Positions 1 to 64,000 of a stretch of 64,000 nt of DNA are shown here, piece by piece. The DNA is from Anaerolineae bacterium. GTDB lineage: Bacteria > Chloroflexota > Anaerolineae > CAZYHC01. The notes beneath the pieces were generated by a model. That model had not been told where the DNA came from, ran no database searches, and was given only the letters and a program-made list of their open reading frames with translations. The position numbers were made by a program, and so were the translations under genes. Position 1 is the first letter of the stretch. Every line of letters begins with the position of its first letter. Where the stretch lies: positions 4,996 to 68,995 of the forward strand of contig DAOULT010000051.1 of NCBI GenBank assembly GCA_034417895.1, in the 5' to 3' direction.

Positions 1-768
1 CGTGCGCTGATAGGAAGCCACCACCAGGATATGGCGCTCGTCGGCCGCGTCCGCCGCCGAATGGTGAATGTAGTAGCCAAACAGCACTTTAAGTACTTCC
101 CCTTTGTCTTTCACCAGCGGCTCCACCTGCTCCATGAGTTGGGCGAAGCTTTCTACCTCTCGCCTGTAAATTCGCGATTTGCTCTCGCACAGCACGATCA
201 CTTTTTGCCCATCTCTCTCACCTTCGCCGTAGAGGTTGATTTCCACCTCCCGGCCCTCTACCCAGAAGTAATTCAGCCACAGTTCCTCGCCAGGAGGGCC
301 GAACAGTTTGATCCCATAGCGGTTTTGCAGGAAGGCAGGCAGCATGGTCTTAGCCACGTCCTCCAGGCCGTAGCCGACGGTATCGCTCAGCGCCCCCACC
401 TGCTTTTGCAGTTGGGCTTGAGCTTCCACCAGCCTATCCACAGCCGCTTCCAGACGCTCAAGTTTTTCCTCGGTGCGGGCCTGGGCCTGGGCCAATTTTT
501 CCACAATTTCTTCCAGCCGTCCAACCCGCTCGTCGGTGCGGACCTGGGCCTGGGCCAGTTCCTTCACACTGGCATCGGTGCGAGCCTGGGCCTGGACCAG
601 TTCCTTCACACTGGCATCGGTGCGAGCCTGGGCCTGGACCAGCTCCATTACCACGCTTTTCAGTTCGTCAAAATCCTGACGGGTCACTTTTATCTCTTTG
701 ACCCGTTCGTCTACAACGGCCACCACAGCCCGGTACATTTCGGCTGTCAATCCTTTCGTCTCTTCCAT
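1..768 (-). CDS. Partial (C-terminus off window) DUF3782-like protein. It has an N-terminal coiled coil made of degenerate 14-aa repeats (ELVQAQARTDASVK x2 perfect, plus variants) and a C-terminal nuclease-like/PD-(D/E)XK-like domain.
   Basis: Manual reverse-strand translation from ATG at 768..766 gives MEETKGLTAEMYRAVVAVVDERVKEIKVTRQDFDELKSVVMELVQAQARTDASVKELVQAQARTDASVK...GIKLFGPPGEELWLNYFWVEGREVEINLYGEGERDGQKVIVLCESKSRIYRREVESF... with no stop before the window edge. A Shine-Dalgarno-like aggtga sits 8 nt upstream. The ORF track omitted it because it is edge-truncated. The plus-strand ORF 31..879 is its antisense shadow. Confidence 0.55.
   Translation of the reverse strand, partial: MEETKGLTAEMYRAVVAVVDERVKEIKVTRQDFDELKSVVMELVQAQARTDASVKELVQAQARTDASVKELAQAQVRTDERVGRLEEIVEKLAQAQARTEEKLERLEAAVDRLVEAQAQLQKQVGALSDTVGYGLEDVAKTMLPAFLQNRYGIKLFGPPGEELWLNYFWVEGREVEINLYGEGERDGQKVIVLCESKSRIYRREVESFAQLMEQVEPLVKDKGEVLKVLFGYYIHHSAADAADERHILVVASYQRT
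598..639 (-). repeat. Perfect 42-bp in-frame tandem duplication (unit 556..597 repeated at 598..639), with two more degenerate copies at ~472..555. It encodes coiled-coil heptad-like repeats.
   Basis: Direct reading: cagttccttcacactggcatcggtgcgagcctgggcctggac appears twice in tandem. Confidence 0.8.
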
Positions 769-820
769 GTGTCTCACCTACTCTTTCAAATAGTGACTTG
801 CTCCTTGACGCAAACCTCGG

Positions 821-2056
821 TTACTCAAAAATCTGGCTATTCCTCCGCTCTCGAGCTACGATCTTACCCTTGTGTATGACGTACAGACGTTCTGGCTGGA
901 GGCGGATGGCCTCCCAGGGGGTCTCACAGTTGATGATCACGATCTCCGCATCGCCGCCCTCGCGGAGGTGGTGATTCTCCAGGCCCAGGACGCGCGGGGC
1001 GTTGACGGTGGGCATGTCAAACACGGCCTCGATCTCGTGGGGCAGGCTCAGGTGAGCGGCGTGGGCGCTGACCAGGGCCACCTCCAGCAGATCGGCCTTG
1101 CCGAAAGGATAGAAGGTGTCCTTGATGCAGTCCTGGCCGAAAGCCACGTTCACCCCGGCTTCCATCAGTTCTTTGACCCTGGTGATGCCCCGTCTTTTGG
1201 GCTGTTTGTCCAGACGGCCCTGAAGCATGAGGTTGGTGACCGGATTGGTGATCATGTGCATCCTGGCCTGCCTGACCAGACCGATGACCTTATCGGCGTA
1301 GGCATCGTCGTAAGCGGCCATGGCGCAGGTATGGCAGGCCGTCACTCGACCGTGCCATCCCTCCTTGATAGTTTTGGCGGCCAAGTATTGCAGGGTGCGG
1401 GCCGCCGGGTCGTCAGTTTCATCGACGTGCATGTCGATATCGGCGTCGTATTCCTTAGCGATCTCAAAAGCAATGTCGATGTGGCGGATAGAATCGGTCT
1501 CGATCATCTCGTTGTAAGGCATCCCGCCCACCACGTCAGCGCCCATCTCCATCGCTTTCCACATCAGTTCCTCGGCGCCCGCATCCTGGATAATGCCCTC
1601 TTGCGGGAAAGCTACGATCTGTAGATCCACCAGGTGTCCGTAACGTGTCCGCGTCTCCAGCAAGCCTTCCAGGGGGGTCAGGCCGCCGATGGTGTCCACA
1701 TCGACGTGGGTTCTTATGGCCGTCGTGCCGTAGCGCACGGCTTCTTTGATCACCCGGCCGGCCCGCTCCACGATCTCTTCTACGGTATATTCTCGTTTGC
1801 GTTCCCAGATGATCTCGATAGCCTCTCTCAGAGAGCCAGACACGTTAGGGCGCACCGTTTCCACGATCAGGGTCTTATCAAGGTGGATGTGGGGGTCTAC
1901 AAAAGAGGGAGTGGTCAGCTTCCCGGCGGCGTCAATTTCTTTCGTTCCCTTTTCCTCAATATGATCTCGCACGACGACGATACGGTCGCCTTCGATCCCA
2001 ATGTCTTGAAGAGTCTCCTCTCCTCTCAGACGTGCCTGTCTGATCACCAGGTCCAT
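821..2056 (-). CDS. codA: Cytosine deaminase (amidohydrolase superfamily).
   Basis: Strong motif-level match to E. coli CodA: SFVDPHIHLDKT, RTHVDVD, LQIVAFPQEGI, HVDETDD, KRRGITRVKELMEAGVNVAFGQD. 411 aa. Confidence 0.85.
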   Translation of the reverse strand: MDLVIRQARLRGEETLQDIGIEGDRIVVVRDHIEEKGTKEIDAAGKLTTPSFVDPHIHLDKTLIVETVRPNVSGSLREAIEIIWERKREYTVEEIVERAGRVIKEAVRYGTTAIRTHVDVDTIGGLTPLEGLLETRTRYGHLVDLQIVAFPQEGIIQDAGAEELMWKAMEMGADVVGGMPYNEMIETDSIRHIDIAFEIAKEYDADIDMHVDETDDPAARTLQYLAAKTIKEGWHGRVTACHTCAMAAYDDAYADKVIGLVRQARMHMITNPVTNLMLQGRLDKQPKRRGITRVKELMEAGVNVAFGQDCIKDTFYPFGKADLLEVALVSAHAAHLSLPHEIEAVFDMPTVNAPRVLGLENHHLREGGDAEIVIINCETPWEAIRLQPERLYVIHKGKIVARERRNSQIFE

Positions 2057-2294
2057 ACTTTATTTACCTCCCCGTGATTGTTGGAACGTTTAAGGAACGG
2101 AATTTCGCGTCTGTAATGCTATCATAGTCCACATATTTTGTCAAGAATTTTTTGCCGCTGTCCACCATTGTTGCCCTATCCCGTCAATAGTAGTCGGAAA
2201 GTGCTGCTGGTTTTTGGGGGCAATTTGGCTCATCGAGGTCGCTCTGATAGGGTCTTGCCGCAGTCTGGACAGCGGCGAGGATCGTCAGGGTTGA

Positions 2295-2341
2295 GGGTCT
2301 GTCCCAAATTTTGGAGAGGCGAGGTTTTGGGGTAAAATGGG
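2295..2341 (+). promoter_or_regulatory. Copy 1 of a conserved 46-nt element: GGGTCTGTCCCAAATTTTGGAGAGGCGAGGTTTTGGGGTAAAATGGG. It contains a -10-like TAAAAT and a TTGGAG 17 nt upstream.
   Basis: About 42/46 identity to 21146..21190. Same orientation. Both copies sit in intergenic regions. Confidence 0.4.
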
Positions 2342-2347
2342 AGGCTC

Positions 2348-2578
2348 ATGTTTGGGGATGAGCGGGAAATCCGCCGCGGGCGAGCCAAACATGGCACTAC
2401 TCACTTTCACTGTTACGCTACCGTCTACGTCATTGTGAAGAACAAGCGCTACACGCTGGCCTTGATCTATGTCTGGGGTGACGAGCGGGTGGTGGAGGTA
2501 CTCAAAAAGCTGCTGGCTCGACTCAAGAAAGCAGAAGATTTCGAGTACGATTTAAGAGATATTCAAATCCCCAGGTAA
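2348..2578 (+). CDS. Hypothetical small protein (76 aa). It lies immediately downstream of a duplicated 46-nt promoter-like element.
   Basis: ORF only. No recognisable family. Coding status uncertain. Confidence 0.25.
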   Translation: MFGDEREIRRGRAKHGTTHFHCYATVYVIVKNKRYTLALIYVWGDERVVEVLKKLLARLKKAEDFEYDLRDIQIPR

Positions 2579-3273
2579 GTTTTACGCACATGCTCGTCTC
2601 GAGCTACGCGGTGCGACTCACCCTCCAGGGCAATGCGTCCATCGCCCATCACGTAGGCATAGTCGCTGACAGCCAGCGCCAGGTGAACGTTCTGCTCCAC
2701 TAACAGTATGGTCAGGCCCTCTTCTTTCAAGCGCTTCAAGACCTCGAACAGTTCCATCACCAACAGGGGGGCCAGCCCTAGCGAAGGTTCGTCGAACATC
2801 AAGACCTCGGGCTGGGCCATCAGGCCACGCGCCAGAGCTAACATTTGTTGCTCGCCGCCGGAGAGCGTGCCTGCCTTCTGGGCGCTGCGCTCTTCCAGGC
2901 GCGGGAACATCTTGTAAACCCAGATCAGGTTGCGCTGAAAACCGGCTTTGGCGCGGGCCGTGAAAGCTCCCATCTCCAGGTTTTCGTAGACGGTCATATC
3001 GGTGAACAACTGCCGGCCTTCTGGCACCAACACCAGCCCCTGGGCGGCCTTGGTGTGAGTCGCAAGTCGAGTTAAGTCACGGCTGTTGAAGTTGATCGTG
3101 CCGCGCCAGGGTTTAACCAGGCCCATTACGGTGCGCAGCAGGGTGGTCTTGCCCACCCCGTTGGAGCCGACCAGGGTAGTCAGCTTCCCTTTTTCCAACT
3201 CCAGCGAGACGTCCCACAGGATTTGCACTTCGCCGTAGCCGGAAGATAGCTCGCGAATTTCCAGTAAAGCCAT
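2563..3273 (-). CDS. livF: Branched-chain amino acid (Liv/HAAT family) ABC transporter ATP-binding protein, LivF-like.
   Basis: Walker A GSNGVGKTT, ABC signature LSGGEQQML, Walker B LMFDEPSLGL. LivF-type layout. Confidence 0.85.
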   Translation of the reverse strand: MALLEIRELSSGYGEVQILWDVSLELEKGKLTTLVGSNGVGKTTLLRTVMGLVKPWRGTINFNSRDLTRLATHTKAAQGLVLVPEGRQLFTDMTVYENLEMGAFTARAKAGFQRNLIWVYKMFPRLEERSAQKAGTLSGGEQQMLALARGLMAQPEVLMFDEPSLGLAPLLVMELFEVLKRLKEEGLTILLVEQNVHLALAVSDYAYVMGDGRIALEGESHRVARDEHVRKTYLGI

Positions 3274-3290
3274 TGTCCTTTCTCCCGCTC

Positions 3291-4043
3291 TTATGATGCC
3301 ATCAGGCTCTCGGCCAGTTTGGGATCGCCCAGGTAGGCTTCGATCACGCGCCGATCAGCCGTCACTTCCTGTGGAGTGCCTTCAGAGATCTGTTCTCCAT
3401 AGTCTAACACAATCACCCGCTCCGAGACGTTCATCAAGGCGTGCATCACGTGTTCGATGATCAGGATAGTCACGTCCTGGTCGCGGATGTGGCGCATCAC
3501 CTGCACCATCTCGCTGATCTCAGCGGGGTTCAACCCGGCCAGAACTTCGTCCAGCAGAAGCAGGCGGGGCCGGGCCGCCAGGGCGCGGGCCAGTTCCAGC
3601 CGTTTCTTCTGGGCCAGGTTGAGGCTGGCAGCCAGCTCGTCGGCCCGGTCGGTCAGGCCGACGAAGGCCAGCACCTCAGCGGCGATCTGGTGTGCCTGGC
3701 CCAGGTTGCGGCTCTCGTGTCCAAAGCAGGCGCCCACCATCACGTTTTCCCGCACCGACAGTTCGTTGAGCGGGCGCACGATCTGGTGGGTGCGGGCCAG
3801 ACCCGCCCGCGCCACGTCGTAAGGTTGCCAGGCGGTGATGTCCTGGCCCTGAAAGAACACCCGGCCCTTTTCGGGAGGGTATACCCCATTGATCACGTTG
3901 AACAGCGTGGTCTTGCCCGCGCCGTTGGGGCCGATCAGCCCCAGAATCTGGCCTTCTGGCAAGTCGAAAGTGATGTCCATCAAAGCTTGCAGGCCGCCGA
4001 ATCGCTTGGAGACCCCTTTCACTTGAAGGATATTATGAGTCAT
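3291..4043 (-). CDS. livG: HAAT-family ABC transporter ATP-binding protein, LivG-like.
   Basis: [22 protein letters not shown], LivG-type C-terminal extension. Overlaps livM by 4 nt. Confidence 0.85.
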
Positions 4044-5008
4044 TCTAACACCCCCCTCAGGCGCGGGAAACGGGTGCGCAGCCAGCCAACCACTCCCACC
4101 GGAACGAACAGAACGATGATCAGCAACAACAGGCCGGCGAGGGCCAGGTGCAGGTTCTTGAACAACGGGCTGGTCAACAGAAAACCGCGCAACCGCTCAT
4201 AAGTGGCCGCCCCCACAACCGGTCCCAGCACCAACCCCTGGCCGCCCAACATCACCATCACAATGGTCTCAATGGACATGTGAAGACGGAAGGCATCGCC
4301 TGGCTCGATATTGCCATTCTTGAAAAAGAATAAAACGCCCACGATGCCAGGGACGAAGGCCGAAAGCATAAAAGCCCAGGTCTTGGCGGCCGGGGCGCGC
4401 ACGCCCATGACCATGGCCGCGTCCTCGTCTTCACGGATGGCTATCAGGCCCAGCCCGAAGCGCGAGTACTTGATCACGTAGCTGGCGATCAGCGCCAGCA
4501 GGGTCACGGCGAACAACGCTCCATAAGTCAGCCACAGGGCGTGGGCCGCGCCGCCGTAGGCTTTGTAAGCTGCAAAATTGAGCCACATGCCGGTCGGCCC
4601 GCCGAAAGGCTGGAAGTTGTTGATGAAGGCCCGCATGGCTTCGTTGATGCCGATAGTAGCCAGGGCGAAGTACGCCCCGCGTAAGCGCAGGATAGCCAAC
4701 CCCAGCAGTCCGGCCAGCAGCGAGGAGGCCAGCCCTCCGACCAGCGCCGCCGGCCACAGCGACCATCCCTGCTGGCTTATCAGGTAAAAGCCCACGTAGC
4801 CGCCCAGGCCAAAAAACACGATGTGGCCGAAACTCACGTAGCCGGTGTAGCCCAGCAGGATATTGAGGCTGGATGCCAGGGCCACGAACATCAACAGCAG
4901 AAACATGTTCTCGCGCATGGTGGCGGAGCCTGTGACGAACGCCGACAGGCCACCCGCTGCTACCAGGCCGAGTGTCAACCAGAATGCAGGGTATCGCCAG
5001 GCGTTCAT
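4040..5008 (-). CDS. livM: HAAT-family ABC transporter permease, LivM-like.
   Basis: Polytopic membrane protein, typical LivM-family sequence. Adjacent to livH. Confidence 0.8.
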   Translation of the reverse strand: MNAWRYPAFWLTLGLVAAGGLSAFVTGSATMRENMFLLLMFVALASSLNILLGYTGYVSFGHIVFFGLGGYVGFYLISQQGWSLWPAALVGGLASSLLAGLLGLAILRLRGAYFALATIGINEAMRAFINNFQPFGGPTGMWLNFAAYKAYGGAAHALWLTYGALFAVTLLALIASYVIKYSRFGLGLIAIREDEDAAMVMGVRAPAAKTWAFMLSAFVPGIVGVLFFFKNGNIEPGDAFRLHMSIETIVMVMLGGQGLVLGPVVGAATYERLRGFLLTSPLFKNLHLALAGLLLLIIVLFVPVGVVGWLRTRFPRLRGVLE

Positions 5009-5009
5009 T

Positions 5010-5867
5010 TTATCGCTCTCCCAACAGACCGCTCGGACGCACCAGCAGGATCAGCACGAACAGAACAAACTCGAACACCGGCACCCAGGTAACCGGCAGG
5101 AAGACCGGGATCAGTCCTTCCAGCAAGCCCAGCACCAGCCCGCCGATCAACGCCCCGGTGGGATTGCCCAACCCGCCCAACACGCAGATGACGAAGCTCT
5201 TCAGTTCGTAGCTGCCGCCGGCCAGAATGGTGAAGGGGAAAAAGGTAGCGATAAGCCCTCCAGCCGAAGCGGCCAGCATCGTGCCCAGGCCGAAGCTCAG
5301 GGCCAGGATCTGCGCCGAGGGGATGCCCATCAGCTCGGCTGCGGCCCGGTTATTGGCCACGGCCCGAATAGCTTTGCCTGGCGCGGTGCGGTAGAGGAAC
5401 AGATATAGCCCGCCCGCCGCGCCCACGGCGATCAGAGCCGCTAACAGGCGCGTGCCCAACAGCGTCACCGGGCCCAGTTGCAAGCGTCCCAACGAAAAGT
5501 CCACGTTGCGCGGCGTGGTGGTGAACACCGCCGTGCCCACGCCGATGATCATCATGTTTACAGAGAAGGTAGCCAACAGCGTTGAAAGGTGAGGCCCGCC
5601 CAGGACGCGATGGACAGCGGCGCCATATATCAGGAAGCCGAACAACAGCCCTAACACCGCCACCGGCAGCAAGGTCAGGTAGGGGTTCAATCCCAGGCCG
5701 GTGGAGAGCAGGAACACTCCAAACATGCCCAGGGCGATAATCGGCCCATGCGCCAGGTTGATGACCTCCATCACGCCCCAGATCAGCGACAGGCCCATGG
5801 CTGCCAGGCCATACACGAAGCCGATCAACAGACCATCGGCCAGGGAAGCCAGGAGAAGATCAAACAT
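5010..5867 (-). CDS. livH: HAAT-family ABC transporter permease, LivH-like.
   Basis: Polytopic. LivH-like N-terminus MFDLLLASLADGLLIGFVYGLAAMGLSLIWGVMEVINLAHG. Confidence 0.8.
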   Translation of the reverse strand: MFDLLLASLADGLLIGFVYGLAAMGLSLIWGVMEVINLAHGPIIALGMFGVFLLSTGLGLNPYLTLLPVAVLGLLFGFLIYGAAVHRVLGGPHLSTLLATFSVNMMIIGVGTAVFTTTPRNVDFSLGRLQLGPVTLLGTRLLAALIAVGAAGGLYLFLYRTAPGKAIRAVANNRAAAELMGIPSAQILALSFGLGTMLAASAGGLIATFFPFTILAGGSYELKSFVICVLGGLGNPTGALIGGLVLGLLEGLIPVFLPVTWVPVFEFVLFVLILLVRPSGLLGER

Positions 5868-5979
5868 ACAACCTCCTTGTATCAGGTGTCAGGTCGCTCT
5901 CACAGATACGAGGCGCCCCCTAAACTACCCTCCCGCAGGTTTCAAACCCTGCGGGAGGGTGTATCAATTCAAGAAGGTG

Positions 5980-7248
5980 CTAGCGGGGCAGCGGGTAAAG
6001 CGCGTCGGCCGACTTGCCTTCCAGGGGCCAGACCACCTGTTTGACCAGGTTGCCTTCCTCATCCTCCTGCCACTGGATGTAGACCATATCGTGGCCGAGT
6101 TGCAGCCCGTGCGCCTCTTCTGTGGTATCGAACTTGACGTGGCCGTAGAAGGTCAGCAAGTCCACGTTGTCCAGCGCCTCTTTGACCTTTTCCAGCTCTA
6201 CGGAGTCGGCCTCCTCGATGGCCTTCTGGAGGATCAGGCCGGCTGCGTATCCACCGGCGGCGTGATAGCCGAGATATTCGTCACCGAATTCGGCTGTGAA
6301 ATCCGATGCGAAGTCGTCCATACTCAGCCCGTACCACTCCAGGCCAGCCGCCTCAGCCGATTCGGCTGTGTACTGGGCCAGCGGCTCCCACTGGCTCGGC
6401 CCCACCACGCCCAGCGCCGCCTCGCCCAGCTCGGCGAAGGTCGGCTCGGGTGGAGCGACCAGGATAGCGATGAACTTGACCGCCACCTCCTTTTCGTACA
6501 GTTGCCTGGCGAAGGTGCTACCGTCCTGGAAGTGTCCGCCGCCCATGAGCGCATCGGGTTCAGCGGCGCTGATTTTATTTATGAAGGGGCCGAACTCGGT
6601 CGTGCCAGAATCGTAACCTTCGAAGAGCACGATTTCGTAGCCCAGGCTTTCGCCGTATTCTTTGGCCGCGTTCGCCACGTCGGTGGAGAACTTGTCGTTT
6701 TCGTGGACGATAGCCACTTTCTTGGCTTCGGGATCCAGCTCACCTAACAGGTCGAAGGCCCCGGTCAGATAACGGCTGGCGGGTGTGTAGAGCTGGAAGA
6801 CCAGTTGATAGCCCTTCTGGTAGGTGGCGTCGGAAGCAGCTCCGGTGGTGATCATGATCTTGCCGTTCTGCTCTGCGATCACGGCCGCGGCGTCGGTCAG
6901 GCCGCTGCTGTAGGGGCTGATCAGGAAATCGGCCTTGTCGTCGGTGATCAGCCTGGTGTAGAGTTGCTGAACGCGCTCCTTGCTGCTCTCGTCGTCGTAG
7001 AACCTGGTGTCGAAGGTGATCACCGTGCCGTCGCTGAGCGCGATCCCGCCGGCCTCCTCCAGGTGCTTCAACCACAGTTGGATGCCCTGGATTTGGGCGG
7101 TGGATTCTTTGTTGAGTTTGCCTGTCTGCGAAGTGGTGAAACCCAGGATCAACGTCGTGGGTTCGGCCGCCGGCGCTTTGGTGGGTGTGGCTGCAACCAG
7201 CACCAGGACGAGCAAACTCGCCAATACCAAACAAATGTAGCGTTTCAT
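5980..7248 (-). CDS. ABC transporter substrate-binding protein, LivK/amide-binding family (periplasmic binding protein type I). Lipoprotein-like signal peptide.
   Basis: Signal peptide, then LILGFTTSQTGKLNKESTAQIQGIQLW, typical of Leu/Ile/Val-binding family. First gene of the liv-like operon. Confidence 0.8.
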   Translation of the reverse strand: MKRYICLVLASLLVLVLVAATPTKAPAAEPTTLILGFTTSQTGKLNKESTAQIQGIQLWLKHLEEAGGIALSDGTVITFDTRFYDDESSKERVQQLYTRLITDDKADFLISPYSSGLTDAAAVIAEQNGKIMITTGAASDATYQKGYQLVFQLYTPASRYLTGAFDLLGELDPEAKKVAIVHENDKFSTDVANAAKEYGESLGYEIVLFEGYDSGTTEFGPFINKISAAEPDALMGGGHFQDGSTFARQLYEKEVAVKFIAILVAPPEPTFAELGEAALGVVGPSQWEPLAQYTAESAEAAGLEWYGLSMDDFASDFTAEFGDEYLGYHAAGGYAAGLILQKAIEEADSVELEKVKEALDNVDLLTFYGHVKFDTTEEAHGLQLGHDMVYIQWQEDEEGNLVKQVVWPLEGKSADALYPLPR

Positions 7249-7344
7249 TATCCTTTCCCTCCTTTTTTATTTTATTGAAGATGCGCAAACATTTGATGCG
7301 CACCCCAATTACACGAATAATATAAACGATTGAGTCGAAGCAAA

Positions 7345-7404
7345 CGGGACATAAACAAACGGGCAGGCCGCGTGAAAAAAGCATGAACAACTGCCAGCCT
7401 GCCG
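7345..7404 (-). terminator. Putative Rho-independent terminator or leader attenuator on the minus strand. 8-bp stem cggcaggc/gcctgccg (7361..7404), followed on the minus strand by UUUGUUUAUG.
   Basis: Hairpin plus U-tract read directly. Lies between the sugar ABC operon end (7854) and the livK-like start (7248). Confidence 0.35.
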
Positions 7405-7853
7405 CACCAGCTCTTATTTCCGTTGGGCCGGCTCGGCTTCGGCGGTCAGGGAGTGCGCCCTGGCGATGCGATACGTCGGGGCGACAGTCTTGCGGGGTGA
7501 TGGGACGCTCAGGGGACAGGCTGAACATGGGCAACAGGTAACCCCACAATCGGATTCGGTTCTGGGGGTTGTAGGAGATGAGCGCATTATAGGTGCATGG
7601 TGCTGCCCGGCATCAGTTTTTCCCCTATTCAGCAGGCTAAACAGTTTAACTGGAATTCAACACCAAGTCTTCCTCTCTGAAGAGTATATTTTCCACCATT
7701 ATACTACAACTATCCCTTATTTGCAAGTGCCTCCAGTTTAGCTTTACATAACAATAGAGTATCTTTGCCTGGGGAAATCAGGGCCGGGCATCCAGGAAGA
7801 AAAGGCGAAGCTGATGGCCCTCCGAGATTCGGTCACAGGGGGGAAAGGGGGTC

Positions 7854-8699
7854 TTATTCTCCTTTAACAGCGCCTGCCGTCAGACCTTCCACCAGCCGGT
7901 TTTGTACGAAATAGAAAAGGACGATGGTGGGGACGATGGTTAAGACAGTAGCCGCCGCTACCTGGCCCCAGCGAATGAGAAGCGCCGAGGAAAGCCTTTG
8001 GATAACTAAGGTAACTGTGGCGGTCCGCTGGCTCTGGCTGATAATGGAAACGATCAAGTAATCTCCCCAGGAGACAACGAACGAAAAGAAGGCCGCCACC
8101 ATAACGCCCGGCGCAGCAATGGGCAAGACGACGTATAATAGACGCTCGGCAATGTTGCATCCGTCGATTCTGGCGGAATCGTCGATATCCCTGGGAATAT
8201 TATCGAAATACCCCGTCAACATCCAGATTTGGAAAGGCAGCACCAGGATAATTTGCCCCAGGACGACGCCAATGACTTTATCGAGCAAGGACAGGGAAAA
8301 GATGATTAAATACATGGGAATGATGAGCAACACCTGGGGGAACATTTGGGTGGAAAATATGCCTATGATCAGGGCATTTTTTCCCTTTATGTCGAACCGG
8401 CTTAAACCATAGGCTCCCATAATAGAGCAAAAAAGCGAAAGCAGGGTGACGACAAAGGCGATCTCAAAGGAATTCACAAAATACGTGGGAAAATCCGTCA
8501 CGGAAAGGATGGTGGCGTAATTCTCCAGGGTAAATTCGTTCAGGGGAGGAATGACCTGGCCGGTAAAGATGGAGGCCTGGGTGCGAAAGGAAGTGTAGAT
8601 GATCCACAGCATGGGCAGAATAAAAAAGAGGAGGGCGATAATGACCACCAAGTAGGCCAGTAGTGCTGTTCCTATTTTTCTTCTAGCTTTACTTGTCAT
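7854..8699 (-). CDS. Carbohydrate ABC transporter permease (MalG/UgpE-like).
   Basis: EAA-loop region IDDSARIDGCNIAERLLYVVLPIAAP. 6-TM pattern. Confidence 0.85.
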   Translation of the reverse strand: MTSKARRKIGTALLAYLVVIIALLFFILPMLWIIYTSFRTQASIFTGQVIPPLNEFTLENYATILSVTDFPTYFVNSFEIAFVVTLLSLFCSIMGAYGLSRFDIKGKNALIIGIFSTQMFPQVLLIIPMYLIIFSLSLLDKVIGVVLGQIILVLPFQIWMLTGYFDNIPRDIDDSARIDGCNIAERLLYVVLPIAAPGVMVAAFFSFVVSWGDYLIVSIISQSQRTATVTLVIQRLSSALLIRWGQVAAATVLTIVPTIVLFYFVQNRLVEGLTAGAVKGE

Positions 8700-9568
8700 C
8701 AGGAAACCGCTCGCCTTTCATAGATTCTTATGTAAATGATGAAATATATCATCAACATTATGAGCATGACGGTGCCGATGCTCGCCCCGTAACCGATGGT
8801 ATAGCTATTCCAGCATTGGCGATACACGTAAACGGGCAGTACGTCCGTAGCGTTTACTGGCCCTCCGCCGGTAGCCAGGTAAACGAAGTCGAAATTGTTG
8901 AAGGTCCAAAGCACGTGGATGGTGACCATGACGATGATCATACTGCGAATGCCGGGGAGGGTTACGTGTATAAACCTTTGCCAGGCATTGGCCCCGTCAA
9001 TTTCGGCCGCTTCGTAATAGCTCTTTGGTATGGCCTGCATGGCCGCCAGAAAAGCTACTCCATAAAAAGGGACGTTTCTCCATAGATGAAGAAGCATGAT
9101 AAAAGGCAGGGCAGCATGAAGATCTCCGAGCCAGTATTTATTCAGGCTGCCCAATCCTATCAATTTGAGGACGATGTTTATTAATCCAATATCCGGTTGA
9201 GCCATGAATTTAAACATGATCACCGTGGCCGCCACCGGAATCACCCAGCTAGCCATGATGATGCTTTTGAACACCGACATTCCAGGGAGCTTCTGTTGCA
9301 TGGCCCAGGCCAAAATCAAACCCAATACGAGCTGAAGCAAAACGACTAGAGCAGTCAGCAAAATAGAGTGATACAAAGAGATCCAAAAGATTTCATCAGA
9401 AAGTAGCCGCACAAAATTCGCCAGCCCCACGAACCGGACGGTCTCTTTTAGCAGATGGGTGTTGGTAAAAGCCATCCGCAGGCCATCCAGGAGGGGATAA
9501 ACCGTGAAAAGGGCCATGATAAGCAGGGCGGGGAGGAGCAAGAAAAGTCCTTTGTGTCTTTCCTTCAT
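8699..9568 (-). CDS. Carbohydrate ABC transporter permease (MalF/UgpA-like).
   Basis: AAEIDGANAWQRFIHVTLPGIRSMI motif. The start is set at ATG 9568 (MKERHKGLFLLL). The track ORF start at 9649 is a TTG, and an ATG at 9634 is an alternative. Confidence 0.8.
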   Translation of the reverse strand: MKERHKGLFLLLPALLIMALFTVYPLLDGLRMAFTNTHLLKETVRFVGLANFVRLLSDEIFWISLYHSILLTALVVLLQLVLGLILAWAMQQKLPGMSVFKSIIMASWVIPVAATVIMFKFMAQPDIGLINIVLKLIGLGSLNKYWLGDLHAALPFIMLLHLWRNVPFYGVAFLAAMQAIPKSYYEAAEIDGANAWQRFIHVTLPGIRSMIIVMVTIHVLWTFNNFDFVYLATGGGPVNATDVLPVYVYRQCWNSYTIGYGASIGTVMLIMLMIYFIIYIRIYERRAVS

Positions 9569-9737
9569 CTTAAAATTGTGGTAACTCCCTATATGATGTG
9601 CGATATTATATTTAATGGGGCATGCCAGAGACATGCCCCATTTTCTCAATAGGAGACATTTATCGTGAGTCCAGACAAAACGCTGCTTTTAGGCTTTATG
9701 TCTCAACTCACTCCTTGAGTTTATGAAGCAGCCTCAA

Positions 9738-11057
9738 TTACAGCTCTTCGTTTTCCTTCAATTCCATGATTCTGTCATAAAGCCATTGGGCTGCTTCTTG
9801 CGGTGTTTTCTCATCGTAGATAACGTAGTTCACCGCTCTCAGGTTGGCTTCGCTCACCGGACCCCAGTTTATGGGGGCCATGGCTACGGACTTGGGAAGC
9901 TCGTTGGCGAAACCCTGGATCCACCAGCCGATATCGCTCTCGGTAAACACTTCCATTTCCAGGGAGTCCATGCGGGCCGGAATGCCGCCGGACTCAGCCA
10001 GCCATTCTCCCATCTTTTCCTTGGAGGTGATGTACTTGATCAGTTCCCAGGCCTCGTCTATGTTCTTGGAATAGCTGTTCAGCATGATGGGCTTCACTTC
10101 CAGGTAGGTGGCCGGTATCCCGTCTTCGCTGGCGGGTAAGGCGGTGATGGCCGTTTTGTTTTCCAGGATATCTCTGGCGATATCGCTTTCATCCCTTCTT
10201 CCCCACAGCCAGGGGCCCATAGGGGCCATAGCCCATTTGCCGGCCACATAGCCGGGGTCTTCTACCGGCCAGCCGGTGCCGCGCACGTTCGGATCGCAGG
10301 CCGGGTACTCAACCTCCTCGAACAGCGCATCGTACAGAGCTAACACTTTTTCGAACTGCTCGACGGTGCCGTTGAATTGCACTTCTCCGTCTACAACCTC
10401 GAACATGTTCTGCTTCTCGCTCACCTGGTAGTACCAGGAGATAAACTCCTGAGCGGCTCGTGGCCCACCGACCTCGGTGCAGGTGTAGAAACCATGGACT
10501 TCCCCACCGGTCAGTTCGGTAATTTTGCGGGCCGTTTCCACCAGTTCTGTCCAGGTTTCGGGGACCTTAAGATCGTATTCTTCGAAGAGGTCTTTGCGGT
10601 AGATCATGGCCCGCGCATTAGTGTTGTAAGGAATGCCGTAGAGCTTTCCCCCGATCATCAAGGGGGCTAAGGTGCTTTCTACAAACTGTTCGCTGTCCTC
10701 CCAGGCTGCAAACCTGTCGTCCAGAGGCTCGATCAGACCTTTCTGAACGTATACAGCCGTATCTTCCAGCAGCCCTTCGATGACATCGGGCGTCCCGCTC
10801 TTGGCTTGCAGGAGGTACTTATCTCTCTGATCTTTGTACTTGCCCGGCCCGTAGAAATTATCCACAGCAGCGTTGGGCAGGGCCGTTTTGGCATCTTCCT
10901 CCCACTTCAGGACGTATTCGGGCGACACCTCCTGGGTGACGAAGGGCATGTTCCAGAAGGAGAGGCTGACCGGCTCCTGGGCCATGACCGGTACGTAGGC
11001 CGCCAGCATACCCGCCAGGATAACGCCGATCGCCAGGAAATACATGTGCTTTTTCAT
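9738..11057 (-). CDS. Extracellular solute-binding protein, carbohydrate ABC (SBP family 1).
   Basis: Signal peptide. Family-1 sugar SBP length and composition. First gene upstream of two sugar permeases. Confidence 0.8.
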   Translation of the reverse strand: MKKHMYFLAIGVILAGMLAAYVPVMAQEPVSLSFWNMPFVTQEVSPEYVLKWEEDAKTALPNAAVDNFYGPGKYKDQRDKYLLQAKSGTPDVIEGLLEDTAVYVQKGLIEPLDDRFAAWEDSEQFVESTLAPLMIGGKLYGIPYNTNARAMIYRKDLFEEYDLKVPETWTELVETARKITELTGGEVHGFYTCTEVGGPRAAQEFISWYYQVSEKQNMFEVVDGEVQFNGTVEQFEKVLALYDALFEEVEYPACDPNVRGTGWPVEDPGYVAGKWAMAPMGPWLWGRRDESDIARDILENKTAITALPASEDGIPATYLEVKPIMLNSYSKNIDEAWELIKYITSKEKMGEWLAESGGIPARMDSLEMEVFTESDIGWWIQGFANELPKSVAMAPINWGPVSEANLRAVNYVIYDEKTPQEAAQWLYDRIMELKENEEL

Positions 11058-11213
11058 TTTTCTTCCTCCTAAAAGGGTGTGTTACAGATCCAATAGAAAA
11101 CAGCAGGGGAGCTACAGTCTAATCTCGTCTATGAGTATCACCTCCTTGTTAGATATTAGTTAGACTCCGGGTAGTGCTCCATCTTAGGTGACGTCTATCG
11201 TTCTCTTTGGGGT

Positions 11214-12257
11214 CTATGGTTTTGGAAAAATGGAGCTTTCTCGGGCAATCAACTCTGGTTGAAGGGCAATCGTTTTTGGTTCAACAGCCGCTTCCCCTTG
11301 CTGGCTGGCTTCGATAATCCGCACCAATTCCCGCACGGCGATGCAGCCCAGCCTTTGCTGATCGTGGTACAGGGTGGTAAGCGGCGGCCAATAATAGGCT
11401 GATTCGGGTATGCCATCGAAGCCGATCACGGCCAGGTCCTGTGGTATCTGCAATTCTCTGCGGCAGGCCACCTGTAAAACACCCAGGGCCATCTGGTCGT
11501 TGGCTACGAACACGGCTTCCATCTCTGGATATCTATCCAGCAGGCGGCGTATGGCCTGCTCTCCGCTGGCCGAGGACCAGTTGCCCGATTCCCAATGGTG
11601 GTCGGCAACCTCGATACCTGCCTCCGCCAGGGCCTCCTGCCAGCCTGTTTTTCGCTGGCGAGCCTCCCACCACTCCAGCGGCCCGGAGATGTGACCGATG
11701 TGTCGATGGCCCTGTTCCAGGAGGTGCTCTGTGGCGATGCGGCCTCCTGCGTAGTTGTCTACCGAGACGATGGGCAGATCGGGCCGTGTCTCCATGGTAA
11801 GGAAGATCATCGGGACAGATAAACCGGGCGGCTGATCCTTAAGCCACTCTCGATTGTTCCCGACCTCTTGCACGGCCCAGATAATCCCATCCACCTGTCT
11901 GGCAAGCAGCGAATTGAGAAGCGGCTGAACGTCATTGGTGTCAAAGCTGGACAACTCCTTGAGCAGGAGCATATAACCCATCTCCTCAGCCTGCTTCGTA
12001 ATACCGTTGAGGGTACGGGAAGGCCCAACATACTTCAAGCCCGCCGTTACCACGCCCAATGTAAAACTGCGTTGTTGGATCAGGCTGCGCGCGATGGCGC
12101 TGGGTTGATACCCTAGTTCCTCTATCACCCGCTGCACCCGGCGGCGGGTTTTCTCTGCCACGTCGGGCCTGTTATTGATCACCCGGGATACGGTCTGATG
12201 GGACACTCCAACTGCAGCCGCAACGTCTCGGATGGTTACCTTTTTTCCCATGTTCAT
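11214..12257 (-). CDS. LacI-family transcriptional regulator.
   Basis: N-terminal HTH VTIRDVAAAVGVSHQTVSRVINN, followed by a periplasmic-binding-like sugar domain. Confidence 0.9.
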   Translation of the reverse strand: MNMGKKVTIRDVAAAVGVSHQTVSRVINNRPDVAEKTRRRVQRVIEELGYQPSAIARSLIQQRSFTLGVVTAGLKYVGPSRTLNGITKQAEEMGYMLLLKELSSFDTNDVQPLLNSLLARQVDGIIWAVQEVGNNREWLKDQPPGLSVPMIFLTMETRPDLPIVSVDNYAGGRIATEHLLEQGHRHIGHISGPLEWWEARQRKTGWQEALAEAGIEVADHHWESGNWSSASGEQAIRRLLDRYPEMEAVFVANDQMALGVLQVACRRELQIPQDLAVIGFDGIPESAYYWPPLTTLYHDQQRLGCIAVRELVRIIEASQQGEAAVEPKTIALQPELIARESSIFPKP

Positions 12258-12690
12258 TACCTCGTTGGTTTACGTTACCGTTCCCGTTACCGGTAACATT
12301 ATATCACAAAGAAGCGTTTTTGTCAAGGTAATGGTGGCCGCCCTCGGAGCGCCAATCGTTCAGGCCTCCCGATTTTAGGAACTATCCCTGGTAACCCTGC
12401 CTCAGATCGGGAGACCAGCCCCCTGGCCCGTACTTCCCCAGACCCTATTTCTGGTTTCTAATGTTCTGTGCAAGACACTCTGCCTGTTTGAACGGGAGCT
12501 AGAGTCATTATAGCACATAAGCGGGCAATTATCAAGCGCATGTGGGTTAGAATGTTGCTCCAGCCATCCCACGGGCGAAGTTACGCAGAGTCTCGCCCGG
12601 TTTTATTGTTAAAAAGACAGATACACAGAGCCGTCACCCTGGAGAAAGTGACGACTCTTGTTTACATAACTGTGTTCAATTGTGTATTCC

Positions 12691-14574
12691 TTAGACGGCA
12701 GGCACGTCCCACTTTTCGTTGCGGTCCTTGATCAGCCATTCCATATCCAGGTCTCGCAGACTCTCCTCGCCGGGTACCGTAGTATTCACGTCCCAACCGA
12801 TCAACTCCAAAAACTCCTGGTTTATGGTTCTGTAATCCACGGTGACGCCTTTAAGGTTGCCCTCTTCGATAGGTGGTTCACCCACGATGCGGCCCGGCAC
12901 ATTCCGGGTCAAGGGGTTGTGACCCTCGCGCAGGTTGAAGGCGTGACGCATGGTGGCGATGCGCATCCCGGCCTTGTAAATCTCGTCCAGGGTGTAGTCC
13001 CAGCCGGTCACGGCCACAAGCTGTTCGGGCAGACATTGGATGTGGTAGCTGGCGTAGCCGAACATGCACAGGCCGGCTGCCTGGGCCACGTGGTAGGTGG
13101 TCATCCGTCTGTAATGGGGCCTGGCCCGGCCAGTGTGAATGTATTTATCTACCTCGGGCCAATCGACCCCCAGGCCCTCTATCAGCTCTCCGCCCTGGGT
13201 ATGGCGGCCAGGGGTGGCGTCCAGTAGATAAGTGGTAACCAGGCCAGGCACATAACGGGGATCGTGGGCTGCTACTTCTTCGCCCTGAATGTGGATGGCG
13301 TACTCTTCTGCTCCCTGGCCGATCTTTTCGGCGGCCACTTTAGCCCCATCGGCCAGCACCTCTCCGATGCCCTCTCGTTTGGCGATCTTCTCTGTCAGAG
13401 CTACGATAGCCTCCGCGTCACCCCACCGTAGTTCCAGGCCGTCGGTGTCTGCGGTGGTCAGGAGGCCGCGCTCAAAGCACTCGAAGGCCAGGGCTACCGC
13501 CGCGCCCGTGGAGATGGTGTCCAGGCCATGCTCGTTGCAGATTTCGTTGAGCTTGATGAGGGACTCCAGATCGTCGTTCAGCAGGTTGGTGCCGAACATA
13601 GCCAGGGTTTCGTACTCCGGTTTGTGGCCGTAGTGATCGTGCTCGGCCCTCAGGGCGAAACGGCCCGTGTCCAGCCTGACCGTCCCGCCACAACCGATGG
13701 GACAACCCCAGCAATGGTATCGCTTTTCCTGGTAAGCGATGACCGCCTCGTCGCTGATCTTGGAACTTCTCTCCAGGGGGAAGAGAACCGTGCCCGCTCC
13801 GGCCCAGTTCTTGACCGGCGAGTCGCCGCTGATGGCCGACTCGGCGGTGATCTCGCAGGTACCGTAAGCGACCATCCCCTCGTACCAGCCGCCGGCTTCG
13901 GCCATGTATTTCTGGCGCAAAGCTCTGATCCCCTCTTCATCGGCTACAGGTATTTTCAGCCTGCCTTTGACCACCACGGCCTTGAGCCGCTTGCTTCCCA
14001 TGACCGCCCCCAGGCCGGAGCGTCCGGCGGCCCGTCCCTTGTCGTTCATGATGCAGGCCAGCAGGGAACACTGCTCCCCACCTGTCCCAATGGAAGCCAC
14101 CTCCACTTTACCGTGTTCTTCTTTGAGGGTATCCTCCAGCTTGCTGACGTTCATGCCCCACAGGTGCGCGGCGTCCCGTAGCTCGGCTTCCCCTTCGTCG
14201 ATAAGGAGATAGACGGGCTTGTCCGCTATGCCGCTGAACAACACCCCGTCGAAGCCGGCGAACTTCAGGTGGGGACCGAATCGGCCACCACAATTGGCGT
14301 CGCCCCAGGTGTGGGTTTTGGGCGATTTACCGATCACCGTAAAGCGCGAACCGATGAGCGCCGGCGTGCCCGTCAAAGGGCCGGTCGTGAAGCCCAGGAT
14401 GTTGTCCGGCCCCATAGGATCGACCTCGGCGGCCATGCGCTCGTAGAGAAGCCTGGCTCCCACACCATAGCCGCCAATATACTGGCGGCACATCTCTTCA
14501 TCAAGCGCTTCTTCCTCAATTTTACCACTGGAAAGATCAACGAGCAGAATCTTTCCCATGTAACCGCGAGCCAT
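12691..14574 (-). CDS. Aldehyde:ferredoxin oxidoreductase (tungsten-containing AOR family).
   Basis: 627 aa. AOR N-terminal domain MARGYMGKILLVDLSSGKIEEEALDEEMCRQYIGGYGVGARLLYE and C-terminal AOR domain with conserved Cys/Asp residues. Confidence 0.85.
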   Translation of the reverse strand: MARGYMGKILLVDLSSGKIEEEALDEEMCRQYIGGYGVGARLLYERMAAEVDPMGPDNILGFTTGPLTGTPALIGSRFTVIGKSPKTHTWGDANCGGRFGPHLKFAGFDGVLFSGIADKPVYLLIDEGEAELRDAAHLWGMNVSKLEDTLKEEHGKVEVASIGTGGEQCSLLACIMNDKGRAAGRSGLGAVMGSKRLKAVVVKGRLKIPVADEEGIRALRQKYMAEAGGWYEGMVAYGTCEITAESAISGDSPVKNWAGAGTVLFPLERSSKISDEAVIAYQEKRYHCWGCPIGCGGTVRLDTGRFALRAEHDHYGHKPEYETLAMFGTNLLNDDLESLIKLNEICNEHGLDTISTGAAVALAFECFERGLLTTADTDGLELRWGDAEAIVALTEKIAKREGIGEVLADGAKVAAEKIGQGAEEYAIHIQGEEVAAHDPRYVPGLVTTYLLDATPGRHTQGGELIEGLGVDWPEVDKYIHTGRARPHYRRMTTYHVAQAAGLCMFGYASYHIQCLPEQLVAVTGWDYTLDEIYKAGMRIATMRHAFNLREGHNPLTRNVPGRIVGEPPIEEGNLKGVTVDYRTINQEFLELIGWDVNTTVPGEESLRDLDMEWLIKDRNEKWDVPAV

Positions 14575-14602
14575 ATCGTCCCTCCTCTCTTTGCTTATCT
14601 TG

Positions 14603-14827
14603 TTAAAGATGAATGTATGTTACCGCCCGCAAGGATTCAGCGGCAAAAGCTATAGCCGCAAGAATCGCTTCACGAGTGAGACGTGGATGAGCCTCAAGGA
14701 TTTGCTCAAAGGTCTCGCCAGCAGCAATCTTTTCCAAAATGAGTTCAACGGGAATGCGCGTGCCAACGATAACGGGCTTACCCATCATTATTTTGAAATC
14801 AGAGTGAATGTAGTTTTGCCAGTCCAT
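14603..14827 (-). CDS. DUF433 domain protein (antitoxin-like small HTH protein), orphan.
   Basis: MGKPVIVGTRIPVELILEKIAAGETFEQILEAHPRLTREAILAAIAFAAE matches the DUF433 consensus. No DUF5615/PIN partner ORF is nearby. Confidence 0.75.
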   Translation of the reverse strand: MDWQNYIHSDFKIMMGKPVIVGTRIPVELILEKIAAGETFEQILEAHPRLTREAILAAIAFAAESLRAVTYIHL

Positions 14828-15111
14828 TTCTCACCTACGCAGTTATTATACCGCGTTTTGCCCTATTTGTACAGAAGCCATACATAGCAGAACGAACGGT
14901 CAACAGATTAAAAAACGGATTTAATAGATATGATGCGATACAATCTGTTAAATCCGTTTGCAATCCGTTGACCGCTTATCTCGCTTCGCGCTCTATAAAG
15001 AATTAGAGCTTCCTCGTTTCCCGGACGACAAAAGAGTCGTGCATAATTAAAACGCAATGGACTGATTCGGGATAACGAGGAAGCTCCAAACGAGAGCGAG
15101 GGCGGCTAGAG

Positions 15112-15250
15112 CGATAACTGCGACGTGAGATGGACGGTGGCGGCGATGCGAGCTGGACGATGGCGGTGACGTGAGATGGATGGCGGCGGCGACGTGAGCT
15201 GGACGATGGCGGCGATGTGAGATGGATGGTAGCTGCGACGTGAGACGAAA
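15112..15250. repeat. Three tandem degenerate copies of a ~45-bp unit (gYgaYgtgagatggaYggYRgcKgcgaYgYgagctggacgatggcg) in a ~600-bp non-coding region. The region also holds strong inverted repeats at ~14925..14965 (aacggatttaa/ttaaatccgtt) and ~14990..15075 (gagcttcctcgtt/aacgaggaagctc).
   Basis: Read directly. No spacer-like unique inserts, so it is not CRISPR. Confidence 0.7.
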
Positions 15251-15640
15251 CTACGATGCTCTCGCTGAAAAAGGAAGGCGGCTACGATGTAGACTTCAGC
15301 GTTCCCTCTTTCTCACTCTGACGGCTGCTTGTGCCAGTTGGCGTCTGGTCGCCACAAACAGGTATAAAGCTCCCACTACAATCAATATTGTCAACACATA
15401 ACTTGTCCTTTTTGACTTAACGCTCGGGGCGTTTTACCCGCCGGTTACATCTCCACTATACCATTTTTGGGGCCGTTTGTAAATAGGAAAATTTTCCTAT
15501 TGTGCCCGACTTCGTGAACCTGAGCGTTGGCTTAAAGTCCAGATGGTGGTACGATCCTCTTGTCCCTTGTATTATACCACATCCACCTTCCAACGGCCTT
15601 ACAAAATGCTCCCCGGACCTTCCAAAAACCTTCCAATTTC

Positions 15641-17095
15641 CTACTTTGCCAGGAGCCACTGGCGGTAAACTTCGTCCAGGCTCAGGCCGCATGCCTGTTG
15701 GGCCACATTCATAAAGTCCTGGGGGCTGACCAGCCGATATTTATACTCCCGCAGGTAGCGGCGCATGATGGTCAGATAGGCGTCATCGCCCACCTTCTGG
15801 CGCAGGGCGTTAAAGAAGAGCGCTCCTTTGGCGTAAACAATCACCTCGTAATTATCGGCGAAGGCGGCGGCTGGTTGATCGAGCACGGCGTCACGTCCTC
15901 GCCGGGCGGCGCTTTCGTAAGGGATGAGCCACCGCGTGCGCACCAGTTCCTCGGCTGCGGCCCGACCGTGGACCATCCGATAATAGTAGATGGTGGAGTA
16001 TTCTGTCAGCCCCTCGTCCAGCCAGGGGTGGTTCAGTGGGTCGCTGCCGACCTGGTTGTACCACCACTGGTGTCCAACTTCGTGGGCGATCAGAAACTCC
16101 AGGTCTTTCCGCCACTCCCGATAGAGATCGATGCCTATCAAGGACAGGCCCGGATACTCCATGCCTCGATAGGTCAGGGGCGCTTCGACCACCTCGAACT
16201 CGCGGTAGGGATAGGGGCCGAAACAGTCGTTGTAGACTTTAAGGGCCGCAGCCGCATACCACAGAGCCGACTGGCCGGCCTTTTCGTCCTGGGGGAGATA
16301 ATAGGAGTTGATGGTGGTGCCCTGGGCCACGCTGCTTTGAACCTGAAAATCCTGGCTCATGAGCAGGGCAAAGTCGCGGGCCGGGCCGCTGACACAGCGC
16401 AGGGTGCGGCGTCCCTCGGCGCTGTCTTCCACCTCCAGCACCGAGCCGGAGGTGACTGCTATCATCTCCGTCGGCACGGTAACGTCTACCTGGTAGAGGG
16501 CTACCTGGCTGTAAACGGCGTCGGCGTAGGCCGGGGCTATATCCAGTCGCCAACCTCCATTTTTGTCGTAGTCCTGGTCGTGGACGGCCAGCATGGGGTA
16601 GAAACTGGGCAGACTGAAGATGCCCTGGCTGTAGCCGAAGAGGACGTAACCTGCATCTTTCTGGGGAATCTCGACCGTGAAACTCAACTCGATCTCGAGG
16701 GTCTCGCCGGGGGGCAGGGGAGTGTCCAGGGCGAGCTTAAGGGCGGTGTCTTCGGCCTCGTAGGAGAAAAGGGTTTCCTGTTCGTTCACGGTCGCCTCAT
16801 GGAGGCGCGCCTGGCCTCCATAAGTGGGCAGGTTAGGGTAGAGCCTGAAGTAGATTTCGCTTAGCTTCACCCCTTCCAGGTTAGTGTATTCCAGGCGTTG
16901 GCGGCCAGTCAGTAGCAGAGCGTCCGTATCAATTGCGGCCTCAATGTGATAGAGGGGGATCGGGCCTGAGACCTCTACGTCGTCCTGGGCGGCGGGCATC
17001 AGGGCTTGTTTGTAGGGAGCCAGGTTGCGGCCCGCCTCCTTACAGCCTGGGATCAGTATCAAGACACAAATGAGAACCAGGATATGTGTTTTCAT
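15641..17095 (-). CDS. M1-family zinc metallopeptidase (aminopeptidase N-like), lipoprotein.
   Basis: HEVGHQWWYNQVG...WLDEGLTEY gives HEXXH-(18)-E gluzincin motif. N-terminal lipobox LILIPGC. Confidence 0.75.
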   Translation of the reverse strand: MKTHILVLICVLILIPGCKEAGRNLAPYKQALMPAAQDDVEVSGPIPLYHIEAAIDTDALLLTGRQRLEYTNLEGVKLSEIYFRLYPNLPTYGGQARLHEATVNEQETLFSYEAEDTALKLALDTPLPPGETLEIELSFTVEIPQKDAGYVLFGYSQGIFSLPSFYPMLAVHDQDYDKNGGWRLDIAPAYADAVYSQVALYQVDVTVPTEMIAVTSGSVLEVEDSAEGRRTLRCVSGPARDFALLMSQDFQVQSSVAQGTTINSYYLPQDEKAGQSALWYAAAALKVYNDCFGPYPYREFEVVEAPLTYRGMEYPGLSLIGIDLYREWRKDLEFLIAHEVGHQWWYNQVGSDPLNHPWLDEGLTEYSTIYYYRMVHGRAAAEELVRTRWLIPYESAARRGRDAVLDQPAAAFADNYEVIVYAKGALFFNALRQKVGDDAYLTIMRRYLREYKYRLVSPQDFMNVAQQACGLSLDEVYRQWLLAK

Positions 17096-17163
17096 TAGTG
17101 GGTGCCATTGTGGGCGCCGATGAGGTGACAGCTAAGGGCCGGGCGAGGGAGGATAGGGGCTTT

Positions 17164-18195
17164 TTAGCCTTTGACGGCCCCGACCAGCAATCCACGGGCG
17201 ATGTAGCGTTCCAGAGCAATAGCCATGCCGATGACCGGGATGATCATGAGCAGGATCAGGACGGACATGTACCACCACTGCGGTCCCCGGGTGGCGTTCT
17301 GGGCCGCCACCGTCAGCGGCAACGTCTGAGATTTGGCCCCCGACAGGAACAGGGCCAGCAGGTACTCGTTCCAGGCGAAAACCAGCACGAACAGAAAGGT
17401 GGCGACCAGGCCCGGCACGGCAAGGGGCAGCACAATGGACCAGAAGATCCGATAGGGTGAGGCCCCGTCGATGGCGGCGCACTCTTCCAGCTCAATGGGG
17501 ATGGTCTGGAAGTAGTCGCGCATCAGCCAGACCACGATGGGCAGGTTAGTAGCCAGGTAAGTTATAATCAGGGCCACCTGGGTATCCAGCAGATTCAACC
17601 GTTGAAACAACACGTATATGGGGATCACCACGGCCACCGGGGGCAACATGCGTTGGGAGATCAGCCAGAAAGCAATGTCCCGGTTAGCCAAAGCGCGCTG
17701 GAAGCGCCGGCCAATCGTTTGCAATAATATGATAAATAAGATGCCGCCGGCGATCAGAGCTAGCTGCCAGGGCACGCCCAGGGTGATGGCGAAGATGGTC
17801 ACTGCCAGGCAGCCGATAAAGGTCAGGATCGCGCCCAGGCGTGGCCGGTACTGAAAGCGCGTCAGGCCATAGGCCGCCGCCGTCCCCAGGAACAGGGCCA
17901 GCCCGGCGCTGGTGGGAGCGACCACGACCGTGTTGATGTAGTTTCGCCTGGTATCGTTGCTCAAATCGCCAACCAGGATGTAGTCCCAGGCGTGCAGCGA
18001 GGGTTGGAAATCAACGCCAGGCAGATAAAACGGCCCGTCGTTCACATCTATAGGCAGCTTGAACGAGGTAATAAGAAGCCAGTAGAGCGGGAATAGCACC
18101 ACTAAGGTCCATATCCCCAAGGCCAGGTATGTCAGCGCCATCTCTGCGGGAGATGGAGTGGAGAGCGATCTGCGCCGGAACAGTAATTTAATCAT
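17164..18195 (-). CDS. Carbohydrate ABC transporter permease (MalG-like).
   Basis: ELEECAAIDGASPYRIFWSIVLPLAVP EAA loop. The start is trimmed to MIKLLFRRR (ATG ~18195), giving a 4-nt overlap with the upstream permease stop. The track ORF start at 18318 overlaps the neighbour by 120 nt. Confidence 0.75.
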   Translation of the reverse strand: MIKLLFRRRSLSTPSPAEMALTYLALGIWTLVVLFPLYWLLITSFKLPIDVNDGPFYLPGVDFQPSLHAWDYILVGDLSNDTRRNYINTVVVAPTSAGLALFLGTAAAYGLTRFQYRPRLGAILTFIGCLAVTIFAITLGVPWQLALIAGGILFIILLQTIGRRFQRALANRDIAFWLISQRMLPPVAVVIPIYVLFQRLNLLDTQVALIITYLATNLPIVVWLMRDYFQTIPIELEECAAIDGASPYRIFWSIVLPLAVPGLVATFLFVLVFAWNEYLLALFLSGAKSQTLPLTVAAQNATRGPQWWYMSVLILLMIIPVIGMAIALERYIARGLLVGAVKG

Positions 18196-18197
18196 CC

Positions 18198-19280
18198 CTA
18201 TCCTGCCTCCGCCACACGGCTCCGGATCAGATTGACATAAGCGATCCCAATAAAGGTGACGAGAAACAACAGCACATAGGCAATGGCTGCCGATCCGCCT
18301 AAGTCCAGGGCGCGCCAACTGATGTAGGCCTGCAAAGTCAACGACTCCGTGGCCGTACCCGGCCCGCCATTGGTCAGCACATTGGGCAAATCTACGATCT
18401 TAAAGGCTTCGATCATCCTGATCAGGATCAGGGTAGTGCTGACCGGCAGGAGCTGCGGCAGGGTGATGTGCCAGAAGGTCTGCCAGCGGTTGGCCCCGTC
18501 CACCAGGGCCGCTTCAATCACTTCGACCGATTGGCCCTCCAGGGCGGCTAACAGCACAATAAACATGAAGGGCGTCCATTGCCATATATCGCTGATCATC
18601 ACCGCGGCGCGCGCCCCCCACGGATTGTTGACCCAGGAGAATAAGCCCAGTCCCAACGCCTGCCAGATAGGCTGGAATGGCCCTTTGTCGGTATCGGTCA
18701 ACATGCGGAACGTATAGGCAATCCCCACCGGGGTAATCATCATCGGCAGCAGGAAGACGACGCGAAAGAATCGGCGGCCAGGGATACGTTGGGTCACCAG
18801 CATCGCCAGGCCAAGCCCCAGGATGTACTGAACGGCGATGCCGAAAAAAACGTAGAGCAAAGTGACGACTATAGTGCCTGGCCGGCCAGGCGGGATGAGC
18901 GTCCACACCAGCAGCCAGACGAGCAGGCCCACCAATGACACGGCCAGGAGGCGCCCGATCAGTCCCCCGACAGAGTACTGTCGGCGGCGGATGTAGCGCA
19001 CCAGGGAGAAGGCTAAGAGCGCCATAACGACCGCGAACACCAGCCAACCGAGCGGCGAGAGGCCGGCCATGCGACCCAGGAAGTGGCTTTGCTCACTGCC
19101 GAACAGCAATTTACGATAGTTAGCCAGCCCGACGAATTTAAATTCGAACCCGCCTCGGACAAAGCGGAAACGTGAAAGAGACAGATAAAGGGAGATGATT
19201 AAGGGGAAGATAGCCAGAAAAAGCACTACCAGGACGGCGGGCCAGATGAAGGCGTTGCCGGCCGCACGTTCTATCCGCAT
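18198..19280 (-). CDS. Carbohydrate ABC transporter permease (MalF-like).
   Basis: EAALVDGANRWQTFWHITLPQLLP. The start is trimmed to ATG 19280 (MRIERAAGNAFIW). The upstream part of the track ORF is hydrophilic read-through. Confidence 0.75.
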   Translation of the reverse strand: MRIERAAGNAFIWPAVLVVLFLAIFPLIISLYLSLSRFRFVRGGFEFKFVGLANYRKLLFGSEQSHFLGRMAGLSPLGWLVFAVVMALLAFSLVRYIRRRQYSVGGLIGRLLAVSLVGLLVWLLVWTLIPPGRPGTIVVTLLYVFFGIAVQYILGLGLAMLVTQRIPGRRFFRVVFLLPMMITPVGIAYTFRMLTDTDKGPFQPIWQALGLGLFSWVNNPWGARAAVMISDIWQWTPFMFIVLLAALEGQSVEVIEAALVDGANRWQTFWHITLPQLLPVSTTLILIRMIEAFKIVDLPNVLTNGGPGTATESLTLQAYISWRALDLGGSAAIAYVLLFLVTFIGIAYVNLIRSRVAEAG

Positions 19281-19380
19281 AGTCAACCTATGCCATGGGC
19301 TATTAGAGTCTAGAGGGGTCTCAAGGCCTGGCCCAGGCCGGGCCGGGCCTTGAGATCTTTTTTCCACTTGTTGCATGGGA

Positions 19381-20871
19381 TTACTTGGTAATGCCGAGCG
19401 AGCCGCGGTAGGCTTCAAGTTGCTCCTCGCGGCCCAGTTCTTCGGTGATCTCCTCCCAGCCATCGTACATTTTACTTTCGAACTCGTCCAGGGTGATCTC
19501 ACCGGCCAGGTACTGGCTCATGGCCGTGTCGAGCACCACCTGCAGGTAACGCTGGTTCTGCGGGATGCGCAGGTCCAGCACCATATTCGGACTGGCGAGG
19601 CTATCCTCGATGGCGCCCAGGTAATAGTCGGCTGCCATCTCGCTCATCCCTGCTTCCACCCACGGCTCACGACTCTTGAATTGCGAGGTGCGATAGGGGT
19701 TGAAGCCCGTCTTGCCGAGGGTGACGTCCACGTTAGCCTGAGCCGGCTGGGCCATGTAGGAGAGGAAGGCGTAAGCCGCGTCCTTGACTTTGGGGTCAGC
19801 GGCGGCATTGATCCCGCCCGACCATCCGCCGAAGCAGGCATAAGGGGCGTAGTTCACCCCATCCACGGCGTAGGGGCAGTTTTCCTCGTCGCAGGGTACC
19901 AACTCGCCGGTCTCCCAGTCAACCACCTCGGTGGTGCCAGGCGTAACGACAGCTCCAACCATGTCCTGCACCTTCGAGGTATCCGGGTCAATGGCCAGCG
20001 TGCCGATGTCCCCCCAGTCCAGGGAGAGGGCGCAACGACCGGTGACGAATAGGCTGCGGGTGTCGCCCACGTCCATGTTCAGCTCCTCCGGCGGGCCGTA
20101 CTTGGTGGTCTCCTTGAAGATTTCCATGGCCTTCCGCCAGCCATTGTTTTTGACCAGCGGCTCCATCGTCTCGGTGTTGAAGAAGGAGCCCTGGCCCGTG
20201 CCCTGGGTCTGCACGAAGGAGGTCACGAACGACCAGACAAACTGCCAGCCCTGAGCGCCCCGCTTCTTGGAGATGCACGAGCCATAGTCGGGGTCGCCGT
20301 CCCCATTCAGGTCCTTGCCGTGGAAGAATTCGGCAATTTTGAGGTAGTCATCCCAGGTCTTCGGTGGCTCCAGGCCCTCCTCCTCCAGCAGGTCGGTGCG
20401 ATAGTAGACCATGTGGAAGTCACCGTCCAGCGGGATGGTGTAGATGCGGCCACTGTAGGTGGCGCTGAAGTTGCGGAAGAAGGGGGCCACATCTTCCCAC
20501 TCCAGGGCCTCGTCGGCCGCTATGCGGTCGGTCAGATCTTCCAGGTAGCCGGGGGTGATGTAGTCCACCATCCACTGCGGCGCAAACACGAAGGCGTGAA
20601 AACTGTTCGTCCCGGTTGCCATGTCGGTCAGAATCTTCTGGTACAGGTCGCTGAAGGGCACGATCACCACGTTGACCTTGGCCCCGGTCAGCTCCTCGAA
20701 GTCGGGGGCGCGTCGCTGGAGCGGTTCGGCGATCTGCGGGCCGGTGAAGGTAAGCAGGTCAACGGTTACCCCTTCGAAGGGCTTCTCCTGGGCTGGATCT
20801 GCGGCCTGCGCCGGGCCCACCAACATACTGAAAAGTACCACGATACTCAACAGAGCTACCAGCTTTCTCAT
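19381..20871 (-). CDS. Extracellular solute-binding protein, carbohydrate ABC.
   Basis: Signal peptide MRKLVALLSIVVLFSMLVGPAQA. 496-aa SBP-family composition. Heads the permease pair. Confidence 0.75.
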   Translation of the reverse strand: MRKLVALLSIVVLFSMLVGPAQAADPAQEKPFEGVTVDLLTFTGPQIAEPLQRRAPDFEELTGAKVNVVIVPFSDLYQKILTDMATGTNSFHAFVFAPQWMVDYITPGYLEDLTDRIAADEALEWEDVAPFFRNFSATYSGRIYTIPLDGDFHMVYYRTDLLEEEGLEPPKTWDDYLKIAEFFHGKDLNGDGDPDYGSCISKKRGAQGWQFVWSFVTSFVQTQGTGQGSFFNTETMEPLVKNNGWRKAMEIFKETTKYGPPEELNMDVGDTRSLFVTGRCALSLDWGDIGTLAIDPDTSKVQDMVGAVVTPGTTEVVDWETGELVPCDEENCPYAVDGVNYAPYACFGGWSGGINAAADPKVKDAAYAFLSYMAQPAQANVDVTLGKTGFNPYRTSQFKSREPWVEAGMSEMAADYYLGAIEDSLASPNMVLDLRIPQNQRYLQVVLDTAMSQYLAGEITLDEFESKMYDGWEEITEELGREEQLEAYRGSLGITK

Positions 20872-21145
20872 TTTACTTCCTCCTTTTCAATCTGGGTTGC
20901 TCGTTCGTATATCTACGAGACGGCGTTGTCCTATGAGCCTGAAACACGATAGACATTTGTGGGGGGCACATCACCTCCTTTCGTCACTCATTATAGTACG
21001 CGCAGGATTGCTAAATGAGCATGATAGGGTTGGGCGAGGAATCTGGCAAACACCGGAGCATCGTCCCACTGAGATGATATTATAACGATTACGGCAATTA
21101 TTATAACCTTTTTCGCTTTCTCTGTCAAGGCGTGTTTGGCCTCCG

Positions 21146-21190
21146 GGGTCTGTCCAAATTTCGGGAGGCGAGATTTTGGGGTAAAATGGG
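21146..21190 (+). promoter_or_regulatory. Copy 2 of the 46-nt conserved element: GGGTCTGTCCAAATTTCGGGAGGCGAGATTTTGGGGTAAAATGGG.
   Basis: See copy 1 at 2295..2341. Intergenic, between the SBP start and the upstream gene stop. Confidence 0.4.
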
Positions 21191-21387
21191 TGAAAGCATC
21201 AAATAGAGGTGAGAAATGAGGAGCTTGAGTCAACAGAAGAAAGAGAAAGAGCACTTTGTGAACGCTGCGGCAGAGGCACGATACATCTCCAACGTCGGCT
21301 TCGGGATAGTCTTTTTTTCCACCCTTGTTGCCGACGCAGGTCCATAGACCATCCAATTGGCCGCGTTCTATATTGCTCAACAGCATT

Positions 21388-23040
21388 CTAAAAACCGACC
21401 AGGCGGATATCGTCCACCCACACCGTGCCTGTATTGCGCCCCTCCTCTGCGACAAAGCCGAACCAGATGCCCACCACCTGAGCAGGGTCGAACTCGGAGA
21501 GGCCGGCCCCACCCGCCCAGTCGGGCTTGATGAAGCCCTCCCAGGGCAACTCTACCAGCGCCCAATCGTCCACGCTCTCCGCCGGCGCTTCAAACCAAAA
21601 CTCGAAAGGGGTTGGCTCTCCAGAACCGTCAACGTATAGCGTCACCCCCAAATCCTGATCGGCCCGGTCGCCGTGCAGACGCATAGACAGGCCCGTTCCG
21701 CCGCTCCAATCCTGGGGGGAGTCATAAGAGCGGCCACAGCCACACCAGCCCCAGGGGGCAATGTCATATTCCATGCGCAGCGAGGTAGCGCCATTATAGT
21801 ACACCTCGCCATCCAGGCGGTACTCGAAGGTGGTATCGCCCTGTTCGTCGGTGTATGGCGACCATCCCTCGTATGGGCCGTATGTTCCTTCAAAATCGTC
21901 GATCAGGCCCGCCGCCCTTGGCTCGGCTACTTTTTCCTGCTTCTGTTCTTTACCACCTTCTTCGTCTGGAGGTGGCGTCGGGACTGCGGTGGGGGGCGGA
22001 GGCGTTTCGCCTGGAGGTGGCGTCGGGATTGCGGTGGGGGGCGGAGGCGCTTCGCCGGAGGCCGCAGCCAGGTAGCGATTGTAGTAAACGTTAAGCACAG
22101 GGACGAACTCGCCGCTGGCTTTCTGGTTGCCGGCGGGACTGGGGTGGTCATCGCCGTCGGTGGGGTATTCCGAGACATTGGGATTGGCGTCGTCGTCGCC
22201 GTCAAAGATGTGTTGGATGGCGCCGTCGTGGTAGCGATGGTGGTTGCCGCTGTCCCGCCCCAGGTCGTTAGTGTCAGGGTGGCCGCCGTTGGTGGTCAGC
22301 ACGTTGTAAAAATCAAAGACGGCCACGTTGCTGTAGGGGTAACCGGCCAGCCACTCGTAGACCAGCCAGTTGTTGAAGGCCCGCGCGTTGGCGGCGTAGG
22401 TGGGGTCCTGAACAGGCGGCGCGGTGATGACCACGAAGAGCCTGTCCTGCCGGGTGGCGAAGTACTCCAGGAGATCATTGTAAACTCTCTTGGCGCTCCC
22501 CACGGTGAGCCAGTCGTCGGTCGAGGGAGGATCGTTGGGATTGCCCTCCAGATTCGAGTTGGGGAAGCAGGACTTGAACATAATGATCTGGTTCTCGCCG
22601 CCGGGGTCAGCCAGGGGACGGGTGTAATAAGAATTCTGGTCGTTCAGGGTGTATAGAGCGTTCAGATAGGCGCCGCTGTTCGGGCCGCGAAACCATTCCG
22701 GCCAGTCCAGGATGTCGGTGCGGTCGCCGATGCTGTCCGGCCCCCAGCCATAGTTTGTGTCGCTGACGAAGTAGTTGTTGTTTGCCAACGCCATTCCCAG
22801 GCCACCATGGTCATCGGCCAGCCAGTTTTCCCCGCACGAATGGTGGATGAAGACCAGCTTCACCACTCTGTCGGGCGGGTGGGGATTATCGGCCTGGGCC
22901 GCGTTGGTCTGGCCGGGCGCCGCCATTCCCGTCCCGGCAAAAAAGGTTCCCAGCAACAGGGCGCAGAGCGTCATAATCGCCAGACATAGACATAACTTCC
23001 GCTTGTTTTTCATTTGAATCCTCCTTTGCTCACTACTCAA
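21388..23040 (-). CDS. Secreted protein. It has an N-terminal catalytic-like domain (unknown), a Pro/Thr-rich linker (PPPPTAIPTPPPGETPPPPTAVPTPPPDEE), and a C-terminal beta-sandwich/carbohydrate-binding-like domain.
   Basis: Signal peptide. PT linker encoded by a 45-bp tandem duplicate (21967..22056). C-terminal ...GIWFGFVAEEGRNTGTVWVDDIRLVGF resembles CBM-type domains. Confidence 0.6.
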   Translation of the reverse strand: MSSEQRRIQMKNKRKLCLCLAIMTLCALLLGTFFAGTGMAAPGQTNAAQADNPHPPDRVVKLVFIHHSCGENWLADDHGGLGMALANNNYFVSDTNYGWGPDSIGDRTDILDWPEWFRGPNSGAYLNALYTLNDQNSYYTRPLADPGGENQIIMFKSCFPNSNLEGNPNDPPSTDDWLTVGSAKRVYNDLLEYFATRQDRLFVVITAPPVQDPTYAANARAFNNWLVYEWLAGYPYSNVAVFDFYNVLTTNGGHPDTNDLGRDSGNHHRYHDGAIQHIFDGDDDANPNVSEYPTDGDDHPSPAGNQKASGEFVPVLNVYYNRYLAAASGEAPPPPTAIPTPPPGETPPPPTAVPTPPPDEEGGKEQKQEKVAEPRAAGLIDDFEGTYGPYEGWSPYTDEQGDTTFEYRLDGEVYYNGATSLRMEYDIAPWGWCGCGRSYDSPQDWSGGTGLSMRLHGDRADQDLGVTLYVDGSGEPTPFEFWFEAPAESVDDWALVELPWEGFIKPDWAGGAGLSEFDPAQVVGIWFGFVAEEGRNTGTVWVDDIRLVGF

Positions 23041-23153
23041 CGTCTATAAACCTCAGCCTGGGACTGAGGATCCCAGGCTAAGAGCCAAAGTGCGCTCCAG
23101 CGCACTGCCTTCTAAGTATGGTGGAGCATGAGGCTTTGATCCTGATGCTGTGC

Positions 23154-23411
23154 TCATCTGATTACAAAAGATAAGGCGACGAGCACCACCAGCATCGAGG
23201 CAGCCAGGATGGCTATGCGCTTCAGATCGGAGTACACGTAGCGATACTCCTGGCTGAAATCGATTTTTTTCGCCCCGGAGGTGGCGCCGGGAGCAACAAT
23301 GCCCCTGGATTCGGCGGCCCGCAGGGTAAGATCAGGTCTCACCCCGGCGGGAGGAGCGGGCGACCGTTTCTTTCCCGTGCTTCGTCGCGCTCGACGTGAT
23401 TTCTTAGCCAT
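23154..23411 (-). CDS. Small basic protein with a C-terminal TM anchor (hypothetical).
   Basis: ORF with N-terminal K/R-rich segment and C-terminal hydrophobic helix ILAASMLVVLVALSFVI. Confidence 0.4.
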   Translation of the reverse strand: MAKKSRRARRSTGKKRSPAPPAGVRPDLTLRAAESRGIVAPGATSGAKKIDFSQEYRYVYSDLKRIAILAASMLVVLVALSFVIR

Positions 23412-23451
23412 CTATTCTGCACTCTCCTTTTCTGGATTTCTCATTGAGCTT

Positions 23452-24387
23452 TCATTTCGCTAACTCAGCGATAACCACCAGTCGATGGGTATCGATAAGA
23501 TAAGGATAACAGGTCATCAGGGTCAGGACCGGCTCAATGGTGGGGTACATAACACTCACATCGGTAGGCTCGACAATACGCTTGGCTTTGACAAAATAAT
23601 GGTAAGGTTGCTCACCAGCATAGAGGATGATCTCATCCTCCAACTCAAGTTTGTCCAGGTCTCTGAAAATTGCGCCGAAGATATCGTTGTGGGCGGAAAT
23701 GAAACAGTTCCCTCTCTCGCCGGGATTGGCCGAACCGGTATGGTGTCCTGCTCCTTTTTTCAAGGATTCGGGATCGTCTCCTTCGACTACGGGAGCATCG
23801 ACGCCAATGGCCGGCATGACAATGCGGGTGGCCGCCTCGGGGCCAGGGGTAGGAATGGGAATAGCGGGCAGAGGTTGAATCAGCTTACGCATGTGTTCCG
23901 GTATTTCCCCTTTGTCCGTCGGCGGGGCGTGACCACCAGGCAAGATCGCAACGTCTATCAGGGGCGTGGGCGTCGGGGTGGGACCTTCCCTGGCCTGAAC
24001 CATCTCCTGGTTCAGGACGCGCAAATTGAGCACAGAACTGACGAGGACAAGGATCAGGCCCGCCAGAGAAGCCACCTCCAGGATCAAAAGCACCCTGTCC
24101 CTTAACCTGGCCCAATCGCGGGCCTGTTTCTGGCCTTCAGTTTTTGAGGGCTTCGTCTCGGTGGCGCGGAACCTGGTGGGGGCGTTCCGGGGCCTGGGAG
24201 AGAGCTGAGGGGGGAAAGGCTTTGTCGTCGGCGTCGCTTCCTCACTGGGGAGAGGCAGATCGTCGGCCCTCCGACCGGTGGCTGCCAGACGGCGCAAACG
24301 TTCCTGGCGGGCCGCCTGCCGCTTCAGGATCAATATCCTCTCCAGTTCCTCGATGGTCAGATCATCGACTGCACGTCTATCCGCCAC
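23452..24387 (-). CDS. Sortase-family transpeptidase (class E-like) with a long N-terminal Pro-rich extension and TM segment.
   Basis: Catalytic region ...HNDIFGAIFRDLDKLELEDEIILYAG...VLTLMTCYPY (TLxTC motif). Membrane anchor LLILEVASLAGLILVLV. Confidence 0.7.
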   Translation of the reverse strand: MADRRAVDDLTIEELERILILKRQAARQERLRRLAATGRRADDLPLPSEEATPTTKPFPPQLSPRPRNAPTRFRATETKPSKTEGQKQARDWARLRDRVLLILEVASLAGLILVLVSSVLNLRVLNQEMVQAREGPTPTPTPLIDVAILPGGHAPPTDKGEIPEHMRKLIQPLPAIPIPTPGPEAATRIVMPAIGVDAPVVEGDDPESLKKGAGHHTGSANPGERGNCFISAHNDIFGAIFRDLDKLELEDEIILYAGEQPYHYFVKAKRIVEPTDVSVMYPTIEPVLTLMTCYPYLIDTHRLVVIAELAK

Positions 24388-24548
24388 TCTTGACCTCGCA
24401 TCAGGGTTTCTAATAAACTTAATCCTGATTTATTATACCTCTCCCTGTCTTTCCCGTCAAGTTTGAGGATCCCAGGCGTCCCAGATTTTTGGTAGGCGCC
24501 CGCAGAAACCAGGTTTTTGCTAAAAAAACGTAGAAATGTTTATGGTCC

Positions 24549-24577
24549 TTGACAGGTTGTTCCTTTTCCTGTATAGT
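24549..24577 (+). promoter_or_regulatory. Sigma70-like promoter TTGACA-17-TATAGT upstream of the BNR gene.
   Basis: TTGACA at 24549..24554. 17-nt spacer. TATAGT at 24572..24577. Confidence 0.5.
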
Positions 24578-24647
24578 GGACTCACGGGGTTTTTGTATGG
24601 AAAAAGAAGCATGACGCAGAGCCGCTGATCTGATATTTGGAGGATAG

Positions 24648-25805
24648 GTGAATATGAAAGCGGTCGTTATTTTACCCGTTGGCCTGATGGCGCTGGCGTT
24701 GGTGGCCTTCACCGTCGGGCCACAAGGGGGCGAGTGGAGACAGATCGCCTTTAGCGGCCAGGAAGTGCATCAGGTAACCGTCGCTTCCTGGGGGGAGATA
24801 TACGTCAGCCTGGGCGCGGACCTGCAACGTAGCGACGACAGCGGCCATTCGTGGCAAAGCATCGGTGCGGGGCTGCCGGAGCGGCCCGCTGGAGCCGATC
24901 CGTGGCAGATCATCCCCGGCCCGGCCCGGCCAGAGGAGCTATACGCCTACGCGCCCGGCCAGTCCCCTTTCATCAATCTTGGCTGTTCGGCCACCCTGGC
25001 CCGTTCCGACGATGGCGGCGCCAGTTGGGTTCAACTCCACCCCCCGAACCTGCCCTGGCGGTATGCTCCGCCCGAAACCCTCCCGCCCAACGCCCTCTCT
25101 ATCCACCCCCATCCCCTCAGCGGCGAACTGTATGTCTGGGAATTTCTCGCCGCCGACCCTCGCAGCGGCGGCCTGGAGGCCCTGCTTCGCTCGTCGGACG
25201 GGGGACAGACCTGGACGGAGCTACCCCTGCCGCCCAAACCACCCCGGGCTACCTGGGCCAACCGGCGATTCTTCGGCTTTCACCGCTACGGGGATGACGC
25301 TATCTTGTACGGCCAGGTCAAGGATGTGGCCTACACCTCGGTGGCTACCAATCCGATTTACCTCCATCGTTCCCTGGACGGAGGGCTTACCTGGGAAGAG
25401 ATCCCCCTGCCGGAGGAGAGTCCTTTTGCTCGCTACGCTCCTATCCCAGACAGCGAGGAGCTATACGTGGCCCTGGCTTCCTGCGAAGGCTGGCAAGAAG
25501 GGAACGTGTCCCTGTATCGCCTGGGACCCGGCGGAGCGGAACGGCAGGGCCGGTTACCTCTAACAACCGGGGCCTTCCCCTATTTCGACCTGGCCTTAGA
25601 CCCGGCGGACGGCGACCGCCTGGCCTGCGCTGAGCTACCCCAATATCCTCATTCTCCGCCTGTGGAGAGTGTGTCGGTCCGCGAGGATGGCGGGGCCAAT
25701 TGGCTGACCCTGTCTCTGCCCCATCCCCTGAACGTCCACGACGTGGCCTTTGGACGCTCCACTCTCTACCTGGCCACCGATGATGGCTTTTGGGTTTACG
25801 ACTGA
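24648..25805 (+). CDS. Secreted BNR/Asp-box repeat protein (sialidase-like beta-propeller, Ycf48-like).
   Basis: Signal peptide. At least 5 Asp-box repeats: SDDSGHSW, SDDGGASW, SDGGQTW, SLDGGLTW, REDGGANW. Confidence 0.75.
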   Translation: MNMKAVVILPVGLMALALVAFTVGPQGGEWRQIAFSGQEVHQVTVASWGEIYVSLGADLQRSDDSGHSWQSIGAGLPERPAGADPWQIIPGPARPEELYAYAPGQSPFINLGCSATLARSDDGGASWVQLHPPNLPWRYAPPETLPPNALSIHPHPLSGELYVWEFLAADPRSGGLEALLRSSDGGQTWTELPLPPKPPRATWANRRFFGFHRYGDDAILYGQVKDVAYTSVATNPIYLHRSLDGGLTWEEIPLPEESPFARYAPIPDSEELYVALASCEGWQEGNVSLYRLGPGGAERQGRLPLTTGAFPYFDLALDPADGDRLACAELPQYPHSPPVESVSVREDGGANWLTLSLPHPLNVHDVAFGRSTLYLATDDGFWVYD

Positions 25806-26467
25806 TCGGCTTCGCTTTCATCCTCCTCACGTGGACTACCGTAAACCCCCCGATATTCTTCCGGCAAAAGCTCGGCGATGTGGTACATGATCAGGTCAGT
25901 CAGGCGTTCCAACTCTTTGCCTCTGGCCTTTTTGGCCGTGTTGGGCAGGGTGAAAGGCTCTCCGAAGACTATCCTGGCTTCAGGACGGCGCAGCCTCTTC
26001 CAACAGGTGAAGAACTTATCAATGCCACTCATCCCTGCCGGAACGATGGGCACCCCTGCTCGTAGAGCGATGTAAGCTACTCCGGCCCGTCCTTTTTTTA
26101 AGGCGCCGTCGGGGCTTCTGGTGCCTTCTGGAGCCAGCCCCAGCGGCTCGTCCCGCTCCAGGAGGGAGAATACCTCACGCAGGGCCTTGCGGTCCACTTC
26201 GCCCCGCCGGATGAACACCGGGCCGCCAGCGCGCAGCAGAAACCCCAGAATGGGCTTACGTCTCCACTTGTCGGCCATCAGGGGCCTGACCCGGCGAGGT
26301 AAAGAAACCATCAACAGAACCGGATCGAAGAGGTGAATGTGATTGGAGACGACGATGAAGGGGCCGGTGGCAGGCACGTTTTCCCGTCCCACCACCTTCC
26401 AGCGGGTGAGAAGGCGAAAGGCCACACTGAGGACGGCTTTGAAAAAAGCGTAAAAGAAGGCGGTCAT
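25796..26467 (-). CDS. plsC: 1-acyl-sn-glycerol-3-phosphate acyltransferase (PlsC family).
   Basis: H(X)4D motif VVSNHIHLFD. PEGTRS motif. Confidence 0.8.
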   Translation of the reverse strand: MTAFFYAFFKAVLSVAFRLLTRWKVVGRENVPATGPFIVVSNHIHLFDPVLLMVSLPRRVRPLMADKWRRKPILGFLLRAGGPVFIRRGEVDRKALREVFSLLERDEPLGLAPEGTRSPDGALKKGRAGVAYIALRAGVPIVPAGMSGIDKFFTCWKRLRRPEARIVFGEPFTLPNTAKKARGKELERLTDLIMYHIAELLPEEYRGVYGSPREEDESEADQS

Positions 26468-26510
26468 AAGTGCATATCTCCCATTCTCAACTCCCCACTC
26501 CTTATTCCCT

Positions 26511-27551
26511 TCATTCTACCCGTCGGCCTTGAACCTGAACAGTATGGGTCACGATCTCGCTCCCGGCCGGAGAGAGGTTGGCCTGGAAAGGGACACTCTG
26601 GCCTGGAGCCAGAACGCTGGTCGTCAGATCGATGGCCCGGATGCTGGTCACCAGCCCTGCGGCGTCGTAGGCAGTGATTACCACGGTGACCGCCTCAGCT
26701 TCGCTCTGGCCGGTATTCCTGACCTCTCCCGTGACCACGTAGTATGACAGACCCTCCCCGGCTTTTCCCTGATGATTGACGACTGCCAGGTCTCGATAGG
26801 CGGATCCCAGACGGGCCACCATCACGGCGCTCAGGGCGATAGCCTGGTATTTAGCAAAGGTGAGGGGCGGCTCCTTAAAAAGAACGGCAAAGGGAGCCCG
26901 CCTACCGGAGGGAATGATATCCAGAGCGGTGAAGGCTGTGGCTCTGGCTAACACCTGGTTTTGTTCGTCTTGCAACGAGACTTCTACCTGGACATACTCA
27001 ATGTCGGCGGTGGTGATGTTGTGCATCTCCCCCAGGAACCACAGACCGCCGGCCGGCGTTTCGTAGAGGCCCACGTTCTCGATGGCGTAGGGCACGGCGG
27101 TAGGGGTCGGGGTAGGGGGGCTGGTCTGCGAACCCTCGTCCTGGGGGATGACCAACTCCTGTCCGATCTGCAACCGCCGGGGATCGATGATCCCGTTGGC
27201 CTCCTGGATGGCCTCGACGCTCACCCCGAACCGGGCGGCGATGCCCAGCAGGGTATCACCTTTTTGCACCACGTGGATGATGGGGGTGGGGGTAATGGTG
27301 GGGGTAAAGGTCGGCGCTGGCGTGGCAAACAATGGCGTGGCTGTGGCTTGTGGCCCTGAAGTGGTCTCGGCCTGAACCGTAGGGGTAGGAACGGTGGGCG
27401 TCGGAGTGATGATCTGACCACAGGCGGACGATGCCAACGTGACCAGGACAAGCACGAATAACGCCTGCGAGCTTGCCTTGTAACAATGCCGGCGGGCCTG
27501 TCGCGCCGGTGAAATTGCAAGCTCGTTTCGCCGCTGAGGGAGCATTTTCAT
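26511..27551 (-). CDS. LysM domain-containing secreted protein with PT-rich linkers.
   Basis: LysM: HVVQKGDTLLGIAARFGVSVEAIQEANGIIDPRRLQIGQELVIP. Signal peptide. TPTPTVPTPTV linkers. Confidence 0.75.
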   Translation of the reverse strand: MKMLPQRRNELAISPARQARRHCYKASSQALFVLVLVTLASSACGQIITPTPTVPTPTVQAETTSGPQATATPLFATPAPTFTPTITPTPIIHVVQKGDTLLGIAARFGVSVEAIQEANGIIDPRRLQIGQELVIPQDEGSQTSPPTPTPTAVPYAIENVGLYETPAGGLWFLGEMHNITTADIEYVQVEVSLQDEQNQVLARATAFTALDIIPSGRRAPFAVLFKEPPLTFAKYQAIALSAVMVARLGSAYRDLAVVNHQGKAGEGLSYYVVTGEVRNTGQSEAEAVTVVITAYDAAGLVTSIRAIDLTTSVLAPGQSVPFQANLSPAGSEIVTHTVQVQGRRVE

Positions 27552-27609
27552 GGTCTATCCCATACCCCTTGATTTAGAGCAGATTGCCGGAAAGCTGCGA
27601 ATCACAGCG

Positions 27610-28071
27610 TCATACATCCGCATTTGCTTTTTCCTGTCGGCAGCGGGCGCACAGTCCAGACATATCGATGTGTACCCGGCGGACCTCAAAGTCGTTCTGC
27701 TGTCCCACCTGGTCCCTCAGTTGCTTGATCAACGCGCTCTCGAACTCGACAATTTGGCCGCAAACGGAGCAGATCAGGTGATGATGCTCGGTCTCGTCTT
27801 TGAACTCGTAGTAGTGGTGCCCGTCTTCCGGGAAGTGAAGCTCGATGATCAGCTCCATCTCTTTGAGCATGTTAAGGGTGCGGTAGACGGTAGACAGGCT
27901 GATAAGGGGAATCTCTTGCCGGGCCAGATGATAGATTTCGTGGGCATCGAGGTGCCCTTTGCTGTCGTGGACGATCTGTAAAAGCAAAGACCGCTGGGCC
28001 GTTATACGCCTGCCCCGGGCGCGCAGAATCTTCTTGATATTATTCAGAGCTTGAGCTTCATTATCGGACAA
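27610..28071 (-). CDS. Fur-family metalloregulator (Fur/Zur/PerR).
   Basis: Winged helix, then HHYYEF...HHHLICSVCGQIVEF...CARC metal-site motifs. 153 aa. Confidence 0.85.
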   Translation of the reverse strand: MSDNEAQALNNIKKILRARGRRITAQRSLLLQIVHDSKGHLDAHEIYHLARQEIPLISLSTVYRTLNMLKEMELIIELHFPEDGHHYYEFKDETEHHHLICSVCGQIVEFESALIKQLRDQVGQQNDFEVRRVHIDMSGLCARCRQEKANADV

Positions 28072-28085
28072 TGTAATCTCCTTTC

Positions 28086-28526
28086 CTAATATATTTTCCC
28101 TGTTAGCCAGCCAATACGCACTCCCTGGGGCTGATCGAAAGTGGGAACGTAAGGCTTGATATCCAGGAGAGGCGTACCATCCAGGGTATCTATCTGGCCG
28201 ACGCGCAGGATGTTACCGCGCCGTTCCAGAAGAGTAACCACTGAGAGACCGATGGGATTAGGTCGTCTGGGGGCGCGGGTGGCAAAGAGGCCGCGAAATG
28301 CTTTGTCCAGAAAAGGCTGCACCCGCAGACTGTAACCCTGCGACTGGTGGAAGTGATACAGTATCACGATGTGGGAAAAGCCCTCGATGTCCTTCAGCCC
28401 CTCTTCGTATTCCTGAAAGACCTCGATCTCACCCTCAGCCTGAGAAAAGTAGGGCTGGATAGGGGTTTGCTCCTTAGTGGTGTACGGGGAACGAATAACG
28501 CCGATTGGTTTCAGAATTAATTCCAC
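28086..28526 (-). CDS. tsaA: TsaA/YaeB-family SAM-dependent methyltransferase (tRNA m6t6A37-like).
   Basis: IGVIRSPYTTKEQTPIQP...FSHIVILYHFH...RAPRRPNPIGLSVVTLLERRGNILRVGQIDTLDGTPLLDIKPY. Confidence 0.8.
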   Translation of the reverse strand: MELILKPIGVIRSPYTTKEQTPIQPYFSQAEGEIEVFQEYEEGLKDIEGFSHIVILYHFHQSQGYSLRVQPFLDKAFRGLFATRAPRRPNPIGLSVVTLLERRGNILRVGQIDTLDGTPLLDIKPYVPTFDQPQGVRIGWLTGKIY

Positions 28527-28529
28527 CTT

Positions 28530-30149
28530 TTATGCTCCTTTTGCGTTGAGAGTTGAGAGCAATCCATCTCCTATCTCCCATCTCTCGCGTATCTCTTCTA
28601 AAGCTGTGCCTTTCATTAAAAAGTATCGCCGGTGGGGATATTCGGCCATCAACTCGCTGTTCTCGACCGCGCCCCGGTCGAGGGCATATACGATATCGGA
28701 GTCCAGAGAAGGGCTGTTCTGGCAGAACTGAGCGCCGTACTCCGTCCAGCCCTTCTCCGCCGACACAAACACCAGAGCGGGGCGCAGGTTTGCCTCCTCT
28801 ACCGCCCGCAGAGGCGCGGCGGTGACGTCGTACAGGCCCTTTAAGGAAGACAATCGCAGGGGGAGGTAGAGAGCCAGATTGCCCGCCACTAGAAGGATCA
28901 GAGCCGGACGGAGCGTGTTCCGTGTCCACAATCCGTGAAATCTGTGACCAAAATCCGTGTTAGCCATCTCCCAGCTCTTCTCTATCCCTCTGGCCGTAAG
29001 CAGCAGAAGCAGGGGAAGGGCCTCGTAGTAGTAGCGGGGGCCGTATACTGTGGCGCTGACCCAGTACAGGGTGTGGGCCAGCACCAGGCACAGAAAGGCC
29101 GCGCCCAGGAGTTTATCCCCATTGTCCCAAATGCCTGGTGCTGCCGTAAAAGCCTGCTCCGTGCGCGCTGTGGGTTCCATCGGGGGGTGTGAACGAAGGG
29201 CGGGCCGTGAAATCCGTGAAGGAAATCCGTGTCTGCCAGGCAGGAGCAGAGCGATAACCACAAAGATGAGGCTAAGCCCCGGCCAACCCAGGAAATCGGC
29301 GGACAGCTTCAACAGGTCCCACAGAGCGTTAGCCAGCCCTGCCGTCAGGGTGTGGCCGTCAGGCCCCACCTGCGGCCCAAAGCCCAGCCGGTCGTAAGGC
29401 CAGTAAAGGCTATAGAGGCTGACAGAGGGTTGGCCCGTCAACTGAAAATTGTAAAGCGGCAGGAGAGCAGCCAGCGGCAGAAACCCGACAGCTATGAGCA
29501 GATAGCTAAGCTGCCTGGCACTGGGAGAAACCTGGTTTCTGGATAGTTCGTGGAGCAGGCTCCACAAGATCAGGGGCGCGGCCAGACTCAGAGCCGTCAG
29601 CGGCCTGATGAGAAAGGCCACCCCCAGGGCCGCCCCGGCCAGAAGCGGATAGGGCCAGCGGCCTCTGTTGAGCCTGCGGGCGAAAAATAAGATGAAAAGA
29701 GAGATGGCGAACAGGCAGGTGGGGTGAGACATATAAGTCCCGGCCAGGATCAAGAAGAGAGGCGAAGTAAGCCCCAGTCCGGCGGCCAACAGAGCCGTAG
29801 AGCGGCCATATAGCTCCTGGCCCAGCAGATAGATGACCACTATGGACAACGCCCCAAAGAAAGGATTGACCAGCCAGGGACAGCCCAGAAGAACGCCCGC
29901 GCTGAGAATAAGGGCCTGTCCCGGCGGGTATTTGGTAAAGCGCCTGCCTTCGTAATCTATGATGAAAGGGACGTGGAAGGCGTCAGGGTGCGACGGCGTG
30001 GCGGCGTAGAGCTTTCCCTGGGCGAAAACTTTGGCCTGAAAGAGGTAAGACACTTCGTCCTCAACGTGGGGCAGCCGCTCAAAGACGACGGTGGAGACCA
30101 GGGCGGCGCTCGCCAGGGCGACCAGAAAGAGCAAAAGCGGCGTCTTCAC
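28530..30149 (-). CDS. GT-C fold membrane glycosyltransferase (GT39/PMT-ArnT-like), without the C-terminal repeat domain.
   Basis: Polytopic N-terminus with the conserved acidic loop motif (HVEDEVSYLFQAKV) typical of polyprenyl-phosphate-sugar dependent GT-C enzymes. 4-nt overlap with the upstream ATPase gene. Confidence 0.6.
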   Translation of the reverse strand: MKTPLLLFLVALASAALVSTVVFERLPHVEDEVSYLFQAKVFAQGKLYAATPSHPDAFHVPFIIDYEGRRFTKYPPGQALILSAGVLLGCPWLVNPFFGALSIVVIYLLGQELYGRSTALLAAGLGLTSPLFLILAGTYMSHPTCLFAISLFILFFARRLNRGRWPYPLLAGAALGVAFLIRPLTALSLAAPLILWSLLHELSRNQVSPSARQLSYLLIAVGFLPLAALLPLYNFQLTGQPSVSLYSLYWPYDRLGFGPQVGPDGHTLTAGLANALWDLLKLSADFLGWPGLSLIFVVIALLLPGRHGFPSRISRPALRSHPPMEPTARTEQAFTAAPGIWDNGDKLLGAAFLCLVLAHTLYWVSATVYGPRYYYEALPLLLLLTARGIEKSWEMANTDFGHRFHGLWTRNTLRPALILLVAGNLALYLPLRLSSLKGLYDVTAAPLRAVEEANLRPALVFVSAEKGWTEYGAQFCQNSPSLDSDIVYALDRGAVENSELMAEYPHRRYFLMKGTALEEIRERWEIGDGLLSTLNAKGA

Positions 30150-30994
30150 GTCAGGCTCTCCAGCAGTTCTCGCAGTTTGTGGGCTTCGTCGGTCAGGTGG
30201 CCGTCCGCGCTGAGGCCCAGCCTGCTCAATTCCTGGCCCTGGCCGTCGAGCAACAACTGCCCGACCCTGGAGCGGGCGAACTCGCGCAGGTCTTCGGTCA
30301 GAGGATCGGCCACGGGATGGTCGTCCACGATGCGGCCATCGTTCATGGTCAGGATGCGTCCTGTCTTGAGGGCCACCTGGCGGTCGTGGGTAACGACGAT
30401 GATAGTCATGCCCTGGTGGCGGTTTAGTTCTGCCAGCAGGTTCATGACGTCGTCGCCGCTCTGACTGTCCAGGTTGCCGGTCGGTTCGTCGGCCAGCAGG
30501 ATGGCTGGCTCGTTAGCCAGGGCGCGGGCGATGGCTACCTTTTGTCGTTGTCCGCCGGACAGGGCGTTGGGCAGGTGATGCAGCCTGTCGCCCAGACCGA
30601 CCAGATGCAGGAGCTTCTCGGCTCTCTGGCGACGGTCGTGGGCCGAGATGGGCTGTCCCTGCATGGGCACCTCCACGTTCTCCGCCGCGTTCAGGGTGGG
30701 CAACAGGTTGTGCATCTGGAAGACGAAACCCACCATCCGGGCGCGGAAACGGTCCAGGTCCTTCACGGTCGTCAGGTCCTGCCCATCGACGATCACCCGG
30801 CCACTGGTGGGACGGTCCAGGGCGCCGATCATGTTCAGCAGGGTGGACTTGCCGCTGCCTGAGGGGCCCATGACCGCCACCAGCTCGCCCCGTCCAATGC
30901 GCAGATTGGCCCTATCCAGGGCCAGCACCTCGACCGCATTGCCGTATATCTTGGTCAAATCTATCGTCTCAACGACAATATCCGCCATTTCCAT
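30146..30994 (-). CDS. MacB/LolD-type ABC transporter ATP-binding protein.
   Basis: GPSGSGKSTLLN, LSGGQRQKVAIARAL, LLADEPTGNLD. The start is trimmed to ATG 30994 (MEMADIVV). The track start at 31042 lies inside a repeat element. Confidence 0.8.
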   Translation of the reverse strand: MEMADIVVETIDLTKIYGNAVEVLALDRANLRIGRGELVAVMGPSGSGKSTLLNMIGALDRPTSGRVIVDGQDLTTVKDLDRFRARMVGFVFQMHNLLPTLNAAENVEVPMQGQPISAHDRRQRAEKLLHLVGLGDRLHHLPNALSGGQRQKVAIARALANEPAILLADEPTGNLDSQSGDDVMNLLAELNRHQGMTIIVVTHDRQVALKTGRILTMNDGRIVDDHPVADPLTEDLREFARSRVGQLLLDGQGQELSRLGLSADGHLTDEAHKLRELLESLT

Positions 30995-31092
30995 AAGCAA
31001 ATCCTTGTTGGGACTTTTCACCACAAAGGACACCAAGAACACCAGGAATAAAGGCTTTGTGTCCTTCGTGCTCTTTGTGGTTATATCTGTGT
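30995..31092. repeat. Palindromic ~90-bp repeat element (CCACAAAGGACACC...CTTTGTGTCCTTCGTGCTCTTTGTGG...ATCTGTGTTGGCT) at the 5' end of the ATPase gene. It is homologous to an in-frame copy at 61783..61860.
   Basis: Reverse-complement alignment of 31000..31090 with 61783..61860 gives long identical blocks: gagcacgaaggacacaaag and tcctttgtggtgaaaag. Confidence 0.7.
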
Positions 31093-31095
31093 TGG

Positions 31096-32418
31096 CTATC
31101 CGCCGTCCTCTATGGTTATATCCACGTAAGCCGTCATTCCCCAGCGCAGGCGTGGGTCCGGGTCGTCGATCTCGATGATGGCCGTGTAATTGGTGCTGCC
31201 CTTCTCTACAGTGGCCATCGGCGAGATGCGGCTTACCCGACCGCTCATCACCTGGCCTGGCAGGGCGTCGAGGGTGATCTGCACCTCCTGCCCGATCTTC
31301 ACTTTAGCCACGTCCGTTTCTCTCAGGTCGGTGGTCTCGATGCGCAGGTGGGTCAGGTCGCCGAAGACGATCACTGGCTGACCGACCATCACCTGTTCTC
31401 CCTCTCTGAAATGCACCACCCCGACCGTGCCGCTAAAAGGGGCGCTCAAGGAGGCGTCCTTTAAGTCGGCCCTGGCCTGATCCAGAACGGTCTGGGCCTC
31501 ATTCACCTGGGCCTGGGCGATGGCTATCTCTTCGGCGCTGGCCCCGGCCTTAAGCAAATCCAATTGGGCTTTAGCCTGGGCCACCAGCGCCTTCTGGCCC
31601 TCGACCTGCGAATAAGCAGCCTCGACCTGGGTGCGGGCCACTTCGACCCCGGCCAGGGCCTCCTCGACCCCGGCCTGGGCGATGGCGACCTCTTCGGCGG
31701 TGGCCCCGTTGAGCAGCGCTTCGTACCTGGCTTTGGCGATCTCGTAATCGAGGGTAGCCCGCTGAAGGGCCAGGGCCTGGGGAGTGACCCCGACCCCGCT
31801 CTGCCAGGATACTTTATCGTACTCCGTCTGGGCCAGGGCCATAGCGTCCTCGGCTTTCATCATATTGGCTTTGGCTTCTCTGATTTCTTCTTCTCTGCTG
31901 CCGGCCTGCACCCGCGCCAATTCGGCCTGAGCTGCTTTCAGTCTGGCCTGGGCCGCTTTCAGATCGGCCTCGGCGGTAGCCAGTTCGGCCTGGGCGGCGG
32001 TCACGGCGGCCTGGGCGGTGCGCACCTCTTCCTCGGCGGCGGCGATTTCCTCTGGCCGGGCGCCGGCCTGGAGTTGAACCAGGCGAGCCTGGGCTGTCCT
32101 CAAGGCGGCTTCGGCCTGGGCTACCATAAAATCCAGGTCTTCCTCGCTATCCAGGCGGGCCAGAAGCGTGCCCTCCTCCACGGGATCTCCTTCCTGAACG
32201 GCCAGGTGAGCCAGCAGTCCGCCGATCTCGAAGCTGAGGGTGGCCCATCGCTCCGGCAGCACCGTGCCCGAAGCCCAGATCACGGCCTCTTCCTCTTCTC
32301 CTTCTTCGCTCTGCGCTTCGGGAGTGGGCGTCGAAGGTTGGGCCAGGTAACGGCTATACCCGAAGTAGGCCAGAACCAGGACGATCAATATCACCAAGAC
32401 GACGATGACTTTTCTCAT
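31096..32418 (-). CDS. HlyD-family periplasmic adaptor (membrane fusion protein) with a long Ala-rich coiled coil.
   Basis: N-terminal TM, extended alpha-helical AQA-rich hairpin, C-terminal beta-barrel ...VKIGQEVQITLDALPGQVMSGRVSRISPMA. Confidence 0.75.
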   Translation of the reverse strand: MRKVIVVLVILIVLVLAYFGYSRYLAQPSTPTPEAQSEEGEEEEAVIWASGTVLPERWATLSFEIGGLLAHLAVQEGDPVEEGTLLARLDSEEDLDFMVAQAEAALRTAQARLVQLQAGARPEEIAAAEEEVRTAQAAVTAAQAELATAEADLKAAQARLKAAQAELARVQAGSREEEIREAKANMMKAEDAMALAQTEYDKVSWQSGVGVTPQALALQRATLDYEIAKARYEALLNGATAEEVAIAQAGVEEALAGVEVARTQVEAAYSQVEGQKALVAQAKAQLDLLKAGASAEEIAIAQAQVNEAQTVLDQARADLKDASLSAPFSGTVGVVHFREGEQVMVGQPVIVFGDLTHLRIETTDLRETDVAKVKIGQEVQITLDALPGQVMSGRVSRISPMATVEKGSTNYTAIIEIDDPDPRLRWGMTAYVDITIEDGG

Positions 32419-32480
32419 AGTAACATCCTTGTTGACACTCTCTTGTCATCATTACACTGTGTGTAGTGACGTAGCTTTGG

Positions 32481-34715
32481 CTACTCGTAACGTAAGGCCT
32501 CCACCGGGCTGAGACGCGAGGCCCGCCAGGCTGGATAAAGCCCCCCGACGGCTCCCAGGAAGAGAGCAATAAGCATGGCCTGGATGAACAACTGCGGTGG
32601 ATAGTCGCCTTTCAGAAACCCCCCCATAGTCGGCTCGTAGCGCAGGGCCTCGGTCAGGCCAATACCGACAGCTATGCCCGCCACCCCACTTAAGGCGCTC
32701 AACAGCAGCGATTCCCGCAACACCATGCCCAGCACTTTGGCCTTACGCCAGCCCAAAGCCCGCAAAGTGCCTATCTCCCTGGTGCGTTCCATAACGGTCA
32801 TGACCATCGTGTTGGCGATGCCCACCCCGCCCACCAGGATAGCCAGCACAGAAATGGCGTTGGCGATAGATTTAGTGACGCGGATATCGTTGGTCTTCTC
32901 CACCATCTCCGCCGAACGGGAGACGGACGCGTCGGGGAAACGAGCCTCAATCTGGCGACGGACCTTCTCCGTCTGGGCCGCATCGCGCAGCTTGATCTGG
33001 TAGAAAGCGACCTGGCGCGGTTTTTGGAAAAGGGCCTGGGCGTCCCGTAGGGCTATCACTCCCCCGCCTTCTTCGTAGCCCACGCCTGTCTCGTAGATGC
33101 CCACCACCCGATAAGCATTTTTATACAGCTTCATGACGTCGCCCACTTTTTTCTTGAGATTTTCGGCTGCCGTCTTGCCCAGCATGATCTCTCCACGGCG
33201 ATGGATGCGTTTGCCTGCCACCAGGTTGAAGTGGCGGATGGCGTGCTGGTTCGGATCCAGTCCCCAGACCATAAAATAGGGCGTTCCCTTGGCGCTGACC
33301 ACCCCCAACACCATGCCCGAAACGTGCTCCACCTCCGGCATGGCAGCGATGGCTCGCCCTACCCGTTCGTCGATGGCCGAGAGAGACATATCGGATACCT
33401 CTTTCTGCATGACCATCAGGTCGTTGCCGCCGCGAGTACTCATGTCTGTGAACTGGGCAATGAAGCCTTGCGTGATGGCTCCCAGGGCTACCAGAACGGC
33501 CACCCCAATGCCGATGCCGCCTATGGTCAGCAGAGTGCGGGTGCGTCGTCGCCACAGGCTGCGGAAGGCCATCCCTCCCAGGCGGTGGATCAGGGCGAAA
33601 TCCCACTTCGGGCTGCTCTCTCCTCCTTCGTAGCGCAGGGCCTCCAGAGGGCTGAGGCGCGAGGCCCGCCAGGCCGGATAGAGGCCGCCTATCGTCCCCA
33701 GGATCAGAGCGGTCAGCATGGCCTGGAGTATCAACTGGGGCGTGAACCGGCCTTGCAGGAGCGAGCTGACCGCCGGCGAACTGCCCAAAGCTCTGGTGGC
33801 CGCCACGCCCAGGGCCACCCCCGCCAGCCCCCCCACCAGGCTGAGGAGCAGCGACTCGCCCAGGATCAGAGCCAACACCTGGCCGCGCCGCCAGCCGATG
33901 GCTCGCAGCACGCCTATCTCGCGGGTGCGCTCGAAAATAGCCATGACCATAGTGTTCATCATGCCCAGTCCGCCCACCACGACGGCGATGAGAGCTATCC
34001 CCCAGGCGAACCCGCTCACCATCTCGGTCATCATCTCCTTCTCGCCAAAATCAGCCGCCCTGGAGACCGAAATATCGGGGAAAAGCCGCTCGATGCGCCC
34101 CATCACCTCTTCGGTTTGCTTGACGTCGCGCAGCTTGACCTGGTAGAGACTGACCTGGCGCGGCTTCTTAAAAATGGCCTGGGCGTCTTCCAGGGTGATC
34201 ACCCCGCCGCCCTCCTCAAAACCCAGACCCGTCTCGTAAATGCCCACGATGCGATAAGGAGCGCCGTATACCCTTATAGTATCGCCCACGTCCTTTTTAA
34301 GGTTGGAGGCGGCCATCTTGCCGATGATGATCTGTTTGGTGCCGGATAGCCCATGCCCTCTGATGATCTTGTAATGATGGATGGCAAACTCGTCCGCATC
34401 GTAGGCGAAGATGAGAAAGTAGGGCAGGCCCTCGGTCTTGATGAAGCTGAAGATTACGCCCGCCACCTGATCCACGGCCGGCAGGCTCTTGACCCGTTCT
34501 CCCACCTGCTCGTCCACGGCGCTCAGGGAGAAATCGGCGGCATTGGCCTGGATGAGCAGGAGGTCGGCCCCGCTGCTGGTCATCAGCCCGGAGTAGCCCG
34601 TAGCCAACCCTTCGGCCATGGCGCCCAGGGCTACTACCGCCGCCACCCCGATGCCAATGCCCAACACGGTTAAAAAACTACGAATTTTGCGCCGCAAGAG
34701 ATTTTTGAAAATCAT
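32481..34715 (-). CDS. Fused tandem FtsX/MacB-type ABC permease (two MacB_PCD + FtsX units in one 744-aa polypeptide).
   Basis: Two homologous halves starting MIFKNLLRRKIRSFLTVLGIGIGVAAVVALGA and ...FRSLWRRRTRTLLTIGGIGIGVAVLVALGA. Each ends ...GGLYPAWRASRLSPxEALRYE. Confidence 0.8.
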   Translation of the reverse strand: MIFKNLLRRKIRSFLTVLGIGIGVAAVVALGAMAEGLATGYSGLMTSSGADLLLIQANAADFSLSAVDEQVGERVKSLPAVDQVAGVIFSFIKTEGLPYFLIFAYDADEFAIHHYKIIRGHGLSGTKQIIIGKMAASNLKKDVGDTIRVYGAPYRIVGIYETGLGFEEGGGVITLEDAQAIFKKPRQVSLYQVKLRDVKQTEEVMGRIERLFPDISVSRAADFGEKEMMTEMVSGFAWGIALIAVVVGGLGMMNTMVMAIFERTREIGVLRAIGWRRGQVLALILGESLLLSLVGGLAGVALGVAATRALGSSPAVSSLLQGRFTPQLILQAMLTALILGTIGGLYPAWRASRLSPLEALRYEGGESSPKWDFALIHRLGGMAFRSLWRRRTRTLLTIGGIGIGVAVLVALGAITQGFIAQFTDMSTRGGNDLMVMQKEVSDMSLSAIDERVGRAIAAMPEVEHVSGMVLGVVSAKGTPYFMVWGLDPNQHAIRHFNLVAGKRIHRRGEIMLGKTAAENLKKKVGDVMKLYKNAYRVVGIYETGVGYEEGGGVIALRDAQALFQKPRQVAFYQIKLRDAAQTEKVRRQIEARFPDASVSRSAEMVEKTNDIRVTKSIANAISVLAILVGGVGIANTMVMTVMERTREIGTLRALGWRKAKVLGMVLRESLLLSALSGVAGIAVGIGLTEALRYEPTMGGFLKGDYPPQLFIQAMLIALFLGAVGGLYPAWRASRLSPVEALRYE

Positions 34716-34719
34716 TATC

Positions 34720-36063
34720 TTATAGGATATGCAAAAAGAGTGTAGCCAGGCCCAAAAAGAAGAGATAGCCCATCGTATCGGTCACGGCGGTGACAAACGC
34801 AGCCGAAGCCAGCGCCGGATCGACACCGAAATATTTCAGGCCCAGAGGGACCAGCACCCCGCTCAAGCCGGCCATGAACAGGTTGAGGATCATGGCCGAC
34901 CCTATAGCCAGACCGATGACCGGATCCCCTTTCCACAGGTAAGCTACCACCGCGGTCACCACCCCCACCGCCGCGCCGTTGATAACCCCCAGAACAGCCT
35001 CCTTGAGCAGAGCTTGCCGCCCACTGTGCAGGTCGATCTCGCCCAGGGCCAGGCCGCGCACCATAATGGTCAAAGTTTGCGACCCGGCGTTGCCCCCCTG
35101 CCCGGCTACCACCGGCATGAAAACCGCCAGAGCAACCAGTTGTCCGATGGCCCCCTCGAAAAAATTGACCACGCTGACGGCGATAAATATGGTGAGCAGG
35201 TTGACCAGCAGCCAGGGCAGCCTCTTCCTGACCGAGAAAAAGAGGGGGCTGAAAACCCGCTCCTCTTCGGTCAGACCAACCATGCGGTACATATCTTCGG
35301 TGGCCTCGTCGTCAATCACATCTATGAGGTCATCGACGGTGATGACGCCCAGCAGACGGCGCTCCTCGTCCACCACCGGCAGGGCCATGAAATCGTAGCG
35401 ACTGAGCAGCCGGGCGCACTCCTCCTGATCGGTCCAGGCTTCCACGTAGATGACGGCCTCGTCCATGATCTGTCCGACACGGCGCTGGCTGTCGGCCACG
35501 ATCAGTTGACGTAACCCGACTACGCCTAGCAGGACATCGTGCTCGTCGGTCACAAAGAGATAGTAGATCGTATCTTCGTCTGGGGCCAGGCTTCTGATAT
35601 ACTCGATGGCCTCCGCTGTAGTCATCTGCGGTCGCAGGGCGATGAAGTCGGGGATCATCAGGCCCCCGGCTGTGTCGTCTGGGTAGCGGAGCAGGGGGAT
35701 GACGTCCTCGGCTTCGGTCATGGCTTCCAGGGCGACGGCGACCGTCTCCGCCGGCAGGTCGCCCAGCACGTCGGCGGCCTCGTCGGGCTCCATTTCATCC
35801 AGAATCAGGGAAAGGGTGGCGGGCTCCATCTGAACGGCCAGTTGGGCGGCGTGCTCGTTCTCCATCTCCTCCATGATGTCGGCTGAATCGGGGGGGGGCA
35901 ATTGTTCGATAAGTTCCTGCCGCTGAGCAGGTTTCAGATTTTCGAGCACGTCGGCCTGATCGGCTGGATGCAGGTCTGTGATCAGGGACAGGGCCTCATC
36001 CAGTTCTTCGTCTTTCAGATGTTCCTTGATATTTTCTGTGAGCTGGCGGGTATCTCGTTTCAT
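34720..36063 (-). CDS. mgtE: Magnesium transporter MgtE.
   Basis: N-domain, tandem CBS region, and C-terminal 5-TM pore domain with ...GNAGSQTLTIMVRGLALGEI... typical of MgtE. Confidence 0.85.
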   Translation of the reverse strand: MKRDTRQLTENIKEHLKDEELDEALSLITDLHPADQADVLENLKPAQRQELIEQLPPPDSADIMEEMENEHAAQLAVQMEPATLSLILDEMEPDEAADVLGDLPAETVAVALEAMTEAEDVIPLLRYPDDTAGGLMIPDFIALRPQMTTAEAIEYIRSLAPDEDTIYYLFVTDEHDVLLGVVGLRQLIVADSQRRVGQIMDEAVIYVEAWTDQEECARLLSRYDFMALPVVDEERRLLGVITVDDLIDVIDDEATEDMYRMVGLTEEERVFSPLFFSVRKRLPWLLVNLLTIFIAVSVVNFFEGAIGQLVALAVFMPVVAGQGGNAGSQTLTIMVRGLALGEIDLHSGRQALLKEAVLGVINGAAVGVVTAVVAYLWKGDPVIGLAIGSAMILNLFMAGLSGVLVPLGLKYFGVDPALASAAFVTAVTDTMGYLFFLGLATLFLHIL

Positions 36064-36442
36064 GGGTTCTCCTCAGGGAGTTGTTGTCAGTCCCTGTTCC
36101 CTGGCAGTCTTCCGGCGGTGATTATGGTGGGTCAAAAATCGCTCTCGCCAGGAGGGCAACCACGCCCCAAACGATTGTTTTTCAAGTATAGCATAAGGGG
36201 CAGTGGAAAGCCTGACATTTAGCCGACGATTTGCGGACAAGTTTCTGCCCCTTATGGGAGGTTTGTCACCTGGCCGCTGGTAGTCTGTCACGGGGCCAGG
36301 CCATTACTGCTAATGCTTTGCATTTGTAATAATAGCGCTTCTTCGTTCTTTTGTCAAGCGGGGAGGTGATAAAGAGGAGAGTAAGCAAAGGCCATCGGAT
36401 AGGATCCTGTCCGATGGCCTTCGAGGTTCTGGCCCGTGTCGC
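36064..36442 (-). promoter_or_regulatory. Long (~380 nt) structured 5' leader of mgtE. It includes a 12-bp perfect stem (cataaggggcag/ctgccccttatg on the transcript) and is a candidate Mg2+-responsive (M-box-like) riboswitch.
   Basis: Inverted repeat read at 36190..36260. mgtE genes are commonly preceded by M-box riboswitches. I cannot confirm the M-box consensus by eye. Confidence 0.25.
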
Positions 36443-36730
36443 TTACTTGAGCAGGACGGCGATCACCACCAGAGAAGCGCCCAGGATAAAACCAAAGAGC
36501 ACAATGGCTACCGCGACGTTGCCATTCTTTAGTTCTTCCATCTCGTTGATATTGGGCGTCAGCGAGTCGAAAAGTTTGATGGTGATGGGGAAGACGATGG
36601 CGAAACAAACGGCGGCCACAATCGTCCAGATAACGGCGAAAATCATATTGACTACGATGCGGCCAATATCAAGTCCGCCTTGAGGAAGGCCCGCCGGGAT
36701 CTCTCCTTGCCACAAAGGTGCAAACATCAT
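36443..36730 (-). CDS. DUF350 small membrane protein.
   Basis: NGNVAVAIVLFGFILGASLVVIAVL and earlier hydrophobic helices match the DUF350 pattern. Confidence 0.65.
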   Translation of the reverse strand: MMFAPLWQGEIPAGLPQGGLDIGRIVVNMIFAVIWTIVAAVCFAIVFPITIKLFDSLTPNINEMEELKNGNVAVAIVLFGFILGASLVVIAVLLK

Positions 36731-36851
36731 TCTACCTCCTTTTTATCTAAATGGTGATTGGTTGGTAGGTTCTTGGCCCACGCGCAATGGCGGGGGTGAT
36801 CTTAGAGCCTATCCGAAAATTGGTAAGGCGACCATCCTGGTCGCTGTCGGG

Positions 36852-37763
36852 TTAGTAACTGCGTGCGAACTCCTGCCAGTATTCACAGCCCCAGGCCTCG
36901 AAGACGCCAGCTTTGACCCAATCGCCAGGCCGTTCGGTGAAAACCACGAAGGTCCAGGTCCCGCTACTGCCCGGCGGGATATCTCCCTGTTTTTCCATCT
37001 CATAAATCCATACTTCTTCGGCCCACCAATCTTGCGTCCCGTCGGTCAGGACGAAATACGGATACCAGGGCGCTCTGATCGAGGAGTTGGTGCGGTTATC
37101 GATAGTGACCTCCACAGAGAACTTTTGGCCGCCGACCTGGGTTTCCTGCTCGTAGCGCATTTTGGCCCAGGTTGCGGTTAGCAGGCTGGCGCAATCGTTA
37201 CCACCCTCGCCGCCCCCGCCGCTGCCGCCCCCACCGCCGCCGAGTATGCCACCCCCACCGCCCCCGCCACCGCCGCCGCCGGTGAAGTCTTTGTCAGTGA
37301 AGTTTTTATCCTCCACGACCTGGCCTGTCTCGGTGTCTATGACGAAAAAGCTTTGCATGACGGCGTCCCAATAAGCCGTGGCCTCGATCTCTCCCTGGAC
37401 GGCAGAGACCAGGACGCTCAACTGGACCGGGAAGAGGAGCATGTATTTCCCGATGAGCAAACCCGTCACCACCATATCGGGAGACGGGTTCTGGAAGGCG
37501 CTGGCTAGAGCCACGTGACCCTCTACCGCCTGCTCGATCATCACTTTGTCATACTCGGTGGAAGCGGCCCACATAGCCACGATGGCTATCAGAGACCCGC
37601 TTTGGGAGTCCCTGGTCATATCGCACTCTATAACCCTATAGCCTTTCCCTTCCAGATAACGGGTTGCTTCCTGAGCGCCACTGACAGCGCTCACGGGCGC
37701 GACCAGCATGGTCGAGAGTAACATAGTTATGATCAGGGCTGCTATTATCCTGTACCGTGACAT
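36852..37763 (-). CDS. Secreted two-domain protein with a poly-Gly linker (paralog 1 of a tandem pair). Function unknown.
   Basis: Signal peptide. ~190-aa N-domain. GGGGGGGGGGGILGGGGGGSGGGGEGG linker. ~110-aa Cys-bracketed C-domain NDCASLL...WGCEYWQEFARSY. About 75% identical to the next gene. Confidence 0.7.
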   Translation of the reverse strand: MSRYRIIAALIITMLLSTMLVAPVSAVSGAQEATRYLEGKGYRVIECDMTRDSQSGSLIAIVAMWAASTEYDKVMIEQAVEGHVALASAFQNPSPDMVVTGLLIGKYMLLFPVQLSVLVSAVQGEIEATAYWDAVMQSFFVIDTETGQVVEDKNFTDKDFTGGGGGGGGGGGILGGGGGGSGGGGEGGNDCASLLTATWAKMRYEQETQVGGQKFSVEVTIDNRTNSSIRAPWYPYFVLTDGTQDWWAEEVWIYEMEKQGDIPPGSSGTWTFVVFTERPGDWVKAGVFEAWGCEYWQEFARSY

Positions 37764-37818
37764 TACCTTTCACCTCCTTTCCATATCGACCGTCTCATCC
37801 AGGCTCTCAAACACATAG

Positions 37819-37858
37819 TGGGCGAAACAGAACTTGAACTTGTGATTTCTTCCTTACC
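37819..37858 (-). pseudogene. Duplicated ~40-nt fragment of the 3' part of tRNA-Val (not a functional tRNA). It was carried along in the tandem gene duplication.
   Basis: tgggcgaaacagaacttgaacttgtgatttcttcctt versus the 3' part of the full tRNA at 38876..38912 (about 33/37 identical), then divergence. Confidence 0.6.
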
Positions 37859-37907
37859 TTGCACCCCCCTTCTCTCTCAGATTATCTCCTCTTCGAGTGG
37901 CGACTGG

Positions 37908-38813
37908 TTAGTAACCGCGTGCGAACTCCTGCCAGTATTCACAGCCCCAGGCCTCGAAGACGCCAGCCTTGACCCAATCGCTGGAGCGTTCGGTGTAAAC
38001 GGCGAAGGTCCAGGTCCCGCTGCTGCCCGGCGGGATATCACCTTGTTTTTCCATCTCGTGGATCCATACTTCTTCGGCCCACCACTCCTGCGTCCCATCG
38101 GTGAGGACGAAATATGGATACCAGGGCGCTTTGATGGAGGAGTTGGTATGGTTGTGGACGGTAAGCTCCACGGAGAACTCCTGGCCGGCGACCGCGGACA
38201 CCTCGCTTTCCTTCGGCCCATAGCGCATGTTGGCCCAGGTCGCGGTGAGCAGGCTGGCGCAATCGTTACCACCACTGCCGCTCCCGCTGCCGCCGAATAC
38301 GCCACCCCCGCCGTTACCGCCGCCGCCACCACTACCGCCCCCGCCGCTGAAGTCTTTGTCGGTAAAGTTTTTATCCTCCACGACCTGGCCTGTTTCGGCG
38401 TCCACGACGAAAAGGTTATCCACGACCGTTTGCCAGTAGACCTCGTTGTCGGTCTCTCCGACCACGACGAGCATCGGGACCGGGAAGCAGACTATGTATT
38501 TCCCGAAGAGCAAACCGGTTATCACCACGTCGGGGGGCAGATTCTGGAAGGTGGTGGCTAAGGCCATGTGCCCCAAAATCACCTGCTCGACCAGCGCGTA
38601 ATCGTACTCGGTAGAAACAGGCCACATGGTTACGTAGGCCAGCAGAGCGCCGCTTTGGGAGTCTTTGATCACGTCGCACTCTATAACCCTGTAGCCCTTC
38701 CCCTCCAGGTAACGGGTCACTTCCTGAGCGCCGCCAATGGCGCTCACGGGCGCGACCAGCGTGGTCGAGAGCAGGGTAACCATGATCAGGGCTGAGATCA
38801 TCTTATAGCGCAT
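37908..38813 (-). CDS. Secreted two-domain protein with a poly-Gly/Ser linker (paralog 2).
   Basis: Same architecture as 36852..37763. Conserved C-domain NDCASLLTATWANMRY...WGCEYWQEFARGY. Confidence 0.7.
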   Translation of the reverse strand: MRYKMISALIMVTLLSTTLVAPVSAIGGAQEVTRYLEGKGYRVIECDVIKDSQSGALLAYVTMWPVSTEYDYALVEQVILGHMALATTFQNLPPDVVITGLLFGKYIVCFPVPMLVVVGETDNEVYWQTVVDNLFVVDAETGQVVEDKNFTDKDFSGGGGSGGGGGNGGGGVFGGSGSGSGGNDCASLLTATWANMRYGPKESEVSAVAGQEFSVELTVHNHTNSSIKAPWYPYFVLTDGTQEWWAEEVWIHEMEKQGDIPPGSSGTWTFAVYTERSSDWVKAGVFEAWGCEYWQEFARGY

Positions 38814-38875
38814 AATTACCTTTCACCTTGCCCTTCTTTTTAGATTGCCTCCCCAAGCCCCCCGAAAAATCGTGA

Positions 38876-38949
38876 TGGGCGAAACAGGACTTGAACCTGT
38901 GACCTCTTCCTTGTAAGGGAAGCGCTCTATCCATCTGAGCTATTCGCCC
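38876..38949 (-). tRNA. tRNA-Val (anticodon UAC).
   Basis: Reverse-strand cloverleaf: GGGCGAA / TA / GCTC AGATGGAT AGAGC / G / CTTCC CTTACAA GGAAG / AGGTC / ACAGG TTCAAGT CCTGT / TTCGCCC A. Acceptor and anticodon stems pair perfectly. Anticodon TAC. No encoded CCA. Confidence 0.85.
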
Positions 38950-39086
38950 TCGTCTATTCCTACCACTATTATACAGGCGAAAGAACCTTTCGTCAAGGGC
39001 GATTTTGGGGGCTGGCCCCTGGCCTTCGGAGGTCGAGGCGGAAATGAGTCTAACAAATCTCTCGGTGTTCTCCGTGCTCTCCGGGG

Positions 39087-41546
39087 CTACATCCTGTGAG
39101 CCTGAGCGTCCAGGGCTTTTCTGAGGGCGTAGTGGTAATCTTCATTCTGAGGATCGAGGTTAAGGGCTTGCTGGATTTCGTACAGGGCATTCTCGATCAG
39201 CCCCGCCCGCACATAGGCCTCGTGAGCGTACCAGTAGTACCGGGCCTGGCGTCTGGGATCGTCGATATCGTCGTAAGTGGCCGCCTCTCTGAACTTATCC
39301 ACCGCCTGCTGGCAAAACTCTTCCCCCTGGAGGATAAAGGTTTCCCCGATCAGGCGATGGAGCGCGGGAGAGGTGGGGCGGAGGGCCAGAGCCTGGTAAT
39401 AAGTCTCTCTGGCCTGCTCGTAATCCTGCAAAGTGGCGTAGAGCTGGCCCAAACATTCCAGGCTGTCCACGTCGTGTTCGTTTATGTCCAGGGCGATGTG
39501 GTACAAATCTAAAGCTTGCTTGTAATTGCCTCGCCGCCCCCAACTCCGGGCCAGGCGGCGGATGACATATATGTTTTGAGGGGCAAGACGATAAGCATGT
39601 TGGTATCTGGAAATGGCTCGCAGGTCTTGTCCTCTCCGTTCCTCCTGATCTCCTTCGGCCATCAGTTTGGTGATCTCCAGCAGGCTTAAAGTTTCGGAGG
39701 CCAAAAATTGCCTCAGCTCTTGTGGGCCATTGTCGCGCTCCAGCCTGCGGCGCAACTCGGAATATCCGAACTGAAGGGAACAAACCTGCGCCGTCAGGCC
39801 CAACGAGCGCTCGAAAGAGTTAAGCCGCCTGGAAAGACCCGCTCGTATCTCCTCCTCGCTTATCCCCTCGAAGGGAGTTCTATCGTTCAGGATGATGAAT
39901 TCCTGCTCGTGTGCGGGATGGCCGAAAACCTGCGCCTTCTCCAGATGGCATTCCAGACGGCAGTAGTGATAGGCCACTGTTTTCAGCTTCTCCATCGCCC
40001 AGGAAACTATCGCCTGTGATCCCTCGATGGTACCCTTCAGGTCGGCGCTGACGGTCACGATCAGAAGACGATGGTTCTGGAGGGCGCTGGCATCCAGGTC
40101 GAGGGCGGCCACCACCTGCCCAAGACGGGCGAGGAAATCCTGCCAGGTCAGAGGGGACGGGGTCTTATCGGAGGCGATGGCGGCGCTTTTTTCGTGCGTT
40201 TTCTGAACCAGGTTTTCCCTGGCGATCACTTCCCCGACGATGGCTCCCAGCACCCGGAACAATCTGAGCAGCGAGGGGGCAAAGAAATCCTGTCCCGGCG
40301 CAAGAGGTTTTCTGGTCCCCAGGTATATCACGCCGTTGACCTGCCCGCCAGCGAAGGCCGGCACCGCCAGGGCAGCGGTGGCTCTCTCCTCGGGCTGATT
40401 GGCGATGCGCGGATCGTCAACCTCCTCCGCTCTCTGCACCACGATTTCCTGCCCATTCTCAAAAGCCCAACCGGACAACAGCCGACCGCGAATGATAGAT
40501 AGGGTGGGATTAAGGGGTATAGGAAAATTAGGGCTGACCGCTTTGAGTTTCAGGTTTCCGGTCTCGTAGGGAGGGCCATATATCAGACAATACAGGGCCG
40601 GATAAGCGACGCTGATGAGGCGAGCGATGGCTGAGAGAAAAGTATCTTGCCTGTACTGACTACGGTTATCCGCCGCACTGACCTCTGGCGGCTGCGGAGC
40701 AGAGACAGAAGCGTCTCGCAGACGCAGGCAGAAATCCACCATCGTCTCTACGAAATCCCAATCCTCAAAGGCGTCCAGGTAAGCGCCAACCTGGGCCTCA
40801 AAATTGGTCTGGTGGCCGACAGGCAGGCCCACAAATAGATAATAGCGCGGGGTGCTTATCCTGTAGAAATCCTTCTGATCGGTGTTCAAGTCGGTGGGGG
40901 TTACAACCACCTCTTGTTCGGCGCTGAGCAGGCCCTTAATGGAGGGTTCGGATAGCAAAATCGAAGCCGCCTCGGTGTTCGTCACTCTGACCATCCGGCC
41001 CTGGGGTTCGGCGGATTGAGCGGGGGAAGTTTTTCGGGAAGCGGCCAGGAGAGAGTTGAGAGGTAACTCGCGCTGACAGAGACAATGTAGGGCCGTATAT
41101 AGCAGTCTGGCCTGACAATGATTCGAGGCCCTGGTCAATTGATTGAGCGAAGAGCCAGGCCACCGATCCTGCTGTTTCCACTGCATCAGTAGCGCCCTGA
41201 GAGCGGCCACAGACAAATCCTCCCTGCTCTCTTCCAGCTCTTTTACCATCAAAGCTTCGACCAGATCGGCGAACTCAAATTCCCGGAATACTTTCTTGCC
41301 TCGCTGAACAGCGCGGGGCGAGAGAAGCCCGATTTTTATCCGATAGTCGAGTTCGTGATATTGCCAGCCGGTAAGGTCCAGCGCCACCCTGGCTCCGTAG
41401 CTTTGACCAGGCAAAAAACCCTTTTCCAGAAGCGTCTGGGTCGCTCTTTCATGGAACATATGGAACAGAGTCTTATCCAGCACGTTTGACTCCTTCTGGT
41501 CAGCGGCCTGGTGATCGATCATAGCCTTTTCTTCCGACTCTGCCAT
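39087..41546 (-). CDS. Large regulatory-type protein with a central GAF-like domain and C-terminal TPR repeats.
   Basis: GAF-like segment ...ATAALAVPAFAGGQVNGVIYLGTRKPLAPGQDFFAPSLLRLFRVLGAIVGEV. Several TPR units at the C-terminus (ALDLYHIALDIN..., YEQARETYYQALALRP...). Confidence 0.5.
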   Translation of the reverse strand: MAESEEKAMIDHQAADQKESNVLDKTLFHMFHERATQTLLEKGFLPGQSYGARVALDLTGWQYHELDYRIKIGLLSPRAVQRGKKVFREFEFADLVEALMVKELEESREDLSVAALRALLMQWKQQDRWPGSSLNQLTRASNHCQARLLYTALHCLCQRELPLNSLLAASRKTSPAQSAEPQGRMVRVTNTEAASILLSEPSIKGLLSAEQEVVVTPTDLNTDQKDFYRISTPRYYLFVGLPVGHQTNFEAQVGAYLDAFEDWDFVETMVDFCLRLRDASVSAPQPPEVSAADNRSQYRQDTFLSAIARLISVAYPALYCLIYGPPYETGNLKLKAVSPNFPIPLNPTLSIIRGRLLSGWAFENGQEIVVQRAEEVDDPRIANQPEERATAALAVPAFAGGQVNGVIYLGTRKPLAPGQDFFAPSLLRLFRVLGAIVGEVIARENLVQKTHEKSAAIASDKTPSPLTWQDFLARLGQVVAALDLDASALQNHRLLIVTVSADLKGTIEGSQAIVSWAMEKLKTVAYHYCRLECHLEKAQVFGHPAHEQEFIILNDRTPFEGISEEEIRAGLSRRLNSFERSLGLTAQVCSLQFGYSELRRRLERDNGPQELRQFLASETLSLLEITKLMAEGDQEERRGQDLRAISRYQHAYRLAPQNIYVIRRLARSWGRRGNYKQALDLYHIALDINEHDVDSLECLGQLYATLQDYEQARETYYQALALRPTSPALHRLIGETFILQGEEFCQQAVDKFREAATYDDIDDPRRQARYYWYAHEAYVRAGLIENALYEIQQALNLDPQNEDYHYALRKALDAQAHRM

Positions 41547-41706
41547 GGCTATCTCCTTCCTTTTCCCTGATATAAATCATTCCAGACAAGTATTATTAGT
41601 ATACCATAGATCTGAAATTTGTCAATATTCTGGTATAGAAGATCAAGTCGCGGATTGCCACTGATAAATAATTGTGAATGACAAGATTTTTATGAAGAAT
41701 CAGTTA

Positions 41707-41735
41707 TTGACAAAAGTATTTTTATGTGGTATAAT
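41707..41735 (+). promoter_or_regulatory. Consensus sigma70 promoter TTGACA-17-TATAAT in an AT-rich islet. It drives the small ORF at 41823.
   Basis: TTGACA at 41707..41712. 17-nt spacer. TATAAT at 41730..41735. AGGAGG RBS 7 nt before the GTG start. Confidence 0.55.
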
Positions 41736-41822
41736 TCCAATTAAAGTCTGAGTAAAATGAATTCAACCATGATCAAACGATAAATCTACTTCTAAAAAGA
41801 ATTTTTTCCAGGAGGTAGGCGC

Positions 41823-42152
41823 GTGGCATACGTAGTTGAGTTTTGGAGATCCAAATCTGGCTGGCACCAATTGTCTAGAGAGGAGAGAGAAGTCATGGTT
41901 GCGAAGTGGGACTCTCTCCTTTTATCCCTGCCTACCGCAGACGGAGCAGAGCCAACCCTTAAATGGTGCTGCTTCAACCATTGCGCAACGCCTTTCGACC
42001 TCCTTGTCCTTAGCGCACGCGAAGAATACGATCTGGCCGAACCTGGGGCTGATGTCCTCCAATTTAACTGGTCTCGATATTTTGAGAAAGTGGCCTTCAC
42101 CATCGGCAATCTCACCGCTGAAGAATACGCCCGAAAGCTCCATCCCTCGTAG
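41823..42152 (+). CDS. Hypothetical small cytoplasmic protein (109 aa, GTG start) in a low-GC islet.
   Basis: Strong promoter plus RBS. Non-repetitive protein-like sequence MAYVVEFWRSKSGWHQLSREEREVMVAKWDSLL... No family recognised. Confidence 0.5.
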   Translation: MAYVVEFWRSKSGWHQLSREEREVMVAKWDSLLLSLPTADGAEPTLKWCCFNHCATPFDLLVLSAREEYDLAEPGADVLQFNWSRYFEKVAFTIGNLTAEEYARKLHPS

Positions 42153-42416
42153 ACGTACAACAAGTTGAGAACAATTTAGAAATAAATTTCCAGACAGTCA
42201 GCCGGCGACCAGACGGACACGCTTTGTCAAGTCCGGGTGATGCCCGTTGTAAATGACGGGCAAGGAGAGCGTCCCGATCTGTTTAATTGGGTGCATTTAG
42301 AACATATTTTCTGAAATTTTTTACCAAACCTTAACCTGATCTTTACCTAATAATAACCTTTGTGTGGTATGATATTAGTGTAGACAATTGAACTCTCCCT
42401 TGCCTCCCTTTAAGCA

Positions 42417-42465
42417 GGCCGTCTCCCTATCGATCGTGGGGGACGGCTTGTTTTATCAGGGCTGT
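42417..42465 (+). terminator. Rho-independent terminator (stem gccgtctccc/gggggacggc + TTGTTTTAT) on the plus strand. It is preceded ~60 nt upstream by an extended -10-like TGTGGTATGAT, giving a candidate ~70-nt sRNA.
   Basis: Hairpin and T-tract read directly. Promoter-like tgtgtggtatgat at ~42362..42375. Confidence 0.4.
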
Positions 42466-42514
42466 ATTGGTTTCTGGAAGCGTCTGAGCTTTGTTGAGGT
42501 GGCTGGCGTCTTGA

Positions 42515-45394
42515 TTACCTGACCCTCACCTGGCCTAGCAGTATCCGGTCCGCCCTGCTTTCGCTCAGGACGGACAGTCTTTCGCCGCTGGCCGGGTCGT
42601 ATAGCCCGACCTCGATGGTGTACTGGCCCGCTGGCGCCTCGGCCCCGACCGCTAGCTTGTACTCATCGACCACGATCTCACCCTCCAGCCAACTGGTGGT
42701 CGGTCGCCCGGCGGGGATACGATCCTGCTGGCCCCATATCCGGCTTTGCCCATCCAGCAGGTGAACGAAGGCGGTGTAAGAGGTGTCCAGCGGGCGCAAA
42801 GCCTGCCAGTAAAGCGTCAGGGGCAGCGACTCCCCGGCCTGCACCTGCTCTGCGGGCAGATCGTAGCCCAAAAGCGCCACCAGCCCGCCCAGGTCGGCCT
42901 CTATGGGGTGCTGGATTTCGGGCCTCTCGAAGAGCCTGGCCCAACCTTCGACCGGCAGGGTGGTCAGTTCGGCTTCCTGCTCCGTTTCGCTCCCGGCCTT
43001 CAGCGCTACGGTCAGGCGGTACTCCCCCGGCTCGACGGCAGCCGGGACGATGAAATCGTGCCAGCCGCGCAGGATTTCGCCCGCCTGCCAGGCGGTGGTG
43101 GGGTAGCTTTTGCCCGCCGGGGGGGATTCTCGTTCGGCGATGGTTTCGCCCCCTGCATTTTTCAGGCGCATCACCGCCCGATAGTTGGCCGTGGTCTTTT
43201 GCCTGGCCTGCCAGTAAAGCGCCAGACTGATCCTGTCGCCGGGCCGCACCGTCGGCGAGGCTGACAGGTCGTAACCGAGCAGGCGAATACCCTCGCTCAG
43301 GTCTAGCGAAAGAGGGTGCTCTGGCTCGACGGTGGCCGGGTAGAGAGCCGGGGTCACTTCCACAGAGCCGACATCAACTGCCGTTCCCAGGCGCTCCCCG
43401 CTTTCCTCTTCGTACACCAGGAAGCGCAGTTGATAAGCGCCCGGCGGCGTGGCCGGGGCGATGGGCACGAGGTAGTAGTCTATCGTCTTCAGGCCCTTTT
43501 CCCAGCCGGAAGTGCCCCGATAAGCGTTATCCAGCAGGAACTTATCGACCTGGCCGACCACGTGCCCGTTTTCATCGAGCAGCCTGACCGAAGCCTTGTA
43601 ATCCTTTTCGACAGTCCCCTCCCGCTGCCAGTGAGCCATCACCCAGGCTCGTTCTCCAGAAGGCGCCTTTTGTCCATTGACGTCCTCTGCGGGCCAGGCA
43701 GGGCCATAAGCCACGTCGGATAGAGTTAGCGCCTGGCCGAAAGTGACTCCCAGCGGCTCGAAATCGGGCCAGGCGGAAAAATCCACCCCGGCGTAAGGCA
43801 GCCGGTAAGTGACCATCTCGTAGCCCCGGTACTCCTCTTCGGCCACGAACTGGCCGTACTTTTCGAGCAGGAACACGACGTAGCCTTTCAGATTGGCCTG
43901 GTCGTGTTTGGTCACTTTCCAGCGATTGATGAAATGCACGGTGTCTTTGCCCTGGCAGGCGGCGGTTAGCTCGCGGGGTATGGTTTCGTCGTCTATTTCG
44001 AGGTAGCGATAGGCGGCCTGGCCGTGATACAGAAAGTCGATGGTGTAGTTGTGACGCTTTGCCCGGCGGGGGTCCCAGGGCAGGATGAAGACCGCTTTGG
44101 GGTTGGTTTCTCGCTCCATGTGGGCCACCAGGTCAACGGCGTGGCCGTCGAAGGCGTGGTACGGGGCTTCGCTCGCGGCCCAGACCTGGAAATAGTCGTG
44201 ACAGGTAGCCCAAAGCGTGAGGCAAAAAGGCGCAGCCACCAGCACGGGCAGAACCAGCCGGGCCGGAAGACGAACCTTTGCCAGCAGGGGACGGGCGGCA
44301 TCCCATACCACCGCCAGCGACAGGGCCGGGAAGACGTACACCACCGGCAGCGCTCCGATGGCCTTGCGGCAGGAAAGCGGCCCGAAAGAGGATAGCACGC
44401 TGGGCAAGAGCATGATCGCCCACCACGCCAGGCAAAAAAGGTGAGCCGGGCGCCTGATCTGCATCAGGCAGATGAGCAGGCCAGCCCAGAAACAAACGGC
44501 CAGAGCCGGATCGAGCACCGGGCGGCCCGGCAAACCGGCCTCCCAGGAGCTATCGCCCCGCAACCCGAAAGCGGCCAGCGCCCCCACCACGTTGCGGCCC
44601 AAAGCTCCCAGGACGCTGCCCTGGTTGACGATGGGATTGAGGATGGAAACCTGCCCGGCCCGCAGGGTGAAATCTTCGGGGTGCAGCAAAAAGTGGCCGC
44701 CCAACGGAGCGAAAACGAGCAGCGCCACCAGAACGCAAAGGATGAGCAGCCTGAACTGCTTTCGTAAAAGAGCCGCTTCGCTCCCGGCCAGAAGCCACTG
44801 ACCCAAAAAGAAGAAAAGCAACACGAAGGACAAAAACCGCGACGATAAATAAGTGTACATGGAAAGCCCCAGGAAAAACCCGGCCAGGACGAAATCGCGC
44901 CTGCGGCCCACGTTCAAAGCTCGCCACAGGAAGTAGAAGCAGACCGTTTCCAACAGGGGCAGGGTAATGAGCCGGTAGCCGATGCGGCTGTAGCTCACGT
45001 GCCAATAGGAAGTAGCCAGCCCCAAAGCAGTCAGGGCAGCCATCAGGCGCGAGCGCGGCCCACGAAACATCTGGCCGGCCATCAGGTAAGTGGTCAACAC
45101 GGTGGCGGTGCCCACCAGGGCGGCCAGCGTCCGCTGCTCCCGGATGCCGGGGCCGAAGAGGGCGAAGGTCCCGGCCAGCAGGTATTGCCACAGCGGTTCG
45201 CGGCCCGTGGTGCGGGGGAAGAAGATGCGCCACTGGCCGTCCAGCACTTCCACCGCATCCAGGGCGTAAGCGGCCTCGTCACCGCTGAAGCCCGGCGGCG
45301 CGGCGTCCAACTGGTACAGCCGCAGGAAGGCGGCCAGGGCCAGGATGAGCAGCAAAAAGGCCCAGTCCACTTTGTTCGTTGTTTTGGCGCTCAT
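42515..45394 (-). CDS. GT-C fold (GT39/PMT-ArnT-like) polytopic membrane glycosyltransferase with three C-terminal copies of the novel ~115-aa repeat domain (cluster gene a, last gene).
   Basis: True start is ATG 45394 (MSAKTTNKVDWAFLLLILALAAFLRLYQLDAAPPGFSGDEAAYALD...), overlapping the upstream stop (ATGA). The 390-aa N-terminal extension in track ORF 42515..46570 is Arg/Pro-rich read-through. C-terminal repeats ...LLGYDLSASPTVRPGDRISLALYWQA... and ...VALLGYDLPAEQVQAGESLPLTLYWQALRPLDTSYTAFVHLLDGQSRIWGQQDRIPAGRPTTSWLEGEIVVDEYKL..AGQYTIEVGLYDPASGERL. Confidence 0.75.
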   Translation of the reverse strand: MSAKTTNKVDWAFLLLILALAAFLRLYQLDAAPPGFSGDEAAYALDAVEVLDGQWRIFFPRTTGREPLWQYLLAGTFALFGPGIREQRTLAALVGTATVLTTYLMAGQMFRGPRSRLMAALTALGLATSYWHVSYSRIGYRLITLPLLETVCFYFLWRALNVGRRRDFVLAGFFLGLSMYTYLSSRFLSFVLLFFFLGQWLLAGSEAALLRKQFRLLILCVLVALLVFAPLGGHFLLHPEDFTLRAGQVSILNPIVNQGSVLGALGRNVVGALAAFGLRGDSSWEAGLPGRPVLDPALAVCFWAGLLICLMQIRRPAHLFCLAWWAIMLLPSVLSSFGPLSCRKAIGALPVVYVFPALSLAVVWDAARPLLAKVRLPARLVLPVLVAAPFCLTLWATCHDYFQVWAASEAPYHAFDGHAVDLVAHMERETNPKAVFILPWDPRRAKRHNYTIDFLYHGQAAYRYLEIDDETIPRELTAACQGKDTVHFINRWKVTKHDQANLKGYVVFLLEKYGQFVAEEEYRGYEMVTYRLPYAGVDFSAWPDFEPLGVTFGQALTLSDVAYGPAWPAEDVNGQKAPSGERAWVMAHWQREGTVEKDYKASVRLLDENGHVVGQVDKFLLDNAYRGTSGWEKGLKTIDYYLVPIAPATPPGAYQLRFLVYEEESGERLGTAVDVGSVEVTPALYPATVEPEHPLSLDLSEGIRLLGYDLSASPTVRPGDRISLALYWQARQKTTANYRAVMRLKNAGGETIAERESPPAGKSYPTTAWQAGEILRGWHDFIVPAAVEPGEYRLTVALKAGSETEQEAELTTLPVEGWARLFERPEIQHPIEADLGGLVALLGYDLPAEQVQAGESLPLTLYWQALRPLDTSYTAFVHLLDGQSRIWGQQDRIPAGRPTTSWLEGEIVVDEYKLAVGAEAPAGQYTIEVGLYDPASGERLSVLSESRADRILLGQVRVR

Positions 45395-48288
45395 AGCCCG
45401 GCTCCTTCCACTTCTATTTCGCTCAACTGGATGGCGTCTCGTCCGTCGGGGGTAGCCAGCCGTTGACCGCTTACGGCTTCGTACAGGCCGACTTCGAGCC
45501 TGTAACGACCGGGCGGCGCGTCGGACCTGATTTCCAGCCGGTAGTCGTCGGCGATGATTTCGTCCTGCACCCAACTGGTGGTGGGGAAAATCGGCGGGCG
45601 GTCCCGCTGGCCCCAGATGCGGCCCGATTGATCCAGCAGATGCACAAAAACGGTGTAACTGGTATCTGTCTCGCCTGGCGCCCGCCAGTAAAGCCGCAGG
45701 TTCAAAGTCTGGCCTGCTTTCAAGTTCGTCTCTTCTGTTTCGTAGCCCAAAAGCTCCGCCACTCCGCCCAGGTTCGCCCGCACGGGGTGAGCCACAGAGG
45801 GCGGCTCGAAGTTTCTGGGCCGCTCCCGCACCGTGACCGCGCCCAGCGTGGCCTGGCCTTTTTCCTCTTGAACGACTGAAGTCGTTACTACGCCTGCCCC
45901 CAGCAGGGCCACCGTCAACTGGTAATCCCCGCCCGGCAGGCGCCCGCTGACGACCATCTCCTGGCGGTCGCGCACTATCTCCCCTTTCTGCCAGGCGGTG
46001 GTGGGGTAGCGGGGACTGTTCAGCTTTTCGGCCCACACCTGGCCCGACCCGTCCAGGAAGCGCAGGGCTACGGTGTAGTCGCCCTTTACGTCTGTTTCGG
46101 CCCGCCAGTAGAGGACCGGGGCAAGTATTTCGCCGCCCTGAATTTCGCCGCCTTCGAAGTCGTGGCCTAGCAAGGTGATTTCGTCTCCCATTTTCTGCTC
46201 CAGGGCGTACCGCATCGTCAGCTCGTCCGCTGGCGGGAAGGCTTTCGGCCTGACTACCGCCAGGCGGCCCAGCGCCAGGTCGTGGCCCACTCCGGCCTCG
46301 CCCACCGCCTCCAGGGTGCGGCCCGTCTGGAAAGAGTACAGCCCGGCGTGCAAAGTGTACTCTCCCGGCGGAGTGCCCGGCAAAACCTGTAAGTCGTACT
46401 CGTCCACGATGAACGTACCTGGCTGCCAGCGGTCTGTGGCCCAGTAGCCCATCACCGGCAGGCGGTCCACCTGTCCCCAGGGGTGGCCTTCTTCGTCTGC
46501 CAGCCGCAGGTAGACGTTGTAACTTTCGCCCATTTCGGCCAAAGCCTGCCAGTAAAGCGTGACGTGACATTCCCCGCCCGACTCCACCCTGTCCGGGCGC
46601 AAATCGTAGCCTGAAAGTCGCGCCTGTTCGCCGAAGAAGCCGCTTACGGGGTGCGCTATCTGCGCTGGCGGCTCGAACCCGACCACCGGCCCCCGGTAAA
46701 TCCAGGCGTAGTCTATCCCGGCCAGGCGCACCACATGCTCAGCCTGTCGCCCCTGGAAGTAGTCCACCAGCCCGGCCAGAGGCAGGCCGCGTTGGGTCTG
46801 GTTGAGGTAGAAAACGGCGTAGTCCGCGCCCAGGGTTGGCTCGGCGTCGAACAGGTCTACCGTCCGCCCCCGGAAGAAAGGCTCAAACTGGCGGCTGTAC
46901 CAGGCGGCCACCTCCAGCTTCTCGGCCTCTGGTTTGGCGTTCAGGTAGCGGGCCGCCTCGTCCAGTCCCTCGCCCCAGCCGACCGATAGCGCCCAGGGAG
47001 CCAGCCGCCCGCCGCCGACCAGCGGATCGTAGTAAGTGATATAATACGGGAAATGCGGCAGGGCAAAAGCGGCCTGTAAAACCAGGGCGAAGCCACAGAG
47101 TACACCGAGAACACGGAGAGATTTGGCCTTAATCTCTGTGCCCTCTGTGGCTATAAAAAGGTGCCACAGCCCGAAAGCGGCCAGCACGTCCACCGCCGGA
47201 AAAATGGGCAAAAGGTAGCGGTCGCCTTTTTTGTGTCCCACCGTCACCAGCAGAGCGAAGCCCAGGGCGTAAAGCAACAGGGACAGTATGGCCCTTCGAC
47301 TTTCCCCCGCCCGGTTTCTGATCCACAGGAACAGGGCCGCCGCCAGCCCCAACAAAACCGGCGGCGTGCTCCTGAAAAGGAAGCTCACCGGGTAGAAAAG
47401 CGGGCCGGGGTCGGCTCTGGCCTGGCCGAAGAGAAAGGTGCCTTTGGCGTGGGGGGCGAAGGTGGCCGCCCTGGCGATGTCCCACACCGCTTTGATCGCT
47501 CCCAAAGGATCGACCCACAGCACCGGCCACAGAGCCAGCGCCACCAGAGCGGCTGCCAGGCTCCAGATCACGAACTGGCGAAGGCTTGAGCGCCCGCGAT
47601 GAATCAAAGCAACCACGCCCCAGAAGGGCAGGAGAAAAACGGCGGTCGATTTGGTCAAAAAGGCCAGCCCTGCGCACAGCCCCGAAAACACCAGGTAAAA
47701 CAACGAACGGAACAACGTAGAAAGACCCTTTGGGTTTTCAAAATCCAAAGGGTCTGCCAAATGAACGAGCAGGCTCAAAGCCGAAGCGATCATAAAAGTC
47801 GCCACCAGAGCGTCGTGATGAATGAAGCGCGAATGGGCCAGGTAAAAAGGGTCGAAGGCCAGCAGGAGGGCGGCGGCCACCCCCACCCCGGCTCCGAAAA
47901 GCTCCCGGCTCAGCCAGTAAACGGCCACCACGCACAGGGCGGCCAGCAAAACAGTCGGCATCCGCACGGCGGGCATCAGCTCAGGCGGGGCCGGATAGGG
48001 TATGGAATCCAGGAACTCCGCCAGGGGCAGGCCGCGCTGCCAGGCGTAAAGCGTAAGCCCGATGGCCCCTGTCCAGCGGGTGGTCACGGCTGGCCCGGCC
48101 CAACCCGGAAAGCTTTCGGCCAGGTTTCCACGCAGCAGAGCGGCCAGGAATTGGCCTGACCATTGCACCCAGTCCAGCTCGTCGCCGGTCAGAAAGAAGT
48201 CCAAGGCTAACGCTCGTGGCGCGAAGCCTAGCAGGAACAAAACGGCCATCAAAGCGCCTTCGCGCCTCCAATCGTTTCTTTCGCCCAT
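45391..48288 (-). CDS. GT-C fold membrane glycosyltransferase (GT39-like, GDELDWVQW motif) with three C-terminal repeat-domain copies (cluster gene b, paralog of 52088..54928).
   Basis: Start trimmed to ATG 48288 (MGERNDWRREGALMAVLFLLGFAPRALALDFFLTGDELDWVQW...). An alternative is ATG 48249. Three LSGYDL/LLGHDF/LLGYETE...LYW(Q/R)A repeat units. Confidence 0.7.
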   Translation of the reverse strand: MGERNDWRREGALMAVLFLLGFAPRALALDFFLTGDELDWVQWSGQFLAALLRGNLAESFPGWAGPAVTTRWTGAIGLTLYAWQRGLPLAEFLDSIPYPAPPELMPAVRMPTVLLAALCVVAVYWLSRELFGAGVGVAAALLLAFDPFYLAHSRFIHHDALVATFMIASALSLLVHLADPLDFENPKGLSTLFRSLFYLVFSGLCAGLAFLTKSTAVFLLPFWGVVALIHRGRSSLRQFVIWSLAAALVALALWPVLWVDPLGAIKAVWDIARAATFAPHAKGTFLFGQARADPGPLFYPVSFLFRSTPPVLLGLAAALFLWIRNRAGESRRAILSLLLYALGFALLVTVGHKKGDRYLLPIFPAVDVLAAFGLWHLFIATEGTEIKAKSLRVLGVLCGFALVLQAAFALPHFPYYITYYDPLVGGGRLAPWALSVGWGEGLDEAARYLNAKPEAEKLEVAAWYSRQFEPFFRGRTVDLFDAEPTLGADYAVFYLNQTQRGLPLAGLVDYFQGRQAEHVVRLAGIDYAWIYRGPVVGFEPPAQIAHPVSGFFGEQARLSGYDLRPDRVESGGECHVTLYWQALAEMGESYNVYLRLADEEGHPWGQVDRLPVMGYWATDRWQPGTFIVDEYDLQVLPGTPPGEYTLHAGLYSFQTGRTLEAVGEAGVGHDLALGRLAVVRPKAFPPADELTMRYALEQKMGDEITLLGHDFEGGEIQGGEILAPVLYWRAETDVKGDYTVALRFLDGSGQVWAEKLNSPRYPTTAWQKGEIVRDRQEMVVSGRLPGGDYQLTVALLGAGVVTTSVVQEEKGQATLGAVTVRERPRNFEPPSVAHPVRANLGGVAELLGYETEETNLKAGQTLNLRLYWRAPGETDTSYTVFVHLLDQSGRIWGQRDRPPIFPTTSWVQDEIIADDYRLEIRSDAPPGRYRLEVGLYEAVSGQRLATPDGRDAIQLSEIEVEGAGL

Positions 48289-48316
48289 TGGCGTCGTTCG
48301 TCTTGTCCGTTGCGCG

Positions 48317-50188
48317 CTATTGTGGCTCAAGCGTGACTTCTCCCAAAAGGATCTGGTCGTTGCCCAATCTTTCGCCCGTATGCGGCGAATACAGCCCCAC
48401 CGCCAGCCGGTAACGGCCTGGCGCAAGCTCTTCCCCGAAGGGCAAAAAGTGGCGGTCGGGGATGATTTCGCCCGGCCTCCAGGCGGTGGTGGGCAAAAGC
48501 CCGTGCAGAGGTGGGCCATCGGCCTGCGCCCGCACCTGGGGCGCGTCGTCGAGCAGGTGGACGAAAACGGTGTAATCAGCGTCCATTTCGGCCCTGGCCT
48601 GCCAGTAAAGCGTAAGTTCCAAAAGGCCGGATTCCTGCTCCAAATCGTAGCCCAAAAGCCGCGCCACTCCCCCCAGGTCGGCCCTCAGAGGGTGTTGAAT
48701 CTCGTCCGCCGAGGGGCGGAGGGCGTAGAAGATGCGGCGCTGGTCGTCGTAGACGCGCTGAATCAGGTAGTTTTCTTCCGCCCAGGCCAGGTAATCCGGC
48801 AACAGGAGCAGAAAGCGCCCACTCCAGGAAATGACCACCGGGGGGCGATATTCTTCCGTCTGGGCCAGAAGCTCCTCGACGGTCAGATACCCGCTCTTGA
48901 TTAGCACGATGGAAGTGTCGGCCAGGGAAGGCGGCGTATGCCGGCCGGCGCCAAAGACCAACATCTGGTCGTCGCTGATGATCCAATCGTGGGCGGTGGT
49001 GATCTTTTGCAGCCAGGCGACCGCGTCTTGCTCCCGGCCACCCTGCGGCGCGGCAGAGGCTTCGAGGTTGGCTTGTATCGTGGCCGGCAGGCTCCACAGG
49101 TAAAACGCCAGAGCGCCCAGCCCCAACCAGGCCAGTGGTGTTTTGCGCCGGGCGAGGTCGGTCAGGTGGCTCGCCATCTGGCCGAACGCTCCTCCGGCCA
49201 GGATAGCCAGCGGCGGCAAAAATACGGTCAGTTGATGGTCACGCAGGGGCGTATGTACCATCATGGTCGTAACCGCCAGTAGAAGCCAGACCGCAGCCCA
49301 CCAGATTGGCCGCGATTTTCTTAACCCCAGGGCCAGCCCGCCGTAAAGGGCCAGGATCACCAGCCCCCGGTGGGTCAGAAAATACTCGGCGATGCATCGC
49401 CCGTTTTGGAGAGGATTCAGAGGATAGGCTTCTCTGACCTGCCAGCGGAAGGCTACCACCTGCTCGTACATGGCCCGGCTGTCGAGGCTCAGAAGGCAGA
49501 GCAGCAAGGGCAGAGCCAGACCCAGCCCGAAAACGAGCAGATCCAGCGCTGTCTTCTGCCCTCTCCTCTCCTCCGAAAAGCGATGCCAGATGACGATCAG
49601 GGTCACCAGGAACACGGCGAAAGGGGAAAGCACTTTGATCAGCAGGCCAGCCGCCAAGCTCAGCCCTGATAGCGCCAGCCAGCTTCTCTGGCCCCGCCGA
49701 CAGTAGTAAAAAGCAAGGAGAATGGAAAATGCCCCCAACCCTACAGCGGGCACGTCGCCCAGGCAGGCCCTTGAGTAGAGAAAGAAGTCCGGGGTGATAG
49801 AAAGCAGGATCACGGCGGTGATGGCAGCCACACGCCCTGCTATCCTGCGGGCAATAAGCCCCACGGCCAGAAGGCCGGACATCGAATAGAGGACGATGAT
49901 CGTCCGCGCCGCCGCCGTCGTCGTGCCCAAAACCCTGAAAGCCAGGGCAATGGAAGCGATGAAGAGCGGGGCAGACAAAGAGAAAACGTCGGCGTATAGA
50001 CGCTGCCCGGAGTTCATCAGCCGGGCCAGCATTATGTGTGTTCCCTCATCGTTTTCCCAGCCAAAGCCCTCCAGGCCATGTAGCCGCACGACCAGAGACA
50101 AAGCCAGGATGCCGAGCAAAGCGACCCGGTAGATCAACTCGGCCCGCTCCATGCTTGTGGCCTCAGCGTCATTCCTTCCAGCGGCCAT
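48317..50188 (-). CDS. GT-C fold membrane glycosyltransferase (ArnT/GT83-GT39-like) with one C-terminal repeat domain (cluster gene c, paralog of 50189..52084).
   Basis: MAAGRNDAEATSMERAELIYRVALLGILALSLVVRLHGLEGFGWENDEGTHIMLARLMNSG... polytopic. C-terminal IQHPLRADLGGVARLLGYDLEQESGLLELTLYWQARAEMDADYTVFVHLLD...PGRYRLAVGLYSPHTGERL. Confidence 0.75.
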   Translation of the reverse strand: MAAGRNDAEATSMERAELIYRVALLGILALSLVVRLHGLEGFGWENDEGTHIMLARLMNSGQRLYADVFSLSAPLFIASIALAFRVLGTTTAAARTIIVLYSMSGLLAVGLIARRIAGRVAAITAVILLSITPDFFLYSRACLGDVPAVGLGAFSILLAFYYCRRGQRSWLALSGLSLAAGLLIKVLSPFAVFLVTLIVIWHRFSEERRGQKTALDLLVFGLGLALPLLLCLLSLDSRAMYEQVVAFRWQVREAYPLNPLQNGRCIAEYFLTHRGLVILALYGGLALGLRKSRPIWWAAVWLLLAVTTMMVHTPLRDHQLTVFLPPLAILAGGAFGQMASHLTDLARRKTPLAWLGLGALAFYLWSLPATIQANLEASAAPQGGREQDAVAWLQKITTAHDWIISDDQMLVFGAGRHTPPSLADTSIVLIKSGYLTVEELLAQTEEYRPPVVISWSGRFLLLLPDYLAWAEENYLIQRVYDDQRRIFYALRPSADEIQHPLRADLGGVARLLGYDLEQESGLLELTLYWQARAEMDADYTVFVHLLDDAPQVRAQADGPPLHGLLPTTAWRPGEIIPDRHFLPFGEELAPGRYRLAVGLYSPHTGERLGNDQILLGEVTLEPQ

Positions 50189-52084
50189 TCAATACCCTTC
50201 TCCCAGTGCGATTTCGCATAGTGATATACTATCGCCCTCAGCCCCATCAAGAACGGGCAGCCTTTCCATAGTCGAGAGCGAATACAGACCAACCGCCAAC
50301 CGATAACGGCCCGGCGGCAGTTCCGGCAGCAAATGCGGGTCGGGGACGATTTCGCCTGCCGGCCAGGCGCTGGTGGGCAAAAATCCCTGCCAGGGCTGGC
50401 TGTCCGCCTGTTCCCGGAGATTGCCGCTTTCGTCCAGCAGGTGCACGAAAACGGTGTAATCTTCCTGCATCTCGGTCTGGGCCTGCCAGTAAAGCGTCAG
50501 CCTGTGCTTATCTTCCAATTTATAGCCCCGCAGCCTGACCAGGTTCCCTAAATTGGCTTCCCGGCGGTGCTCGATCTCTTCGGCGGCGGCTTTGCGGGCG
50601 TAGTAAATGCGGTGCTGGTCGTCGTAGAACTGCCGCCCCAGGTAGTTTTCTTCCACCCAGGCCACGTAATCGGGCAGCCAGGCGAAACGCTCCCGCCAGG
50701 CCACGACCAGCGGGCAATCGTAGGCGGCAGTCAGCTCGATCAGGCGCTCGTCCGTCTGAAAGCCGGAGCGGATCGCCATGACCGACACGTCCCCGAAAGG
50801 CGGCGGAACGAGCCGCCCGGCCCGGAAAAGCAGCATCAGGTCGTCGCTGGCTACGAAATCCCCGGCCTCGGTCGTCTGTTGGATGAACTCCACGGCGGCC
50901 AGCTCCCGGCCTCCCGGCGAAGCGGCCAGGAGAGCGTTGTTTTCGGCGACGTGGCCCGGCACCTGGGCCAGATAGACCAGGCAGGCCCCCAGCCCGACGG
51001 CCAGAAAAGCCATCTCTTTCGGCCCTGCTATGAAACCCAAAAACCAGGCGTCCCTGGAAACTCCCAGTAGATGAGCGACTGCGACCCCGGCCAGGATAGC
51101 CAGCGGCGGAAGCAGGGCCACTAGGTGATGATACCACAGCGGGGTGTGAATCATCGCCGTCGCTAAAGCCAGGGCCAGCCAGGCCAAAACCCACCGCTCT
51201 CGCCGCTTGAGGGCTGTGACCAGCCCCCCGTAAGCAGCCAGCACGATCAGCCCGGCGTTTCTGGCGGCGAATTCGGCCACCCGCTGCCAGTTTTGGGCCA
51301 GGTCGAGCGGGTAGGCCAGGCGGGCGTTTTGTCTGATGAGCACCACCTGCTCGTACATCGCTCCGGTATCGTAGAAAAACAGGCAAAGCAATACGGGCAA
51401 AACCAGGCATAGCCCCAGCAAAATCAAAGCTATCGCAACTCTACGCCACCTGTCAAGATCGAGTCGCGCCCGGATGACAAACCAGACGGTAAGCAGGGCG
51501 ACGAAAGGGGATAACATTTTCATTAGAAAGCTGGCCGCGGTTATCAGTCCGGCCAGAACCAGCCACACCAGGCGGCCTGAATCCCGGTAACGTAAAGCCA
51601 ATAAAACGGCAAGCGCGGCCAAAGCGAGAGAAGGCACGTCTCCGGTGCACGTCCTGGAGTACTGGAAGAAAAGCGGGGCGAAGGAAAGCACGCACGTTCC
51701 GACCAGCCCGGCCAGGTCGCCCCAGGCGCGGCGGGCGAGCAGACTCACCACAAGCAGCAAAAGCACCGCCAGCCCCAAGATCATCGCTCTGGCCGCCACC
51801 ACGTATAAGCCCAGTACCTTGAGGACCGCGGCGATGGAAACGATGAAAAGGGGCGGCGTCGTGACCCGCACCTGGCTGTACAACCGATAGCCGACACTCA
51901 CCAAAGCGCCCCACGTCAGGTACGCGCCCTCGTCGTAGCCCTGGGCGAAGCTATCCAGGTTATTCAGCCGCCACAACAGGGAGAGGGCCAGCACGCCCGC
52001 CACAATCGGCCAGTAATAGCCCGGCCATCCTGGCCGATCCCGCCGGGAAAAGGTCTGTTCGCCATTCATTTTCCCCTCTCCCAT
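50189..52084 (-). CDS. GT-C fold membrane glycosyltransferase with one C-terminal repeat domain (cluster gene d).
   Basis: Paralog of gene c (RLNNLDSFAQGYDEGAYLTWGALVSVGYRLYSQV..., C-terminal RLRGYKLEDKHRLTLYWQAQTEMQEDYTVFVHLLDESGNLREQADSQPWQGFLPTSAWPAGEIVPD...PGRYRLAVGLYS). Its stop abuts the start of gene c. Confidence 0.75.
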   Translation of the reverse strand: MGEGKMNGEQTFSRRDRPGWPGYYWPIVAGVLALSLLWRLNNLDSFAQGYDEGAYLTWGALVSVGYRLYSQVRVTTPPLFIVSIAAVLKVLGLYVVAARAMILGLAVLLLLVVSLLARRAWGDLAGLVGTCVLSFAPLFFQYSRTCTGDVPSLALAALAVLLALRYRDSGRLVWLVLAGLITAASFLMKMLSPFVALLTVWFVIRARLDLDRWRRVAIALILLGLCLVLPVLLCLFFYDTGAMYEQVVLIRQNARLAYPLDLAQNWQRVAEFAARNAGLIVLAAYGGLVTALKRRERWVLAWLALALATAMIHTPLWYHHLVALLPPLAILAGVAVAHLLGVSRDAWFLGFIAGPKEMAFLAVGLGACLVYLAQVPGHVAENNALLAASPGGRELAAVEFIQQTTEAGDFVASDDLMLLFRAGRLVPPPFGDVSVMAIRSGFQTDERLIELTAAYDCPLVVAWRERFAWLPDYVAWVEENYLGRQFYDDQHRIYYARKAAAEEIEHRREANLGNLVRLRGYKLEDKHRLTLYWQAQTEMQEDYTVFVHLLDESGNLREQADSQPWQGFLPTSAWPAGEIVPDPHLLPELPPGRYRLAVGLYSLSTMERLPVLDGAEGDSISLCEIALGEGY

Positions 52085-52087
52085 TCC

Positions 52088-54928
52088 CTATTCCCCACTC
52101 CCTATTTCCACCTCTTCCAGTATAATCCGGTCATCTTGCGCCCCGCCCAAAACAGGCAGCCGTTCCCCGCTGAGCACTTCGTACAGGCCGACGGCCAGGG
52201 TATAGCGGCCCGCCGCAGGCGCCGCCACCTCCCGCGCCTCAATGACCACCTCTCCGACCGACCAGCCAGTGGTGGGCAGCGGCGGCGGGCCATCCTGCTG
52301 AGCCTGAATCTGGCCTTTTTCGTCCAGGAGGTGCACGAAGACGGTGTAAGCAGTTTCCATTTCAGAGAGAGCCTGCCAGTAAAGCGTCAACTGCACGGTC
52401 CTTGCCGGTTGTACCTCCAGGTCGTAGCCCAATAGCGCGACCAGGTTCCCCAGGTTGACTTTCAGCGGGTGTTGTGTGGGCGGCGCTTCAAAAAGCCTCT
52501 CCCGGCTCTGCACCTCCACCCGGCCCAAAGCGACAGGCCCCGATCTTTCCCCCGTCCGACCGTCCGCCAAAGCAATCATCAGGCGATACGCCCCGCCGGG
52601 CACACCGCCAGACACCAGGAAGTCCCGCACGTCGCGCCCGATTTCCCCTTTCTGGCCGGGGAGGGTGGGGCGTTCCTGCCGTTCGCCCCACGACCGGCCT
52701 TCTTCGTCTTCCAGCCACAGGGCGAGCAGGTAGTCCCCTTGCACCTGGCGCCTGGCCCGCCAGTAGAGGGTCAGGGGCAAACGCTGGCCAGAGGAGGCCG
52801 CACCGCCCTCGAAGTCGTAGCCTAGCAGTTCGATTTCGGCGTTCAGGCTGTTTTCCAACTGGTGTTGCATAGCCAGTTCTGCGAGCGTGGGTGGGGAGGA
52901 TGGCTTTGTGACGGTCACCATTCCCGGCGTAAGCCCTCCGCCGAAGCCGGGGCGCGCTCCCCCGTGAAGCTCGGAAACGTTCAACACCCGCCCGCTACCG
53001 TTCGCTGTTTGGAGCGAGTAAAGCCCTACTTCCAGCCGGTACTCTCCCGGCGGAGTGCCGGGCGGAATGAGCGGGGCGTACTCGTCGGTTATAAACATGC
53101 CCGCCCGCCAGTGCAGGGTGCGCCACAGCCCCAGCACCGGCCAGCGGTCCTGTGCGGCCCAGATGCGCCCCTGCTCGTCCACCAGCCGCAGGTAGACGTG
53201 GTAATCTTCCTCCAGGTCTGCCAGGCAGCGCCAATGTAGGGCCAGGCGCAATTTCTGGCCGGAGGCTGCTGGCTCCAGGTCGTAGCCGGAAAGCTCCACC
53301 CGTCCGTCGAAAACGCCGCCCGCGTGATAGCCAGCGACCGGCCCCGACCCAAAGCCGTAAACCGGCCCCCGGTAAAGCCAGGCGTAATCGATGCCCTTGG
53401 CCCGCACCACGTATTCGGGCCGCCGCAGGCCGAAATATTCGAGCAACTCCGCGCTCGGATAGCCGCGCTGAAGCTGGTTGACATAAAAAACGGTGTAGTC
53501 GGCTTTTAGAGCCGCGCCCTCTTGGGCCAGGCCGACGACCTGGCCTCGGAAAAAAGCGGCCAACTGGCGGCTGAACCAGGAAGCGGCCACCAGTCCACCG
53601 CCTGTCTCGTTCGCTGTTTCGTTCAGGTAGCGGCCCGCCTGGTCCAACCCCTCGCCCCAGCCGATCAATAGAGCCTGCCGCGCCAGATGCGTCCCTCCCA
53701 TAGCCGGATTGTAATAGCTCAGGTAATAGGGATAATGCGGCAGGCTGAGGCCGACCTGCACCAGCACGCAGCCAAAAGCGAACCCAACAGCGAACAAATG
53801 CGAGAGGTTCAGAACTGGCCGAAACTTCGAGCTTAGAGCCTCAAGCGATCTCCAGAGTCCCCACCCGGCCAGCAGGTGCAGCGTGGGGAAAACGGCCAGC
53901 AGGTAGCGGTCAAGCTTCTTGGCGCCGAGCGAAATGAAAATGGCGAAGAGCAGGACGTAAATCGCCAAAACGCCCAGGCTCCATTTTCTTTCCCTTTTTT
54001 CCCGTCGCCAGGCGAGCAAAGCGCCCGCCAGCCCCAACAGTACAGGCGGCGTGGCCCGAAATAGAAAAACGAGGGGATAAAACCCCAGGCCGGGGTCGTC
54101 CACGATGCGGCCCAGGAAATACTGCCGATGGCCGGCTTCGGCCAGGTCGAGCGAACCGCCCAAAGTCAGCCACAAAGTACCCAGCGGCCTGACCCACATG
54201 GCGGGCCAGACCAATCCCACCGCCAGAGCCATCGCCCCGCCAAAAATCGCCAGGCTCTTCACTGTCCGCTTCCGCCCTGCGATCAACATCCCGCAGCCAA
54301 AAGGGAGCAGAAACAAAGACGGAGACTTGCTCAAAAAGGCCAGTCCTGCCGTGACCCCCGACAGGGTGAGCCAGAACACCCCTTTTGCCCCATTATCAGC
54401 GCCATTTCGCAAATAGACGGCCAGGCTCAAAACGGAAACGGTGGCAAAGGTGGCCGCCAGAGCGTCTTGATGCAGGATGCGCGAGTGGGCCAGGTAAAAA
54501 GGGTCGAAAGCGGCCAGCAAGGCCCCCAGCAGCGCTGCCTTTTCCCCGACCAGCAGCCGACCCCACTGGTAGAGCAAAGCCACTCCCAGGGCAGTCACCA
54601 AGGCGATAGTCAGCCGCATGGCAGCCAGCGTTTCCGGGTTCACGGCTGGCGCAGAGTCCCGGCCCGTCAGCAGCAGCCCCAAAGCGCCGCTCCACATGGT
54701 GGTCACGCCGGGGTGAAAGGTCTGGGCGGTATCGGCCCAGCGTCCTTCTTGCAAAGCGGCCAGGAATTGGCTGGCCCATTGCACCCAGTCCGACTCGTCC
54801 CCGGCCATAAAAGCCGAAAGTCCCGCCAGACGCGGTGCCAGGGCTGCCAGGAAAACTAAACACGAATAAACGAATGGGCGAAGGCTGCTACCATCAACTG
54901 GCTTACCTTCATTTACGCCTTCACTCAA
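52088..54928 (-). CDS. GT-C fold membrane glycosyltransferase (GT39-like, GDESDWVQW) with three C-terminal repeat domains (cluster gene e).
   Basis: Paralog of gene b. The track start at 54928 is a TTG overlapping the upstream stop by 8 nt, and there is no in-frame ATG for 41 codons, so the start codon is uncertain. Repeat units LSGYDLEPAASGQKLRLALHW..., IELLGYDFEGGAASSGQRLPLTLYWRA..., VALLGYDLEVQPARTVQLTLYWQALSEMETAYTVFVHLLDEKGQIQAQQDGPP. Confidence 0.7.
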   Translation of the reverse strand: MSEGVNEGKPVDGSSLRPFVYSCLVFLAALAPRLAGLSAFMAGDESDWVQWASQFLAALQEGRWADTAQTFHPGVTTMWSGALGLLLTGRDSAPAVNPETLAAMRLTIALVTALGVALLYQWGRLLVGEKAALLGALLAAFDPFYLAHSRILHQDALAATFATVSVLSLAVYLRNGADNGAKGVFWLTLSGVTAGLAFLSKSPSLFLLPFGCGMLIAGRKRTVKSLAIFGGAMALAVGLVWPAMWVRPLGTLWLTLGGSLDLAEAGHRQYFLGRIVDDPGLGFYPLVFLFRATPPVLLGLAGALLAWRREKRERKWSLGVLAIYVLLFAIFISLGAKKLDRYLLAVFPTLHLLAGWGLWRSLEALSSKFRPVLNLSHLFAVGFAFGCVLVQVGLSLPHYPYYLSYYNPAMGGTHLARQALLIGWGEGLDQAGRYLNETANETGGGLVAASWFSRQLAAFFRGQVVGLAQEGAALKADYTVFYVNQLQRGYPSAELLEYFGLRRPEYVVRAKGIDYAWLYRGPVYGFGSGPVAGYHAGGVFDGRVELSGYDLEPAASGQKLRLALHWRCLADLEEDYHVYLRLVDEQGRIWAAQDRWPVLGLWRTLHWRAGMFITDEYAPLIPPGTPPGEYRLEVGLYSLQTANGSGRVLNVSELHGGARPGFGGGLTPGMVTVTKPSSPPTLAELAMQHQLENSLNAEIELLGYDFEGGAASSGQRLPLTLYWRARRQVQGDYLLALWLEDEEGRSWGERQERPTLPGQKGEIGRDVRDFLVSGGVPGGAYRLMIALADGRTGERSGPVALGRVEVQSRERLFEAPPTQHPLKVNLGNLVALLGYDLEVQPARTVQLTLYWQALSEMETAYTVFVHLLDEKGQIQAQQDGPPPLPTTGWSVGEVVIEAREVAAPAAGRYTLAVGLYEVLSGERLPVLGGAQDDRIILEEVEIGSGE

Positions 54929-57392
54929 TGATTGTCACCTCTTGCAAAAAGACGCTATTGCCCTGCGGATTGCCGGCCTGGTCAAAAACTTCCAGGCGTT
55001 GGCCGCTTTCGGGTTGGTAAAGCCCGGCCAGCAGGGGATGGCGGCCAGGCGGGGTATCGGCCCCGACCGGCACCCGATAACGCTCGATCACAGGGTGGCC
55101 GGGCCGCCAGTCCGACGTCCGGTAAAAGCCGCACAGGGGCAGCCCATCCCGCTGGCCCCAAATACGCTCGTTGTTGCGCTCGTCTTCCAGGTGGATGAAA
55201 ACGCTGTAATCCTTTTTCATGGTGGTCAGCGCTTCCCAGTAAAGGGTCAGAACCAGGCTCCCCCCTGGCTGCGCCTTCTCGCTCTCCAGATCGTAGCCCC
55301 GCAGGCGGATACGGTGGCCCAGGTCGGCGGTCAGAGGATGAGCAGGGGTCGGCCGCCGGGCGACGGCCTCCGGCGTCGTGCCCCGATCAAAAGCGGATTC
55401 CGCCTCCCGCGCCTCGCAGGTTATCGAGGAGGCTTCGGCCGGGGGATGGCGGTAAAGGCGCAGTTCTGGCTCGCCGTTCACCGTGACCACGCCCATCGGC
55501 GCGTAGCCTTCAGGCAGGGAGACTCCGAGCCGCTCGTCTCGCACCCGGTCGGCCATGATGTAGTACTCGGCGTCAGGGCAGTAGGAGCGTATGGCGCCCC
55601 GCGCATACCAGGCCGTGATCTCGCCCTCCTCGTTGCTGTTGTAATCGCCCCGCAAGACCCCCTCGGCGTAAAGCTGCCCGATGGCCTTCCACCCGGCCCG
55701 ATAAGGGAAGCCAAAGAAAGCGGCGGGAGGCAGGTGGCGGTAAGCTGTCCAGTAGAGAGAGCTTCTGTGGGCCGGATAAGTCCAGATGTATTGCGGTTCG
55801 CACTGGATAAAGGCCAGGTAGATGTATCCGGCAAAGACCAGGTACAAAAGGATAAACACGCCCGTAGTAACGATTTCAATCGTTGTCTTCGCGGTTGGAC
55901 GACTAAAGTCGTCACTACAAACCCGCAGGCGCTGCCACATATCATCCAGCCCCAGTCCGGCCATGAGCATCCAGGCCGGGAAGAAGGTGTAAACGTGAGT
56001 CAGGGGATGCGCCACCAGAAAGGTGTAGAGCAGGAAAGGGACCCCAAACCAGATCAGGCAGGTCATCCATTCCACCGAAAAGAAGGACGCCCGGCCAGCC
56101 CTCAGACGCTTAACCACCGCCCAGGCCAGGGCCAGAATAATGAAAACAAAATAGTAAGTCGAGTTGTAGACCGTGCTCTGCAAAAAAGTAAAGCCCAGGT
56201 TGTTGTGGAGAAGCCCGCTCCCCAGGCGCCGGCCTACCAGATAGCGGTAAGTGGTGGTCGCCTGGGGATCGAGCCAGAAGGGGAGATAGAAAAGGCCGCT
56301 CAAGACCAGGAATATTGCCAGCGCTAAGACGTAGCCCCGCAGCTCAACGCCTTCCCCCTTCCACTTCTTTCGGCTTTTCCAGGCCAGGTAAAGGATGGCG
56401 GGCAGCACCAGAGCGGCATCGTAATGGGCCAGAAGGCCGCAGGCGGCAAACAGCGCCCCAGGAACCTGATAGCGCCCGGCCCCTTCAGCGTAGAAACGGT
56501 AGTAACAGTAAAGGGCCAGGCCCATCATCAAAAAAACCAGGCTTTGATATTGCACGATGCGGGCGAAGCCCACGAAATAGCCGTTGATGGCGGCCAGGGA
56601 TGCGGCCAGCCACCCGACACGCAGGCTGAACATGCGCCCTCCCAGGAGATAGACCACTCCTACCGCCAGCAGACCGGCCAGGGCGAAAGGAAAACGCGCT
56701 CCCGCCTCGTCGATCCGGCCCGTGAGAAGCCAGCAGGCGGCAGGGAGCAGAATCTCGGCCGGGCCTTTGCCGTGGGCGAAAAGGGCGTCGTCCCAGCCCT
56801 CGATGACCTGGGCGGCTCTTAACATAACCAGGGCTTCGTCGCCCTGAAACTCGGAATAGCCCAGGGAGGCGAAACGAAAGAACGAAGCCAAAACTATAAC
56901 CACCAGGAGCACGCTGACACGGATTTTGGTCACGGATATCACGGATTCCACCATCGATCGTGCCTTGAGCCGTGAAATCCGTGACCCTAATCTGTGTTGG
57001 CTCTTTCCCATCCACAGCGCCAGGGCCAGAGGAGCAAGGATAAGCGCATCGCAGACGATAAGCAGTGAAACGGAGGTCAGGCGACCGGGCAGATAATGTA
57101 GAAGCAGCGCGCCCACCAGCGAGAGGGCGTAACTGGCTCCACAGCCGAGCACAATTCTCTCTATCAGGTCGGTCTCGGCGGCCAGGGGGATAAGCTCCAG
57201 CAGAGCGAAGCCGGGCAGGATGCAGAGCAACAGGACGGCGCTCGCGTAACGCACGGGCCAAAAATCAACGGCCAGCAGAACCGCGTTAGCCCCGACCAGA
57301 GCCAGGACGAGCCAGAAAAACCCTCCCGGCCTCCAACCCCGACCATCGCCTCCCGACCGTATATTATTTCTTCCCATTCCAATTTCTGCCAT
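54921..57392 (-). CDS. GT-C fold membrane glycosyltransferase (GT39-like, FQGDEALVMLRAAQ motif) with one C-terminal repeat domain (cluster gene f, paralog of 59798..62179).
   Basis: ATG at 57392. C-terminal AHPLTADLGHRIRLRGYDLESEKAQPGGSLVLTLYWEALTTMKKDYSVFIHLEDERNNERIWGQRDGLPLCGFYRTSDWRPGHP...PGRHPLLAGLYQPESGQRL. Contains an in-frame AATCCGTG palindromic element at 56925..57002. Confidence 0.75.
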   Translation of the reverse strand: MAEIGMGRNNIRSGGDGRGWRPGGFFWLVLALVGANAVLLAVDFWPVRYASAVLLLCILPGFALLELIPLAAETDLIERIVLGCGASYALSLVGALLLHYLPGRLTSVSLLIVCDALILAPLALALWMGKSQHRLGSRISRLKARSMVESVISVTKIRVSVLLVVIVLASFFRFASLGYSEFQGDEALVMLRAAQVIEGWDDALFAHGKGPAEILLPAACWLLTGRIDEAGARFPFALAGLLAVGVVYLLGGRMFSLRVGWLAASLAAINGYFVGFARIVQYQSLVFLMMGLALYCYYRFYAEGAGRYQVPGALFAACGLLAHYDAALVLPAILYLAWKSRKKWKGEGVELRGYVLALAIFLVLSGLFYLPFWLDPQATTTYRYLVGRRLGSGLLHNNLGFTFLQSTVYNSTYYFVFIILALAWAVVKRLRAGRASFFSVEWMTCLIWFGVPFLLYTFLVAHPLTHVYTFFPAWMLMAGLGLDDMWQRLRVCSDDFSRPTAKTTIEIVTTGVFILLYLVFAGYIYLAFIQCEPQYIWTYPAHRSSLYWTAYRHLPPAAFFGFPYRAGWKAIGQLYAEGVLRGDYNSNEEGEITAWYARGAIRSYCPDAEYYIMADRVRDERLGVSLPEGYAPMGVVTVNGEPELRLYRHPPAEASSITCEAREAESAFDRGTTPEAVARRPTPAHPLTADLGHRIRLRGYDLESEKAQPGGSLVLTLYWEALTTMKKDYSVFIHLEDERNNERIWGQRDGLPLCGFYRTSDWRPGHPVIERYRVPVGADTPPGRHPLLAGLYQPESGQRLEVFDQAGNPQGNSVFLQEVTIIE
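56925..57002. repeat. Palindromic short repeat element of the AATCYGTG family (ggtcacggatatcacggattcc...gccgtgaaatccgtgaccctaatctgtgttggct), in-frame inside GT-C gene f.
   Basis: Inverted arms read directly. Related copies are at 28900..28965 and 29195..29240 (inside GT-C gene 28530..30149). The element shares the 3' tail ATCTGTGTTGGCT with the element at 31076..31092. Confidence 0.6.
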
Positions 57393-57407
57393 TGGAATGT
57401 GATTTTA

Positions 57408-59801
57408 TCACTTTTCCCCGAATCTTTCAACCCTCACCGGGCCAAGCAGAATGTGGTCGCTTCCATCCACAGTCAGCCGTTGGCCGCTTTGGGCTTCGTA
57501 TAGCCCTACCTCGACGGCATATTCCCCGGCTGGAGCATCGGGCGGGGCGGCGATCTCGTACACGTCCTGGATGAACTCGCCCTCTACCCACAGACTGGTG
57601 GGCGCCGCGCCTCGGACGGGCGGGTTGTCTTTTCCTCCAAAAACTCGCCCCTCCTCATCGAGCAGGTGGGTGAAAACGGTGTAATCCTGGTCCATCCCGG
57701 CCAGGGCCTGCCAGTAGAGGGTCAGGCGCAGGGCGTCGCCGGCCCTAACTGTGGCCGCCAGATCGTAACCCACCAGGCGCACCACTCCGCCCAGGTCAGC
57801 CCCTACCTGGTGCTGCACTTTTGGCCGGGCGAAAATCCGCCGGGCCTCGATACCCCTGGGCATCCCGCACCGTTTGCCGAATTCCATCAGCCGGAGCGCT
57901 GTGCCGTTGGCCGGCAGCCTGGGAGCCAGGGCCGCATCCCGCACCTGGGGCTTCAGGCGGCGGCCCACTTCCCAGGGGTCGGTCCCATCCACCACGCCCA
58001 GGGCAATGCCGTAGCGCGCCCGGTCGCGGGTGTACCACGACAGGGTATCAGCCACCACGCGCACCGTTTCCCCCGGCTGCCAATGACTGGTCGGGTGCCA
58101 GACCGTCACCGGCTGAGGCTGGTCGGTGCTGCCTGTGACGTTCCCTTCCTCGTCCAGAAGGTAGAGGGCGATCAGATAATCCCGCTCCACCTCCTGCAAG
58201 GCCGTCCAGTACAGGTTGAAGTTGACTTCTTCTGCGCGGTTATAGAGAACGTCGAAGCCCAGAAAACGCAACTCGGAGCCGAAATCGACCGTCATGGGAT
58301 ACTGGATGGCGGGGTTGTCCACCGTGACGAAGCTATAGAAATCGCGAGATAAAGGTTGATGCGGCGCGCCCCGGCGGAGCAAGACGTAACCGTCCTGGCT
58401 GGCTATCACCCCGAAATCATCTGCTGTCTCGATCCAGTCCTGGAGAGAGCCGTGCACGTTGTCCTTGTTGGGCAGGGTGGATACGTCCAGGAACACGTAT
58501 TCTATATCGTCGCGGTGGACGACCTGGTAAACCCGTCGGCGCTGGCTGACGTGGGGGTTGAGGTTGATCTGGGCGCTCAGGACGGCATCCGGCGGGATCA
58601 TTTCGATGAACTTCTGGGCCAGGCGGTGGTGGGCGGTGACGGGCGGCCAGCGGAAGGGGGCGGCCAGCGGTGAGAAACCACGACAGTAGTGATAGCCCAC
58701 ACTGACCACCAGCACGAGGGCCGACAGGAGATGGACCAACCTCCGAGAATCGAGTTTCAGCCAGCGGCTCAAGGTTTCGCTCAGGGCTTCAAGGCCATAG
58801 ACGCCAGAGACCAGGACAAAGGGCACGATGGGGGCCGCATAGTGAAACTCCTCCAGGCGGTGCATGAAGGCGTCCTCGCTGAGCAGGTTGACGGCCAGGG
58901 AGGGCAGGGCCAATACCAGGGTCAGAGGGCTTAACAGGGACAGGAAGGCCAGGGGCAAAAGCAAGCCTTTCAGATAGTTTAAGGCCCCGGCTTTCGACAA
59001 TTGATCGACCACGACCCCCGGCTGGCCGAAGATGGTTTTCACCATCTGCCAGGGGGTGTCGCCCAGGTAGGCGTAGCGCCTGACGTGGATGTTAGCTCCC
59101 ATCGGGCTGAAGGGCGGGGTGATGACGAAAACGGCCAGAAAGAACCACAACCCCGCCCCCAGGACGGTCAGCCATCCGGCTCGCCGCTCCCGCTGCACGA
59201 CCAGAATGTACAGCCCCATGGCCGCCACCAGCAGACACATATCCTCCTTGCAGCTCATGGTCAAGATGGCGAACAGGGCGAAAGGACGATAAGCCCTCTT
59301 TTGCAGGAAATAGAAAGCGGCCAAGAGACAGGGAACGGCCAGGGTTACAGCGTGGAAGTCGAACAGATTGGCCGCTTCCAAGGCGGGGAAAAGCAGATAG
59401 GCGGCGGCGAAGGCCAGCGCGGCAAAATCGCTCTTCAGCCTGTCCCTGGTCAGCAGAAAGGCAGGCCAGGCTCCCAGAGCCAAGACCACCGTTTGCAGCA
59501 CCAGCAGAGTCAGCGGGCTGGAATAGAGTAGATAAGTCAACGAGACGACCAACAGGATAGGCTCAAAGTGCAGCGCCAGGCGGCTCTCCAGGCCGTCCAT
59601 CTCGATGCCGTCCATGTTGGTGAAGCAGAAGAGGCAGCCGTGCAGGGTGTTATAAACCGCCTGATCGACGTTGCCCAGGTCGTAGCCGTGAGTTTCGAAC
59701 ACGGCGTGGCGGTGGATGGACAGGGCGCTGAAGGTCACGGCGTAGAGGACGACCAGCAGCCAGAGCGCAGCCACAAAAAAGCGAGAGGGATCGCTTTTCA
59801 T
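57408..59801 (-). CDS. DUF2079-like polytopic membrane protein (GT-C-like putative glycosyltransferase) with two C-terminal repeat domains (cluster gene g).
   Basis: N-terminus ...SIHRHAVFETHGYDLGNVDQAVYNTLHG... resembles DUF2079 (from recollection, not certain). C-terminal LRFLGFDVLYNRAEEVNFNLYWTALQEVERDYLIALYLLDEEG... and VRLVGYDLAATVRAGDALRLTLYWQALAGMDQDYTVFTHLLDEEGRVFGGKDNPP...AGEYAVEVGLYEAQSGQRL. ATGA overlap with gene h. Confidence 0.65.
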   Translation of the reverse strand: MKSDPSRFFVAALWLLVVLYAVTFSALSIHRHAVFETHGYDLGNVDQAVYNTLHGCLFCFTNMDGIEMDGLESRLALHFEPILLVVSLTYLLYSSPLTLLVLQTVVLALGAWPAFLLTRDRLKSDFAALAFAAAYLLFPALEAANLFDFHAVTLAVPCLLAAFYFLQKRAYRPFALFAILTMSCKEDMCLLVAAMGLYILVVQRERRAGWLTVLGAGLWFFLAVFVITPPFSPMGANIHVRRYAYLGDTPWQMVKTIFGQPGVVVDQLSKAGALNYLKGLLLPLAFLSLLSPLTLVLALPSLAVNLLSEDAFMHRLEEFHYAAPIVPFVLVSGVYGLEALSETLSRWLKLDSRRLVHLLSALVLVVSVGYHYCRGFSPLAAPFRWPPVTAHHRLAQKFIEMIPPDAVLSAQINLNPHVSQRRRVYQVVHRDDIEYVFLDVSTLPNKDNVHGSLQDWIETADDFGVIASQDGYVLLRRGAPHQPLSRDFYSFVTVDNPAIQYPMTVDFGSELRFLGFDVLYNRAEEVNFNLYWTALQEVERDYLIALYLLDEEGNVTGSTDQPQPVTVWHPTSHWQPGETVRVVADTLSWYTRDRARYGIALGVVDGTDPWEVGRRLKPQVRDAALAPRLPANGTALRLMEFGKRCGMPRGIEARRIFARPKVQHQVGADLGGVVRLVGYDLAATVRAGDALRLTLYWQALAGMDQDYTVFTHLLDEEGRVFGGKDNPPVRGAAPTSLWVEGEFIQDVYEIAAPPDAPAGEYAVEVGLYEAQSGQRLTVDGSDHILLGPVRVERFGEK

Positions 59802-62179
59802 TTAACCATCACCTCTTGCAACAGCACGCTGGTCCCCTGTGGGTTCCCGGCCAGGTCGAGGACGTCGAGGCGCTGTCCGCTGACAGGCTCATAGAGGCCG
59901 ACGGTCAACGGATATCGGCCCGGCGGCGTTTCGGGGGAGATGGGCAAGCGGCGGCGGTCAACGATTACCGTGCCAGGCCGCCAGGCGTTGGTTGGGTAGG
60001 TGCGGCAGACGGGCACGCCGTCGCTCTGGCCCCAGACGCGGTCTGATTCCAGGTGGCTGAAGACGTAGTAGTTAGTGCTCAGGCGTTTTTCGACCTGCCA
60101 GTAAAGCGCCAGCCGCAGGCTACCAGCCGGGTGGGCGCGGCTGGCGTCCAGGTCGTAGCCCAAAAACTGCACCTGGGCAGAAGGGCCTTTCAGCGTGATG
60201 TTCAGAGGGTGGTCAATGGCTGGCTTCCCAACCATGTTTCGGGATGTGATCCGGCGGTCGAAGTCGGCTTCGTAATCCCCGGCGGCGAGGGGGCCAAAAT
60301 CGGCCTGGGCCTGGGGATGTCGGTAGATGCGCAGCCTGGGTTTGCCCCCGACCAGCACGCTGCCAGCCGACACGTACTCTTCCGGCACGTCGCCGATGGG
60401 TTGTTCGTCTTGCACGTTTTCGGCTATCAGGTAGTAGTCGGCGGCCTCTTCGGGGCAGGCGCGGGGCGCGTGGCGCGTATACCAGAAGGTGATGACGTCC
60501 TCCTCGTTGCTCAGGTAATCGCCTCGTAGCGCCCCGGTGCGATAAAGTTCGCCCACCGCCTTCCACCCGGCGCGGTAAGGAAAGCCGAAATAACCTTCCG
60601 GGGGCAGCTCGTCGTAAACTGTCCAGTAGAAGTCATTTTTGTGGGCCGGGTAGGTGCGTTTGTATTCCGGGTCGTGCCAGACGAAGACCATAAAGATGTA
60701 CCAGGCAAAGACCAGGTAGAGGGCGACGAAAACCGCCCGCCCGGCCATGGCCCATCTAATCCTCCCCAACAGCCTGTCAATCTCATCCAGGGCCAGCCCG
60801 GCCAGCAGCGTCCAGCCCGGGAAAAGGGTGTAAACGTGGGTCAGCGGTTTGGCGACGAAAAAAAGGTAAAACGCGGCGGGTACAGCCAGCCAGATGAAGC
60901 ACGCTGTCCGACCCACATCAAGCCTGGAAAGAGCAGCCAGCACCGCCCAACCCAAAAGCAGAGGCAGAAAGACCAGGTAGTAAGTCGAATTGTAAACCGT
61001 GCTCAGCACGAAGAAAGAAGGCAGGTTGTTCACAGGCAGGCTGTGGCCTAGCCTTTTGCCCTCCAGGTAGCCATAGGTGGACGCAAACTGCTGGTCGGCC
61101 ACGAAGGGCGGGTAAAAAAGCAGCGGCACGACCACTGCCAGAAGCAGGCAAAGGGCCAGCCATTTTTTGCCCCCGGCCCACTGCCCGGCCAGCAGGTAAA
61201 GCGCCGCCGGAAGAATCAGCACGGTATCATAGTGGGTCAGCAGGCCGAAGCCCAAAAACAGTCCGCTCAATAAAGCGTGACCCCCGGCCCGGTTGGCGCG
61301 GAAACGGTAAGCGCACCACAAAGCCAGCCCGCTCATAGCCAGCACCAGGCTTTGATACTGCACCACCCGCCCAAAGCCGACAAAGTAGCCATTGACCGCC
61401 AGAAGCAGTCCGGCCAGAAATCCTACCCGCTGGTTGAACATGCTGCGGCCTAGCAGGTAGAGGGCCGCCACACCCAACAGGGCGGCCAGGGCGAAAGGCA
61501 TACGCGCCCCCCATTCCGTGATCCGCCCTGTGAGCAGCCAGGTGGAGGCCGGGATCAGGATCTCTGCCGGGCCTTTAGCGTGCGTGAACAGGACGTGATC
61601 CTGTCCCTCGAGGGCCTGGGCCGCCTTGAACATAACCACCGCTTCGTCGCCTTGGAATTCGGAATAACCCAGGAAAACCAGGCGCGGCACAGCAGCAACC
61701 ACCAGCAAGACCACCAGCGACCAGTTACAATCGGAGGCCAGGCGGCTGGCTCCCTTCATAACCGCGAAGAGCACGAAGGACACAAAGTCTTTATCTTCAC
61801 ACTCCTGGTGTTCTTTGTGCTCTTTGTGTCCTTTGTGGTGAAAAGCTCTGATCAGGAGCAAGGGCGCAAGGGTCAGCAGGTCGCAGGCCAGGAGGATGGA
61901 GGCCACGCTCATGGGGCCAGGCAGGTAGTGCACAATCAGCGTGGTCAGCGACGAAAGAACGTAACTGAGGCCGCCGCCGAGCGTCAGACGCTCCACCCCA
62001 CTGACATCCCCGGCCAGCTCCATGAGGGCCAGGCCGGGCAGGAAGAAGAGCAGCAGAACGGCGCTCAGATAGCGTAAGACCGCCAGATCGGTGAGAATTA
62101 TGAAAACATTAGCCGCCGCCAGGGACCCAATAAGCCACAGATGCTTGCGTTTCCAAAGAAGATACGCAGGAGGAGCCAT
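59798..62179 (-). CDS. GT-C fold membrane glycosyltransferase (GT39-like, FQGDEAVVMFKAAQ) with one C-terminal repeat domain (cluster gene h).
   Basis: Start trimmed to ATG 62179 (the track start at 62182 is TTG). Paralog of gene f. C-terminal IDHPLNITLKGPSAQVQFLGYDLDASRAHPAGSLRLALYWQVEKRLSTNYYVFSHLESDRVWGQSDGVPVCRTYPTNAWRPG...PGRYPLTVGLYEPVSGQRL. Carries an in-frame palindromic element at 61783..61860 encoding HKGHKEHKEHQECEDKDFVSFVLFAVMK. Confidence 0.75.
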   Translation of the reverse strand: MAPPAYLLWKRKHLWLIGSLAAANVFIILTDLAVLRYLSAVLLLFFLPGLALMELAGDVSGVERLTLGGGLSYVLSSLTTLIVHYLPGPMSVASILLACDLLTLAPLLLIRAFHHKGHKEHKEHQECEDKDFVSFVLFAVMKGASRLASDCNWSLVVLLVVAAVPRLVFLGYSEFQGDEAVVMFKAAQALEGQDHVLFTHAKGPAEILIPASTWLLTGRITEWGARMPFALAALLGVAALYLLGRSMFNQRVGFLAGLLLAVNGYFVGFGRVVQYQSLVLAMSGLALWCAYRFRANRAGGHALLSGLFLGFGLLTHYDTVLILPAALYLLAGQWAGGKKWLALCLLLAVVVPLLFYPPFVADQQFASTYGYLEGKRLGHSLPVNNLPSFFVLSTVYNSTYYLVFLPLLLGWAVLAALSRLDVGRTACFIWLAVPAAFYLFFVAKPLTHVYTLFPGWTLLAGLALDEIDRLLGRIRWAMAGRAVFVALYLVFAWYIFMVFVWHDPEYKRTYPAHKNDFYWTVYDELPPEGYFGFPYRAGWKAVGELYRTGALRGDYLSNEEDVITFWYTRHAPRACPEEAADYYLIAENVQDEQPIGDVPEEYVSAGSVLVGGKPRLRIYRHPQAQADFGPLAAGDYEADFDRRITSRNMVGKPAIDHPLNITLKGPSAQVQFLGYDLDASRAHPAGSLRLALYWQVEKRLSTNYYVFSHLESDRVWGQSDGVPVCRTYPTNAWRPGTVIVDRRRLPISPETPPGRYPLTVGLYEPVSGQRLDVLDLAGNPQGTSVLLQEVMVK
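61783..61860. repeat. 78-bp (26-codon) palindromic repeat element inserted in-frame in a loop of GT-C gene h. It is homologous to the element at 30995..31092.
   Basis: gagcacgaaggacacaaagtctttatcttcacactcctggtgttctttgtgctctttgtgtcctttgtggtgaaaag. Internal inverted repeats cacaaag/ctttgtg. It replaces the loop region that in paralog f holds a different repeat element. Confidence 0.7.
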
Positions 62180-62550
62180 CAATGCTGTCTTTGCTCCGGG
62201 AGTCGGAAGTCCACCACCGAGCCTAGCAGGCTCTCGTAGCCCAGGCCGGTGGTGAAGATCATAGCCAATTGCACGATGGTAGGCTCGGCGTGGTTCAACT
62301 GCACCTGACGATAAACCACGGGCAGCAAAACTATCCCGCTGATAGCGCTGACGATCAACGAACGCGGGGAGAAAAAGCAGCCTCCCCGCTGCAAGGACCT
62401 CAGGTAATTGTTGGCGATGATGCCGACCACCAGCGCCAGATAGATGTACAACTGCCAGTCCGTGGTAAGAGCGTGGGCGGCTGTTGCCGCCTCGGTTCCT
62501 GGGCCTGCCGCCGCCCCGCTCAGATCGAAGTAATTAAGCAGCCAATCCAT
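62179..62550 (-). CDS. Small 4-TM membrane protein heading the GT-C array (possibly GtrA-like / lipid-linked sugar translocation accessory). Function unassigned.
   Basis: ATG at 62550 (MDWLLNYFDL...) with a strong RBS agaagggggg 10 nt upstream. The track start at 62559 is TTG. The stop overlaps the start of gene h by 1 nt (TGATG). Confidence 0.5.
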   Translation of the reverse strand: MDWLLNYFDLSGAAAGPGTEAATAAHALTTDWQLYIYLALVVGIIANNYLRSLQRGGCFFSPRSLIVSAISGIVLLPVVYRQVQLNHAEPTIVQLAMIFTTGLGYESLLGSVVDFRLPEQRQH

Positions 62551-62572
62551 AGCAGACAATCCCCCCTTCTGT

Positions 62573-63022
62573 TTATGGAAGATTCTCCAGGTCGTCCAAG
62601 TCCTTATGCCTACCGCTGGCCTTTTTATTAATCTTCAAATGTTTCAAGCCAATCAAATTAACTTCAACCCCGTCAAGTACATTTACCACTCGTTCTGCAT
62701 AGCATTCTTCAAACTCTACTCCAGAGATTGTGGTCATAATCTCTATCCTGATCGGTGGTACACCTATGCGGATGATTTGGTTTTCTTTCAAGAAAAGCTC
62801 TGCCGATAATTCAGGGACATCAAACCCAAATTCTTGCAGGGCAGCCACCATCTTTTCCGCATTTTTAGGATGTATCGCAATCCATATATCCATATCGGCA
62901 GTCGCTCGTGGGTAGCCGTGATAACCAACGGCGTAACCACCGATAAGCAGGTATTCAACCTGATGTGAGTTGAGCAACTGTAAGAACTCTTTGAAGTCGG
63001 GTGGAAGATGGACTGTAGCCAT
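62573..63022 (-). CDS. Nucleotidyltransferase (Pol-beta superfamily, MNT/AbiEii-like small NTase).
   Basis: LLIGGYAVGYHGYPRATADMDIWI (G[GS]x9-13DxD-type NTase core). C-terminal ...ASGRHKDLDDLENL. Confidence 0.55.
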   Translation of the reverse strand: MATVHLPPDFKEFLQLLNSHQVEYLLIGGYAVGYHGYPRATADMDIWIAIHPKNAEKMVAALQEFGFDVPELSAELFLKENQIIRIGVPPIRIEIMTTISGVEFEECYAERVVNVLDGVEVNLIGLKHLKINKKASGRHKDLDDLENLP

Positions 63023-63167
63023 AGATGATTTGCCGCATTATCTCCACTGCTTCCAAGCGTTCATAAGGACTCTTGGAAAGCCAATATTCCTTCTCGTCCG
63101 ATTCGTCAAAAAGTGACGCTACGGCGAAAGCCGTTTTTTCCAACTTTAGAGAATCAACTGCATCCAT
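62955..63167 (-). CDS. Possible small partner ORF (~70 aa) overlapping the NTase start by 68 nt. Uncertain.
   Basis: ORF MDAVDSLKLEKTAFAVASLFDESDEKEYWLSKSPYERLEAVEIMRQIIYGYSP... Protein-like, but the long overlap makes one of the two starts doubtful. Confidence 0.25.
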   Translation of the reverse strand: MDAVDSLKLEKTAFAVASLFDESDEKEYWLSKSPYERLEAVEIMRQIIYGYSPSSTRLQRVLTVAQLTSG

Positions 63168-63401
63168 GTTTGCCCCTTCACAGAAGCAACTCAAGCTCGA
63201 CCTCTCTACCGGCCTACCTTCAGGGTGTCTTCAGATTCTACGCCATTATACCGCCATTTCCTCTTTTGCGCAATAAACACCAGCCTGCGCATCCTCTCCG
63301 TCATTCCCAGAGGCTCGATTTTTTGACGTTTCCGGCAGAAAAGGGTATAATGGGGTTCTGGATGACGCCAACATTCATTGCTCTGGAGAAAGGCAGAGGC
63401 T

Positions 63402-63707
63402 ATGTCCGAGGAAGCAGAGGAAAAAAGCGAGCTTCGTTGCCATCTTTCGGCTATCGTCCATGGCCGTGTCCAGGGGGTCAGCTTCCGCTACTTTACGGCG
63501 CGACGGGCCAGGGAACTGGGCCTGACGGGTTACGTCCGTAACAGGTGGGATAGGACGGTGGAGGTGGCGGCTGAAGGGGAGAGAACTGCTGTAGAGAAGC
63601 TGCTGGAATTCCTCAAAGCAGGACCGCCAGCGGCGCGGGTGATAAAGGTCGATACCCAATGGAGCACCTGCACTGGACGGTATAAACGCTTTGAGGTGCG
63701 TTACTGA
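63402..63707 (+). CDS. acyP: Acylphosphatase.
   Basis: VHGRVQGVSFRYFTARRARELGLTGYVRNRWDRTVEVAAEGERTAVEKLLEFLKAGPPAARV matches the acylphosphatase signature. The start is set at MSEEAEEK (63402) rather than the track start at 63378. Confidence 0.85.
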   Translation: MSEEAEEKSELRCHLSAIVHGRVQGVSFRYFTARRARELGLTGYVRNRWDRTVEVAAEGERTAVEKLLEFLKAGPPAARVIKVDTQWSTCTGRYKRFEVRY

Positions 63708-63711
63708 AAAG

Positions 63712-63739
63712 TTGACAAAATGCCAGGAAAGCATATAAT
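63712..63739 (+). promoter_or_regulatory. Sigma70-like promoter TTGACA-16-TATAAT upstream of the SCP2 gene. It overlaps a 6-bp-stem hairpin (gccagg...cctggc).
   Basis: TTGACA 63712..63717. TATAAT 63734..63739. Confidence 0.5.
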
Positions 63740-63804
63740 TCAAATGCCTGGCAACTTAGCCCCAGATCAAACTACAAATTTTCGCTGAAGGAAGGAAACA
63801 GAAG

Positions 63805-64000
63805 ATGAGTGAGATACCAGATACGGCCAAAGAGATTATGGAGGCCATGCCAGCTTCGTTCGATCCCCAGAAGGCCCCCGACCTGGAAGCCACGTTCCAG
63901 TTTGAGCTGTCCGGCGAGGGTGGAGGCACCTGGGTGATAGATATCGCCAACGACCATTGTGAGGTCAAAGAGGGGCCTGTCGATTCTCCCAACGTTACCA
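63805..64000 (+). CDS. SCP2 sterol-binding domain protein (partial, continues past the window end).
   Basis: MSEIPDTAKEIMEAMPASFDPQKAPDLEATFQFELSGEGGGTWVIDIANDHCEVKEGPVDSPNVT is the typical SCP-2 N-terminal pattern. ATG at 63805. Confidence 0.75.
   Translation, partial: MSEIPDTAKEIMEAMPASFDPQKAPDLEATFQFELSGEGGGTWVIDIANDHCEVKEGPVDSPNVT

Follow-up and report, generated by a model that had tools for sequence, protein, structure and literature searches.

The thrU-tyrU-glyT-thrT-tufB operon of E. coli is a bacterial tRNA-mRNA co-transcript. The locus described here is similar in that a strong promoter precedes a tRNA gene and protein genes follow without an intervening promoter or terminator signal, but it differs in that we infer co-transcription from sequence and that the genes encode secreted proteins of unknown function. 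For tRNA-targeting integrases, the anticodon loop constitutes one standard crossover site, and the known crossover sublocations are the anticodon loop, the T loop and the T/acceptor junction (PMC4383910). In Islander, the anticodon-centred attachment-site class accounts for 2083 of the 3919 islands, and a 3' tDNA fragment is present in 3760 of them (PMC4383910). Like such tRNA-targeted islands (PMC4383910; Williams 2002, cited there), our locus combines an intact tRNA with a directly oriented 3' fragment that starts in the anticodon loop. In contrast to them (PMC4383910), it lacks an integrase, its interval comprises 1.06 kb with a single gene, this gene is a paralogue and not foreign DNA, and there is no compositional difference. 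With tandem segmental duplications the locus shares a head-to-tail arrangement in the same orientation, homology that includes the non-coding flanks at both the 5' and the 3' end, a novel joint, purifying selection on both copies and mosaic concerted evolution. Unlike in the usual case, one breakpoint lies inside a tRNA gene, and hence a half-tRNA marks the joint, while the other lies at the ribosome-binding site of the next gene, which leaves a gene-less leader in the spacer. We consider it likely that the locus goes back to an old illegitimate tandem duplication whose left edge ran through tRNA-Val, and that it is not an integration footprint.

On the minus strand of the window (the whole stretch of DNA that was analysed, 64 kb) we found, in this order, a promoter, tRNA-Val(UAC), gene A, a 37-nt tRNA fragment, gene B and a DUF350 membrane-protein gene (Table 1). 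The two adjacent genes and the intact tRNA-Val had been reported by the first-pass annotation, and their coordinates could be reproduced. The promoter is the only strong one on this strand before the next at 36357..36329, and its sequence is conserved in two related loci (L001 and L002, see below). A search for terminator-like sites between tRNA-Val and the DUF350 gene found none. Probably, a single transcript starting at the tRNA promoter covers the tRNA, gene A, gene B and the DUF350 gene.

Table 1. Features of the tRNA-Val locus, listed in minus-strand reading order with window coordinates
Feature	Coordinates	Strand	Remarks
Sigma-70-type promoter (TTGACG, 17 nt, TATAAT)	38968..38996	-	upstream of tRNA-Val; 11/12 consensus matches
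tRNA-Val, anticodon UAC, intact	38876..38949	-	ARAGORN; Rfam RF00005
tRNA trailer and purine-rich leader with gene A ribosome-binding site, end ...aaggtgaaaggtaattATG	38814..38875	-	
Gene A, 301 aa	37908..38813	-	
Gene A signal peptide, residues 1-25			
Gene A alpha/beta N-domain, residues 27-155	38349..38735	-	
Gene A Gly-rich linker, residues 156-183	38265..38348	-	
Gene A putative beta-sandwich C-domain, residues 184-301, with Cys185 and Cys291	37911..38264	-	
Unit 1 shortened 3' tail (TAACCAGTCGCCAC), then gene-less leader copy	37856..37907	-	ends at joint with fragment
Leader copy without gene behind it (GAGGAGATAATCTGAGAGAGAAGGGGGGTGCAAGGT)	about 37859..37894	-	
Dead copy of tRNA-Val positions 37-73	37819..37855	-	33/37 identical
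Trailer copy and leader with gene B ribosome-binding site, end ...aggaggtgaaaggtaATG	37764..37818	-	
Gene B, 303 aa, paralogue of gene A, same architecture	36852..37763	-	
Gene B Gly-rich linker, residues 161-189	37197..37283	-	
Unit 2 full 3' tail and DUF350 leader	36731..36851	-	homologous to L001 gene1-gene2 spacer interior
DUF350 (PF03994) small membrane-protein gene	36443..36730	-	Pfam 41.2 bits vs cut-off 26

The tRNA-Val gene scored 73.8 bits in Rfam (RF00005, gathering score 29) and folds into a full cloverleaf; the CCA end is not encoded. The tRNA copy between the two genes, which the first-pass annotation had also seen, is the sole further copy of tRNA-Val sequence within the window, and its local alignment score is 54, whereas 2000 shuffles reached 26 at most. 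The copy covers the last two bases of the anticodon loop, the 3' anticodon stem, the variable loop, the T-arm and the 3' acceptor strand. Starting directly after the anticodon, it amounts to 37 of the 74 nt of the gene and thus to the 3' half, not to the 3' third as previously described. Neither ARAGORN nor Rfam called the fragment as a tRNA, and reading of the sequence indicates that two T-stem changes are not compensatory and break the pairing. When the 5' half of the tRNA was compared with the spacer, 14 of 37 positions were identical (38%), which is chance level, so that homology is absent there. Since the 5' half lies outside the duplicated unit, the second tRNA piece would be a non-functional fossil, and the upstream tRNA is intact.

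Gene A and gene B share 80% identity at the DNA and 70% at the protein level (about 75% had been estimated before). Homology between the copies begins at tRNA position 37 and reaches the stop codon without a break; identity is 89% within the tRNA portion, and the values for leader and coding sequence are 66% and 80%. The duplication of the upstream ribosome-binding leaders was borne out in that the leader region ending aggtgaaaggtaATG is present twice. On the 3' side, homology of the tail and the leader copy became visible only when relatives were included.

Such relatives are few. The MAG GCA_964646625.1 (L001), a second Anaerolineales MAG, has the order tRNA, gene, fragment, gene, DUF350, and two metagenome contigs carry part of this layout (tRNA, gene and fragment in L002). 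DUF350 also adjoins the duplicated genes in L001 and at a further locus, L004. A genome scan for additional loci found only the known MAG, and metagenome scans with protein patterns in one case and a promoter-tRNA DNA pattern in the other yielded none. A single-copy outgroup was not found, and public data hold three to four related genomes. When we scanned other loci for a tRNA, including four with distant N-domain genes, none was found, and tRNA adjacency was dropped as a family trait.

Gene A is orthologous to gene 1 of L001 and to the L002 gene (N-domain identity 87-91%), and gene B to gene 2 of L001 (N-domain 76%, C-domain 92%). As N-domain identity is higher between orthologues (76-91%) than between paralogues (64-66%), the duplication predates these genomes. 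The first-pass annotation had counted ancient conserved paralogues lacking a tRNA fragment as evidence against its reading; the paralogues did prove conserved, but the fragment is conserved together with them, so the event is old and not absent. At omega values of 0.13-0.26 between orthologues, both copies are under purifying selection. Among the informative sites of the four genes, 49 follow the orthology pattern and 17 a concerted pattern, the latter clustered at codons 5-47, 153-201 and 305; the alignment thus carries patches of gene conversion between gene A and gene B.

The units meet at a novel joint, at which a leader copy stands against tRNA position 37. This leader copy is the one place in the window that fits the leader pattern; it is identical to the gene-1 leader of L001 at 29 of 36 positions (0 of 500 shuffles reached the score), and it abuts the fragment in all three genomes. 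It aligns with the end of the gene1-gene2 spacer of L001, and the tail behind gene B, in the window as well as in L004, is homologous to this inter-copy spacer: CGTGGGCCAAGAACCTACCAACCAATCACCA from the 36731..36851 region matches it at 26 of 30 aligned bases with a single gap of 1 nt. The alignment also pairs the DUF350 leader with the leader copy, interrupted by a gap of about 35 nt. At the joint, the leader copy is closer to the leaders of the duplicated genes than to the present DUF350 leader, and because of this dissimilarity the right breakpoint rests on the alignment and on the assumption that about 35 nt were deleted later.

From these comparisons the following course of events may be proposed. 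A tandem duplication of some 1.1-1.3 kb would have taken place in the common ancestor that several uncultured Anaerolineales genomes share. The left end of the duplicated segment would lie inside the anticodon loop of tRNA-Val, directly after the anticodon (position 37), and its right end at the ribosome-binding leader and the start codon of the downstream DUF350 gene, so that the new joint would put the leader copy directly against tRNA position 37. Later, lineage-specific deletions would have affected the non-coding tails and the fragment, and gene conversion would have homogenised patches while both domain cores diverged, with both copies under purifying selection. At the crossover the two sequences share just AA, within the similar contexts AAGGTAA and AAGGAAG, and we infer that this fits an illegitimate, microhomology-type event. 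With random breakpoints, a left boundary exactly within the anticodon loop would be a coincidence, and this counts against the duplication model. In L002, a 222-aa gene sits between a leader copy and a second leader copy with the fragment; it proved unrelated in comparison and was rejected as a member of the duplicated family, so that the duplication model needs an extra insertion or deletion event there.

Of the two readings that the first-pass annotation had offered, duplication of the gene with the 3' part of the tRNA is the one favoured here, and the integration footprint less so. According to the latter, the fragment would be the direct repeat of an attachment site whose integrase has since been lost, either because a small element integrated into tRNA-Val or because an unequal att x att exchange duplicated an old island. 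Measured against the Islander criteria (PMC4383910), the window shows an intact tDNA with a cognate displaced fragment in the correct orientation, and the boundary lies at a known crossover sublocation, identity starting at position 37. The identity block, running in direct orientation from the anticodon loop to the 3' end of the tRNA, matches the anticodon-centred class of attachment sites, and the locus is variable beside the tRNA, with the extra gene of L002 and, in L001, a break in synteny 5' of the tRNA. However, the integrase (PF00589) that Islander expects in the interval (PMC4383910) is missing, as 37856..38875 holds gene A alone. Most ORFs of 180 aa or longer in window positions 1-55 kb were scanned against Pfam, which revealed no integrase or transposase domains, and the genes called in the 21-kb L001 locus include no integrase. 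PADLOC gave no result, and PHROGs returned nothing but weak matches to families of unknown function; the only phage or defence family match is a weak low-complexity PHROG match in the gene B linker. The GC content near the locus is unremarkable, without a compositional shift. The distance between tRNA and fragment is no realistic island size, and the one gene within it has its paralogue immediately outside, both with the same leader and tail. Thus, we regard an integrase footprint as unlikely.

Alternatively, the half-tRNA and the leader might have been selected as an RNA element, that is, as a tRNA-mRNA processing site or for translation control of gene B. Across the three genomes, the part of the fragment from T-loop to acceptor is better conserved than the surrounding leader, and reading of the sequence shows base-pairing potential between GGUG(A/C)AA, a motif of the leader, and UUUCGCC of the acceptor 3' strand. 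These observations have to be set against the two T-stem substitutions of the window, which break pairing, and against the length of the fragment, which is about 37, 26 and 26 nt in the three genomes, those of L001 and L002 being shorter and starting near the T-arm. A structured RNA in the spacer (leader copy, fragment, leader) was rejected, since in all three genomes the spacer folds no stabler than shuffles (z-scores +0.4 to +2.0) and Rfam finds no match besides tRNA. Selection as an RNA element is therefore extremely improbable. With no integrase in the scanned ORFs of at least 180 aa at 1-55 kb of the window, no compositional shift and no structured spacer RNA, the illegitimate tandem duplication is favoured.

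Leader-like copies flank every unit as well as the unrelated gene of L002, and deletion end points of different genomes lie at or near repeated leader or tail motifs. Such a pattern would also be expected of a cassette-like hotspot, in which repeated leader modules downstream of tRNA-Val recombine with one another, so that secreted-protein genes are gained, duplicated and lost time and again. We judge this very unlikely, as there is one unrelated cassette on one short contig, the leader pattern is absent elsewhere in the window, and the deletions need no dedicated system, since ordinary homologous recombination of the tandem repeats accounts for them. It is likewise rather doubtful, although slightly less so, that the repeated tRNA 3' remnant and leader modules mark an integrase-free recombination hotspot downstream of tRNA-Val, with gain, duplication and loss of secreted envelope-protein genes; the unrelated 222-aa gene of L002, located at the same joint, would be one event of this kind. 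Equally doubtful is a second reading, in which the N-domain would be a novel fold acting with DUF350 membrane proteins in a conserved, uncharacterised envelope module of Chloroflexota.

The history of the locus is ordinary genome evolution, well documented here, and it does not overturn current understanding. It provides a clean, datable example of a tandem duplication that clipped a tRNA gene, and because the clipped tRNA mimics the attachment-site footprint on which island finders rely, the locus can serve them as a useful example of a false positive.

Both proteins consist of a signal peptide of roughly 25 aa, an N-domain of roughly 130 aa (the first-pass annotation had assumed a single N-domain of about 190 aa), a Gly-rich linker and a C-domain. 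The linkers, 28 aa in gene A and 29 aa in gene B, are not pure poly-Gly or Gly/Ser as annotated before but contain S, N and E, with a conserved hydrophobic pair (VF or IL) at their centre. The Gly tracts are imperfect 3-nt repeats (37208..37281 and 38300..38347), and linker length does vary between genomes, as had been anticipated, from 17 to 29 residues. The glycine-rich protein family GRP (PF07172) was rejected at 19.1 bits (cut-off 30), the low-complexity match being confined to the gene B linker. The lack of a family assignment was confirmed for Pfam and NCBIfam, but each domain belongs to a wider uncharacterised family: distant homologues were found for N-domain and C-domain separately. 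When a chimeric alignment of both domains was used as query, it was swamped by poly-Gly words and gave just 14 matches.

Structure prediction of the full-length protein from four sequences reached a pLDDT of 49, too low for use, and the alpha/beta model of the N-domain one of 90.5. Foldseek found no significant structural match of the N-domain in the PDB (best E-value 0.07, query-normalised TM-score <=0.36), and in BFVD the best E-value was 6e-3 (query-normalised TM-score <=0.51). Within the C-domain, it is the first half (GQxFSVxLTVxN...W.P.FVLTDG) that matches CARDB-repeat proteins, with E-values over the whole library from 4e-5 to 9e-4, and ApaG, with an E-value of 0.18. With the C-domain profile, ApaG and Arp2/3 were the only matches in the PDB, all sub-threshold, and direct Pfam scans gave no CARDB (PF07705) hit at or near the gathering score. 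Through its weak profile matches to CARDB-repeat proteins, the C-domain is indirectly linked to a CARDB-like beta-sandwich, which it probably adopts. It differs from the CARDB (PF07705)/ApaG beta-sandwich by conserved motifs of its own (WVKA, PG..W.F) and by a bracketing Cys pair. Two uncharacterised extracellular domain families of Chloroflexota are thereby defined, one of them with a confident model that has no match to solved structures. Judged by the conserved gene neighbourhood only, the cell envelope is the probable site of action of the proteins, with the neighbouring DUF350 membrane protein as their partner. This neighbourhood provides a testable link of the N-domain family to DUF350 membrane proteins, and locus L011 has two DUF350 genes downstream of the gene for a distant N-domain protein.

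Alignment of the two units carrying the neighbouring genes A and B showed that their homology runs unbroken from position 37 of tRNA-Val, the first base directly 3' of the anticodon, to the stop codon. The 5' half of the tRNA matched at 14/37 positions, which is chance level, and the 3' half at 33/37. Identity amounted to 66% in the leader, the purine-rich stretch with the ribosome-binding site, and to 80% over the coding sequence (77% for N-domain codons, 87% for C-domain codons); the proteins are 70% identical. The tRNA fragment between the genes (37819..37855) scored 54 against the tRNA (shuffle maximum 26, n = 2000) and is the only further copy of it within the window. These data confirm the first-pass annotation, which had reported duplicated genes with a copy of the tRNA-Val 3' end between them. 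The T-stem of the fragment carries two non-compensatory substitutions and neither ARAGORN nor Rfam called it as a tRNA. Thus, the fragment is a dead piece of a tRNA gene.

Features of the tRNA-Val locus and of the linkers encoded in it
Feature	Position in the window	Strand	Basis or remark
Strong sigma-70-type promoter (TTGACG, 17 nt, TATAAT)	38996..38968	minus	promoter scan
tRNA-Val(UAC), intact	38949..38876	minus	ARAGORN; Rfam, 73.8 bits
Trailer and leader, 62 nt	between tRNA-Val and gene A	minus	
Gene A, 301 aa	38813..37908	minus	
Gly-rich linker of gene A, 28 aa	38265-38348		
Spacer, 144 nt	between gene A and gene B	minus	
Gene B, 303 aa	37763..36852	minus	
Gly-rich linker of gene B, 29 aa	37197-37283		
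Tail, 121 nt	between gene B and DUF350 gene	minus	
DUF350 gene	36730..36443	minus	PF03994, 41.2 bits
mgtE	after DUF350 gene	minus	own promoter

Since the scan returned no terminator-like site from the tRNA to the DUF350 gene, the tRNA promoter probably drives gene A, gene B and DUF350. Immediately 3' of the gene B stop codon there is an inverted repeat (GCGACCA-GGA-TGGTCGC, 36824-36845, minus strand) with a weak T-run 9 nt past it, which was not called by the terminator scan and is not kept in L001; it may serve as a weak terminator or stabiliser. The 380-nt mgtE leader (36064-36442) carries its own TTGACA/TATTAT promoter, and Rfam detected no M-box or other riboswitch in it.

Among 5.8 billion proteins searched we found only four members of the two-domain family, and 1.84 billion cluster representatives yielded a single cluster below E 1e-30. 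In L001 (MAG GCA_964646625.1, labelled uncultured Anaerolineales bacterium), the order is tRNA-Val, gene 1, spacer, gene 2, DUF350 and mgtE, and the spacer holds a shorter tRNA piece (ggttcaactcctgtttcgcccac). L002, a 2.1-kb JGI contig, carries tRNA-Val, one gene, an unrelated gene for a 222-aa secreted protein and, at the contig end, leader-like sequence with a tRNA piece. The unrelated gene (L002:1164-1832) occupies the exact site of the duplication joint, with a leader-like copy on either side; its product matched no family, and it is missing from the window and L001. In L004, a further related locus, the end of a gene B-like gene is followed by the tail and DUF350. L001 gene 1 and the L002 gene fall with gene A (N-domain identity 87-91%) and L001 gene 2 with gene B (N-domain 76%, C-domain 92%), whereas the N-domains of all paralogue pairs are 64-66% identical. 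These values indicate that the duplication is older than the split of these genomes. Omega values of 0.13-0.26 for orthologous pairs and 0.37-0.69 for the N-domains of paralogues show that both copies have been retained. Synteny between the window (39087-41546) and L001 (7735-9673) ends precisely on the 5' flank of the tRNA, where the window has a GAF-TPR regulator and L001 a divergent MacB/FtsX ABC pair; the MacB/HlyD/ABC set of the window is located downstream of mgtE instead.

Of the sites informative for the two genes of the window and the two of L001, 49 follow orthology, mainly within codons 72-139 and 205-253. A within-genome (concerted) pattern is seen at 17 others, which cluster in codons 5-47, 153-201 and 305, and the final 60 nt of genes A and B are 97% identical. 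The two copies thus trade sequence near their ends and around the linker, and the cores of the domains remain distinct.

In 3/3 genomes the fragment is directly preceded by a leader copy without a gene behind it. The copy in the window, GAGGAGATAATCTGAGAGAGAAGGGGGGTGCAAGGT, matches the L001 gene 1 leader at 29/36 positions, a score reached by 0/500 shuffles. The gene B tail (window, L004) shares homology with the inner part of the L001 gene 1-gene 2 spacer, and in the same alignment the DUF350 leader aligns with the leader copy except for a gap of about 35 nt. In the simplest reconstruction, the duplicated unit would comprise the tRNA from position 37, leader, gene, tail and DUF350 leader, copied once head to tail. 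One reading of the first-pass annotation, a duplication unit of gene plus tRNA 3' part, is thus supported and refined by the continuous homology, the tail and the leader copy. The leader end (...AAGGTAA) now adjoins tRNA position 37 (AAGGAAGA...), and AA are the only bases common to both sides of the crossover, which speaks for an illegitimate event of the microhomology type and against homologous or site-specific recombination. Later, the window lineage would have lost about 100 nt of tail behind gene A, and the L001 lineage the gene 2 tail and the first part of the fragment, the latter explicable by a slip between two AGGT motifs. In the L002 lineage the fragment would have been trimmed in another way, and the 222-aa gene either acquired or kept. 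A functional RNA in the spacer or fragment was rejected as highly improbable: the fragment length kept differs among the three genomes, and in 3/3 the spacer folds no better than shuffles (z-scores +0.4 to +2.0).

The other reading, an integration footprint at the tRNA, draws its main argument from the boundary in the anticodon loop; in Islander, anticodon-centred sites account for 2083/3919 islands and 3' fragments were found in 3760 (PMC4383910). However, the interval is just 1.06 kb and holds one gene, which is flanked like the gene just outside and is its paralogue. Neither the window ORFs that were scanned (at least 180 aa, 1-55 kb) nor the called genes of L001 contained an integrase or transposase domain, GC content is unremarkable, and there were no defence-family matches and only weak phage-family matches, to families of unknown function. 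The case against integration is the stronger one, and we consider this reading unlikely. The duplication is an ordinary kind of genome evolution, seen here in unusual detail; its side value lies in a caution for att-site-based island finders and in two uncharacterised domain families.

In both proteins, a Sec-type signal peptide (predicted by eye to be cleaved at VSA|IGG) is followed by an N-domain of some 130 aa, a Gly-rich linker and a C-domain of some 118 aa that two cysteines bracket. Scans with Pfam and NCBIfam gave no family match, but profile searches retrieved a separate distant family for each domain. Secreted proteins of about 540-615 aa contain the N-domain in one or two copies, alongside a Big_1 Ig-like domain, and it ends in a conserved KDFxxKNFGG-like motif; the version before our linkers is (K/D)(N/D)FxDKDF. 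Its AlphaFold2 model (24 sequences) is a confident alpha/beta structure (pLDDT 90.5, pTM 0.83), for which neither the PDB (best E 0.07, query-normalised TM-score at most 0.36) nor BFVD gave a significant match. C-domain relatives carry the domain after Pro/Thr-rich linkers in proteins that also bear modules of the SH3_3, J-domain or kinase type. Searches with the first half of the C-domain bring up CARDB-repeat proteins and, as a weak match, ApaG, and the C-domain is most likely an Ig-like beta-sandwich. The linkers measure 24 and 27 aa in L001 genes 1 and 2 and 17 aa in the L002 gene. With lengths of 17-29 aa and imperfect GGN repeats as coding sequence, the proposed slippage-prone linker length therefore holds between genomes. 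A central hydrophobic pair (VF, IL, AL or VL) lies inside the glycines of 5/5 linkers.

N-domain proteins stand beside DUF350 (PF03994) again and again (L011, L005, window 36443-37763), also among distant relatives. At L011:631-3161, two DUF350 genes come directly after the gene for P0010, a distant N-domain protein. L005:1-610 carries a DUF350 gene (68% identical), and the gene before it has a C-terminus resembling that of P0019, another N-domain protein. A further family member adjoins PspC/LiaF-like and small membrane-protein genes. This suggests that the N-domain and DUF350 form a conserved functional pair, and from the gene neighbourhoods we infer that they act together at the envelope.

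In the wider window, an AT-rich intergenic stretch (41500-42500, GC 0.41-0.47 vs about 0.58 around) separates the GAF-TPR gene from the first PMT_2 gene. Glycosyltransferase domains of the PMT_2 or PMT type are encoded by at least six long ORFs, four of them within 42515-54928 and two more at 28530-30149 and in L001. The run was noted at 42515-62182 and includes two long overlapping ORFs (42515-46570 and 45391-48519); domain scans covered 1-55 kb of the window, and three more ORFs lie at 54921-62182.

Follow-up and report, generated by a model that had tools for sequence, protein, structure and literature searches.

An operon-like array of eight GT-C membrane glycosyltransferases with C-terminal Ig-like sandwiches in a Chloroflexota bacterium

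What do eight large membrane glycosyltransferases, encoded side by side in one bacterium, accomplish together, and do they form a fixed pathway? The question is raised by a stretch of 64,000 nucleotides (64 kb; hereafter the window) from an uncultured Anaerolineae bacterium, in which an earlier note, made from the sequence alone, had seen a candidate envelope-glycan or O-glycosylation machine of a Chloroflexota-type organism; the names of homologues agree with such an organism. Chloroflexota occur in large numbers in wastewater sludge, in sediments and in soils. Little is understood of their envelope, and debate about its layering continues (PMC7332563).

The nine minus-strand reading frames of the array are present where the note had placed them (Table 1) and the tight packing with overlaps that it had described is borne out: non-coding DNA makes up 46 of 20,036 nt and four of the junctions overlap. 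The overlaps comprise 1 nt between i and h (TGATG), 4 nt between h and g as well as between b and a (ATGA in both cases) and 8 nt between f and e, and the other genes are separated by 15 nt (g/f), 3 nt (e/d), 0 nt (d/c) and 28 nt (c/b; the start of gene b was inferred by homology, its raw ORF extending to 48519). Such packing fits one operon, and the nine genes are best taken as one operon-like unit that is presumably read into a single transcript. The promoter-like match between g and f is a possible internal promoter, for which it is weak evidence, since four such sites were found in the region by consensus match against 3.1 expected. An exact copy of gene c was found on one NCBI contig and one Logan contig.

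Table 1. Features of the array and their positions in the window.
Feature	Position	Strand	Remarks
Gene i	62179-62550	-	123-aa small membrane protein; first in array
Gene h	59798-62179	-	f/h-type GT-C, 793 aa, one sandwich; PMT_2 E 2e-17, DUF1616 weak
Gene g	57408-59801	-	DUF2079 GT-C, 797 aa, two sandwiches; DUF2079 E 1.2e-65
Gene f	54921-57392	-	f/h-type GT-C, 823 aa, one sandwich; PMT_2 E 3.6e-14, PMT E 3.4e-5
Gene e	52088-54928	-	b/e-type GT-C, 946 aa, TTG start, three sandwiches; PMT_2 E 2.4e-14, PMT E 1.3e-10
Gene d	50189-52084	-	c/d-type GT-C, 631 aa, one sandwich; PMT_2 E 6.8e-11
Gene c	48317-50188	-	c/d-type GT-C, 623 aa, one sandwich; PMT_2 E 3.2e-11, PMT E 2.3e-6
Gene b	45391-48288	-	b/e-type GT-C, 965 aa, three sandwiches; PMT_2 E 1.7e-13, PMT E 3.9e-8
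Gene a	42515-45394	-	singleton GT-C, 959 aa, three sandwiches; PMT_2 E 1.6e-10, Wzt_C E 0.0011; last in array
Sigma-70-like promoter match	57402..57430	-	10/12 consensus with TG, sole A+T-rich gap, between g and f
DE motif of h	61643-61648	-	
DLGNVD loop of g, invariant	59664-59681	-	
DE motif of f	56835-56840	-	
DE motif of e	54794-54799	-	
DE motif of d	51929-51934	-	
DE motif of c	50045-50050	-	
DE motif of b	48178-48183	-	
DE motif of a	45275-45280	-	
Sandwich of h	59801..60226	-	
Two sandwiches of g, 57411..58316	57942-58316, 57411-57830	-	both modelled as beta-sandwiches
Sandwich of f	54924..55355	-	
Three sandwiches of e, 52091..53341	52949-53341, 52499-52879, 52091-52489	-	
Sandwich of d	50192..50587	-	
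Sandwich of c	48320..48712	-	reference copy for domain model
Three sandwiches of b, 45394..46668	46243-46668, 45814-46224, 45394-45804	-	
Three sandwiches of a, 42518..43699	43343-43699, 42950-43333, 42518-42928	-	

Profile searches place the N-terminal modules inside GT-C families, as had been supposed. Pfam PMT_2 is matched by seven proteins, namely all of the eight but g; their E-values range from 1.6e-10 to 2e-17, and every score exceeds the 26.1-bit cut-off. Protein g is a full-length DUF2079 protein (PF09852): it scores 222.8 bits, the cut-off being 28.2, and covers the profile from position 1 to 459 of 459. Partial matches to PMT are confined to b, c, e and f and cover about 110-150 of its 245 positions, and the Pfam scan gave no match to MIR or PMT_4TMC in any array protein; the combination of full PMT domain, loop-5 MIR domain and C-terminal PMT_4TMC module that marks GT39 is thus absent. 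No NCBIfam model, the curated ArnT models included, reached its cut-off, the matches being weak ones to Agl23 and archaeal STT3. Protein h carries about 170 aa of additional N-terminal helices, followed by the PMT_2 core and one sandwich.

All eight proteins have the attributes of the GT-C superfamily, namely a polytopic core of GT-C fold and one or more conserved acidic residues in loop 1. In each of the seven PMT_2 proteins the first core helix is directly followed by one DE motif, both residues of which (D47 and E48) are at least 90% conserved in c/d homologues; D41 of the DLGNVD loop of g never varies across 63 sequences, in which N44 and D46 reach at least 90% conservation. The loop-1 DE motif is essential in the PMT family. 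Conservation of these loops favours catalytic competence of the eight cores, and homology to solved GT-C enzymes suggests that the acidic loop faces outward; topology was taken from those homologues, crude hydropathy counts having left it ambiguous. Fold matches of the g model include ArnT, Pmt4 and Pmt2 (top), AftB, AftA, AftD, PimE and EmbA. On the strength of this model the uncharacterised DUF2079 is assigned here to the GT-C fold, which is absent from its Pfam description, as are the two sandwiches of g; a literature search gave no paper mentioning the family.

The relationships among the enzymes are as had been claimed: b and e share 44% identity over 965 aligned positions, c and d 45%, f and h 48%, and a and g are singletons. 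Repeated duplication of a two- or three-gene module, which was also suggested, does not fit the gene order, as h g f e d c b a reads by type FH, G, FH, BE, CD, CD, BE, A and gives no tandem module pattern. The duplications are old (44-48% identity), those of h/f and e/b being older than the split from the close relative described below. The ninth PMT_2 gene reported at 28530-30149 is present and indeed lacks the sandwich repeat; it has no BLAST similarity to the array GT-Cs.

What the eight enzymes have in common beyond their cores is a C-terminal Ig-like beta-sandwich of about 130 residues, present in 15 copies (three each in a, b and e, two in g, one each in c, d, f and h) with conserved aromatic residues W37, Y47 and W78 (alignment A2). 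It is captured by no Pfam or NCBIfam model, yet it occurs in some 20,000-30,000 protein clusters (50% identity), mostly fused to GT-C families, so that a very large domain family marking GT-C enzymes and missed by current models can be defined. Among 50 sampled proteins the fusion partners were PMT_2 (32), PMT (11), TMEM260-like (5), PTPS_related (4), YfhO (1) and STT3 (1). The nearest stand-alone relative is the carbohydrate-binding domain of the O-antigen protein Wzt (PF14524, Wzt_C; PDB 6o14, 8dky, 2r5o, 5hno), matched by 2 of the 15 copies at a best E of 1e-4; in the whole-protein scan a scored 19.4 bits, short of the gathering cut-off of 30.4. In contrast to Wzt, where the domain resides on a cytoplasmic ATPase, here it stands on extracytoplasmic GT-Cs, often in tandem, with 15-18% identity and scores below the Pfam cut-off. 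A PDB profile search with the sandwich gave RbmA as sole match (E 0.003).

The glycan-binding repeat postulated in the note is therefore real as a C-terminal repeat and CBM-like by fold, while binding itself is suggested by the fold only. C-terminal Ig-like modules on the GT-Cs GT136 ORF12, EmbC and AftD bind the acceptor glycan (PMC11127046), and the carbohydrate-binding modules of EmbC and AftD hold the acceptor (PMC11127046, PMC3044687). By this likeness the modelled sandwiches may bind glycan, and they probably sit outside the cell. If they do bind the acceptor, they could be used to trace the glycan and to predict what thousands of orphan GT-Cs are specific for.

Two other readings of cores and sandwiches have to be weighed at this point. 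The array could serve protein O-glycosylation, with PMT- or TMEM260-like O-mannosyl (or hexosyl) transferases, one for each secreted, S-layer or sheath protein, and sandwiches binding the protein substrates; this we consider unlikely. Although the DE motif is as in the PMT family and partial PMT matches are found in four of the proteins, MIR and PMT_4TMC are missing and those matches extend over roughly half of the model. The best fold matches of g include Pmt4 and Pmt2, but ALG12, ArnT, AglB and PglB match its model about equally well, and the fold is for this reason no pointer to a protein acceptor. TMEM260-like cores occur among the fusion partners and protein binding is frequent among Ig-like folds, whereas in the closest functional relative of the sandwich the ligand is a glycan cap. 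Alternatively, and in our judgement also improbable, the sandwiches may bind no acceptor and act as spacers or stalks, oligomerisation modules or lipid-binding (ML/NPC2-like) domains, in which case a shared domain would be uninformative on a common acceptor.

Whether the eight enzymes act as one fixed machine can be judged from a close relative (L006; dS 0.29-0.38). The order i-h-g-f-e is identical there, with orthologue identities of 76% for h, 81% for f, 81% for e and 80% for b, and the genes upstream of the array differ. Gene c is absent, d is an internally deleted and truncated remnant, and nothing but the 3' tail of a is left: the final 110 nt or so of the b orthologue are a-like, with the crossover within the third sandwich. 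The locus shows in nature how genes are lost and fused through recombination between repeated domains. The dN/dS values against the L006 orthologues (0.20-0.34) indicate purifying selection on the array genes.

Nor is the array peculiar to the window. Co-directional runs of 4-9 GT-C genes with sandwiches around DUF2079 recur in Chloroflexota genomes and metagenomes, and the literature search yielded no published study describing such a locus, which agrees with the view that no described system was known. Arrays of 6-9 such genes were found at 11 of 29 long metagenomic loci; at 12 of 29 DUF2079 has no recognisable GT-C neighbours, a figure that can only overstate the number of solitary genes, the subfamily HMMs being incomplete. 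Content and order differ at every locus examined. Subfamilies f/h, b/e, c/d and a recur beside DUF2079 in distant lineages: an f/h-type gene lies immediately upstream of it in L007 (where only h-like and g genes are present) and L010, an a-type gene 36% identical to a over its full length is found near it in L010, and a c/d-type gene comes after it in L012. YfhO-type genes are present in related arrays.

A fixed assembly line, in which eight enzymes in obligate sequence polymerise one defined envelope polysaccharide as Emb, Aft and Mpt do for mycobacterial arabinan and mannan, would explain the eight GT-C genes in one tightly coupled unit, their CBM-like domains (compare EmbC and AftD) and the frequency of 6-9-gene arrays. 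It is nonetheless quite unlikely, as L006 has dispensed with c and a and degraded d while the other five genes are under purifying selection, and as the content of the arrays shifts from locus to locus down to the h-like and g pair of L007. That the paralogues have piled up, redundant or in decay, and share no joint function is hardly credible: gene loss in L006 and rather high dN/dS values speak for it, but all eight frames are intact with catalytic motifs retained, dN/dS is well below 1 (no sign of the pseudogenisation that the note had named as counter-evidence) and the subfamilies are ancient and co-located again and again in distant lineages.

We lean towards a set of extracytoplasmic GT-C enzymes, plastic in its content, working on a shared surface acceptor, and arrays of this kind probably build or decorate the Chloroflexota cell surface. 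In each enzyme a polytopic GT-C core would present its catalytic acidic loop at the outer side of the cytoplasmic membrane; a small alpha/beta domain would come next, and then one to three sandwiches, likewise outside the cell. Single sugars would be drawn from polyprenyl-phosphate-sugar donors, made by a GT2 synthase and flipped by a flippase-like protein, and passed to an extracytoplasmic acceptor, most probably a glycan of the cell wall, the sheath or the surface, on which the sandwich common to many GT-C families would dock the enzymes; different cores would account for different sugars or linkages. The recurrent nucleus may be a PMT_2-type gene beside a DUF2079 gene, other members being gained and lost, partly via recombination between repeated sandwich domains. 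A set so modular and fast-evolving therefore suggests a variable toolkit for building or decorating glycans and not a fixed eight-step pathway.

Donor supply is assumed in this scheme, because no GT2 synthase, flippase-like or sugar-nucleotide gene was found within 64 kb, and Glycos_transf_2 had no match among the 39 genes scanned in the window; the GT2 and flippase-like genes would sit outside it in the source genome. Use of polyprenyl-phosphate sugars is suggested indirectly by the related arrays, in which a GT2 and a flippase-like gene are often present. In L004 and L009 a GT2 is present, and a protein encoded after DUF2079 passes the cut-off of TIGR00374 ("flippase-like"); best matches of the related-array GT2s are AglJ, PpgS, Dol-P-hexose transferase and ArnC, that is, Dol-P or polyprenyl-P sugar synthases. 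Among the metagenomic loci, 15 have a flippase-like gene directly downstream of DUF2079, and 11 contain a GT2.

The proposed set resembles several known systems without coinciding with any. EmbA/B/C, AftA-D, MptA-D and PimE are likewise several outer-face GT-Cs which use polyprenyl-phosphate sugars for one envelope glycan, and the note's analogy to Emb/Aft with different domains was apt: Arabinose_trans had no Pfam match among the array proteins, whose cores are PMT_2 and DUF2079. They differ also in the uniform Ig-like sandwich on every member and in one operon, of content varying among close relatives, in a Chloroflexota host. In three-component systems (GtrA/B/V O-antigen glucosylation, Citrobacter youngae GT136, CsbB/GtcA/YfhO for teichoic acid) a GT2 synthase, a flippase and a GT-C act in succession; the acceptor-binding C-terminal CBM of GT136 ORF12 is Ig-like, and related Chloroflexota arrays hold a GT2, a flippase-like gene and YfhO-type genes. 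However, eight GT-Cs stand here in place of one, the window has no GT2 or recognisable flippase, and the flippase-like partner in related arrays is of TIGR00374/LPG_synthase_TM type, not GtrA or MATE. With PMT (GT39) and ArnT (GT83), the top fold matches of g, the array shares the PMT_2/PMT signature and the DE motif of the first outer loop; PMT and ArnT have no such C-terminal sandwiches, and the array lacks MIR, PMT_4TMC and an NCBIfam ArnT match.

A wider reading is possible, though we would sooner doubt it than adopt it, namely that a phylum-wide, undescribed system of extracytoplasmic glycan assembly exists in Chloroflexota. PMT_2, DUF2079, YfhO, DUF2142, TMEM260-like and PTPS-related enzymes would all have acquired the same Wzt-like acceptor-docking sandwich and would cluster round a DUF2079 enzyme, joined by a GT2 synthase and a flippase-like protein; their product would be a wall polysaccharide, a sheath or an outer layer, and the sandwich would serve as a recombination substrate that reshuffles arrays and diversifies the surface glycan. 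This locus and the many similar ones supply concrete candidate genes for extracytoplasmic envelope-glycan steps.

Gene i encodes a lineage-specific small membrane protein. Four transmembrane segments had been attributed to it; three hydrophobic segments can be read off the alignment instead (residues 33-50, 64-80 and 91-113), of which crude hydropathy scans flagged one and two. It has no match in Pfam or NCBIfam, GtrA included, and is not recognisable as a GtrA-type flippase. Only two homologues were found in 5.8 billion proteins searched; residues 32-116 are near-invariant across the three sequences, and i is also the first gene of the array in the relative (L002/L006).

The nine packed minus-strand genes a to i, transcribed in the order i, h, g, f, e, d, c, b, a, succeed one another as reading frames at 42515-62550, and the analysis supports reading the eight large ones as a modular set of jointly transcribed genes for GT-C enzymes (polytopic membrane glycosyltransferases) which would use polyprenyl-phosphate sugars on the outer membrane face. 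Merely 46 of the 20,036 bases are non-coding, and the junctions (i/h -1, h/g -4, g/f +15, f/e -8, e/d +3, d/c 0, c/b +28 and b/a -4 nt) agree with the tight spacing and overlaps described in the earlier note. The start of b was set at 48288 from homology with e, its raw reading frame extending to 48519, inside c. Terminator-like sites are not enriched within the array (30 observed vs 22.1 +/- 4.9 expected), and its sole notable sigma-70-like promoter match (10/12 with TG), which spans the final bases of g and the 15-nt space before f, is a possible internal promoter. The single operon proposed at first reading is plausible rather than proven: packing and the lack of terminator enrichment speak for one transcription unit, the promoter-like match in the g/f gap against it.

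Coordinates of the array genes and of neighbouring features in the window
Feature	Position	Strand	Remarks
gene i	62179-62550	-	123 aa
gene h	59798-62179	-	793 aa
gene g	57408-59801	-	797 aa
gene f	54921-57392	-	823 aa
gene e	52088-54928	-	946 aa, TTG start
gene d	50189-52084	-	631 aa
gene c	48317-50188	-	623 aa
gene b	45391-48288	-	965 aa
gene a	42515-45394	-	959 aa
promoter-like match, g/f	57402-57430	-	10/12
CBM_11-containing protein	21388-23040		
sortase	23452-24387		
BNR-repeat protein	24648-25805	+	
LysM/DUF3426 protein	26511-27551		
PMT_2 gene	28530-30149	-	without sandwich
ABC ATPase	30146-31042	-	
HlyD-like	31096-32418	-	
MacB/FtsX-like	32481-34715	-	
~300-aa gene	36852-37763	-	
~300-aa gene	37908-38813	-	
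tRNA-Val	38876-38949	-	
promoter-like match	41707-41735		12/12, TG extension
DUF6616-like gene	41823-42152	+	109 aa; E 1.4e-5
DUF6036 nucleotidyltransferase	62573-63022	-	
ORF	63113-63541	+	without family
ORF	63375-63743	-	without family

The profile searches that had been proposed earlier were run with Pfam and gave PMT_2 in every large protein except g (seven proteins; E 1.6e-10 to 2e-17, each above the gathering score), additional partial PMT matches in b, c, e and f, DUF1616 weakly in h, and DUF2079 over the entire model in g (E 1.2e-65), and no NCBIfam model reached its cut-off with any array protein. In all seven PMT_2 proteins one DE dipeptide, kept among the homologues of c and d, lies a few residues past the first core helix, and we take it to be the essential loop 1 DE motif of PMT-family enzymes. 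Proteins f and h carry about 140-170 additional, helical N-terminal residues. In the loop after helix 1 of g, D41 is invariant among 63 homologues, and at least 90% of them keep N44 and D46. Comparing the profile of the g family (three sequences only) with that of the c/d family failed (probability 1.3%), so structure was used to test whether DUF2079 belongs to GT-C: an AlphaFold model of g from the 63 homologues (pLDDT 94.3, pTM 0.90) was used in a fold search, which confirmed the GT-C fold. On this fold DUF2079 is a GT-C family, hence all eight large genes encode GT-C enzymes, as had been proposed. Hydropathy helix counts were mutually inconsistent and topology was not based on them.

All eight large proteins share a C-terminal sandwich domain of about 130 residues, and an HMM made from their C-termini recognises 15 copies, which occur in threes in a, b and e, as a pair in g and singly in c, d, f and h. 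One copy was modelled with AlphaFold as a confident beta-sandwich (pLDDT 94.2), and the best whole-domain match of this model in Foldseek is the Aquifex Wzt domain with bound 3-O-methyl-mannose (8dky, TM 0.65/0.60), followed by NPC2/ML lipid-binding sandwiches. Wzt_C is the sole Pfam family matched by more than one copy, every match being below cut-off, and the sandwich profile found RbmA alone (E 0.003) among PDB sequences. The model thus presents an Ig-like domain, the nearest functional relative of which, Wzt, binds a glycan terminus. Of the glycan-binding repeat postulated in the earlier note, the presence in all eight proteins and a Wzt-like fold were found; that the domain binds glycan is what we infer. 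In the GT-C enzymes GT136 ORF12, EmbC and AftD, C-terminal Ig-like modules bind the acceptor polysaccharide (PMC11127046).

Among 1.84 billion cluster representatives, the sandwich profile matched 29,579 proteins at E <= 1e-3, 20,306 at E <= 1e-10 and 6,061 at E <= 1e-30. When 50 proteins drawn from the best 150 matches were scanned with Pfam, the partners were PMT_2 (32), PMT (11), TMEM260-like (5), PTPS_related (4), YfhO (1) and STT3 (1), with non-GT families in just a few; precomputed Pfam labels on c homologues add DUF2142. On these searches the sandwich is a very large family absent from Pfam and NCBIfam models, carried almost exclusively by GT-C cores of several distinct families.

BLASTP confirmed the paralogue pairs noticed at first reading, b and e (44% along their full length), c and d (45%) and f and h (48%), and left a and g unpaired. 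The repeated duplication of a two- or three-gene module, which had been suggested from these pairs, was rejected, since the order of types along the operon (f/h, g, f/h, b/e, c/d, c/d, b/e, a) is unlike the product of tandem blocks; it is further disfavoured by the close relative GCA_964646625.1, in which h and f, and e and b, are already separate genes. In this relative the orthologues of i, h, g, f and e are 77%, 76%, 87%, 81% and 81% identical, and e is followed by two short reading frames (17740-18452 of the relative's locus L006) that correspond to pieces of d (its residues 22-151 and 364-471), with an identity of 73-96% varying with fragment and method. The final array gene (18439-21411 of L006) is b-like, 990 aa long and 80% identical; c and a are missing, and a small convergent gene and a GAF/TPR gene follow downstream, as in the window. 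In its 3'-terminal ~110 nt the b-like gene is far closer to a than to b, and its stop context is that of a, so that on this sequence pattern the simplest history would be that a was lost when the third sandwich repeat of b recombined with that of a. The six shared genes show dN/dS of 0.20-0.34 at dS 0.29-0.38, and the sandwiches are conserved to the same degree as the cores. Pseudogenisation of the window genes, raised in the earlier note, was rejected on these values, the intact frames and the kept catalytic motifs.

The exact array genes were found in an NCBI contig of 79,835 bp and in run SRR14802572, and named homologues come from Anaerolineae, Caldilineae, Ktedonobacterales and unclassified Chloroflexota. 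Such arrays are not peculiar to the window. A single-protein scan of species-representative genomes, a set that does not include the source genome, gave three distant loci with four co-directional sandwich-bearing genes in each; one of the three, L004, has the order PMT_2, PMT_2, PMT_2, DUF2079, LPG_synthase_TM, PMT_2/DUF2142, GT2, YfhO, and L009 five PMT_2 genes, DUF2079, LPG_synthase_TM, PMT_2 and GT2. The best models of the GT2 proteins are Dol-P/polyprenyl-P sugar synthases (AglJ, PpgS, Dol-P-hexose transferase, ArnC), below equivalog cut-offs, and the LPG_synthase_TM proteins exceed the TIGR00374 'flippase-like' cut-off. DUF2079 adjoins a PMT_2-type gene in all seven further contexts inspected by hand, the neighbour being of f/h type in L007 and L010, b/e in L008, a in L010 and c/d in L012. 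The alignment of g recovered 80 metagenomic loci, 70 with a called neighbour, and the following counts are lower bounds because the subfamily HMMs are incomplete: a same-strand GT-C/sandwich gene is adjacent to DUF2079 in at least 32 of the 70, a flippase-like gene lies directly 3' of it in at least 15 loci, and at least 11 of the 29 loci of 12 kb or more hold six or more GT-C/sandwich genes, with a maximum of nine. Two sub-architectures recur around DUF2079: in one, GT2 and a three-sandwich gene of a type precede DUF2079 in that order, and in the other DUF2079 stands between a c/d-type gene and a flippase-like gene that follows it (metagenomic loci L014, L019, L020; L024, L033-L035, L038, L041, L052, L060, L061, L066). 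The apparent tandem pair of DUF2079 genes in L013, L018 and L019 is possibly an ORF-calling artefact.

That a close relative has lost three of the eight genes, and that array content varies elsewhere, argues against the fixed eight-enzyme machine of the earlier note, and we favour a variable building or decorating toolkit over an obligate eight-step line. In such a toolkit, polyprenyl-phosphate sugars would be supplied in trans (GT2, flippase-like and sugar-nucleotide genes are absent within the 64 kb) to GT-C enzymes acting at the outer face of the membrane, every enzyme bearing the same putative docking-type sandwich. One sandwich on many different GT-C cores points to a common feature of the acceptors, which would most simply be one envelope glycan; a protein acceptor is also conceivable. 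GT-C enzymes that act outside the cytoplasm and carry carbohydrate-binding modules are already known, as is donor supply by three-component systems. What look new are the uniform Wzt-like sandwich across several GT-C families, the DUF2079-centred Chloroflexota arrays with as many as nine genes, the placing of DUF2079 in the GT-C fold and the recombination between sandwich repeats. Searches of the open-access literature (DUF2079; GT39 with Anaerolineae; Chloroflexota with GT-C, ArnT or PMT_2) yielded no relevant paper, in line with the earlier note, whose author was aware of no described system of this architecture.

Gene i encodes a small membrane protein with just two homologues found, one of them heading the syntenic array of GCA_964646625.1; a GtrA match is missing and that assignment was rejected. 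Its residues 32-116 are almost 100% identical across the three known members, the neighbouring enzymes being 76-87% identical, an unusually strong constraint on this orphan protein. The DUF6036 gene 22 nt upstream of i, in a stretch with GC down to 0.52, is not kept in the relative, where acetyltransferase genes occupy its place. The downstream flank of the array holds a GAF/TPR protein gene and the convergent DUF6616-like gene, which is just below the Pfam cut-off, shares 68% identity with the relative's version and is preceded by a sigma-70-like promoter match. In the whole window Rfam found tRNA-Val alone, beside which lie two genes matching no Pfam family bar a weak glycine-rich match. Several genes typical of a wall-anchored surface, those for the sortase and for the LysM/DUF3426, CBM_11-containing and BNR-repeat proteins, lie within 21388-27551. 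The further GT39-like gene reported in the earlier note does match PMT_2, is free of the sandwich repeat and has no BLAST relation to the array genes; it overlaps the ABC ATPase gene by 4 nt, with the HlyD-like and MacB/FtsX-like genes upstream, and a link between its GT-C product and a MacB-type exporter is possible.

Follow-up and report, generated by a model that had tools for sequence, protein, structure and literature searches.

Cyanobacterial STRRs are short words (heptamers) repeated contiguously in intergenic spacers, and their arrays have no defined end. Mycobacterial MIRUs are tandem units of 40-100 bp that are kept in-frame with neighbouring genes. Rickettsia palindromic elements (RPEs) are ~100-150 bp long (Ogata et al. 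2000, summarised in PMC10969869). One end of a REP sequence is marked by a conserved tetranucleotide, GTAG or CGTC (PMC3733652). In REPINs, inverted doublets are the likely replicative unit, and singlets look like remnants (PMC3116915). Bacterial MITEs are small non-coding elements that end in inverted repeats, reach high copy numbers, and sometimes fuse in-frame with host ORFs (PMC10969869). For the GxxExxY family (TIGR04256 / PF13366 PDDEXK_3), the function is listed as unknown (PMC3424549). Here, we describe short repeats in a 64,000-nt stretch of DNA from an uncultured Anaerolineae bacterium of the Chloroflexota (contig DAOULT010000051.1; hereafter, the window), which lie between genes and in-frame in genes for GT-C glycosyltransferases (Table 1). 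Literature on Chloroflexi REPINs, GxxExxY, PDDEXK_3, and PF13366 was searched and yielded no account of the elements or of repeats flanking GxxExxY cassettes.

Table 1. Repeat elements of the window and the genes that carry them (position 1 is the first letter of the window).
Feature	Position	Strand	Description
Hairpin of AACRGATT words	14897..14974	.	Non-coding; similar architecture, putative relative
GT39-like PMT_2 gene	28530..30149	-	539 aa, ORF intact
Single arm (AATCCGTGAAATCTGTGACCAAAATCCGTGTTAGCC)	28928..28965	+	In-frame in GT39-like gene; encodes ANTDFGHRFHGLW; no hairpin
Arm 29204-29237 (CCGTGAAATCCGTGAAGGAAATCCGTGTCTGCC) plus ~75 nt of unique sequence	29128..29237	+	GT39-like gene
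CACAAAG-family doublet (31020-31083) plus ATCTGTGTTGGCT tail (31085-31097)	31020..31097	+	Intergenic
Single arm, CACVGAG family	39054..39085	+	Intergenic, directly 3' of TPR/GAF gene 39087..41546
CACAGAG/CACGGAG-family doublet	47091..47155	.	In-frame in GT-C gene 45391..48519
Gene f	54921..57392	-	823-aa PMT_2 (GT-C) glycosyltransferase, ORF intact
Full doublet (hairpin), CACGGATT-word family	56913..57002	.	In-frame in gene f
Gene-f doublet, left arm	56913-56947	-	Arm on - strand
Gene-f doublet, loop	56948-56967		
Gene-f doublet, right arm	56968-57002		
CACAAAG-family doublet	61761..61840	.	In-frame in gene h

The gene-f doublet codes for aa ~131-160 of the product (QHRLGSRISRLKARSMVESVISVTKIRVS) and is the strongest inverted repeat of the window, with 28-nt arms that are 86% complementary and separated by 25 nt. 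As RNA, the element has a folding energy of -42.8 kcal/mol (z = -5.64). Inspection by eye found an in-frame ATG preceded by AAGG in the hairpin loop. The N-terminal 4-helix extension of gene f is conserved, and the element sits in a linker that precedes TM1 of the GT-C core; among 18 homologues this linker is hypervariable in length and sequence, and both flanking domains are conserved. In an AlphaFold2 model of the protein (mean pLDDT 81.9), the sole long internal segment below 50 was aa 131-154, which is the element. An exact look-up of the gene-f product gave no record, but a homology search returned an identical protein (P0001). The sequence-only reading had placed the element at the loop where paralogue h carries a CACAAAG element, and the two do occupy the same linker. 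In the gene-f orthologue of a sister genome, the same linker holds half an arm and a CACAAAG doublet.

The arm is a unit of ~35 nt with the structure AATCCGTG-A-AATCCGTG-ACCAA-AATCCGTG-TCAGC, that is, three ATCCGTG words at spacings of 9 and 13 nt and a terminus GTGT-NN-GC. In a comparison of 18 arms the ends were GC-NN-ACACGGATT, and a 35-nt consensus, spacer and end included, is common to all copies. Two inverted arms make a doublet, which forms an 80-90-nt hairpin. Single arms are probably decayed or truncated doublets. All strings quoted in the sequence-only reading were found where it had placed them. That reading had allowed that the words might occur at chance frequency; in the window, AATCYGTG/CACRGATT was found 10 times against 2.96 +/- 1.78 expected from dinucleotide shuffles (>=10 in 0/100), and 9/10 of these words fall in three clusters (28930-28959, 29211-29231, and 56918-56996). 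At a density of >=3 CACRRAK words per 30 nt, five clusters were found in the window against a shuffle mean of 0.01. The 13-mer ATCTGTGTTGGCT has two exact window copies (31085-31097 and 56990-57002), with 0 expected. The same reading had described palindromic elements in two GT-C genes. This holds for gene f; the copies in the GT39-like gene are single arms that showed no special fold against shuffles (z = -0.15), so a hairpin-based function or mobility does not apply to single arms.

The elements resemble RPEs as short palindromic repeats that occur between genes and in-frame in unrelated ORFs, with several families per genome. Like RPEs, they appear to be translated as extra peptide at permissive places, as judged from intact ORFs and a modelled pLDDT <50 at the insert. 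The elements differ from RPEs in having 35-nt arms composed of tandem 7-nt words at 9-13-nt spacing, in forming 60-90-nt doublets, in including many single-arm copies, and in belonging to another phylum, so that no sequence homology is expected. Like REPs and REPINs, they are mostly extragenic and form hairpin doublets (gene f and, in the sister genome, L002, L006, and L009), which are likely to be the unit that replicates; no target-site duplication was seen. However, a REP unit is an imperfect palindrome of 20-40 bp, whereas the arm consists of direct words, and neither GTAG nor CGTC occurs in the arms. The size of the gene-f element (~90 nt) and its inverted terminal arms recall MITEs, as do the high copy number and the occasional in-frame fusions to ORFs, but the element is essentially two subterminal word arrays, has no detected target-site duplication, and has no known parent insertion sequence with a DDE transposase. 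STRRs and MIRUs are, unlike the elements described here, not two-armed with a conserved terminus.

An exact 21-mer of the arm was scanned against 185,579 species genomes, a set from which the source genome is absent. Sixteen loci were returned, 11 of them in a single sister genome, GCA_964646625.1; its GT-C proteins and those encoded in the window share 75-82% identity. The sister genome thus holds at least 11 copies, as doublets (L002, L006, and L009), singlets, and composites. About 10/11 are intergenic and often fill gaps of 36-40 nt between genes; convergent 3' ends are also among their contexts. Among the 11, a single copy is intragenic; its host is a CcmF-like gene for cytochrome c maturation, in which it lies in-frame. 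The neighbour genes of the copies are unrelated, and the copies lie 5' or 3' of them, within operons, or between convergent genes. When metagenomes were scanned for the exact 21-mer, a single match appeared, too little to inform on presence/absence polymorphism.

Orthologous sites in GCA_964646625.1 were empty or filled differently. At its doublet, gene h is longer by an insertion of 75 nt (25 codons) than the orthologue (L001), where the site is empty. The GT39-like protein has 539 aa against 494 aa in its orthologue, and family members typically have 485-500 aa. At 29128..29237 it has a surplus of 81 nt (27 codons) over the orthologue (L018), the ~75-nt remainder of which had no second copy in the DNA examined; at 28928..28965 the orthologue has other G-rich words and is 12 nt shorter. 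The doublet at 47091..47155 is kept at the orthologous site (L001), with indels of 9 and 27 nt that correspond to word gain or loss. Each of the net length differences (75, 81, 12, 9, and 27 nt) is divisible by 3, and the ORFs are intact. By eye, no flanking direct repeat indicative of a target-site duplication was seen at five doublets, and the empty sites in orthologues have diverged so far that the junctions are blurred. Among the sites compared, no transposition event and no empty site with near-identical flanks was found. Two arm pairs were considered as ends of larger transposons and rejected. The pair in L017 is outward-facing and 3.7 kb apart, encloses ordinary metabolic genes, and has no transposase; the pair in L001 flanks a fur gene with its outer ends facing inward.

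We consider that the whole is best explained, with a probability of about 0.7, if the AATCCGTG clusters are a lineage-restricted, non-autonomous dispersed repeat that is tolerated in loops and possibly mobilised by a nuclease. Copies usually lie between genes, and a net length that is a multiple of 3 would let some survive in the sequence-tolerant loops of polytopic membrane proteins. An arm is stop-free in 4/6 frames, so multiple-of-3 copies can survive in tolerant loops. Translation of in-gene copies would, as in RPEs, simply add residues to the loop, probably disordered ones. The same permissive loops appear to be re-occupied repeatedly by different families; this presumably recurs because few sites accept insertions and because elements land beside or inside one another, which would also yield the composites.

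The proposal that two element families are related or composite was borne out, in that they are often adjacent or composite. In the intergenic copy, the ATCTGTGTTGGCT tail directly follows the CACAAAG doublet, and the gene-f element ends in the identical sequence. The sequence-only reading had also assigned related words in a hairpin to non-coding DNA at 14905..14970. A hairpin of AACRGATT words is present there, but it is at most a putative member of the family: the arm profile does not match it, and no other copy was found in the DNA examined. At the Rfam gathering threshold, tRNA alone was matched in the window, and the non-coding stretch at 14.6-15.7 kb gave nothing credible at E <= 1.

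One of the loci returned by the arm 21-mer (L010) contains a PF13366 gene bracketed by word arrays. The GxxExxY cassettes examined are on contigs of Bacteroidota type, and their genes encode a PD-(D/E)XK nuclease of ~125 aa (PF13366), a protein with more than 8000 near-identical copies across phyla. Four further loci, picked by protein similarity only (L022, L030, L039, and L042), have terminal inverted repeats TCTGAATCACGG...CCGTGATTCAGA and CACRGAT words. When L010 is counted with the other GxxExxY loci (six in all), the 150-nt flanks show a 23.6-fold enrichment of the words (p = 1e-18). A profile built from Anaerolineales arms alone matches both cassette flanks, with outer ends outward, at E-values of just 2e-4 to 2e-3. 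L010 has one near-exact 30-nt match to the arm; the cassette-end similarity otherwise consists of short motifs. Cassettes and window elements are alike in their CACRGATT words, in the terminal motif (TCTGAATCACGG compared with GCTGA-CACGG), and in the inverted arrangement of the arms, and they differ in that the window elements are gene-less. As in the REP system, the elements may plausibly have a partner, a single gene with cognate repeats on either side. No RAYT (Y1 transposase) was found among the flanking ORFs examined, and the candidate partner here is a PD-(D/E)XK (GxxExxY) nuclease, not a Y1/HUH transposase. In the window and in roughly 200 kb of Anaerolineales DNA compared with it, tblastn found no GxxExxY homologue, and no transposase was found.

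On sequence grounds, the window elements may be gene-less derivatives of GxxExxY cassettes. Their arms would then be homologous to the terminal inverted repeats of GxxExxY (PF13366/TIGR04256) cassettes, and the nuclease would probably be what mobilises them in trans. The fuller proposal is tentative and rather doubtful: that the arms are the gene-less ends of widespread, undescribed GxxExxY-only cassettes, and that the Anaerolineales derivatives keep rebuilding the variable loops of cell-envelope glycosyltransferases, even parts of TM1. If the link is true, PF13366/TIGR04256 genes of the lineage would be bracketed by GCTGACACGGATT...AATCCGTGTCAGC.

The elements could instead actively target GT-C loops by site- or structure-specific insertion or recombination and so diversify enzymes of surface glycosylation. 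The sequence-only reading had pointed to a mobile small repeat that targets such loops, and of this the dispersed DNA repeat and the insertion signatures stand, but the targeting is not supported. All intragenic sites of the window (5/5) are in PMT_2 genes, which make up ~35% of its coding DNA (rough post-hoc p ~0.005). Different families fill the one linker in both paralogues (f and h) and in the gene-f orthologue, and the sister genome has another GT39 paralogue with two other in-frame palindromes. Intragenic arms are 4/4 in the window compared with about 1/11 to 2/16 in the sister genome. Tolerance alone does not fully account for the intragenic excess in the window, though GT-C genes make up 34% of the window. 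However, the unbiased sample of copies is ~90% intergenic, and CcmF is its sole intragenic case. In addition, the insertion sites have no conserved target sequence, and the filled loops are exactly the hypervariable, low-confidence ones, as a selection filter predicts. The GT-C recurrence is real in both genomes; nevertheless, insertion tolerance of hypervariable loops is the simpler reading, and we regard targeting as unlikely.

It is also decidedly unlikely that the words are operators or other binding sites, or that the hairpin is an RNA signal (an internal terminator, processing site, or internal start), by which genes are co-regulated or gene f is split in two. An arm of three direct words does resemble an array of several protein-binding sites, and the gene-f hairpin is highly stable, with the AAGG and in-frame ATG seen by eye in its loop. 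However, unrelated genes are flanked in every arrangement, and Rfam gives no match. The gene-f orthologue carries a different element and the gene-h orthologue none; hence, a conserved signal is not required at these sites. The suggestion of a DNA- or RNA-level signal common to the GT-C genes was not upheld, as positions and orientations relative to promoters are inconsistent and the flanked genes are unrelated.

A functional peptide repeat under protein-level selection, such as a glycosyltransferase loop motif, was rejected as very improbable. The inserts are in-frame and encode short tripeptide repeats (ISR-ISR, SVI-SVT, and HKE-HKE), but the copies are mostly non-coding, and the peptides are missing from orthologues. 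Moreover, frame analysis of the copies showed that all three phases (0, 1, and 2) and both orientations of the word are used and that the resulting peptides are unrelated, which indicates a DNA-level repeat and no peptide motif. Chance, compositional bias, or an assembly artefact, in favour of which only the short word length speaks, has hardly any probability left, since the shuffle controls reject chance, and the 47-kb element and the arm in the gene-f linker occur at orthologous sites in an independent assembly.

Taken as a dispersed repeat that is tolerated in loops, the clusters call for caution in annotation, because the words give rise to small ORFs that are spurious and, in membrane proteins, to odd stretches of low complexity. 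Rickettsia offers the best-documented case of selfish palindromic DNA colonising coding genes in-frame, and the same in free-living Chloroflexota would show a general route to protein loop variation. In the present case several families take part, the content of one loop turns over between sister genomes, and length changes one word (9 nt) at a time. If the GxxExxY link is true, it would give a huge nuclease family of unknown function a testable one, the mobilisation of tandem-word repeats, and would provide a second model system beside RAYT/REPIN, with a different enzyme fold.

AATCYGTG occurred 10 times in the window against 2.96 expected, a count that no shuffle reached, and nine of the 10 occurrences were grouped into three clusters. 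The strings cited in the sequence-only reading were found, and its observation of word clusters was confirmed. With the looser word CACRRAK, which takes in neighbouring families too, five clusters of at least three words per 30 nt were detected, versus 0.01 in shuffles. The 13-mer ATCTGTGTTGGCT was present at 31085-31097 and 56990-57002 (0 expected). The copy in gene f (54921..57392) is the strongest inverted repeat of the entire window; its 28-nt arms are 86% complementary and its folding energy is -42.8 kcal/mol (z = -5.6). The fold of the 28915-28970 copy, in the GT39-like gene (28530..30149), was not better than those of shuffles, and this copy has just one arm and forms no palindrome. The proposal of palindromic elements in two GT-C genes (PMT_2 membrane glycosyltransferases) held for gene f and failed for the 28915-28970 copy. 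An unusually long non-coding stretch of ~1 kb (14575-15640) contains strong hairpins and a tandem array (see table); Rfam gave no match for it. The single CACVGAG arm lies close to a tRNA gene (38876-38949).

The family is a repeat at the DNA level; a peptide motif was ruled out, as CACRGAT is used in phases 0 (HG/HR), 1 (SRI), and 2 (TDF) and in both orientations, the reverse being read as SV(I/T) or IRV. Four of the six frames of the consensus arm are stop-free, so in-frame survival is possible.

Homologue names point to an uncultured Anaerolineae/Chloroflexota genome as the origin of the window, which contains eight PMT_2 genes and one DUF2079 gene. The paralogues f and h (59798..62182) share 51% identity and consist of a conserved N-terminal extension of four helices and, after it, a GT-C core starting at LGYSEFQGDE. 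Both parts are conserved within a single ORF in 18 homologues, in which the linker joining them is of freely varying length and sequence. In this linker lie both elements, that of f with CACGGATT words and that of h with CACAAAG words. In the AlphaFold2 model of the gene-f product (mean pLDDT 81.9, pTM 0.85), low confidence over a long internal segment is confined to aa 131-154, exactly the element-encoded peptide. The start of gene-f TM1 (GTGCTCCTGGTGGTTATAGTTTTGGCT, 56880-56912) resembles the right end and tail of the CACAAAG element (GTGCTCTTTGTGGTTATATCTGTGTTGGCT, 31067-31097); this transmembrane helix may be element-derived in part.

Syntenic orthologues were compared in a sister genome, the uncultured Anaerolineales bacterium GCA_964646625.1. 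The identity was 82% for f and, for the GT39-like gene, 75% by local alignment and 81% by multiple alignment. The h element is absent from the orthologue of gene h, and the surplus on the window side is 75 nt (25 codons). In the corresponding linker of the f orthologue, one degenerate CACGGATT arm precedes a complete CACAAAG doublet (two inverted arms). In the window, the CACGGATT doublet of gene f is directly followed by GTGCTCCTGGTGGTTAT, which resembles the right end of a CACAAAG element, GTGCTCTTTGTGGTTAT. The ancestral linker therefore probably carried both families, with a different part lost since in each genome. In the window, the GT39-like gene is longer than its orthologue by 81 nt at one site and by 12 nt at another, and at the second site the orthologue has other, G-rich words. 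A third family, of CACAGAG words (47091-47155), lies in-frame within the GT-C gene 45391..48519; the orthologous site is conserved apart from 9- and 27-nt indels, that is, whole words gained or lost. Every length difference from the orthologues was a multiple of three.

ORF 42515..46570 shares 1.2 kb with ORF 45391..48519 and reaches its PMT_2 domain only from aa 459 onwards, which makes an internal true start probable. In the window (region 30146-34715), a MacB/ABC/HlyD efflux operon separates mgtE from the GT39-like gene, and the two genes adjoin in the sister genome (locus L018). Within the operon, the intergenic CACAAAG element (31020-31097) separates the ABC ATPase and HlyD-family genes.

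The family was scanned for with the exact 21-mer ATCYGTGACCMWAATCYGTGT, using one genome per species. Sixteen loci were retrieved: 11 from the sister genome, one from another Chloroflexota MAG, and four others. Among these four, two Bacteroidota and one uncultured bacterium show the same type of word hairpins; L003 (Bacteroidota) looks like a chance match within coding sequence. The copies follow a 35-nt consensus, AATCCGTGAAATCCGTGACCAAAATCCGTGTCAGC, whose end, GTGT-NN-GC, is conserved. Those of the sister genome comprise three doublets (hairpins) and about seven single arms, and some copies are fused with other-family arms. A ~120-nt composite, in which a CACGGATT arm is joined to a hairpin of CGCAGAG/CGCTGAG words, is present twice at ~85% identity (L001:960-1066 and L004:2240-2356), so composites are copied as such. 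No direct repeat was seen flanking the five doublets inspected by eye. The exact consensus 21-mer was found just once in JGI metagenome contigs; the ATCYGTGACCMWAATCYGTGT-type subfamily is thus lineage-restricted. Reading these copies as a family of small mobile repeats was supported.

The sequence-only reading had further suggested that the repeats target GT-C loops or carry a DNA/RNA-level signal common to GT-C genes. In the window, all five intragenic sites are in PMT_2 genes. The sister-genome GT39 paralogue P0125 contains two more in-frame palindromes of other families (L049:3640-3730 and 4187-4260), one with CGGATT/CAGATT words and the other GTGCCTGGCAC...GTGCCAGGCAC, with a terminator-like hairpin, AAACCAGATTTTTTGGCAAAAACCTGGTTT, after it. 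The 11 sister-genome copies, sampled irrespective of context, are nearly all intergenic: they fill 36-40-nt gaps separating co-directional genes (L005, L008), lie between convergent genes (L002, L009), or are upstream of genes. One copy lies in-frame in the gene for a CcmF-like protein of 653 aa and encodes GKRHGFWSRITQIG. The element can therefore do without a GT-C gene as host. Neither targeting of GT-C loops nor a shared regulatory signal was supported. The simplest reading of the repeated GT-C occupancy is a selection filter, with insertions visible where harmless; such sites would be long, hypervariable loops in membrane proteins that form a large and redundant family. Elements would also tend to pile up beside each other.

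A lead on mechanism came from L010 (Chryseolinea), retrieved by the arm 21-mer, in which a gene for a 126-aa GxxExxY nuclease of the PD-(D/E)XK type (PF13366/TIGR04256) lies between word arrays. The GxxExxY family is very large and uncommonly uniform: it gave >8000 matches, the best 120 being 83-99% identical across taxa. The same bracketing was seen around genes chosen on protein similarity alone (L022, L030 with two tandem copies, L039, L042), in the pattern (T)GTCTGAATCACGGATT-words ... words-AATCCGTGATTCAGAC. The cassettes have the terminal inverted repeat TCTGAATCACGG / CCGTGATTCAGA with CACRGATT word arrays, and CACRGAT density is 23.6-fold higher in the 150-nt flanks than elsewhere (p = 1e-18). 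A profile built from Anaerolineales arms only matched both flanks, outer ends facing outward. Gene and arrays look like an undescribed mobile cassette, and homology of the window-element ends to the cassette ends is plausible. Gene deletion would yield a doublet of the gene-f type, GCTGACACGGATT...AATCYGTGTYRGC. In the window and in ~200 kb of Anaerolineales DNA, tblastn detected no GxxExxY gene, and no description of word arrays flanking such genes was found in the literature. The nuclease is therefore a putative partner of the repeats. The L042 cassette sits between hsdM and hsdS, and on either side of it a ~27-nt stretch of the hsdM 3' end recurs as an imperfect direct repeat (ttgaaa..atttttgaaaagttg; L042:330-400 and 900-960). 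A long target duplication or a footprint of repair may account for this repeat.

Coordinates of repeat features in the window and of GxxExxY genes at loci of other genomes
Strong hairpin	14897-14974	non-coding stretch
Strong hairpin	15003-15089	non-coding stretch
23/46-nt tandem array	15120-15245	non-coding stretch
Single arm, CACVGAG family (TCTCGGTGTTCTCCGTGCTCTCCGGGG)	39054-39085	right after TPR/GAF gene stop
GxxExxY (PF13366) gene	L010:4079-4459	
GxxExxY (PF13366) gene	L022:601-978	
GxxExxY (PF13366) genes	L030:601-981 and 1088-1453	
GxxExxY (PF13366) gene	L039:401-775	
GxxExxY (PF13366) gene	L042:401-781	

Among known systems, Rickettsia palindromic elements are alike in their effect on genes, and REP/REPIN in genomic behaviour, with extragenic doublets and singlets; however, the window family lacks the palindromic unit and the GTAG or CGTC head that define REP. 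It shares size and terminal inverted repeats with MITEs, and neither a target duplication nor a parent insertion sequence was found for it. The family is therefore filed as a variant of a known element kind: a tandem-word, two-armed repeat of Chloroflexota with in-frame copies.
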